In this document: positions 1-36,546 of the stretch, one piece after another
How the letters are laid out: each line of letters begins with the position of its first letter
Position numbering within the stretch: position 1 is the stretch's first letter
From: Stramenopiles sp. TOSAG23-6
Taxonomy: Eukaryota
Assembly: GCA_900128565.1 (NCBI GenBank)
Contig: LT635941.1
Location: forward strand, 1 to 36,546
Direction: 5' to 3'
Length of the DNA: 36,546 bases
The notes under the pieces: generated by a model
Databases searched by the model: none
Seen by the model: only the letters and a program-made list of their open reading frames with translations
Told to the model about the DNA's origin: nothing
Position numbers and translations under genes: made by a program

Positions 1-3000
1 TTTCTTGGGTTTTGTCGGAGCATTCACCAGTACCATAACAACCTTCAACGGCAACACATACAGCAACAGCTGCAATATTTTGATGTATTTTTATATTTGC
101 CTTGACACTTGTAATAACGCAGTAATGGTGAAATGGTGAATCGCAAGGATAAATTTCACCTTCCTCGCAGTAAAACCCAACAGGACATTCAATTCGTTCA
201 CTACTTCCTTCAGGACATATGTAATTTTTACCAGTTACAACATCTGTGCCCGAACAATTTTTGCGTCCCTTTCGTCGTTCGCAATAATACCCCTCCGGGC
301 ATATCTCAGTAGTCTTTGCCTTGGGACAGAAAAATCCGGCTGGACAATGTTCTGGAACTAGTGAGCCTTCTACACAAAAGTGCTTGTATTCTTTATTTTC
401 TAATCTTACGTCGCCAATATTTAAAGACCAGTCACAAGATTTCGATTCTGCAGGGGTGTAGCAATAATTCCCAACAGGACATATGCTAGACTTTCTTGAT
501 CCTTCAGGACACCATTGGCATGTCTTCGGAGATGAGTCTGCACAAAATCTATCGATATCACATCGTACTTTCAGATCCGAAGTTTCACAATAAAATCCAG
601 CTTCGCATACTTCGGGGACAGCATTTCCTCCCATACACGAAAGAGACTTTTCTTCTGCGCCCCACGTAGCAGCAACATTCCACTTACATGGCTGAACGCA
701 TTGGGCTTCATTGGTAATCGAATTACAAGCATCACTTCCTAGGCATTGACTATGACATTTAGCGACAGTATCCCGTTCATCTGTTACATCATTCCCATCC
801 TGTGTCAAACACCTTCCTCTCTGGGAAGTAGGATGCAACGTCTCTATCCAAGCACCAGACCAAGTACATGTCTCTTCTCTTTCAGCATAACCCATTCGCT
901 TGTGAGTACACTGTGACAGCTTCTCTACTTCGTGTATATGATATTTACCTTCAATATTTTCGACGCATAAGGTATCGTGATCCGTCCATGTTCCAACCTC
1001 GCCTGTAGTATCATCAGATACCGTACACGATGTCCTTGTTTTATCAGGCAACAATCTACTACGAGCAGAAAACCACGTACAAACATCGCCAGTGCAATCA
1101 CTTTCGGACTTATCAATACAATCATCGGGACCATAGCAACCTTCTGATGCTACACAAACGGGTCCATGCCAAGTACCAACTTGGCCAGTAGTACTATTTT
1201 CAGTTTCACACGAAGATAAATTATTAAGGTCCAACACAACAGAAGCATCATTTACCCAATTACATTCCGACCATAAGCATTTATTTGACACACAAGTACT
1301 AGACGAAGCAATACCAGTACAACATGCATCTGATTTGACCCAAACATTAATGTCACTATGTTTTAAACTACTAGCTGACCATAATTTGCATTCACTGATT
1401 AAAATATTGAGACCCCGATTCTGTATTTGAGTAGTGTCACTTTTACCAAAAAGGGAAACCCCAAGATATGTGCCGTTCACACTAAATTTAATATAAAACA
1501 GCTCACTTGATTGAGGAATCGATAATGATTTACCCTGTATCGCACCTTCGGTTAGCCCTGCGACATAAATATTCCCAGCCGAATCTTCCGTTGCGGTGTA
1601 GGCATTAACGTTAGCATTGTCGTCAGATACAATCTCTTTGATGAACTTTTGTTTACCCGTCGAACTATCACAGCTAATCAATAGTAAATCAGTATTTCCT
1701 TTATCATTTACTCGAGAACCTACAATTATAACATCATTTGATACCGAAGAAACATATAATGCTGCCGCCGTCGTAGCAGTCCCTGGTTTACCAAATAATG
1801 TTGTGTTTAGTATTGTCCCAGTCCCACTCATTTTTATTAAAAATGCATCTTGTGTACCGGTAATGTTGACTTCATTAAGTGTGCCGTCAGGCGTTTTTAA
1901 TGTGTTTCCAACCACCCAAATATTTCCTTTACTATCTGCAAAAAGTGCAGTTACTGTGCCATTCGTAATGTTTAAGTCCTTCTCAAATATTTCCACTAAA
2001 CTCGTACCAGTTTGAAATGAAATCAGATAACTCGTAGACTTTTTATAGACACTATTTTTGTAGTCAGCCTCTTCAAACGTATTTACTAGAACATACACCT
2101 TGCCATCAGTAGCAATGATATCGACGGGTTCGACAAGCCACACAGGTTTGTCAAATTCAAAGCATTTTTTAGTGGGTTTATCGATATTTAAATGGACAAT
2201 ACACCCGTTCGCACCGGGTTCATCTATTTTTCCTTCCTTTAACAATGCAAATATTTTCCCGGATATTGGTTGCAAAGCAAGGCCAAATGGAGTATAATAT
2301 ACGCCAGTTTCCCCAATCAATGTTTCAGACTGTAACTCGCCGTCTAAATTAAATTTCACTACTAGTAAATCAGCCTTACCAGTTAAAGCAATGTCATTGA
2401 TTGTTGACTCGGAATTGCCCAAAACCCAAACATGAGATGAATCGGTTACAATTCCGTAGCTACTAGTAGACTTTGGTAAATCTTGAGGTGTATATTTCTT
2501 CTCGATGAAAGATTTCGATGGATCTTTTGGACCACACGAAATGTTACATGTTTCCTCCCCTGATTTCCAAGCACAATCTTTTGTTTCTTCATTGTCATCT
2601 GCATCAAAATTTTCACACTCTNTTTGGCGTGTTTTCCCAATACAAGCATCTTTAAATCCACCATTACCATCAGATTCACAGCCAATAGTAGTACCAGTTG
2701 CACATGTAATTCCTGATGTTCGGACGCATCTTGGCACAGATAAATTACAATTACCTGTGCCAAAGCAACCTTCTTTGCTTACACATACATCCAAATCAGA
2801 AATATTTTTGCCGCCTATTACACATGCGTGATGATATGGTGGATCACAAGGGTATACATCTTTTCCATTTTGACAGTAGAATCCTACTGGGCATTCTTTT
2901 GGTGATCCTGTACCCTCGGGGCAGTACCACCCAACATCAGATGTTTCTTCGGTTGGAGGTACATATGTAGCACAGCTTCCAGGAACGGTCCCTTTGGGAC

Positions 3001-6000
3001 AGTACATACCTTCTGGGCATGGGTCTATTCGTATGCCGTTGCTACACATCTTCCCAAGAGGACAATCATCAGGTGATGAACTACCTTCAAGACATATATA
3101 TGATTTATCACCTCCTGCTCCTTGCATACATGGAATTTTGGTAGAAGGATCCGGACAGAAATAACCAAGAGGACAAAGAGTTCTAAACTTGGTCCCGGTA
3201 GGACAATACGAAGCTTTGCCGTCAATGTCGAGACATTTAATTTGAGTTTTTGATGTGTTACATTCGGATCCCTCTTCGCAATCTTGAGGACTAGACATAC
3301 CTGCTTCAGAATTACAGTAGTACCCATAATCGTCCGATTCACACGAATGAACATGTAAACCTTTTGTACAATAAGATCCTGCTGGACATGCTATAGGCGC
3401 ATTATTTTTTCCTGGACAATACCAAACATAATCCCTGCCTCTGAGAACAGTAACTGTAGGGACTCTGCTAGGGTCCCAAACACACGATATCGCTTCATCA
3501 GAGGACTCACAGAAGTGTCCAGCAGGGCATTCTTGCGGGTTCTTTGATCCTCTGGGACAATACGATCCGTCATTTTTACAGTATACTTCTTCTGTGCTAT
3601 TTGGTGAATAATTAGACATTGACGAAACACTAGGAGTGCCCGAGCCTTCGGGACAGTACAAAGTAAGTTCCTCTTGAGACCATATACCCATAATTGGGTT
3701 CCATTGGCATCCTTCCTCTGACTTTGACTCACAATTTGTTTGATCATATTGATGGCATCCATCTTTTCCTGTACAGTGATTTTCGCAATCTAATGGATTC
3801 TTTCTTTCTGCAGTTACATCAAGGTTGCCGAATTTTGTGATACATTTACCTCTAGGCCTATTTGGATGAGTATGAGATTTCCACGAACCATCCCAATGAC
3901 ACGTTTCTCCTGTATTTGCAAGCCCAACATACAAACTATTTCCGTCGCAGGATGTTGAATCTACTACTGGAATTACTTTGGAGTGTGATGCTGTTGTTGA
4001 GACACATTTATTTTGGGAATCATTACAACCCTCCGTGTAACTTACATCTGTACAACATACTCTATGTGAAAACCTAACAAGTCTCGCATTAGTTGAATCA
4101 CTATAAATATTTGCCCAATAAATACGACATCGTGTGTAGACAATTCCCAATCCCATATTTGCTCGACCAGCTTCGTTAAGTAGCGGATAATTAGTCGATA
4201 TTGGTCTCAAATACGGATTCTCGCCATTGTTATCAAATTCAGCTAATTGCATACTCACGCTATCATCAGTCTTGGTCTGTACTGCTACGTAAATGTTATT
4301 AAATTCGTCGGCAACCATATCTAATGTTTTTATGAGCATTAAACTGCCTAAATTCAAAGTAAAATTACAATCTTTTGTTTCTGCATTACCATCTGCATCA
4401 ACATCTTCACATTCACTTTGTGTAAATTTCCCAACACAAGCATCTCTAAATCCACCAGAATTATCAGATTCACACCCTGTAGTAGTATCATTTGTACATG
4501 TTACAGTCGAAGCTTGAAAACACTCAACTTCCTTGTGAATTACTTCTTCAGTCATATTTCCACTATCGTCAAATTGTAAGAGTAATGCTCTCCGAGTAGT
4601 AGAGCCAGTGATTATGTTTTCCTTAAAGCCTGCAACCCAAATTCGTTCAATGGAATCAACAATTATAGAAGTTCCAACAGTTAAAGATAAAGGAATGGCA
4701 ACAATTTCAGTGAAAACGATATCTCCATTGCTCTGAATTTTTCTGAGAAAAAGACTTTGTTGGCCAGTTTTTGGGTCAATTGTGTGACCTGTGAGGTATA
4801 AATCCCCAGACGAGTCAATAGCAAAATCCTTGACACTTCCAAAACCACTAAAGATTTTTCTTTTTGTAGGGTTTGTATCTGTATCAGAAGGTTGGAATTC
4901 AACAAGCCAAGATTCCTGGTGATTCCAAAGACCGTACTTTTCAACAGTGATAAGTGTATAATATTTAGTTTTGCTAAAATTGGACAAAACTCCAATCGGA
5001 ATAGTTTTATAGCCCTTGCCAAAATTATCGAAATTTAAAGTTTTTGTACCTGTATGTGCACCATCCGAAGAGAATTGCAATAAAGATATCGGATGTTCAT
5101 CATAGTCAATATTTCCTTCTACGACAGCAACTATTACACCCCCGTCACCAGTAATGGCAAAACCACCAACATTGTAGGACTTTCCAGAGATACCCCACTG
5201 ATATGTAACAGTTTCGCTTTCACTGGCAATCTTTTGAAGCAAAATATCACGAATCCCTGTGAATCCATCATTTTCCCATGTACAATCCGATGTTTCTGTA
5301 TTATTATCTGCATCAAAATCTACACATTCACTTTGCGTTAATTTCCCGATACAAGCATCTCTAAACCCACCACTACCATCAGACTCGCATCCTGCAGTAC
5401 TGCCATCTGTGCATGTTACGGATGATGTTTGAGAACAGATAATTCCCTTTTCTGCGATGACCCAAACGACTCCATCTTTGTTTACATTTACCATAGCACC
5501 GGTAATATTCGTTGAACCTTCACCAAATACATGTCTATCCGTATCTTCTTCGGAAGTTCTATCTGTAAGGCTGCAGGATTGTATCGTGCTTGTTTCAGCA
5601 CAAATAGTTGATCCTTCCAATGAAATCCCTTTCAAAACACCAATTTTGTTGTTATTATTCTCATCATGAGTAGCGCATAGCGTTTCATCGCTATGACCTG
5701 TAATTTCGGTAACAGTTTCAACCCATTCACATCCTGTATCTCTACATTTATCGGCGGTATCTTGCAATTTACATGTATCATAACTTACAGTGATTATATA
5801 ATCACATTTCGCGTTTTGAAAACACGTTGTGGCATCTAAATTAGGACATTCAGAATAAGAACTAACACACTTTTTGTCATCTGTTAGCCATGTACACTCT
5901 GAATTTGATGTACACCCAGATATGTCTAGCCCACTACAATCAGATACTGCGCTTAGTTTACACTGACCTGTTGTATAACAGCCCCTTTTAATGATACACA

Positions 6001-9000
6001 TTTCGTTTTCTTCCCATGTTCCTACCAAGCCTGTTTCAGCTGTTGGTGTTATACAAGAAATTTCAGACGTTCTCGTATTTAATATTTTATTGCTACTGAT
6101 CCAGAGACACCCATCACCACACTCATTGCACCCACTTTGACACGAACTCTTAGTTTTAAGCGCATTACACGCGGCATTATTATAACATCCTTCAACAGCA
6201 CGACACACAGGGCCATACCAATTGATATTTATATCAGGAGAGCCGGTGGGGTAATCGAAACAATTTTTCACATCCTGTGCTGAAACAGAATAAGGTTTGG
6301 TTACACCATTATCAAGTATACAAGATGACCCTTGCCATGTACTTGTCCATATTCCTACTTTGCCATTGGTAGAATCATGTTTTATACATGATTCTTCAGT
6401 TAAACGAGACGTTAAAATATATGAGTTTCCAACTATCCATTCACAATTGCTAGTGTCATTGCATACCGAATCTACATCTGTATTACATCTACCTGTCCCA
6501 TAACAACCTTCTCTAGCAATACAAACATGGCCGTGCCAACTACCATATTCAAAAGTTGTTTCATCAGGTTCGCGGCAAGACTTGAAGTTTGTACGATCCG
6601 CCAGAAGCTTTTCGCCTTTATTAATCCAATTACAATTGGTAGAATCATCACACTCTTGCTTTGAACTATTATCAGTACAATCTTTACTTCCAAAGCAACC
6701 ATCCACACTAACACATGAAGCAACTTGAGCAATGTTTTTATTGTTTACAAGACATGCATGATGATACGGGGCATCACAAGGATACTTTGAATGGCCAAAT
6801 TCACAGTAGAATCCAGGAGGGCATTTACCTCTTTTGGCGCTTCCAGCTGGACAATAATCACCATTTCTATCGCATTGATGATTTTCAGTTTCACCAATGT
6901 CATCACAAAAATATCCCACAGGACAAGTGTGACACTGTGGAAGTTGATAATCAGATGTATTGTAACTCCCGGGAGAACAACTTTCACAAGAACCACCATC
7001 TTTTAAATATTTACCTGGGCCACACAAATTAGCTACTACAGGTTCACTCCAAGCTCCCCAGTCAATTTCAAAATCACCATTGCTTGCTCTAACCCTTACC
7101 CTGTATTCTTCACTGTCGTCAACAGGATAAAGCCGAAAGAATCTGTCACCAGAACTACATCCAGAGATGTCCATGATTTTATCATCACTACCTTTGTTGC
7201 CATCGTCGTTCTCCCCCGGAGCGTATACTCTAAATGCTTTTGTAACAAAGTCAATATTAGTGTTAACATCGAAGCCAATTTTTGATATCTTTCGTCCACC
7301 ATTTGCGGGACACGTAAACATTATAATAAGGGCTTCGCTTGAAGCACCTGTGGGTAAACGTACATCCCAACACTTCACATCACCCCCACAAGGAAATAAT
7401 CGGAAGTTTTTACCTACGCGTTTCATAGAAGTTGCAAAAGCTCCATCAGCAGAATTTGGTCCCTGAAACATTTGAACAATTTCTGGTGGACTAATATTCT
7501 GTATCTTTAAAGAGCTATACATGTCTGCAGATTTTCCAACGGAATTTGATGCTTGTACACGTAACATGAGATCCATATTTGGCTCATCGACAGACATATT
7601 ACTCAGCACGGCAAGCTTAAGTGACCCTGGGGTACCATATAAAACCCAACCGGGTGCATTCCAGTCACAGTTCCCACCACAGTCTGTCTTTCCCTTCTGA
7701 AGACATGTCTCATAAGAAGTTTTGACACAAAATGACTCTGTTTTATGTGGATCACGTACCCAGCTACAATCTTCATCGCCGTTACAAGAACTTTCGACAG
7801 TAATTTTGTCGCAATCGGTTACTATCGGCCTACAATATGCTTTGTTGCCCCACCCACAGTCCTCGTTTGCATCACAAGTATCTTTATCATGCTCAAAACA
7901 TTTTAGGTCATTTGATATGGCATGACATGCTTCGTATATAAATTGAAATTGGTATCTCATTTTCTCAGAATCGATGTCAATACCTTCAATAACTGGAACT
8001 CTTGCCACAATTGTACCATTCATAGATACAACTTGAATTGGTTTTGCATCGATACCATCTAACCAATATGGCTTTGTAATCTTTAGACACTGGCCTGGTA
8101 AAGATACTCTATATGTTGTATATATATCATGGTCAGTTAATGATGCCCATTCTTCTGTAGTTGCGTCCACAAATACATTCCTTGGTTTTTCAGCATATAA
8201 CTCTTCTAAACTCGAAATTGCAAACCCAATACCCGATTGAAATGTAATCTCCCCTTCCCACGAGCATTTTTCTGCCTTACTTCGCTCCGAGTTATCTAAA
8301 CAAACTGATGATGTATCGTGTTGTTCACAACCGCTACTTCCCGTTTCTATGTTTTTACAACTTATTTGTGTTGCTTCCTGAATTTTTCCAATTTCGTCAC
8401 CATTCGAATTATACACAGAATCATTTTGCTGAAAAGGTTGTGATATATCACCAGAAATTTTGATGACTGTATCATCAATTTCATATGCTTCAAGAACGCG
8501 CAAACGCTCACTGACTTTTCCAAAGTATACATTGTTTGGTGTAAATAAACTCATACCTGGAATAAACTTTTTCCATACAGGATCCATCCACGTACCATCT
8601 GAGTCTTTACACTGACTTTCCCAGCTGGAAGACGTGCCTTCACTTTCCACTGTATCGGACACATCGTGGGTCCCGTACATGCAGGAAGGAAACTTCAATA
8701 TGTTTTTTCCATTCTGGATGATTTTATTGAAGGTATTTCCTGGTAGTTTATATATTAATCGTTTATACAGTTCAATTAAATTTGGAAGTTCTTCCAAGGT
8801 TCCAGGAGCAAGAAAAGTAAGATTTGCTTCCCACGAACAAGCATCATTTCTTCGACAATCAATGAATGTTTTGTGCTTTGCACATTGGGGGGGGGTCTCT
8901 TTATCCTTACAAGCTAATTCTTCTACGCCAGTCAGTTTTCCTATTAAAGTTCCATCAGCTTTGTATACAGTGTCGCCTGGTTTAAATGAGTGGGGAATTG

Positions 9001-9123
9001 CACCACCAGATACCCTGATTATTGCTGTTTCCTTATTGTATGTGTTAATAACATGTAATGTAGAGTCACCGCCACATACATCGCATTCACTTTGTGTATT
9101 TGCAACACCGCCAGGAACAATGC
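1..9123 (-). CDS. Gene B exon 2, 3'-partial (~3,040 codons): PRC-like motifs, FN3-like domains, Cys super-repeats, two SBBP-like propellers, CPxGxYC repeats
   Basis: Absent from the ORF track, consistent with a frame that has no stop before the window edge. Manual translation near 9120, 7051, 4318, 2428 and 4 gives the same frame as exon 1. The peptides match gene A (CIVPGGVANTQSECDVCGGDSTLHVI vs CTVPGKVAKKQIECDVCGGDTTLYVI; NIAAVAVCVAVEGCYGTGECSDKTQE identical). Confidence 0.88.
1340..2490 (-). other. SBBP-like beta-propeller 2 (gene B), counterpart of the gene A propeller
   Basis: GIVTDSSHVWVLGNSESTINDIALTGKADLLVVKFNLDG...; DSAGNIYVAGLTEGAIQG. Confidence 0.62.
4050..5270 (-). other. SBBP-like beta-propeller 1 (gene B only)
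   Basis: Cys-poor island with FAIDSSGDLYLTG, IIVDSIERIWVAG and MVADEFNNIYVA blades. Confidence 0.55.
7040..8070 (-). other. Two fibronectin type III-like domains (gene B)
   Basis: Manual translation gives LRVQASNSVGKSA and CPANGGRKISKIGFDV...RVRASNGDFEIDWGAWSEP, collinear with gene A. Confidence 0.62.
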
Positions 9124-9213
9124 ATGTATTTTGGAAAAATATTTAACAAAAAATAGTTAGGTACAACATTTCGTACGAAAAAAAATCAAATTTGAAAAAA
9201 AAATAAAACATAC
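9124..9213 (-). other. Putative 90-nt intron with non-canonical 3' end (GT...AT)
   Basis: Minus strand: GAAAAAT|GTATGTTTT...GTACCTAACT...CCAAAATACAT|GCATTGTT. It is T-rich and contains the in-frame TAA at 9143-9145. Removal restores EKCIVPG, collinear with uninterrupted DKCTVPG in gene A. Confidence 0.72.
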
Positions 9214-12200
9214 ATTTTTCTGGTATAAACGACGCGACTTCCTTTTCACCCTTGACCAAAGGCACATTTTTGTATACTGGATCACTCCAATGACAATTAC
9301 TCTTTAGACATGAACTTTCTGTCGTCAAAGAACTACATACTTTTACTTCTACTACATGTTTATCCCAGGTACCCCCTGAATCAGTACAATCTTTTTCATT
9401 GTCCACTTCATCGGATACATCATTGCCCCCGTACACACAGTAAGAAGCCGTACCACCAATGCAGCCCCCAGCATCACTGTAGCATACGTTGTAGTTGGTA
9501 ATCGCATCAAATCCTGAAGATAAGTGAAACTCAACAAAACCATGATTTAAATGTGTGACTAATAACGGAAATGGACCTGCTACAAAGTCAGTTGCAGTCT
9601 CACAAACTTCTTTGGTAATTACAATCAATGGCATTACTACCCACGCCCCATGATGTGGACTATCGCGAACAATATCTTCTAATTCAAAAGATAAGATTGT
9701 CTTTTCTTCATCTTCATTATTACGGATCGTACCATTATATGATACCACTTTGGGATTTTCAATACACATAGTTGCACCCGAACCACCTGTATACTGCCCC
9801 TCTTGGCATACTTTACAAGTCGATTTCGTATTCGCAAAAGCTGTTGATGGTAGTTCAGCACCTGGGCCTGTGGCACCTGGGTCAGGAAAGTATTTACCTA
9901 CTTCGCAATCTATACAATCACCAACCTCATCGTGATCAATTGCACGAACAATTGAGTTATCTGGAATTCTGATGTACTTTCCAGCCACACAACTTATACA
10001 AGATACCGATCCTGTCATATCCTGATACTTTCCAGGGTCGCATACTATACAACTGAAAGGAGCCCGATCGGTGTATGTGGCTAAATTCTGTGGTACAGGA
10101 CTATGTTTACCTTTTGCACAGACATGACATGTTCCTTCGCCTTCATTACTATACTTCCCCGCTTCACAGAGGATACAATCTCCTGGGGCATCGTGATTTT
10201 TATTGTACACTTCCCATTTACAAATGAATGCACGCCCCGAATACCGCCCATCCTTCCATATTCCAATTTTACCATTGTCATCCTCATCGGGTGCTTCACA
10301 CAATTCTTTTGTTTCACGAGTCAGTTTCTCCTCATTTACCCATGTACAGCCACTATCGCTTGATTCGCCACACGTAATTTCGTCGTCTATATCTCTACAT
10401 TGAACTGAACCGTAACATCCTTGTACACACATACACTCAGGAAGAGGGAAAGTCTCACTAATACACTTTGCTTTTGTGGAAATTGCGCTACAAGTATCGC
10501 CATCGTTACTATCTACTGCTGTACATGCTGGAGGAGTAGAAGGTAGATAGCTTCCAGCGGGGCACGATATACAATTAGATTCTTTCACTTGCCCGTCAGA
10601 ATCATTCCATTTACCCGTGGCACAAATTTTACAATCAGAAATATGATCATGCTCACTTTCACGTCCATCAGCAACACCTCCAGGAGCATCAAGATATTGA
10701 CCAGCAGGACAGTTCAGGCAACGATCTTCGTCTCTGACATTCATATCAGTTATGGCCCAAAATTTACCGGGGACACAAACAATACAATCCTCCACCTGAT
10801 TATGCAATGACGGTGTAACGTCATCAATAATGTATGAACCTGCTGGACAGTGTTTGCACCTTGCTGATGATTTCACACCATTGGGTTCATCGCTGTATTT
10901 TCCTGGGGGGCAAGTATTGCAAGAATTTATACTTATTTGGCCTATTTTTTCTTGATAAGTTCCACCTGGGCAGTTATAACAATCGCTTTCATGATCATGC
11001 TTACTTGTAGTATCATAACTTGTCAAGGGATTTAGTAAACCAGCTTCATCATTATATTTCCCCATGGGGCATTTTTCACATTCCGTGGCTCCAAGAGTAT
11101 CAGAATATCTCCCAATTTGACAAACAAGACATTTGCCAAGAGAGCTATGCGCATCAGATTTATCGCTGATACTCGCTGAGGCATCGGCACTGGCAAGAAA
11201 TCTACCTTTTATACACAATATACAATCTTTTACGGGATCTCCTTGACCCTTCAAAGGATTATATCTCCCACCAGGGCAAGGTTCACAGTCCCTTATATTG
11301 TCGTGGTCAGAAGGATTTCCCTGAGTTCTTACTGTCCCAGCGGGACACATAATACAAGAGGTAGCCCCCTTTATATCTACGTATTGACCTTCACTACAAG
11401 CTGCACAATCCATTATAGGATTTGAAGAATATTCGCCCATTTTACAGATATCGCATGTAGTAGCACCTATGCCTGTTCCGGTCATTGATCCAACGGGACA
11501 GACAAAACAAGAAGTTGGAAGATTGGGTTGGCCTTCAAAAGTGTATTTTCCAGGTCCACACTTTTCACATCTATCAGATCCTTCGTTCTCTGAAAATGAT
11601 CCGGGCTCACACTTTACACAGACATTATTATCATTGTGTTCCTTTTTTCCTGCCTCACAAGGCAAGCATTTGGTAGCGTCACCTGGTGGCGTGATATATC
11701 CTTCACGACAAGCTTTACAAGAAGATGCCCCCATGGTTTCAATAAATTTCCCATAAGGACAATTGATACAACTTGTTTCATTACGTTCAGAACCAATATA
11801 TTTTCCTACTTCACAGGGAGAACATGAACCACTCGCGTATTCCGTCGAGGTAGAAAATACGTCAGGTACAAAAAAGTTTCCTTTGGGGCACATTTCACAT
11901 AATGTATTTGTTGTTCGAGTGCCTAGAGTAATTACACAGTTGTCTTCGGAAGGTATAGTATGCGGCAGACATTCACCGAGACCGCTTTCTGGAGTATAGT
12001 AACCAGTGGCACATAATTTACACGCGCTATCAACGTAACTCCTATTTTTGAAACGAATAAGAACTTTTCCGTGGCCATCATGATCGCTCGGATGTTGAAT
12101 ATGATCAATGTATTTAATTTTTCGAAGGTCATCTTCGCTATTATCTGTGAGATTTGTGGCAATGAAACTTGTCCCCCCTTTACCTCCTCTATTATCAGTA

Positions 12201-15200
12201 ATGTACATCGTGTCTGGACTATTTTCACCAGAGTATCCAAAGTCTCCACCAATCCAACCACCTCCACCACCACCAGCATTTTTGCCGCCGTTACCACCAC
12301 CACCAAATCCACCCCATGCAAATGTGACACTACCACCGGCAGCACCTTCATCTATTGATTTGCCACCTCCTGCCGGAAGATTTGATTGATCTAATATATT
12401 TACATTATACACCGTAGTACCTGTCGACACTATCGAACATGTACCCCCCAAGCATGATGAATATTTTTGGTGCCAAATACAAGACGCCGCATAGCACATT
12501 TGAACATTTGTAGCTTTGCTACAATTTCCTGAATTCTCCAACGGATTATTAGTACACACAATATTGGGATCAAAATCAATTTTCATTCCCCATGTACAAT
12601 CCGAGGAGCCACACACTTTATCTCGAAGACATTCAGATGCCTTATACTCATAGACTTCTGAATCCATATTTGTCATACTATAGCACGCAGAATTGGAACT
12701 GATGGAAACCACTTCTCCTAAAAATCCTCCATGCTCGCTGTATACCCGATCCCCTTGTTTCCAAGACACGTATGGGGGTTCTGAAGCTGGTGCAGGTGCA
12801 GGAGTTTTTACAATAACTGATGGCATTCCAGTGTTTGTGTATGATATTGTATTAAATCCTTTTGGGAATTCATCAATAGCCTTGGCCCCATAACCAACTT
12901 CAGAAAACCCTGAACCACCAGCGCCTCCATTCGGTACAATTTCTTTTCTGCCATCAGCCATATTTAATTGAAGATCTGCACCAAAGCCACCCAATAACTT
13001 ATATAGTGGTTTATATTGACAGTTTCCACCCTTTGTAACTTTCACAATCGAGATAGGACCAGTTGCTTTCCATATACCCGTGCCAGTTTCTCGATTGACT
13101 GTCGTACACGAAGAATCTGGTGTTCGGGNATTCCATACCATGCCACGACAACCACCGCAAGTGACGGGACATGCTTGCATAGTAGTCTGAGCTGGATCTG
13201 ACCAAATGACGTCATCGGTGTTGCAATTTTCTACCGATTGTGCACAATACATTTGATCGTTGCTTTTATCTTCGCGATCTTTGCAAAGTGATGACTCGTG
13301 GTGATGGTGTGGACCTATGATCCACTCACAAGTTTCAACTTCCTCACACGTAGCCTTAGTCTCATATTTACCTTTGCACACGGAAACAGCCTCTTTCCAT
13401 ATACAACCTTTTGAAGTCAAATCATTACACGAAATTCTATCTTTTCCCGTACAGTAAAAGCACTTATTATCATTCACTGTATTNTCACAATCGCAAAATG
13501 CAGGCTCTTCGGGAGGGGATCCAACACCGTTGTGGTAACAACCTTGGTCAATGATACATTCTCCAAAGTCAACCCATATCCCCATTTCATAAGTAGTTGA
13601 GTTTACCCCTTCGCATGATGCTCGCGAATATTTTTCATGAAGTGATTTTGTATTGGCAGGTACCCAACTACAATTAAGGTTATCCTCATTGTGACATGTC
13701 TCTTCATCAGTTACACCACTACAATTTTCGAAACTATCATAACCACTGTCCATATTTCCAATGCACCCTTCTGCAGATATACAAACACCCGAATACCACG
13801 TACGANTTTTACCAGTTCCAGAATTGTTCTCACATGCGTCCATAAGGATTTCAGTTTCGGCTTTAATCCATTTACAATCGGTAGTATTTTCACATGTAAA
13901 TACGTTGTTAATATCAGCACAATTTCCAGTTCCGTAGCAACCTTCAGTTGTAACACATATAGGATTAGGACTCGAAGCATTACACTCAATTAAAATTTGA
14001 GCTTCAGGCATTTCTTCACAGCAGTTTTCTTCGCCTTCTACGCATTCGAATACAATATTTCCTGCAACATAACCATCACCCGCATTTATTATTTCAACAT
14101 TCTCCAAGACTTGATTTCTCATACGAGTTTTTCCTCCTCCTCCAACAGAGGTATTATACCCAGAGTAATGTGATGCAACACCTTCTGAATTGACACCACC
14201 ATTACCTCCTTCAGGTCCATTATTTGGATTTGCATAGTTGACCAAGTATAACACGGCATGTTCTTTCAAAGGAAGAATATCCCAAGAACACGAATCAGCA
14301 TTTTTACACTCTTGTTCGCTGTCTTCATATGTGCTACATTCTGCTGCGTCACCAACACAAGACATTTTATTATCCATTTCAATCTTTGCATAAAACAGAC
14401 AATTATCATGGTAATTGCAGTCATCTTTATCTAGCTTCTCGCAGTCACTTTCCGACGCAGTATTAATACCATGACAACGTGCAATCTGTTTGGCTGTCAC
14501 TCTACGAGAATCGCCTTCTTCTGTATACAGATTGTTGCCAATCTGAATGGCTCTCCAGAGGGTATCGTATTTTGTTTCATTCCATTCTCCTCCGACATCC
14601 CACCCTGATACCATAATATATGGAGGTGTACTTTTTTGTATTTTCCATCCTTCAGCTTGACCGTGACCATAACCACTACCACCAGCACCACCAGCAATAA
14701 GCAAAATATTCTTTTCTGATACTTTCTTTGGATTTTTGTCACTGCCGAGAAACACAAAAGTTCCACCAGAACCTCCACCGGAATATGTTGCGCGAGTGTC
14801 ACCCATGTTGGAAGAAGTTCCAATTGTACCCATCTGTCCTACTAAAATAAAAATCTTGGTACCTCTGGTGAGCTTAAAGTGACCTTCAACGTGTCCACCA
14901 TTTCCTTTAACTCTTGGCACATTGCGCGGACATGTGTAAGTTTTGTCAACCCCATTCATATTTGTTCTACATTCAGTCCAAACATCCCCTGCACCATATG
15001 CTTCAATTATATATTCAGCAGTAGCTGGAACAGTCCATACTTGGTAACCTGGAATTGGAACATCATAAAAGTATTTCTTGCGAATCCAATGTCCTGGGGG
15101 CAGATTTTCTTTTAAAATATATCCATCCGCTTGGGCAAGACAATCGTCTTCTGAGGGACCTTCGAATCCTGTTTTACCGCAATTATGAAATATATGTCCA

Positions 15201-17260
15201 GAAAACTCGTATAGATCAGCTGGTTCACCATTGCCGGAACGATAGGATCCTTTTGCACAAGTTCTGCATGTCGTCTTTGCCAATGTAACTTCGTTTGTCT
15301 CTGAATTCAATGTTGTATCATAACCAAACCCCCCTGAAGAAAATCCATATTTATCGGCACAAGAGCAACTGTATCCTCCAACATGGTTGATACACTCACT
15401 ATATTCTATATCGCTGTTTGCGTCCGACTTCAACTTACCAAGGCATGGATCCGGATCAGCTTCACAATATTTCTTCAGAACACAAGTTTCATTCTGAAGT
15501 TCGTAACCAGTAACGCAATTACAAGTGTAATCTTCCGCGCCTGTTTGTTCACACACGCCACCAACGCCACAATCTTTATTAAGACATAAATTTTGTGTGA
15601 TACATGGGTTCGGAAGAGTAGAAATTATATTTGGCCCTCCTATAATACCTACCACACCACAAACACAAGTATTGGTCGTATTTGAACACGTTCCTCCTCC
15701 TATACCACACATGCACTCATCAGGAGTCTTGCAAGAATCACTACCCCACCAATTACCAATTTTAAGTTCGTATTTTTTTTCACAAAAGGATTTGTTTAAT
15801 ACACATGGTCCCCCAATTAGACCTCCTTGAAAACCTGTTGGACAGGTGCAAAAATAATCTCCAGTAGAGGGAGTGCAACCATCACTTGTTTTTGAGCAAC
15901 AATTCGCATCCTTGTTCAAGTTTAGACCAATGTTGATAATTTTTGCTGTGCACATTTGTCTAGCAGTATCTCCACAAGGTATACTTGCACAAACATCATC
16001 TTCTATGCACTCATTTTGACCTTCATCGTTAACTTTACCAGAGTATCCTTCAGCACACTCACCACAATTGATTCCTTTGTATCCCTGAACACAAGTACAT
16101 TTGTATGTTGACTTCACATCACTACATTTACCGTGACCACTACAATTTTGTTCCGTTGGAAATTTGCAATTATCAATATTTTCACATGCTGAGTAGCAAT
16201 CCTTTACACATACATCGTCTTGCGATAAATCAGAGCAACCCGCTCCACATGCTTTGCCTTGGTCCTTACCGACATGACAACTAAGAAGATTAACACCACA
16301 AAATTGTCTTGCACCGGATAAACGAGGGAAAATCGCCGCACCATCCCCATGAGTACAAGGAAATTCCGTTGTGTACTCATCACTATCAATAGGACAATTT
16401 GTGGCTTCATAATCAAGACACATACTTGGATTTTCATCAACATTTTCTTCAACCTCAGTATTCCCAAAAATCCGAAAATCTGTGAGATAACGTAAATCTG
16501 CGACTACAGGTGGAATTCGACCATCAATGTGATTACCTTCTAATGAAAGTGTGATTATGTGTGTCAGCAGCGATATAGTATCAGGAACCCGGCCAACGAA
16601 TGAATTGCAACCCAAGTAAACGTGTTTTAGTTGTGCAATCTGCCCAAGCTCAGGTGGTATCTTACCACCAATACCTCCTCTTGGTCGATCTTCATCAGCA
16701 TCCGATCTCTTACAATTACTAATATTTATCGAAGTCAATCTCGTTAGATTTTTCACATTCGCATCAATAGCCCCTTTTAAATTGACGCCGTTTCTTCCTA
16801 AATTGAGATTTGTCAAAAATTCAATGTTATAGAAAGTACTTGGTATAGAACCATTGAGATTATTGCCCCACTTGTTTATTTGGGATGCGGCGTTACAATC
16901 ATCTTGTCCAACACAGTTACTGTAAGTTCCACTTAAATTAATTTTTGTTATGCGTAACTCATCGAGGTCAACTTTTAGACCTGATTCCCCACAACCAGCT
17001 ACATTTCTACAAAGCATACAAGTTATGCCATATGCGGGTATACACTCGTCCAAAGTTTCAGTGTCTAGTGAATCTATGTTTGTACAGCATATATTATTGT
17101 CGTCAATATTCCAACCAAATTTATTTTCCCAAGAATCTCCTCCTGTAGAATTATAAAGTTCATCTACACTTTCTCTATCATAGATATTGGTGTTATGACC
17201 AGCATTTACGACAAGCAAAATGCGCAAAAGAACAATGGAAAGTATCTTCATATAATACAT
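9214..17260 (-). CDS. Gene B exon 1: N-terminal ~2,680 aa of the paralogous giant protein (signal peptide, LRR, EGF, split ALK/LTK-like Gly-rich domain, GCC2/GCC3 repeats)
   Basis: 2705-aa ORF starting MYYMKILSIVLLRILLVVNAG. It is collinear with gene A up to ASFIPEKC (gene A: ASVIPDKC), after which the ORF runs into a T-rich intron-like sequence. Confidence 0.9.
9765..12025 (-). repeat. GCC2/GCC3 (ephrin-receptor-like/TNFR-like) CxxCxxGxY repeats, gene B
   Basis: Dozens of C..C..G[KTR][YF] units, many followed by HD...DC. Confidence 0.85.
12050..15200 (-). other. ALK/LTK-like glycine-rich domain, interrupted by long Cys-rich inserts (gene B)
   Basis: FHNCGKTGFEGPS..C, GYQVWTVPATAEYIIEAYGAG, GHFKLTRGTKIFILVGQMG, GGGSGGTFVF, LLIAGGAGG, then ~770 aa later GGFGGGGNGGKNAGGGGGGWIGG...GGKGGTSFI...HDGHGKVLI. 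The motif order matches the ALK/LTK ectodomain. Confidence 0.8.
13140..13290 (-). other. ShKT-like six-cysteine module (gene B)
   Basis: CKDREDK...YCAQSVENC...TTMQACPVTCGGC has the CxD start and MxxCPxTCGxC end typical of ShK domains. Confidence 0.6.
15350..16170 (-). other. EGF-like repeats (gene B)
   Basis: CSGHGKC...YKCTCVQGYKGINC, YFCTCPTGFQG, CGVGGVC...YTCNCVTGY, CINHVGGYSCSC. Confidence 0.8.
16460..17190 (-). other. LRR N-cap plus plant/RLK-type leucine-rich repeats (gene B)
   Basis: DRESVDELYNSTGGDSWENKFGW cap. Repeats include NNLNGSIPSTFYNIEFLTNLNLGRN, GKIPPELGQIAQLKHVYLGCNSFVGRVPDTISLLTHIITLSLEGNHIDGRIPP. Confidence 0.85.
17198..17260 (-). other. Signal peptide of gene B
   Basis: MYYMKILSIVLLRILLVVNA|G: basic residue, hydrophobic core and a V-x-A cleavage-like site. 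Confidence 0.7.
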
Positions 17261-17652
17261 TTCTCTACTATTATGGTTATATTACCGGTAGTTTAACTAA
17301 ATTTTGTGAAAAAACGGTTTCTACAAAGGCGGTGTGTCTCGTTCCAAAATATCAAGATGTGGACAATCTTTAGGTATAAAATTTCGTACCATTTTTGAGT
17401 TTGTAACGGTCAGTTTTTTTGGTTTCAAAAATTTTGATAAAAAATCTCCGATACGTACTATCATCCGAAGATCTGTCTCATCTATCTACAGATCTGATTA
17501 CGATTACAATTGCGACGGTGGATAGCTAATATTAGATAGTTGCCGCTACTGCAGTAGCAGTAGAATGTAAATGTATTGAATTAGCGTCAGCATGGATTAT
17601 TATATGTCAGACAATAATAAGTGTAATACAATGAGAGATGTAAATTATTTGT

Positions 17653-17822
17653 ATTGTGGGAACTGAAAAATGCTTCTATATCACGAATAATCTTCTATAT
17701 CATGATTGTAGGAACTTAAAAATACTTCTATATCATGAATATTCCTTGTGTCTGCCTACTTTATTTGAGAGATGTGCTTTTAGAATACAAATAATCGTTG
17801 ACTACTTACTTTATTTGAGAGA
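17653..17822. repeat. Short degenerate intergenic direct repeats (~50-52 bp period)
   Basis: ATTGT.GGAACT.AAAAAT.CTTCTATATCA.GAATA at 17653 and 17705, CTTCTATATCA three times, TACTTTATTTGAGAGA at ~17757 and ~17807. Confidence 0.8.
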
Positions 17823-17840
17823 GACGTAGAGAGAGACAAA

Positions 17841-18004
17841 GAGAGAGAGAGCGAAGAAGAACAAGAAAACGGATAGATACAAGGAACGAATATATATTAT
17901 ATAGGCAAACGCAAAATAAGATTGAGAGAGAGAGAGCGAAGAAGAACAAGAAAACGGATAGATACAAGGAACGAATACATATTATATAGGCAAACGCAAA
18001 ATAA
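17841..18004. repeat. Intergenic direct repeat: 2 x ~79 bp, period 85 bp, each copy starting with (GA)n
   Basis: GAGAGAGAGAGCGAAGAAGAACAAGAAAACGGATAGATACAAGGAACGAATA[T/C]ATATTATATAGGCAAACGCAAAATAA at 17841-17919 and 17926-18004, one mismatch. Confidence 0.95.
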
Positions 18005-18109
18005 CTGGCGATAACTATGTGTATTCATAGAGTCAAACTCTAGAAGAGTTGCGTAGAACATAACTCTCCATTCGTCTGTAAAAGTCATTTACAACATTCT
18101 TTTCTTAAA

Positions 18110-18204
18110 TAAGTATTTTATACTATTACGCTATTTTATTATTTTACGCTCAAATTATAAGAAATTATTTTATACTATTTTATTATTTTACCCTGAAATT
18201 ATAA
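18110..18204 (-). terminator. AT-rich 3' UTR of gene A with AATAAA-type signals in a 44-bp-period duplication
   Basis: CTATTTTATTATTTTAC.CT.AAATTATAA at 18131-18160 and 18175-18204; each copy contains AATAAA on the minus strand. Confidence 0.4.
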
Positions 18205-21200
18205 TATTTGTTCATCAGGGCCATTTTCATTCCCATCAGAAGATGATGAGCTGCCAGACGAAGACGAACCTGAATCTGAAGAATCTGATTTCATACTTTT
18301 TCGCTTTTCTTCAATCAATTTGCGTTCTTCTTCATGACGTTTTAACCTTTTCAAATTCTCTTCATGTTCGTGCAATTTTTGCTGCAAGTTTGTTAAAGAC
18401 GGTCTGTTATTCCACTTTGCTGCTAATTTATTCAAAAACGCCCTTTGTTTCGGACCATACGTCATACGTATTGGTGGAAATTTGTTGATAATAGTTATGG
18501 CGCCTTGAAACATACACCATGAAAGTAAACCAATAAGAGCGTACCCAACATTATCATTTTCGTGAGCTCGAACAAATGCATTGCCTTCGAGTAACAAGAA
18601 CGCATAAAATGACATACACACAGTGAAAAGTAGCACAAGTTGTAGTGCGAAATCTCCGGTGAAGCGATAAGGTTTTACAACTGCAGTGATGCCTAGGAAG
18701 AAACAAGACACGACCACAGCAACTGCAGCTCTTGGAATACCTTTGGGTAGCGCAGCAAGCATACCTGTCATCATTGCCTTCCGCATCATTTCTATGAACT
18801 CATACCACCAAATACCATGCCTATAACTTAAGAAAAGTGAGCCATATTGTTGAGTGAGACGATAATGTTGCTCACGAAGCTCGGGTTGCGACATCATAGC
18901 ATCGTACATTTCATCCCCCATTTCATCCTCAGGAATCAGCCACATTCGCCGACGTCGCAAAAGAAAGAAACCAAACAATGGGATACCAATGACGTATGTC
19001 CCAACACCAGCACATGCTGTCCAATATAGACGGTTGTAACCCTCATCATCACATCTAACTGCCAAATCAGCCATCAAATATGATCGACCATTCACTTCCA
19101 TACAATTAAATACACGAAAACATTTAACAGAAAGACCAGGATACAAACAAAATATTACAAGAAGCAAAATTCGTGTACCATTCATCTTAATACTTTGATA
19201 AGTAAATTTAGCCCGCTTTCCACAACATTTGCGGATTAGATTTGCAGTTTGCAATGCAAAGAACAAAACAATCGTGAAAACAGGAACAAATGAAAAATGA
19301 CCGTAGAATTTCGTAGCATAATCTGTACTGAATGTACAAGGTTCAAGCCAAGTTGCAAACGTTGCCATATCAAAGTTAACGAGATCCAAAGTATCACAAA
19401 AGCTGATAAATTTTCTTGGCATTTTCTCTCCAGTTGTTCGTTTCAGCTGTGACATGACTTGCATGAAACTTGCACAAATTTTTATTGTTGCAATCCATTC
19501 TTGAAACATTTGTGCTTTGCGATCCTTCTTGTCATCGTGAGAATGTAAACGCTTGCGTTTCTTGAGATCTTTATGAGCTGCTCTTCCACCAGGTCTCGTA
19601 GCAGCTCTATGTAGTTTTCTCATCAGTTTATCCTGTCCTTTCCTTGTTATTACTTGAGATTTTAGTGTTTGCACTTTTTCTAATGCTTTAGTAGCGCGGC
19701 GTTTAACTGTCATAATTTTTTCCACATCTTGTACAGAATACTCTGTAGTTTCTGTCATTGCATGTTGCATTCGAGACAGCAGTAGAGCTCTCCTTGACGC
19801 ATTTTTCATTTTGCGTTTCATTCGTTTCATTTTTTGTGCAAATTCATCATGATAATACCCTTGATCAGGTTTTGACATTACAAATATCACTGTAAAAACA
19901 TAAGCCAGAAATCCAACAATTCCAAGAAGTAGATACATGGCATCTTTATTACCTTTGCTATCTAAATGTTCTTTTCCTTCGCATTTTTCACAGTGAACCC
20001 CATCAGCTTGTAACACATATCCTTTTTTACATATAGCACACATAATCCCTTCATGACCTTTCCTGCAATTTTGCCAATTTGTTTCGTACATTTCACCAGT
20101 TTCTGTATTGTTACGCAACGCCCCAGCTTCGCATACTTGTGGTGCGAAACAACGTCGGAGGGTACATTCAACAAATGTTCTTGAAGAAGATTCCGGGTCT
20201 GGGGCTACAGTGGGGTAGCATGCGCATTTATTACAAGGATCATCATTGCAGCTAGATGTGATATCTTTTGCACAAAAGTAATCTGGGTGTAACTTTAGAA
20301 GTTCTGGGTCTTGCCAATAACCAAACTCAGGTAAGTCACTTCGAGGGCCTAGCGGATATTTACCTTCTGATAAAAATGCTTCCTTTTCTGTATCGTCCAT
20401 TTCGTCCATAGGACAATCGTATAACCATGTTGTACCCTCAATTTTAGATTCAGATCCCAAAGCATGATACTTACATTTTCGCTTGCAAATCCCATTTTCA
20501 TCCTCACAAGGGGTAATGTGAATACGTCGAATTGCTTCTCTGGTTTGTAATGCTACACCAGGTCGATCACATTTTGCCCCTCTAGGGCAGGGTAAACATT
20601 TCTGTGACCATGTATCTGTTCCCATTAATATCTCGACAGGCAATGATTCCATCGTGAGAATATCCATCGCATTGCAATTATGTTCTTCTGCAAACGAGCG
20701 GCTTCCATGGGTAACACCTACTGGTCTCTTCCCTCCGCAATCGTCTCCAAATTCAAAGTACTTTGAGTTGAAATATTTCAATGTATATTTGAGCTGAAAC
20801 TCTTCCGTAGAAGGACATGCATCTGGATTTTCAAGAGATTTACCCTGGCATTCTCCATCAGGAGCCCAATATATATTGTTTCCTCCTAGATGCGCATAAT
20901 AGTTTGCTGGACATTCGCATCGGTCACGGACCCCACCGATAACATCACCTGTAACCAACTTGATATCACCCCATCTAGGACATGCTAACGGAGTTATTTG
21001 TCCAGAATCGCAAAACTCTTGCTCTTGACATGCAGTTTTCATTGCTGGGTTCATACAGTAATATCCTTTGGGACACATACTTGATGTATACCACCCACCA
21101 CGGATGATCTTTTTGGTTACGACTGCAGGATTGACTTTCGGTCCACAAAATACTCCAATTCCTTCACAAAGAGTCTCTTCCACTGAAGTTTCACAAAAGT

Positions 21201-24200
21201 ATCCCGCAGGGCACAAATGAGCAGAGTGACTGCCTTGAGTACATCGGTATGAGGTACCGTGATGAACTCCTCCCTTATCAACTATAGGATCAACTGTATC
21301 ATATTTTTCGTCAGACCAAGCCGCAAATTCTGTAGATTCGCATTCTTCCTTGGTTTCTATTGCCTCATAAAATGTACCAAGAGGTACACGATTTTCTGCT
21401 GCAGGATCCCAGACTTTCATAAAGCATTCATCTTTCGTTCTTGGATTTGATCTCGACTTTGACTGCCATGTACCAACAAGTGTACACTCATCTTTTGAAC
21501 GTCGTGGGAGATGTGATATTTCCGTCAACGGATCTATGCATTTCTCAGTCCCGTCTAATGTAACCCAAATACCTTTTGCTACACAGTTATCCTTATTGTC
21601 GCGAGAAGTCACTACTAAATTCTCGGAAATAGCATCTTCAAAATGCACTTCGGATTTAAATACGTATCTCGTGTTTCCATCAATACGGAACGGAAGATCT
21701 GATGCCGCCGTGGCTGGTAACCCGTCTACGTCGACGCCATATCTTCGACCAAATGGTTTGTAATTCATAACTGTTAAACCTGCAGGGAAAAAACAATATC
21801 CTAATGATGTGAGAACTTTATCCTTATCATTTTCGTTTATGCATGTATCAATGTCGACATTCACTGCTCGCTCATTCTTTGTGCCAAGCATACAGCCATG
21901 AAATGGATAGTCACAGGAATATTTACTCATGCCATTTTCACAATAATACCCCTCGGGGCACTTTTGGGGGTCTATTGAGCCCTCTTCACAGTACCACGAT
22001 TCTTCTTTTCCCTTTGAATGATCCGGATTATTTTCATCGTATGCACAAATCCGAGGGAAATTATCTGCATCATTTGCATCAAACACGCAACTCTGTGGGA
22101 AAAATCCTTCACAGCAGTAATAACCCGCCGTACAGATTTGATTCCTCACAGACGCTGAACATTCTCTCCCTGCAGGGCACGGTAGAGGGGTAACAGAACC
22201 TTCTAAGCATAACCAAGAATGTTTCTCTGATTTTAAATTATTATCTTGAGATTCATTGTCCCAAATACAAGAAAACTTAGTCGATGAAGTAGGACAATAA
22301 TACCCGGCTGGACAAAAAGATTTATTGGTAGTTCCTTCCGGGCAATACCATCCAGTATCATCACACTTTTCACGAGTGGCTGAATTTGGACATTCGTACC
22401 CTAGCGGACAATAGATAGGGACACTCGAGCCATAATCACAATAAAACGTATTGCATTTTGAATTTGCCTTACATTTGTCAAGCGTCATCCATTCGTTGGT
22501 ACTTCTGGCTTCAATACATTCAGCCTCTGTTTTATATTCTAGTTTATTATACGCATTACCTGAACCTAATGGGTTTACACACCTTTCATCACAAGAAAAA
22601 GCATAAATCTCTTCCTCACAGTAATATCCTTTTGGGCACAAGTTACTGCGGATACTCCCTTTTAAACAGAGTTGGGCTTTGTTTGACGATGTCTTGCAGC
22701 TTTTGGGTAACTCTCCTTGAGGGCAATAGAAGCCAGCTTCACAAGGGATTCTACCAGTCTCCCACGTTCCAAATTTACCATCATCCTGGCCATCAGACGT
22801 TTCACACAATTCTTTTGTATCACGAGGAAGTTCCTCCGAACGAGGATTTACCCATGTACAATCATTTATACACTTATCTTTAGTATTTATATCTCTACAT
22901 GCATCAGGACCATAACAACCTTCTACACAAATGCATACAGGTGAGTGGGGATTTTGCCCATCCCATGCTGCACAGTTCCATCCTTCTTCACACTGAAGCT
23001 CAGCATAGGTTCCCGTAGGGCAAAATTCACTTGATATGAAACCTGTGTCTGATTCAGCTCTTACCTTGGCCGTGCCTACTGTGCCTGAACCAGATACCCA
23101 ATTACACCTTTCTTTTGGTCTGTAGGACTTGGAACATCGATACATCGCATCACATTTTCTCTGGAGTCGAGTGCCTTCAGGACAGTAAAATCCATCGTCA
23201 CACTCAACAGCTTCCTCTGCATCCTCGCAGTAGTGACCTTTTGGACAGAAGGATTGCACTGCTGAGCCAATAGTACACAGTTTTGCCGATCCATCTTCCA
23301 CATAGTTATTAATGATTTCTTTCAGTGCTGTATTTGCTTCAACTTCAGTGTCGTATCTTTTTATGAACTGCGATTGTCCATCTTTGTCTTTGTATAAATC
23401 CCATATTTGGCTTCCTTCAGAATGATCTATGTGATTTCCGTCACAAAAACGTGTTTCCAGATTTGTTCCAAAATAATTGCAAAACGAACCAGCAGGACAA
23501 GGTTTCTCTTCCGTAGAACCTTCTGGGCACTCCTTGCCTATACCACACAATTTTGGGTGCTGCCCAAGAGCACAATAATAACTTTTGGGGCAATCTGTAA
23601 TATTCCATGCATCATTACAAACAACTCCAGCAGGGCATGCACTTCGTAACATTGTACCAGTTGGACAATACCATGAAAATGTTTTATCCTGTAACACCGA
23701 GTCCTGGGTTTTGTCGTCCCACATACAACTCATTTGAGAAGTTCTCGTAGAATTGCAATAGTAACCTTCTAAACATATTGATATCTCTTTTGATCCAACT
23801 GGACAATAGAAAGACTCATTTTCTGATTTAATACCTAGGCAATCAGTGGGCGTTGCTGACGTGGGACAAACAAAGCCAATTGGGCAAATCCTTAATTCTT
23901 TACTCAATGCTTCGCATATATAACCTTTATCTATATCCATTCCGTTGTCATACCATGTTCCAACTACTCCATTGGACGATGCTTTGCATTCGACTTCTGT
24001 TGACCGTTTGTTGTGCCAAATATGACCTTCACAATTACCCTCTTTAATCACCCCTGGCACACGTTCTCCCGTTGTTTGATTTAAGCAGATGCCTTCTTTA
24101 AATACATCATATCCTTCAACTGTGCAACTAATGTCACATGCATACTTGTGTATGCCATCAGGACAGTAGTATCCTTCAGGACAGTCCAGTGGCTTGTAAT

Positions 24201-27200
24201 TATTTCCTGGGCAGAAATATCCAAATTTCTTCTCTCTTAAATGCTTCAATTGGGCAGCTCGTGGAGCTTTACCTCGTGCCTCAACTGTTTCATCCCATAG
24301 ACAATCGTATGCGGTGGCGGGACTTGGACAGTACTTTCCGGGAGGGCATTGGAGTATTTCATTGGATCCTTCTGGACAATAATCTCCGTTTCCCCTATCA
24401 ATTTTCTTTTCGTCTCCACATGGAATTTCCTCTCCTGAGTTTGGGCAATAATATCCTTCTGTGCATGGTCCAGGACTGCCTACGCCCCCACCACAATATA
24501 GAGCATTTGTTTCAGTGAGAGATCGACCCTCTATCCAATGATCTTCAGGGCATAATATATCATCATCTGCATAACCACGCCATATACCAACTTTTCCATC
24601 TGTTTCAGCAATGCAGCTAGTCCGTGTATCACGCGATAGCAAAGAAACAAATGAGTTTTCAAGTATACATACATCTAATTTTGTCCAGACTCCAAACTCT
24701 TTAGTTGTAGCATTTACGCTTATGCAATCTGTTTCACCAACACGATCAGACAAGAGTATACTATTTGCATTAACCCAATAACACGCATTTGCTGTATCAT
24801 CTATACATGTACTGCTTTCTGTATATTGTCTGCATTCATTTCCACCAAAGCAACCTTCGGCGCTAATACAAAAAGGACCATACCAAGTACCAACATTTCC
24901 TGTATCATTTGGTGTCTCACATGTTTTAAAACTTTCTCTTTCCAGTAATGTAGTTCCAGCTGCAGTCCACGTACATTGTTCAGTGAGATTGCATGTATTT
25001 TCTTGGGTTTTGTCGGAGCATTCACCAGTACCATAACAACCTTCAACGGCAACGCATACAGCAACAGCTGCAATATTTTTTTCACCGATGAAACAGTAGT
25101 GGTCAAATGGTGGGTCGCAAGGATATTTATACTTACCCAATTCACAATAAAATGCGACCGGGCAAATACTAGGAAGATTACTAGCAGCGGGGCAAAGATA
25201 ACTTGTTTCATCAGAGCCGGTGACACACGATTGAAGACCAAGTCTCTCCGGACAATAATACCCTTCCAAACAAAGTTCTGTAGTATTTGCGTTAGGACAA
25301 TAATATCTTTCTGGACAATAATCCGGTTTCACCGATCCTTCTGGGCAAAAATATTTATATTCTTCTTTCTCTAACTTTGGATCAGAAACAGTTGAATCCC
25401 ATACACAAGATTTTGGTTCAACTGTTGTGTCACAATACGATCCAGCAGGGCATATAACAGGTCTTCTCGATCCTTCAGGGCAGTAAGTACAAGTTTTAGT
25501 CGTATGACAATCATCAACTACTAAACATTGTTTTTCTTTCGCTGAGCTTGCGCAATATTTCCCCGCAGAACAAACAAGAGGTTCAGCAGTACCGCTAGGA
25601 CAAAAAAAAGCATCTTCATCCTCAACCCAACGACCAAGTTGAGTAAAAGTGTAAGCGTCCTCGGTCCAATCACACCCACTAGTGTCACCACACTTCTGGC
25701 GATTTGTTATTTCATAACATGTAGAGTTGCCTTTGCAACCCTTTTCACATTCATATACATTTGGCCTTGTTGATGTTACATCTGCCCCAGTAGATCGCAG
25801 TAGACATCTACCTAGTTGTCGAGGTCTAGTTGCATCAAATGCAGCAGACCATTTACCATGCCAGTGACATTTCTCTTGAGTATCTGCACGACCAACCAAC
25901 ATAAATTCACCATTGCATTGTTCTGGGTTTGGTTCGGCTTTGATTTTGTATTCCCCATCTACAAACTCTAGACAAAGATCATTGCCATCCCATGATACAT
26001 CTTTCCAGTGAAACGTTTTCCCACCTTCGTTTAAAGTTGCACATTGCTCTGAATCTTGACCATACGAAAATTCTGAGTATGCATGAATCCAATTACAACT
26101 TTGATTAGCATCACACGTTGTTTCTTTATCTAAATTACGACAATCCCCTGGCCCATAACAACCTTCTACCACTATGCATATCCCTCGCAATGTTGTAGTG
26201 TCATCGTATACTTCTCGCCAATTTCCGTTTTGACCAGAGGAATTATCCTCACAATCATTTTTAGTTGTACGCAAACGAAGTAACTTCGAGTTTTTAGAAT
26301 ACCAAATGCATCCTTGTTCTTCATTGCAAGCTCCAGTGGTCGTGTTTTCGTTGCACCCACTAGCTCCAAAACATCCTTCTTCGGCCACACACACAGGACC
26401 ATACCACGTACCATTTAAATCGTGACACGCCTTCGAATTACTGGCTGATATTGCTTCTTCGTTGCGAATACATGCACTGCCTTGCCATTTGCTTACCCAA
26501 TCACCAACTTTTCCATCTGAATCGGGGATTGAACACTCTTTTTCCGATTTACGAGAAATCATGATTGAAGTATTTGCAACAATCCATGAACACGCGTCAT
26601 CATCATTACAATCACCTTGATTATTTTGGACACAGTTACTTTCGCCATAGCAACCTTCCTTAATTACACATATGTTTCCATGCCATGTGCCGAATTCACC
26701 TGTATCACCATCTTTAGTCAGACAATCTTGCATGTTTGATACTGTTTCAAGTAATTTATCTCCATTTATTTTCCATTCACAATTGGACCAAGTACAAGAC
26801 GCGACATTTTCACATATAGCATTGTTCATTCCACCACAACATATATCTGAATTTTTCCATACAAAAAGGTCAGAATCCCTAGTATTATTATCCCCTGCAA
26901 TCTCAACATTTGCATTTCTTGAACCAACGTACCATAAATTACACGAACTGAGTGAAATATCTGTATTTTCCAACATTTCGCTGTTTATCCCATCCACAAC
27001 GAGTACATATGTATCTTGATGGTTGGCGTCGTTATCAAATTTGGATACAAACAAATTCATATTTGAGGCAGTTTCTGACAAGGTTGAGATATCCGCGTCG
27101 GGGATGTTTTGTTTTTGTCCTTTCAAATTACCTTCAGTTGTTCCCGCAAGGTAAATACTATTGCTATCAATACTAACATTGAGACCTTTGACATTCTTCG

Positions 27201-30200
27201 AATCTGAACTTATGTTATACTGTTGTAGCCTCACTTCCCCATTTGAACTAAACTTAGTAATTGTTGCCACAGAAATATCTGATACAGTTTTAGTTCCCCC
27301 GACCCATATGTGATCAGAAGAATCAAACGCGATACTTTCTCCAGAAGATTTTGTATCGTCGGAATTTTCCCGATGAAAGAAAACAGATTCCCGATTTCCA
27401 GTTTTAGGATTAATTTGCATTAGCATGATTTCTAAATCGTTAGTTGTTGTTTTTTGAAAACTTGTATCTGCGGTGGTAGGGTCAATAAATCCAGTACCCC
27501 AAAGATTGCCAGACGAGTCTAGGCCAATATCGCGCAGAGAAGCTGAATGAGGCTCCCAATTACCTAATTCTGACGGTGCGAATAATTGAATTCCAGCCGG
27601 ATTATATTTTACAATCCAGTACTCAGTTCCAAAAAGGACTAGTGCATATATATTTCCAGTATCCTCTACTGTCATTGCTACTGGGACTAACTCTCTTAAA
27701 GAATCTTTTTGTGAAGTTATAGATATTTGAAATGAAGAATCTACCTCATCATCTGTGTCGTATATATGTATAAATGTACCAGCATATGTGTTGGACTGAA
27801 ATTTTTGATAAATTAATACGACATCATTGGTATTTGGAGTATTTTTAATAACACTTGCTTCATACCTATAGCCATCTTCACCGATCAATTTGTTTTTTTG
27901 TACGTCATCACTAGAACTGTATTGAATTATAACAATGTCTTGTACACCTGTTATAGCTTTACCATTAATATTTCCCGTTGTGTGCCCCAGTACCCAAGTG
28001 TAAAGTTCATTGGAAGTTATACCAATTCCCTCTGTAATCGCAGTCGTCGCACTATTTTCGTACTGGATAAACTTAACATCATTACTTTTCGGTTTTTCAG
28101 CTGGTAAACACTCGGAAAAGCAACTCCCCTTACTATTGTATTTATCACATTTGCCTTCTCCAAAACAACCTTCCGAGATGACACAAGAGTCTCTTCCAGA
28201 TATATTTTCTTCGTTTATTGTGCAACTGTGATGATACGGTGGATCACAAGGATATTTTTTTTTCCCGCCTCGTATACAATAAAAACTCTTGGGACATTTG
28301 GTAGGAACTTTTGTGCCACTTGGACAATACCAACTAGGATTACCAGGTTCATTGTGTGTAGTATATGTATGATCACAGGGTTTAGGTATTTTGCCAAATT
28401 CACAATAATATCCTTCCNCACAATCTTTTTCGGTTTCTCCATTAGTACATTCTTTTCCGGCCGGGCATTCAACGCGATTAGTTGAACCTGGATAACATAT
28501 GAATGAAGTTCCTTCAGGTGCTCCAAGCATGCATTTTGTTTTTGTTTTAGGAGTTTCACAATAGTAACCTTTGGGACAAATGAGTTTTTCTTTTGTGCCT
28601 TCTGGGCAGTATGATGCCTTTCCATTATATAGTCCACACGGTGTTTGCTCAGAAGCTGATGTCTCACATTCAAACCCGGCTTTACATTTAAGAGGATTTG
28701 GGATTCCACCTTCAACTGTTATAGGGCAATGCCAAGCAAATGTCTCCCCTTCTTCATCGCATGATGTTTTAGTTTCCCCTTCTTCGCAATAATATCCCTT
28801 TCCACAAGGATCTGGGAATTTTGAACCAGCTGGGCAAAAATATGAATGTTCTTTAGATTTAAGATATTCTCTTTGAAATTCCATATTACTGTGACCTGAA
28901 TCCCAGACACAGGATTCCGCAGTAGTAGATAACATACAATAATTACCAGACGGACACGGCAAGGGATTTCTCGTACCTCTTGGACAGTAGATACCATTGT
29001 CATCACATCTTTGTTTATTCATACTATTCGCGCAATAATGACCAACCATACAAATAAGAGGTTCCGATATTCGCTCTGGACAGTATAACGCAAGTTCTTC
29101 TTCAATCCACATTGCAAGGTTTTCGTACCATTCGCAATTTGCCTCACTCATGCAAGTAGTCTTTGAAATTATAGGATTACATAAAGCATTGTTTTTACCA
29201 ACACATTGATAATCACAATAAAGATAATTCCGTCTTGTGTGTGTAACGTCTTCTCCACTAAATATTTCAACACATCTACCCCTAGGCCTTTCATCGTGCA
29301 ATGTTTGTGTCCATGCGGGGCTCTTCTCTAGGATATACGTGTTGTCGCGTTTGGTATACTTTTCGTAGTTATCTGGCCATAAACAAGAAGTTTCAGTATT
29401 CGCAAATCCAAGATGTTGCTCGGAATTGCCTGTATTACAATCTGATGTAGGTATAATCCTTATATCGTCCTCATGATTCTTATTGAATATGTTATGTACT
29501 TCAAGATATGACACACAAATTTTATTTCCATCCCAAGATATTTGTTTCCATGTACCTTGTTTTTGATCCGTACCTTTTGTATCAGCACAGTCAGCTTTTG
29601 TCCGATCGGATAGGATTTCCGAAGAATCCTGAATCCATGTACAACCGTTTGGATTTGATCCACATGGACCCTCCATAATTTCACTTGTACATGAACCATT
29701 TCCGTAACATCCACCAATAATGAGACACATCTCACCATGTTGCCATGTACCTACTTTACCCGTCGTTTCGTCTGGCACAGAACAACTCAATTCATCGCGT
29801 GAATGTAACAGCATCGAGTTTTCATCAGTCCAAGTACAGCCTACTTTACCTTCACAAGATGCTTCGCTATCTTCTGTCGTGCATCTACTTGTACATTCTG
29901 GTGTAGCTTCGCATGTTTCTGTACCTGCATTCCACTCACAAAGATCATTATCTTTACAACTTGTTTCATCGCTATTTGCACAATTTTGCGGGCACATTCT
30001 TTTACCAAAACATCCTTGAAGACTGACACAAACAGGCCCGTGCCATTTCCCATTCTGCGCAACACATGACTCGATATTTCCAGCCGTTACATGCTCAAGA
30101 TTTCCACTTCCATTTATCAAGCAAGCATCACCTTTCCAAGTTCCACCCCATATACCAACTTTGCCAGTATCTTGATCAACTGTTGTGCATGATGTTTCAT

Positions 30201-33200
30201 TTGCACGAGAATGTAATACAAACGTGTTACCCGTGGACCATTCACAATTATCAGTGCATTGACTCTTTAATTTACCTTGGCACACAGCATCACTATTTTT
30301 TTTATAGCACCCTTCCGCGAGGACGCAAATAGGGCCGTGCCAGGTTCCGTGTTCATGAGTTATTTCAGAAGCTGTCTGACATGATTTGAAGTCAACACGA
30401 TCCGATAAAAGTTTTTCACCTGCATTGACCCACAAACAGTTTTCAGTATCACTACAGCTTGATTGATCAGTATTACTCGAACAGTTAATTACCGGTATGC
30501 ATACTTCTGTATCTGAATTCCATGTACAAAGATCAGTTTCATCACAGCTTGATTGATCTTCTTTATTTATACATGTTTGTGAATAGCACCCATCTACAAT
30601 AACACATGACGCAGCTGCGGCGATGTTTTTATTGTCTACCATACATGTATGATGGTATGGGGGATCACAAGGATACTTGTCTTTGCCAGCCTCGCAGTAA
30701 AATCCATCAGGACACCAACTGTCTTTATCGCTAGTATTCGCCGGGCAATAATCTCCTATGCCATCACAAGGTGCATATTGAATTTGACCTGTGCTTGCAC
30801 AAAAATTCCCTTCCGGGCAAATGTGGCATTCTGGGAGTTGATAATCAACTTCGTTATACCTGCCTGGAGAACACAACATACACCCGTCGTTACTAAAGTA
30901 TTCTCCTGGCCCACAAAATTCAAAAACCTTGGTGGGACTCCATGCACTCCAATCAAGTGAAGTGTCCCCATTAGCTGCTCTCACTTTGACGTTATATCTG
31001 TTTGGTTCACGAAGTCGATATAGCCTCACAAATTTATCACCTTCTTTACAATCAAATACTGAAACCAATTGTGTCGATAATGATAAGTCATCACCTTCAC
31101 CTTCTACTTTATACGCTTCTCTTACTTCGTCTACTGTAGCGCTAACATCAAAGCCAAACTTTGATATTTGACGACCACCATTAAATGCAGGACATTCAAA
31201 CATTATAACAAGAAATTCTTTCGGAGTATCCGCAGGTAATGCAACATTCCAACAAGGATAGCTCGAGCCCTCATCACAATCAAACATTCTAAAATAAATA
31301 CCATTTTTTTGTAAAATACTTACAAACACATCTTCTTTATCTCCTTCATCTGTGCGTTTTCGAAAATAGTTCACAGGATCTGGAGGCTTTATGTCTTTTA
31401 TGAGTAAGCTTTGTGTAGGACTAGATTTACCCATAGAATTAATGGCAACCACTTGGACCAAGATATTATGTTTGAATAACATATCAGTTAACACGATAAG
31501 TTTATATTCTGCTGGGCGTGGACACTCTTTATTATATTCTCCTTCTTTCAGGTCAGCACAATGTTTCTCAAATACTTGCCAATCACAATGACTACCATAC
31601 TCTTCGCACTTTTCTTTTGAATCGTTTTTTTCGTCTTTTACGTCGTTATGCGCACAACCATGACCTTGGCATTCAGAATAATCATAAACTATCTTATATT
31701 TCATAAGAGGTGTTCCGGAATCTGTACCACCGACATCTGGAGCCTTTATTACAATAGTCCCAAAGGAGGAAAGAATTTGTGTTGGGATGGCGTTTTCTCC
31801 ATCTATCCAAAATGGCGCGCTTATTTTTTGACAAAACCCGGTTAGTGATACTTGGAAAGTCATGTATAATTCATCCCCAGAGTTCAGTTGAAGGTCTGCG
31901 GGTACGTCGAGCAATAATGTAATTTCATTATAGTTTATTTTCACTATTTGGCCAACGAGATACTTATCTGCCGTGTATATTTTCATTGCAATATTATAAG
32001 CATTGGTAGCATCCTCTCCTGAAACTGTAAGTACTTTCTTATTGTGTGAATCGTATTTTACACCCGTTTGATATATACTCAAACTGTATAATTCGTCAAA
32101 TTCTTCAAGATCTACCTTGATACCATCGTGAAATGTTATGTCCGCTTCCCATGAACACTCTGCACGTATACATGCATACGCTGTAATATGTTGTGCACAG
32201 TCACTACTATTTTTACAAGATAAGTTCTCCACTTCTGATAATCTCCCAATTTCATTTCCCTTTGAATCATACACCATTTCATTTACCTGTAACTTCATAG
32301 AGGAACCAGAAACTGTAAAATTTGTTTTACCTTTAGAAGTGTCATCAATAACATATAACGTTGTATCCCCTCCACAAACATCACATTCAATTTGTTTTTT
32401 AGCAACTTTTCCAGGTACAGTACATTTATCGGGTATAACCGAAGCCGCCAGAGAAGAAGAACCAATTACAAATGGAACTGGTAAATATGAATGATCGCCT
32501 CTCCATGAGCAATTGTTCTTACTATCTTCACACGACTCCTGTTCCATATGCCGATTACATTCTCTTATTTGCGGAGGTTCTTTTCCTTTTTTGATATACA
32601 TAGAGTATATTTGGTGCAGAGTGTGATCTTTAGGGTTATCACATTTATCCTCGTAGAGATAACAACAAAAAGGAGAATGATTTTTATATGCAATCGCATT
32701 ACAATTGGGAAGTTTAAGGCAATCATTTTTACATGATTCAAGATTAGATGGTTCGTGGTCATCGAGACACTTTCCCCAACCATAACCACTTAAAAATGCA
32801 TATCCTCCCTTATTTTCGCCAAGTTCAGACAGATCATCACCATCATCAAAGTCAGATTCAGGTCCAATGCACAGTTCTTTATTTCCATCTTTTACAATAG
32901 TCCCAGGTCTAAAATCATCCATATAAGAAGGCCCTATACACCCATTTGTGTTACTATAACATATATTATAACTTGTTGAATCGACCATTGCATCTTCCCA
33001 AGAACAAGAATGATTTTTACAGTCATCCTTTATTTCATGTTTTGAACAGTCAATAGGATCCCCAGAACAAACTTCCTGGGACCATGAACAAGAATGTTTT
33101 TGACATGTTGTTTCTGNTACATGTTTTGCACAGGCTATATAACGTCCTTTACAAGATGCAGAGAATGTGACATCTACTGTACCGTAAGACATTACGGACG

Positions 33201-36200
33201 AATTTTCTTCAACCTTGGTCTTTGTTACGTTTATTGGTTTTGGACCAGCAGCTGCATTTGAGAAACTTTCGCATTCATCCTCAGTGACTACAATTCGAGG
33301 CGTCTGGAGCCAAGTACGATCTTCATCACGTTTAAAACTTTCTATCTCAAAACCAAGTGTTGTTGTACTATCATTTCGAAGTAATCCTGTGAAAGATAAA
33401 AGTTTTGGTGTTTGAATACATGCTATTGCGCCTTCTCCCCAAATGTATTGTCCGTTGGTACACATCTTACATGATGAGTTTACATTATCCCCTGGCGTGG
33501 TGCTCGTTCCGGGAGCGATAATGCCTTTGATTTCGGAATATCTACCATTAGGGCATAATAAACAATCGGAAGAACTAGCATGATTCTCGGCAGTGTCTTC
33601 GTCAGAAATATATTTACCCTTATCACATAGTTTGCAATCAGTGGAACCTACAATTTCTTGATATTTACCAGGATCACAAACTTCACAATTTAAGATTCTC
33701 CTATTCTCAGCTACTGGGTGTACCGATGGATTATATTTACCAGCATCACACCCTATACACATACCCTCCCACTGACAAACTTCTGTCTCCTCCCCATCCA
33801 CTGTCTCTGTGTGACATGTGTATACTCTATCTGGAGCACTATGAGCTTTATGACTGTACCTGCCTGAAGGACATACTATACAATCATCAATGCCATTTGA
33901 TTTATTACTTATTTCAACATCCGTGGGGGAACCATCTTCACAATCTTTATCCTTTTTTTCATTATTATCCAACTCGCAACGAGAACCAATAGGCGTTTCA
34001 GGTAAATATGTACCTGCAGGACACCCAATGCAATCATCTGAAGATTTTTGTCCATCAATATCTTTCCAATAACCAGGGGGGCAAATTTTACAATCACTGT
34101 AATGATCATGAAATGTTTCGAGACTTCCATCTGCCGAACCACCTGGGTCATCATTGTATCTACCAGTAGCGCAAGTCTGACAACTACTTTCACTAACCTT
34201 GGGTTGATCATTTGTTGAATCCCAATACTTACCGGGCCCACAAACAATACAATTCGATCTATCGGTATGCTTTTCAGCATTCGTTTTATCGGGGTTAAAC
34301 GATCCATCTGGACATTCTAAACATTTATCTACAGATATACCCGCTGACGACCCTGGATTATATGTTCCTGCTGGACATACTGTACATGAATTTATAGATG
34401 TCTGACCTTCTTGATCTTGAAAAGTTCCCCTTGGACAATATTCACAGGCACTTTCTGAATCATGGTACAAGTGATAGCTACCTTCGGGCTTGCCCGTAAA
34501 GAAGGCGTTATGTCGTACTAGAGGGATCCCGTCGTTTGTCATCATAACACGGATATTGTCCTCCGTATCGTTCTGCATTTTTAAGTATTTCTGGTACTGC
34601 GACGTGTCGCCAGTTTGTTCACCGTCCTTAAAGAAGGCGTCTTGCTGTGATGTGGGAATTCCGTCGTCGGTCATCTCGTCGCGGATATCGTTCTCTGACG
34701 TATTCTGTATATCGACGTACTTCTGGTACTGTGGCAGTGAATTCATCGGTGGCCCAGCGTCGTCTGTAGCAATTCGCCCACCCATTTTATCATTATATCT
34801 TGCCCGAGGACAATTTATACATAAACTCCCACCTCTTATATTTTGATATTTTCCAGGATCACATACAACGCAATCCGAGACCTCATCATGTGCGTCAGCA
34901 GTATTTATATTGGCTAGACTCTTCCCTGCGTCGCATTTTATACAAGATGTATGCACAAATTGGCCAACCAATATATTGTACTTCCCAGCAGGACATATTA
35001 TACAATCATCGATATTATCGTGCTTGGATGCGGAGTCACCTGATGGTCTGTATGTACCTGCCGGACACTGAATACACTCTGTAGATTCTAAAGTATCAGT
35101 ATATTTACCAGCTTCACAAAGCTTACATTGTATATCTAATGGGTCATTAGAAAATGTACCAATTGGACAGGGAGTACAGGATGTCGCACCTAGACGTTCA
35201 TCTACCACGGATCCTTCAGAACACTGATTGCAAGCCACAGGGGGTGTTTTTGAATTTTGGGCTTCGGTAGTATATTTTGATAACGAACATAATGTACAAT
35301 TTTCGGATCCAGCATACTCCGAATATTTACCTTGATCGCAGGTAATGCATTCTTTTCCAAAAGGAGAAAATTTCCCAGCCACACATTCGTCGCATTTAGT
35401 GAAATTTTCAGTCGTATACGAACCAGCAGGGCAAATTTTGCATTCTGTTTGTGACGTATCTTCAGTATACTTCCCTTCCGCACAAGGAATACATTCTCTT
35501 GAGTTATTCCCCCCCTCGTTGTACTTGCCAGCTTCGCAAGGTAGACATAGTCCTCTTGTATACTTGTAGTTTTCTCCCTCTGAATTGGTGAGAGGCCAAA
35601 ATTTTTCACCTTCTTTACATTTTCCACATATTGCATCTGTACTAGTAGTACCCGGTATAATCACACAATCCTCCCCAATGTGTTCACTATGCGCAATACA
35701 AGATTCCGAGCCAAGATATTTAGTAAACTTTCCATCCGGGCAGTCTGAACAAGTACCATCAACATAACCCCTGCTAGAATCTCTAAAACTAATAACAACT
35801 TTTCCGTGGCCATCATGATTGCTTGGATGTACGGTGTGTTTTATGTATTCGATTTTTCCAAGATCACCATCTTCACCATTATCTTCGAGATTTGTGGCAA
35901 TGAAACTTGCCCCCCCCTTTACCTCCTCTATTATCAGTGATGTGCACACTTCCTGAACTATTTTCACCGGAGTATCCAAAGTCTCCACCAATCCAACCAC
36001 CTCCACCACCACCAGCATTTCTACCGCCATTACCACCACCACCAAATCCACCCAATGAAAAGGTGACATTTCCACCGATAGCACCATCTTTGAATGATTT
36101 ACCACCTCCAGCTGGAAAATTTGATTGTTCAGATATATCCACATTGTACACCAAATTATTTGAAAGCGATTCACAAGTCCCACCAACACACTCAGAATAC

Positions 36201-36544
36201 TTTGATTCCCATTTACATGAAGAAATTTCGACGCAAGTTTCAATTGTTTTTCCCGAAGCACATTTTGGAGAGTTATCATCGCTAGTGCATGCAATGTTTT
36301 CATCAAATGAAATTTCAACGCCCAATACACAGTTTTGAAGAAGGCATGCTCCATCATTTGAACATTTGGCGGCATTATCTGCATATTGAGGATCTTCCAC
36401 AGATACAGTAGTATAGCATCTAATCTCGCTACCAATACTTTCAACAATACCTAAAAATAAACCTGTTGATGTATAAAGTTTGTTGCCTGTTTCCCACTCT
36501 GCTGGGGGTCCTGAATTGTAAGGCCTTTTTATAATTATACTCGA
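18199..36544 (-). CDS. Gene A: giant Cys-rich multi-domain surface receptor-like membrane protein, 5'-partial (~6,100 aa in window), one +1 frameshift at 35910-35917
   Basis: The 6082-aa ORF 18199-36447 is protein-like from ~35910 down to the TAA at 18199-18201. Upstream of the C8 run the real frame is that of ORF 35879-36400, which stays open to the window end (SSIIIKRPYNSGPPAEWETGNKLYTSTGLFLGIVESI...) and aligns with gene B residues ~1480-1690. No introns are needed. Confidence 0.9.
18202..18400 (-). other. Cytoplasmic coiled-coil and Ser/acidic tail (gene A)
   Basis: LQQKLHEHEENLKRLKRHEEERKLIEEKRK followed by SDSSDSGSSSSGSSSSSDG. Confidence 0.6.
18480..19940 (-). other. C-terminal multi-pass membrane domain (~7-8 hydrophobic helices) of the type found at the end of giant protist Cys-rich proteins (often annotated TRP-C-terminal-like)
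   Basis: Hydrophobic segments with family motifs IKIxxSFxQV, LYPxLSxKCFRVFNC, YLxADLxVxC, YVIGIP, YGSLFxxYR...WWYEFIEMxRK, KPY. Preceded by CRKGHEGIMCAICKKGY. Confidence 0.8.
20970..25610 (-). repeat. CPxGxYC / YCPxGS Cys-rich repeat region (gene A; also at 28250-29090 and 30680-30910, and in gene B at ~150-640, ~2860-3700 and ~6790-7030)
   Basis: Many alternating CP.G.YC and [FY]CP.G[ST] units. Confidence 0.8.
26850..28080 (-). other. SBBP-like beta-propeller (gene A)
   Basis: Cys-poor island with blades such as WVLGHTTGNINGKAITGVQDIVIIQY, IGLDSSGNLWGTG, IAFDSSDHIWVGG, IYLAGTTEGNLKG...LFVSKFD. Confidence 0.65.
30915..31790 (-). other. Two fibronectin type III-like domains (gene A)
   Basis: SGTPLMKYKIVY...VQVVAINSMGKSSP and PAFNGGRQISKFGF...YNVKVRAANG...WSAWS. 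Confidence 0.65.
32620..32810 (-). other. PAN/Apple-like module (gene A)
   Basis: GWGKCLD...NLESCKNDCLKLPNCNAIAY...CCYLY fits the CxxxCxxxxxCxAxxY...CxL pattern. Confidence 0.55.
33415..35760 (-). repeat. GCC2/GCC3 (ephrin-receptor-like/TNFR-like) CxxCxxGxY repeats, gene A
   Basis: Same unit pattern, collinear with gene B 9765-12025. Confidence 0.85.
34498..34732 (-). repeat. Two in-frame 132-bp (44-aa) GC-richer tandem units inside gene A
   Basis: QYQKYVDIQNTSENDIRDEMTDDGIPTSQQDAFF / QYQKYLKMQNDTEDNIRVMMTNDGIPLVRHNAFF; GAAGGCGT recurs at 34501 and 34633. Confidence 0.85.
35790..36130 (-). other. C-terminal part of the ALK/LTK-like Gly-rich domain in gene A (spans the frameshift)
   Basis: GGFGGGGNGGRNAGGGGGGWIGGDFGYSGENS...GGKGG/ASFIATN...HDGHGKVVI; very similar to 12060-12390 at both DNA and protein level. 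Confidence 0.85.
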
Positions 36545-36546
36545 AG

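Follow-up and report, generated by a model that had tools for sequence, protein, structure and literature searches.

The window, by which we mean the whole stretch of 36,546 nucleotides analysed here, is largely taken up by four stop-to-stop frames on the minus strand, according to the reading of its open reading frames. These frames make up two genes. Gene A (2-17260) encodes the N-terminal ~5,750 codons of a protein of ~8,000 aa in one frame broken by a single TAA, which divides it into a 5' part of 2712 aa (9143-17281) and a 3' part of 3047 aa (2-9142) that runs off the window. Gene B (18199-36544) contributes the C-terminal ~6,100 codons in a main frame of 6083 aa (18199-36450), together with 221 upstream codons in another frame (35879-36544), which also runs off the window. 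The N-terminus of B lies beyond the window end, and the membrane core of A is outside the window as well. Both genes, and all features described for them below, are on the minus strand. They are separated by an AT-rich intergenic spacer of ~940 nt (17261-18198) containing an 85-nt tandem duplication (17840-18004), one copy of which is missing from a metagenome contig.

Comparison by blastp showed that the two proteins are collinear, with an overall identity of 30-40% (A1701-2576 with B178-1076, 33%; A2933-3807 with B1366-2281, 34%; A4432-5445 with B2325-3333, 29%; A5340-5760 with B3381-3817, 40%). By this collinearity the final in-window residue of A maps to window position ~24999, and positions 1-81 are 98.8% identical in DNA to 24999-25079. 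All remaining DNA matches between the genes are 67-82% identical, the best conserved being 12029-12413 with 35758-36152 (82%), so the genes are paralogs that have diverged rather than a product of assembly duplication. Extrapolated to full length, B would have ~7,599 aa and A ~8,019 aa; leaving out the 90-nt insertion described below brings A to ~7,990 aa. A sequence-only reading of this DNA had proposed two collinear minus-strand paralogs ~25 kb apart, with position 1 corresponding to 24999, one copy providing the N-terminus and the other the C-terminus of a protein of ~7,500-8,000 aa, and had considered that the copies could be artefacts of one locus. The frames, the alignments and the 81-nt match bear out the proposal, A holding the signal peptide end and B the C-terminal end, and the DNA identities speak against the artefact. 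A and B are two real tandem genes, anciently duplicated, of an uncultured marine protist.

Each gene shows one interruption of its frame. The TAA of A (9143-9145) lies in an AT-rich, in-frame insertion of 90 nt (9122-9211, boundaries ambiguous by ~5 nt), which forms an exact 30-aa gap against B. The core of the insertion (9144-9197) reached a word depth of 4143 in one metagenome, against ~10 elsewhere, and its 21-nt motif recurs in the intergenic spacer at 17370-17390. No canonical GT-AG pair fits the insertion and no splicing was seen in the RNA contigs; it is probably a non-canonical intron or a short repeat element. The frame change of B falls in a G8 homopolymer (35910-35917) with one base too many relative to A. 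Runs of this kind are typical sites of sequencing error. The length of the frames agrees with the earlier description of the genes as nearly intronless, subject to the TAA-bearing insertion of A, which is absent from B, and to the 1-nt frameshift of B.

The N-terminal modules were read from gene A. Its ATG (17258-17260) opens a predicted signal peptide (17201-17260; MYYMKILSIVLLRILLVVNA), for which the hydrophobic residues 7-29 are the candidate segment. Approximately 5-6 plant-type leucine-rich repeats follow (16427-16954; Pfam LRR_8, E 5.8e-5, 23.2 bits, below the cut-off of 27), in which the LxxLxLxxNxLxGxIP pattern can be seen by eye, and then an EGF-like/Cys-rich region (15212-16384) with EGF matches of 32.4 and 29.4 bits (cut-off 21.5) and weak EGF_CA and hEGF matches. 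The N-terminal, TNF-like half of an ALK/LTK-type glycine-rich domain (GRD) is found at 14582-15214 (ALK_LTK_GRD, 43.5 bits, E 4.8e-11, cut-off 24.5), and its top PDB sequence match is ALK (7mzy_A, E 0.018). The Gly-rich C-terminal half (12032-13084, Gly 18.5%), which we take by eye to resemble the C-terminal half of ALK, lies ~470 aa away, with Cys-rich modules (13082-14494) in between.

Behind these modules both proteins carry Ephrin-receptor-like/TNFR-like Cys repeats, located at 9722-12034 in A (Ephrin_rec_like 135 and 85 bits, TNFR_c6 36.3, NCD3G 61) and at 33331-35919 in B (Ephrin_rec_like 55-112 bits in three pieces), with 27 and 26 CxxCxxGx[YFW] motifs respectively. SBBP-type beta-propellers were identified with a profile of three copies, which matches the CylK propeller (7fh6_A, E 3.5e-15): two in A, at 4082-5275 (with a Cys-rich insert and a weak Pfam SBBP match) and at 1352-2494 (Reg_prop 25.1 bits, cut-off 20.4; SBBP 17.6 bits), and one in B at 26851-28068. 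The Pfam SBBP family was also matched above threshold, at 24.7 bits. The region 21901-26853 of B consists of arrays of two Cys-rich module types, a 62-aa Cys/Trp module with the pattern C..C.W..LL..C..G.W..C..EGCYG..C and ~35-aa CPxGxYC units; 11 copies were aligned and B contains 33 CxxGx[YF]C motifs. These modules matched no Pfam family and had no sequence relative in PDB, and by their sequence the two types appear to be new. Among the modules named in the sequence-only reading, the EGF, ALK-like GRD, Eph/TNFR-like and propeller types have Pfam or PDB matches above threshold; LRR, PAN (PAN_1, E 0.018) and FN3 (fn3, E 0.035) have Pfam matches that are all sub-threshold, and ShK (E 7.7 in Pfam) has no support.

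An EGF-like, DUF7630-like module lies directly before the membrane in B (19981-20070; Pfam E 8.1e-5, 23.1 bits, below the cut-off of 27). The C-terminus then presents a hydrophobic helix (B 5503-5528), a basic coil, six strongly hydrophobic helices and the stop, as expected from the multi-pass C-terminal anchor proposed earlier. The first transmembrane helix (B 5503-5525, 19876-19944) has a hydropathy of 2.65-2.69 and corresponds to helix 57-86 in model m4d00d6ced9dc. The PF06011-like core (B ~5650-5990, 18481-19503) includes eight helices, of which six are strongly and two weakly hydrophobic, and a hairpin with the conserved pattern YLxADxxxxC and a Cys pair, and is followed by a tail, predicted to be cytosolic, of a basic coiled coil and an acidic/Ser-rich end (18199-18480, stop at 18199-18201). 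The positive-inside pattern and the hairpin Cys pair favour an N-out/C-in topology. Only seven helices are strongly hydrophobic, and a nine-helix model would depend on the two weak helices and on charge rules.

The core belongs to a large family. A search of 50%-identity cluster representatives gave 3,258 relatives with E<=0.001, of which 465 reach <=1e-10 and 8 reach <=1e-30. PF06011 (fungal Pkd2/Flc 'TRP') was matched by 20 of the 35 homologs scanned, with 10 exceeding the 28.5-bit cut-off; in the family alignment of 40 sequences, 32 matched it. This alignment includes the window's own core copy, which gave no Pfam match to PF06011 even at E<=10, so the link to this family is transitive. One L of the alignment is invariant and 12 further positions are nearly so, and the hairpin Cys pair is conserved in at least 90%. 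Upstream of the core, Ephrin_rec_like occurs in 15 of the 35 homologs and DUF7630 in 4, and the ectodomains differ widely, with LRR, TIG, fn3, Kelch and PMP repeats among them; in scanned homologs the core is also joined to domains of the cNMP-binding, EF-hand, C2 and PDZ types. Typical relatives in the hit list have 400-3,350 aa, and the core search found none of 3,345-10,646 aa. The search of EukProt suggested in the sequence-only reading returned a collinear homolog of 3,885 aa (P0181, E 7.6e-108). Core models are confident (pLDDT 89.6 and 80.9). They resemble no solved structure (Foldseek best E 0.39; VIA best Z 9.5 over 90 residues), solved TRP, polycystin and GPCR chains included, so a pore is not arguable from structure. 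In BFVD the best-scoring match comes from a megavirus protein that bears the name TRP ion channel (TM 0.53 over 303 columns, E 6.5e-4).

The same sequence is present in independent DNA and RNA data, at >=99% identity in a metagenome. In metagenome X3 all 30 bins of window 1-20000 are covered at 95-100% identity, and the RNA libraries X6, X7 and X13 cover 26, 28 and 23 of these 30 bins, the RNA support consisting of contigs only. An RNA contig of the polyA library agrees with 1-358 at every position and continues for 445 nt past the window start, and the 81/82 junction is included in metagenome and RNA contigs. Depth in the polyA library peaks at 28.8 in 18199-18480, the 3' end of B. Since one contig of that library falls within the spacer (17797-17937), a long UTR or carry-over of DNA is possible. 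On the earlier question of whether either copy is transcribed across its length, the RNA contigs in 23-28 of the 30 bins of 1-20000 speak in favour, with possible carry-over as a reservation; A and B are probably expressed. Strain variants were found at 80 places, and the 40 listed comprise 22 synonymous and 18 non-synonymous changes, a synonymous share well above the 21% expected (binomial p 3e-6; pN/pS ~0.22). Among these listed variants the ratio is 6:0 in the membrane core of B and 10:5 downstream of the TAA (1001-6770). They indicate purifying selection, and the earlier suggestion of a diversifying system was not borne out.

The CRMPs of apicomplexans and ciliates (TgCRMPA/B, PfCRMP1-4, Tetrahymena CRMP1/2) likewise have EGF-like and ephrin-receptor-like modules in a large ectodomain rich in Cys, and their reports describe nine TM helices with N-out/C-in orientation (PMC9670195, PMC9815656). 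In both groups an EGF-like module stands just before a multi-pass core that is predicted to be N-out, with a cytosolic tail, and the genes form paralog pairs. The likeness is drawn from the published plan. The window proteins exceed the CRMPs in size two- to threefold, have in addition LRR, ALK-type GRD and SBBP propellers, and are without Kringle or MAR domain. The two reports describe CRMPs as needed for rhoptry or mucocyst discharge, CRMPA/B as predicted to pair via their membrane cores, and a contact-sensor role as proposed (PMC9670195, PMC9815656); what they propose is GPCR-like sensing and not a channel. In contrast to the CRMP bearers, the organism behind the window is a marine protist that lives free and is not known to have a rhoptry-like organelle.

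Fungal PF06011 proteins (S. pombe Pkd2, S. cerevisiae/Cryptococcus Flc, A. nidulans TrpR) have a core of the same superfamily, by the transitive link, and a predicted N-out/C-in topology. They measure ~700-900 aa. The window core differs from theirs by an extra N-terminal helix and a 150-aa basic coil ahead of it. Pkd2 is Ca2+-permeable under membrane stretch, and in the literature considered it is the only member of the superfamily with channel activity. One account assigns PF06011 to the three TRP-like genes of S. pombe, pkd2 included, and to fungal TrpR homologs, and describes a small ML-like lipid-binding N-domain (PMC8618638), whereas the window ectodomain has >5,000 aa of adhesion-type modules. 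The same module order and core recur in uncharacterised protist and giant-virus entries of the type 'Ephrin_rec_like + DUF7630 + TRP C-terminal domain', and Atlas clusters carry the Ephrin_rec_like, DUF7630 and TRP families. Polycystin-1 (PKD1), which has LRR at its ectodomain tip, and adhesion GPCRs also have a long modular ectodomain joined to a multi-pass core that is believed to turn contact or force into a signal; no GAIN/GPS, REJ, PLAT, PKD or 7TM family match was obtained in any Pfam scan of the window. The GRD is shared with the ALK/LTK ectodomain and with phage fibre tips (Pam3 gp24, S16 gp38), and TNF-like domains together with glycine-rich ones are described as the receptor-binding parts of ALK and of such tips (PMC9608196). 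In contrast to ALK/LTK, no kinase is present and the GRD of A is interrupted.

The explanation we prefer, with a probability of about 0.4, is a giant surface contact or force sensor with a PF06011-type core. The proteins would be type-I-like, with a signal peptide followed by ~5,500-7,400 extracellular residues. The LRR, EGF and ALK-type TNF-like/glycine-rich domains would form a ligand-binding tip on a disulfide-rich stalk of Ephrin-receptor-like repeats, the two Cys-rich module types and SBBP propellers, which the EGF-like module would join to the core and its charged cytosolic tail. Prey or particles binding to or pulling at the distal ectodomain could be relayed to the core, which may open or modulate a cation (Ca2+) pathway or signal to the cytosol otherwise. 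The outcome might be local exocytosis or engulfment, by analogy with the contact-triggered organelle discharge that requires alveolate CRMPs. The parts of this scheme that we infer are the location at the surface, the topology, the binding of a ligand, the flux of ions and the response of the cell.

A passive giant adhesin or surface-coat/stalk protein, in which the core would serve only as an anchor or in trafficking, is possible though rather doubtful. The ectodomain would then stick to prey, particles or mates, or make up a glycocalyx. Repetitive stalk rich in disulfides makes up most of the protein, family ectodomains vary strongly among the 35 homologs, and Pfam recognised no catalytic or known signalling domain in the tail. 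However, the core is the best conserved part, with 3,258 relatives, its invariant and nearly invariant positions and 6:0 variants, which is more than an anchor requires, and the fusions to cNMP-binding, EF-hand, C2 and PDZ domains indicate signalling. An intracellular, Flc-like role in ER/Golgi calcium or flavin homeostasis, with the giant part lumenal in the secretory pathway, seems improbable. It would accord with the Golgi location given for TrpR (PMC8618638) and the link of Flc proteins to FAD transport and calcium described in PMC9600462, but an ectodomain built of LRR, EGF, GRD, Ephrin-like and propeller modules over 5,500+ aa is what cell-surface proteins typically have, the ML-like domain is absent from the Pfam matches of the window, and CRMPs of like plan are described as reaching the plasma membrane (PMC9670195).

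We give little credence to the idea that the genes are pseudogenes in decay, or that the assembly made two copies of a single locus. The TAA, the frameshift, six single N and the 81-nt near-identical tract could be read in that way, but frames of 17 kb and 18 kb have one defect each, the TAA sits in a frame-keeping insertion and the frameshift in a homopolymer; the 10:5 variants past the TAA, the 67-82% DNA identity outside the 81-nt tract and the recovery of the same sequence, junction included, in independent contigs also stand against it. The least likely origin, to be held as very improbable, is a giant virus (Nucleocytoviricota) in place of a cell: the nearest viral structure match is the megavirus PF06011-type protein, and one Ephrin_rec_like/TRP Atlas cluster is commonest in Nucleocytoviricota (phylum known for 4 members), but pattern and tblastn searches of 2.9 million viral contigs gave no relative, the closest giant homolog is the EukProt eukaryote CDS, and the locus shows LRRs of plant type, an insertion resembling an intron and a long spacer that is AT-rich and carries repeats.

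The sensor reading stays close to what had been suggested from the sequence. A recognition or mechanical-sensing role is still the most reasonable reading of the proteins, as a suggestion about function, and the 'membrane signalling-like domain' is now placed, through transitive matches, in the PF06011 superfamily, where it may signal. The statement that the architecture fits no described family is not supported, given the 3,258 core clusters, PF06011 in 20 of 35 homologs and the CRMP plan, in which a Cys-rich, EGF-like and ephrin-receptor-like ectodomain precedes a core of roughly nine helices and a cytosolic tail. By analogy, the architecture may represent a giant version of a protist plan like that of the apicomplexan and ciliate CRMP contact sensors and, judged by their sequences, A and B are very large new members of a widespread, almost unstudied class of protist receptors.

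Genes A and B, two neighbouring minus-strand paralogs, are in our view expressed and intact, or nearly so, and encode giant surface proteins of the class that combines Ephrin-like repeats with a PF06011-like core (probability about 0.85). A stop-to-stop ORF scan indicated that two minus-strand reading frames fill the window almost wholly. Gene A (2..17260) comprises an ORF at 2..9142 (3047 aa, open at the window start) and one at 9143..17281 (2712 aa) in the same frame, with a single TAA between them, while gene B comprises an ORF at 18199..36450 (6083 aa, whose residue numbers are used here) and one at 35879..36544 (221 aa, open at the window end). The ATG of gene A lies at 17258-17260 on the minus strand, its protein begins MYYMKILSIVLLRILLVVNA, and it is preceded by a 940-nt AT-rich spacer rich in short direct repeats; the stop of gene B is at 18199-18201, also on the minus strand. 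The spacer holds an 85-nt tandem duplication at 17840-18004, and one metagenome contig is without one of the two copies (an 87-nt skip), therefore the copy number differs between strains. The GC content of the window is 36-42%, with a negative GC skew throughout, a single N occurs at six scattered places, and scans of the window for Rfam families and tRNA gave no matches.

The two genes are collinear and their proteins align in four long blocks with 29-40% identity. The final residue of A inside the window pairs with residue 3817 of B, at window position ~24999, which is where the sequence-only reading had placed the correspondence. Positions 1-81 and 24999-25079 are 98.8% identical in DNA, and all remaining DNA matches between A and B lie at 67-82%. 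Gene conversion is the probable origin of the near-identical tract, and the tract may be why the contig stops here. A contig from a polyA library spans 1-358 with no differences and continues 445 nt past the window start; this shows that the 81/82 junction is genuine and that gene A extends beyond the window. An odd joint in the contig placement (81 to 6492) was explained by contigs of gene B placed on the first 81 nt of A. Because the DNA outside the 81-nt tract is only 67-82% identical, A and B are old paralogs rather than a duplication made in assembly, which speaks against the notion that the copies are assembly artefacts of one locus. Extrapolation gives lengths of about 7,600 aa for B and about 8,000 aa for A, in agreement with the full length of ~7,500-8,000 aa proposed earlier.

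Each gene carries one interruption. The TAA of gene A (9143-9145) sits within a 90-nt AT-rich segment, 9122-9211, that is an exact 30-codon insertion in A relative to B. The core of this insertion, 9144-9197, reaches a word depth of 4143 in one metagenome vs about 10 in the flanks, and of 967 in an RNA library, that is, an excess of about 400-fold in seawater metagenome and of about 100-fold or more in RNA for this short AT-rich element. A 21-nt motif of the insertion, CGTACGAAATnTTnTACCTAA, recurs on the minus strand at 17370-17390, about 110 nt upstream of the ATG of gene A; no match in the window would be expected by chance and two are present. Since the depth is in excess and the motif recurs, the insertion resembles a short element of high copy number, which may be intron-forming. 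Imperfect inverted repeats seem to form its ends, and the element may be MITE- or introner-like. Canonical GT-AG introns around the TAA were rejected: six candidates keep the frame, but each has its end at 9090 and would take out residues that are conserved between A and B. Reading the insertion boundaries as AT..AC is possible, though they are unlike a U12 intron. Among the contigs listed, none from RNA joins across 9122-9211 by a short joint, and the pile-up there is the high-copy element; bins free of RNA and the missing bridging contig over 9122-9211 carry no evidential weight. The variants 3' of the TAA (1001-6770) comprise 10 synonymous and 5 non-synonymous changes, which argues that this part of A is still translated. 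In gene B, the sequence upstream of ~35917 continues in another frame for 221 codons that are 53% identical to residues 1507-1706 of A (E 4e-42). The frame changes within a run of eight G at 35910-35917, where one G less would restore the sequence of paralog A.

A search of sequencing runs revealed DNA matches in seawater metagenomes and RNA matches in seawater metatranscriptomes. In one metagenome (X3), contigs at 95-100% identity were found in 30/30 bins of window 1-20000, and three RNA libraries covered 26/30 (X6), 28/30 (X7) and 23/30 (X13) of the same bins; X6 and X7 represent one sample, and X13 is a polyA library from another study. This RNA coverage is that of assembled contigs, for which DNA carry-over is possible, and one contig of a polyA library falls within the spacer. 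Depth in X13 peaks at the 3' end of B (28.8 vs 0-9 elsewhere). From the 40 variant places listed, out of 80, we counted 22 synonymous and 18 non-synonymous changes, where 21% synonymous would be expected (binomial p 3e-6), and the pN/pS calculated from these 40 of 80 places is about 0.22. By region, the synonymous to non-synonymous counts among the variants listed were 16:18 in gene A and 6:0 in the membrane core of B. This is a pattern of purifying selection, not of decay or obvious diversification, and does not bear out the suggestion that the genes form a diversifying system.

Analysis of the ectodomains with Pfam, whose gathering scores are 24.5 bits for ALK_LTK_GRD, 20.5 for SBBP, 21.4 for PAN_1 and 25 for fn3, identified Ephrin_rec_like (up to 135 bits, with about 26-27 half-repeat motifs per gene) and, also above threshold, EGF (32.4 bits), TNFR_c6, NCD3G and ELAPOR-type TNFR. 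Two modules named in the sequence-only reading were recovered above their cut-offs, namely the ALK/LTK-like glycine-rich domain or GRD (PF12810, 43.5 bits, profile positions 8-126 of 243 in A) and the SBBP-like module (PF06739, 24.7 bits, in the C-terminal half of A); Reg_prop scored 25.1 bits. For the plant-type LRR, the LRR_8 match stays under the Pfam threshold at 23.2 bits. PAN_1 (15.3 bits, E 0.018) and fn3 (14.8 bits, E 0.035) also scored below cut-off, although their sequence patterns keep both plausible, whereas ShK, with a Pfam E of 7.7, found no support. The beta-propellers are three Cys-free segments of 250-400 aa, and their joint three-copy profile matches the CylK propeller (E 3.5e-15). 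No Pfam family covers roughly 3,000-4,000 aa of each gene. These stretches consist mainly of units of ~35 aa with the motif CPxGxYC (33 motifs in B) and of a 62-aa Cys/Trp module, C..C.W..LL..C..G.W..C..EGCYG..C, without Pfam relative, that is present in at least 11 aligned copies within 21901-30903 and 2-7000 (e.g. 26626-26820); a profile of 11 copies had no match in the PDB at E≤10.

In A, some 470 aa of nested Cys-rich modules (13082-14494) seem to divide the GRD, with the TNF-like half on one side and the polyglycine half on the other. For the N-terminal half, the best match among PDB sequences is ALK (7mzy_A), with an E of only 0.018 and an alignment that spans the characteristic motifs. 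The glycine-rich C-terminal half, which follows about 470 aa further on, presumably resembles the corresponding half of ALK. When this half alone was searched with phmmer, chimeras with Gly-Ser linkers were the only matches, and a sequence search of the PDB with the entire GRD region gave nothing at E≤0.01. The TNF-like/glycine-rich unit is described as the part that binds ligand or receptor, both in ALK and at the tips of phage fibres (PMC9608196).

At the C-terminus of B, an EGF-like match to DUF7630 (23.1 bits, cut-off 27) lies 13 residues before the first transmembrane helix (residues 5503-5525), which is followed by a basic coil of 150 aa, a six-helix hydrophobic block and a charged tail. 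A full HMMER (phmmer) scan of 1.84 billion representatives, with residues 5690-6010 of B as the core query, retrieved 3,258 relatives at E≤0.001, 465 at ≤1e-10 and 8 at ≤1e-30. We picked 35 longer homologs from the best 150 of the 3,258 for a Pfam scan: 20 carry PF06011 'TRP' at E≤0.001, with 10 of the 35 exceeding the cut-off of 28.5 bits, 15 carry Ephrin_rec_like and 4 DUF7630; cNMP-binding, EF-hand, C2, PDZ, LRR, TIG, fn3, Kelch and PMP repeat domains also occur among them. In the core family alignment, PF06011 matches 32 of 40 sequences at E≤0.01. Through these matching homologs the core can be assigned transitively to the PF06011 (Pkd2/Flc/TrpR) superfamily, the window's own core having no match to PF06011 even at E≤10 (18202-20100, 18421-19383). 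Atlas clusters point to the PF06011 link as well; with the PF06011 and DUF7630 clusters set aside, the best Atlas score was 0.76 and nothing was usable. In five proteins of other protists (P0013, P0023, P0029, P0132 and P0005) the cytosolic end of the core is fused to cyclic-nucleotide-binding, EF-hand/C2 or PDZ domains, and these fusions hint that the core may be regulated by, or feed into, second messengers. No giant relatives of the core were found among proteins of 3,345-10,646 aa. Among proteins of 833-2,375 aa the core profile had 11 matches; the full names listed are a Thecamonas uncharacterised/DUF7630 protein, a Volvox hypothetical protein and an Anaeramoeba 'dynein assembly factor', with no CRMP (cysteine repeat modular protein) among them. 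Pattern matches in viral contigs (11) and in metagenome contigs (59) were in no case confirmed.

AlphaFold gave confident models, with a pLDDT of 89.6 for the core and of 80.9 for residues 5440-6083. Comparisons with the PDB gave a best E of 0.45 for the core profile against its sequences and of 0.39 for the model with Foldseek (14-3-3 proteins), while VIA-align against 48,161 chains reached at best a Z of 9.5 (90 residues), a level that helical bundles give as noise. In none of these comparisons did a solved structure prove similar to the core. The top match in BFVD was a 'Transient receptor potential ion channel' of a Megaviridae sample (E 6.5e-4, probability 1.00, TM 0.53, 303 columns). Two environmental megavirus proteins in BFVD, A0A5J6VHI1 and A0A5J6VI06, appear to have the fold in common with the core, which would mean that marine giant viruses carry a PF06011-like module. 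The best conserved element of the core is a YLxADxxxxC hairpin, whose Cys pair is kept in at least 90% of sequences. The C-terminus of B has seven strong hydrophobic helices and two that are weak but conserved, positive charges follow alternate helices, and the tail is basic. Provided that the two weak helices cross the membrane, we infer nine helices with the N-terminus outside and the C-terminus inside, a topology that fits because of the alternating positive charges, the Cys pair and the basic tail.

Among the closest known architectures is that of the CRMPs. In Toxoplasma, Plasmodium and Tetrahymena these are described (PMC9670195, PMC9815656) as having an outside N-terminus, an ectodomain that is rich in Cys and contains modules of EGF-like and ephrin-receptor-like type, and a conserved core in which EGF-like domains are joined to transmembrane helices, nine in Apicomplexa and five predicted in Tetrahymena; CRMPs are essential for contact-triggered rhoptry or mucocyst discharge, and a pairing of CRMPA with CRMPB via their cores is predicted. 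A and B likewise have Cys-rich ectodomains with EGF and Ephrin_rec_like modules, and the seven strong and two weak helices of B may correspond to the nine of apicomplexan CRMPs, whose C-terminus, according to the same texts, is cytosolic. Before the membrane, CRMPs are described with two EGF-like domains, whereas B has the one sub-threshold DUF7630 match. In architecture, the window proteins appear to follow the CRMP plan. PF06011 itself is described as defining the fungal TRP-like proteins, homologs of TrpR, with S. pombe pkd2, trp1322 and trp663 discussed alongside and Flc proteins given as Pkd2 homologs (PMC8618638). For reconstituted Pkd2, Ca2+ is reported to pass on membrane stretch; its N-domain is extracellular and its tail cytosolic (PMC9727806). 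Fungal PF06011 proteins are also described with an N-terminal ML-like lipid-binding domain (PMC8618638), in contrast to A and B, where no such Pfam family is found. The GAIN/GPS, REJ/PLAT and 7TM or 11TM families of Polycystin-1 and adhesion GPCRs are absent from all Pfam scans of A and B, no GPCR or TRP chain rose above noise in fold searches with the core model, and ALK/LTK receptor tyrosine kinases have a cytoplasmic kinase, whereas Pfam scans of the C-terminus of B gave no kinase family.

The closest giant relative is a EukProt CDS of 3,885 aa (P0181, E 7.6e-108), apparently from a marine stramenopile to judge by its source name. Collinearity with A and B extends through the GRD, Ephrin repeats, FN3-like region and CPxGxYC arrays, and the CDS ends without the membrane core. 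In the available texts of the literature searched, we found no description of this architecture and no link between CRMPs and PF06011. The architecture had not been recognised as that of a described family; by their PF06011-like core and Ephrin-like repeats, they are a new and exceptionally large addition to a known, poorly studied class, not a new kind of system.

By analogy with this family, we tentatively propose, at somewhat less than even odds, that A and B convert contact or force into a signal. The distal LRR/GRD tip would bind something, the long disulfide-rich stalk would pass on binding or force, and the core would turn this input into a cation flux or another cytosolic signal that sets off a local response. 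The main rival, in which the proteins are passive adhesins with an elaborate anchor, seems to us rather unlikely. A general contact/force-to-signal role is supported because relatives of the core occur in free-living protists in thousands, some of them ending ~8,000-residue ectodomains with recognisable ligand-binding tips. A far-reaching version of the contact-to-signal proposal, which we think improbable, is that the PF06011-like core is an ancestral eukaryotic 'contact-to-calcium' transducer common to fungal Pkd2, alveolate CRMPs and the giants described here. In a tiny marine flagellate, the tandem paralogs would then pair by their cores, as predicted for CRMPA and CRMPB, into a sub-micrometre tether-gated sensor, by which the touch of prey would lead to local Ca2+ entry and to engulfment or exocytosis. 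If true, this would provide a free-living model for the triggering of rhoptry discharge in parasites.

The membrane core of CRMPs and Pkd2/Flc is without a solved structure or an agreed mechanism, yet Toxoplasma and Plasmodium require it to invade their hosts and fission yeast requires it for cytokinesis. The free-living protist relatives are natural variants for structural and functional study. Genes of this kind are routinely split or truncated in annotation, as in the closest database homolog, which stops at 3,885 aa. Ecologically, proteins of this kind are candidate prey-recognition molecules of uncultured marine bacterivores.

Follow-up and report, generated by a model that had tools for sequence, protein, structure and literature searches.

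A probable family of GT-AT introns of introner type, matched by a variant U1 snRNA, in a MAST-3-type stramenopile

Few signals of eukaryotic genes are as conserved as the 3' AG, and an intron-like insert that ends without it raises the question of whether, and by what machinery, it is removed. Such an insert, 90 nt long, interrupts a large gene (gene B) on contig LT635941.1 of Stramenopiles sp. TOSAG23-6, the 36,546 nucleotides of which form the window analysed here; a paralog (gene A) lies in the same window. The features on which the argument depends are the following:

2..9123, minus strand: exon 2 of gene B, without a stop as far as the contig end
9124..9213, minus strand: predicted GT-AT intron of 90 nt, a family copy, as read from the sequence
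9124..9135, minus strand: conserved 3' end CCAAAATACAT with the acceptor dinucleotide AT and without an AG after the branch motif
9143..9145, minus strand: in-frame TAA; retention would cut the protein to about half its length
9156..9165, minus strand: putative branch-point motif TGTACCTAAC, the presumed branch A of which (9157) lies 34 nt before the end
9171..9182, minus strand: palindrome TTTCGTACGAAA, frequent among family copies
9206..9216, minus strand: 5' splice site AAT/GTATGTTT (here and below the slash marks the cut), complementary to the variant U1 5' end (9.5 of 11 pairs, a wobble counting as half)
9214..9215, minus strand: exonic AT preceding the donor, the same as the last two bases of the intron; a presumed 2-nt target-site duplication
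9214..17260, minus strand: exon 1 of gene B (start approximate), encoding a large Cys-rich protein with ephrin-receptor-like repeats and an EGF-like domain
18202..36450, minus strand: paralog A, one frame of 6,083 codons, with the empty site near 32420

The minus strand reads GAAAAAT/GTATGT ... TGTACCTAAC ... CCAAAATACAT/GC around the insert. The original prediction had noted the GTATGT donor, the CCTAAC branch-like motif, the T-rich body and the in-frame TAA, the ATGTAT/ATACAT inverted ends with two internal palindromes, and an end without an AG acceptor followed by a first downstream AG that is out of frame; all of these were recovered. The stop-free frames 17281-9146 and 9142-2 share a single frame that is split by one TAA (9145-9143). 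Removal of 9213-9124 as a GT-AT intron joins both ORFs, with the expected junction GAAAAATGCATT, and makes gene B colinear again with its paralog: the joined peptide reads PEKCIVPGG against an uninterrupted PDKCTVPGK in gene A, which, as had been proposed, carries no insert near 32420 and shows AT just once at the empty position. The description of the insert as paralog-specific holds for this site, whereas the element itself recurs throughout the genome. No AG lies between the branch motif and the end of the insert. Beyond 9124 the first AG is at 9090 (+34 nt) and the first in-frame ones are at +99 and +147 nt, the use of which would cost the CIVPGG..ECDVCGG block common to paralog A.

Read data were compared over 7500-11000 in four runs, namely the RNA runs X6, X7 and X10 and the seawater DNA run X3; runs with small word shares were not used. 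RNA contigs end at 9106 and 9116 and restart at 9232, so that both exons are covered and none of the contigs bridges 9124-9215. The polyA run X10 yielded short family 3'-end pieces, which indicates that unspliced copies or DNA are present in it. The independent run X3 holds the donor half and its flank (9191-11000, with 3 differences), and the insert is real and not a sequencing error.

Gene B might instead be a disrupted or truncated paralog in which this copy stays in place, or be rescued by the AG at +99. The intact paralog, the in-frame AG and the RNA contigs, in which the join is not seen, are compatible with this. It is nevertheless quite improbable: exon 2 is open over 3,047 codons and RNA contigs lie on both sides, the AG at +99 would delete 33 residues conserved in paralog A, and thousands of genes, including those for GAPDH and myotubularin, would be broken alike.

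The last point follows from the genome-wide distribution of the insert. A search of the genome with the insert, as proposed with the original prediction, gave about 1,940 candidates, with dozens at 86-93% identity among the 40 that were scored; the identity of the 9213-9124 copy to others reaches 94%, with a median of 78% over 217 copies. The pattern GTATG..CCTAAC..AAATACAT has 1,277 genome matches, against 0 for a reversed control. By their ends, 2,383 matches in the 21-Mb assembly terminate in ATACAT and 125 in ATACAG; these counts are somewhat inflated by duplicate contigs, and copies outside the search patterns are missed. After a fixed 19-nt anchor the next two bases are AT in 2,736 of 3,262 cases (84%), A followed by A, C or G in 185 and any other pair in 341. 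Among the first 100 matches listed with an A[ACG] end, the second base of the pair is G in 35, C in 38 and A in 27; AT, TT, GT, AC, AA and AG all occur as family ends. Since AG is no commoner than AC among the non-AT ends, the acceptor seems to be relaxed and not newly specific for AT. Among the pattern matches listed from viruses, the family architecture was found in 0 of 120.

The fetched copies share the donor consensus CAT/GTAYGTTT, with T at exon position -1 in 91%. The motif TACCTAAC is present at 178 of 213 low-GC CTRAC sites in the fetched loci, and the CTAAC core lies 23-57 nt from the intron end. The +5 G and +6 T are fixed in the called copies, and A and C at intron positions -4 and -3 are conserved in 97% and 93%, though these values are partly set by the search anchor.

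One of the alternatives originally offered, a canonical GT-AG intron in which mutation or miscalling at 9124 had turned CAG into CAT, is hardly credible. It can point to the 125 copies ending in ATACAG and to the cover of unique flank in X3, which stops short of base 9124. However, AT is the normal family end, found in 2,383 copies, and AT-ended family pieces are also contained in X3; an end shared by thousands of copies excludes a base-call error or one-off mutation as a general explanation. The other two readings offered with it, a non-canonical intron and an introner/MITE-like recent gain, are both supported and amount to one thing: a family of at least 2,383 GT..AT copies, of which 144 among 213 have terminal inverted repeats of 4 bp, with a 2-nt duplication that is age-dependent (see below).

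Do the copies behave as introns elsewhere? In the fetched loci 233 copies were called and kept and 208 unresolved ones set aside; since the contigs were picked from a list of AG matches, AG ends are over-represented in this set, and an earlier, unenriched set held 118 GT-AT and 6 GT-AG copies out of 151 (97 set aside). Removal in the GT-first register leaves an open frame in 179 of the 232 copies tested, the other 53 being not open within a 150-nt window; retention would be harmless in just 20 of 178. By orientation 179 copies are sense, 3 marginally antisense and 51 unclear. For instance, a bacterial-like GAPDH gene (locus L103) carries three family copies, and its GT-first joins show no gap against 114 homologs and bring back the D-x-R-R (in 113, 114 and 114 of the 114 homologs) and G-x-E motifs. 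The public model P0122 loses both motifs by using AGs: it is correct at the single GT-AG copy and wrong at both GT-AT copies. A PDB search with a GAPDH exon gave no match and an ESM Atlas search no usable match. As public gene models are wrong at these introns (P0122, P0394), the predicted proteome of the organism is unreliable.

Among 80 short gaps between coding blocks, 58 have the branch motif; by eye, nine of the remaining 22 are family-like and none resembles an unrelated GT-AG intron. By sequence, the family appears to make up nearly all of the introns seen in this stramenopile. An AG lies between the branch motif and the end in 54 of 164 AT-ending copies, and an in-frame AG no more than 30 nt downstream in 63 of 164, which makes AG use possible for individual copies. 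Similar introns at unrelated sites, as found here, are a hallmark of introners, as is recent gain at an empty site, which is seen in the empty paralog A and in the bacterial-like GAPDH gene with its three copies.

Where AT is duplicated at both ends, splicing as GT-AT, TG-CA or AT-AC gives the same mRNA, and the original prediction had left the choice between GT-AT and AT-AC undecided. The snRNAs bear on this question. The only U1 found sits in a tandem U5-U2-U1-U4 cluster; the match is full-length (E 3e-13) at 54.1 bits, which is below the Rfam cut-off of 69.5. Its 5' end is AAACGUACAUG against the consensus AUACUUACCUG, and the three changes fall at position 2, opposite donor +7 (T), position 5, opposite donor +4 (C/T), and position 9, opposite exon -1 (T), so that all three pair with the family donor CAT/GTAYGTTT. 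With U1 the donors form on average 9.86 of 11 pairs when read in the GT register, and no more than 5.86 in any of five other registers. The U6 ACAGAGA, the U2 GUAGUA and U5 loop 1 are standard in this genome; the donors are complementary to the U1 5' end and U6 ACAGAGA, and the CTAAC core of the branch motif pairs with U2 GUAGUA while two upstream positions stay unpaired. Of the U2-type signals, it is the canonical AG acceptor that this copy lacks. A search for a second, canonical U1 with the canonical 12-mer, one mismatch allowed, gave 58 matches against 68 for controls, and none of the five fetched, including all 3 exact ones, was a U1. That the only U1 found is changed to match the family donors suggests that the splicing machinery may have been reshaped around one invading element.

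Conserved residues were examined at copies with asymmetric ends, where the registers give different proteins. At the junction in an MFS transporter, G is found in 108 of 117 homologs and is kept by the GT-first or the +1 register only. At that in myotubularin the GT-first register keeps D, found in 36 of 117 homologs, and the alternative Y occurs in 0 of 117. In the GAPDH column both the Y of the GT-first register and the D of the AT-AC register fall outside the six residues listed for 114 homologs. These MFS and myotubularin copies start with GC and AT, respectively, and both end in AT, and they therefore fix the register of the family and not the GT base itself. A phase test of the register with exon -2 mismatches gave a weak signal (11/44 in phase 1 against 10/84 and 7/50 in the others).

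In the same intron the cut could instead lie two bases upstream, giving AT-AC, or one base upstream, giving TG-CA, through a U12 or a U2-type AT-AC route. Such cuts would leave an identical junction wherever AT is duplicated, as at 9213-9124; the AC at -4/-3 is conserved, again partly by the anchor, and A-C terminal pairs are isosteric with G-G (PMC13326754). However, U1 pairing drops from 9.86 to 4.76 at shift -2 and 2.71 at shift -1, and neither register places a G at +5 for U6. The earlier cuts would turn the MFS G into M or V, the myotubularin D into Y and the GAPDH Y into D, and the -2 register creates a stop in two copies. U12-type donors carry the motif RTATCC, whereas the family donor is GTAYGTTT, and U12 and U6atac had no match at E<=1 in this incomplete assembly. 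Such a route is accordingly very improbable: U1 and U6 complementarity together with the conserved residues at three asymmetric copies favour the GT-first register, and with it GT-AT.

The ends of the copies are informative as to their origin. In the youngest copies, those closest to another copy, the last two bases of the intron equal the last two of the exon in 60 of 66; this falls to 53 of 62 in the middle third and to 31 of 56 in the oldest, most diverged ones. Where a copy ends in neither AT nor AG, its last two bases repeat those of the exon in 11 of 21 cases against 1.0 expected, with significant covariation for GT/GT (p 8e-7) and AC/AC (p 7e-7) and none for TT/TT (p 0.26). Covariation and decay with divergence are as predicted by a 2-nt target-site duplication followed by drift. 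Hence, as in introners, one splice site would come from the duplicated target, with exceptions such as the 6 of 66 young copies that break the duplication. The perfect terminal inverted repeat is 4 bp in those 144 of 213 copies and never longer. A DDE_Tnp_4 search for an autonomous partner gave 5 matches at 2 distinct loci, none with matching ends; one element (L122) combines a Plant_tran/DDE_Tnp_4 gene with an ORF without a Pfam match. ISL2EU transposons of the PHIS superfamily make a 2-nt AT duplication at an A/AT/T target (PMC4482050), and the family shares the former. ISL2EU elements also combine a transposase with a YqaJ ORF. The family does not fit their target: A stands at exon -3 in 27%, and at exon +1 G (51%) is commoner than T (20%). 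The DDE_Tnp_4 genes lack matching ends.

Copies spliced as GT-AT might alternatively have spread via RNA, by reverse splicing and reverse transcription, or via a recombinase acting on a 2-nt core, a route that we regard as rather unlikely. The same holds for its corollary that the exonic AT is a preferred proto-splice site read by U1 and not a duplication. Several observations would suit it: copies are almost all sense and within coding sequence, the inverted repeat is just 4 bp, donor +4 is C in 52 of 213 copies without a matching change at the other end, in some near-consensus copies the intron ends in AT although the exon before it does not, and no matching transposase element was found. 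However, the rare ends copy the exon (GT/GT, AC/AC, AG/AG), which reverse splicing does not predict, the duplication match decays with divergence, and a sense-only location also follows from selection. We put a DNA transposon origin first.

Excision could also bypass the spliceosome, at the DNA level or guided by structure, or the AT could be edited to AG in RNA. The inverted ends can pair over 6 bp, and the last two bases vary more than those of a canonical acceptor would. Yet the conserved CTAAC motif 23-57 nt from the end, the T-rich tract and the U1/U6 complementarity are spliceosomal signals, the insert is present in the DNA run X3, and folding of the 90 nt showed no excess over shuffles (z -0.33; 69 of 200 shuffles equally good); all this makes these routes extremely improbable. 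Nonconventional introns of euglenids have a stable structure that joins their ends and no complementarity to U1, and the folding result and the strong U1 match speak against membership of that class.

We next turned to acceptor-side factors and the host. Over the region compared, PRP8 is close to its human counterpart, and the 1585-loop differs from 120 homologs by one K/R difference alone, with no acceptor-side change identified; a linker segment differs from most homologs, but homologs vary there too. Slu7 is present. In this incomplete assembly, U2AF1 was found neither by two motif searches nor by a zf-CCCH scan (16 matches, 11 loci read), and an SF1-HH search had no match, its control likewise matching nowhere. 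In a PRP8 tree the organism groups with oomycetes and Tribonema (support 0.987), in a subcluster containing Incisomonas marina (0.936 in one tree, 0.827 in another), and two public gene models whose exons are identical are labelled MAST-3 by their source; we call the host a MAST-3-type stramenopile. Among relatives, the family motif occurs in 0 of 77 PRP8 loci, and a crude slide test of 167 inserts at PRP8 loci gave 135 GT-AG, 11 GC-AG, 11 GT-AT only, 3 AT-AC only and 7 with none of these. The single PRP8 locus near Incisomonas has an unbroken PRP8, and the U5-U2 tandem was not found in the metagenome collection.

Taken together, we consider it likely that 9213-9124 is a GT-AT intron of an introner family that would be removed by the major (U2) spliceosome without need of an AG. 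A short non-autonomous element with GTAY...ATAC ends would insert after a 2-nt target, mostly AT, and duplicate it. The element would supply the GT donor and branch motif, and the duplicated target the last two intron bases, so that removal restores the exon exactly. The spliceosome would cut before the GT, guided by the variant U1 (pairing with CAU/GUAYGUUU) and the unchanged U6 ACAGAGA, and ligate after the AT. What seems to position the acceptor is the conserved ..AATAC end, together with its spacing from the branch point, and not an AG. More tentatively, and with less than even confidence, one transposon may have replaced essentially all introns of the lineage, the major spliceosome having been rewired around it. 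U1 would then read the donor of the element and its AT target, and the acceptor AG check would be gone, possibly along with U2AF1 and SF1, which the searches did not recover. The AATAC end would set the 3' cut, so that almost any dinucleotide is accepted, and each sense insertion after AT would be a ready-made intron, a feedback permitting spread at little cost.

In the literature outside subscription papers and supplements we found no description of GT-AT-dominated introns in a stramenopile, and in two MAST single-cell papers (PMC5778133; bioRxiv 10.64898/2026.04.17.719054) the words 'splic' and 'canonical' are absent. In mammals GT-AT introns comprise 7 U12-type cases and one conserved U2-type case, in DGCR2 (PMC1557818), a handful per genome, whereas here they are the majority class and come without U12 signals. 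Introners of Micromonas and others are thousands of similar short introns recently gained at unrelated sites (PMC11282704; PMC12130899), with one splice site from the element and the other from the target-site duplication (PMC11282704). Those described co-opt an AG from the duplication, and a survey gives 3' sites as AG or AC; here it is an AT that would be co-opted, and an autonomous partner was not found. In the marine protist Amoebophrya most introns are non-canonical and repeated, with target-site duplications and terminal inverted repeats (PMC11282704), but the duplications vary from 3 to 5 nt and U1 is apparently absent, whereas here U1 is present and altered. A U1 that has co-evolved with the donor is known from Entamoeba and Mastigamoeba, where its 5' end is altered to match an atypical donor consensus (bioRxiv 10.1101/2022.06.08.495308), although a 2026 review still treats the Entamoeba U1 as absent (PMC13292270). 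AT acceptors or an introner family do not figure in the abstract of the former; in the present case one U1 change pairs with the exonic T at -1, a base that the duplication would also place at the acceptor.

The combination seen here, which we did not find in the searchable literature, is that of GT donors normally paired with AT acceptors, a single family, and a U1 altered at a position that pairs with the exon. If true, a free-living protist with GT-AT as its main class would let one ask in nature whether splicing needs AG recognition by U2AF1 and the pairing of the first and last intron bases, and how a spliceosome co-evolves with an invading element.

Fritillaria borealis and F. pellucida offer a likeness in their transposon-derived U2 introns, with terminal inverted repeats, target-site duplications and an acceptor from the duplicated target (PMC13326754; PMC11282704). 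AT is the commonest 3' end there too (34% and 44%), with a YAY triplet before the donor and at the acceptor (PMC13326754). In contrast, Fritillaria has mostly AG donors and many coexisting classes, whereas here there are GT donors, one dominant family and 84% AT ends, and a duplication of 2 nt stands against the triplet, with C at exon -3 in only 68 of 213. Fritillaria has lost the U12 system and keeps its U2, U5 and U6 motifs unchanged and the U1 5' end strictly conserved (PMC13326754); the U1 5' end described here differs in three changes. A duplicated U2AF also belongs to the Fritillaria system. As one is a tunicate and the other a stramenopile, we infer an independent origin, with the single uniform family of the stramenopile as a simpler case than Fritillaria.

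Two giant Cys-rich paralogs lie in tandem in the window, separated by a region that carries a short duplication:

18202-36450, minus strand: paralog A, about 6,080 codons
2-17281, minus strand: gene B, at least 5,700 codons, with ephrin-receptor-like repeats
17840-18004, between the two paralogs: 80-nt tandem duplication

The gene B intron at 9213-9124 is the sole family copy seen in the window. At the contig start, positions 1-81 match 24999-25079 at 98.8%, far exceeding the usual identity between the paralogs, which may reflect gene conversion or an assembly artefact. Near-identical duplicate contigs are found in the host genome assembly (G000: C13/C14, C1146/C6122 and C2432-C2440). Numerous contigs start or stop within a family copy, and hence the intron family probably fragments this assembly.

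Elsewhere in the host genome, the following features were observed:

L083 137-242 (minus), L041 7451-7630 (plus) and L020 1835-1990 (minus): head-to-tail, nested or internally duplicated family copies
L103 (contig C2023), about 3700-5125, minus strand: GAPDH gene with three family introns
L122:3-2769 (C2432), convergent: Harbinger-like gene pair, identical in C2433, C2439 and C2440
L035:9-645 (C1146; duplicate C6122), one strand, head-to-tail: U5-U2-U1-U4 snRNA genes
L061:3086-9151 (C84): PRP8, a 2,021-codon frame without a family intron

Among the compound copies, one begins directly after the terminal AT of another, and for some of them splicing may be a two-step process. AACCCT telomere-like repeats occur within some diverged copies (L041 730-750, minus strand, and several ATACAG-ending matches). 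The Harbinger-like pair couples a 508-codon Plant_tran/DDE_Tnp_4 frame with a convergent 350-codon ORF; between them, at about 1055-1100, lies a short family-like piece including the branch motif.

The GAPDH gene was probably acquired by horizontal transfer, with its three family introns gained thereafter; its nearest non-self matches are bacterial ArsJ-associated GAPDHs (50-55% identity). A membrane-transporter-like ORF adjoins it.

With regard to spliceosomal components, the four clustered snRNA genes fall within 640 bp, with spacers of 2-23 nt; the U6 gene is on a separate contig. The final portion of PRP8 is split off by an N-containing break. The PRP8 linker segment RKHFRQYIQYRTDPFWW is unlike that of most homologs.
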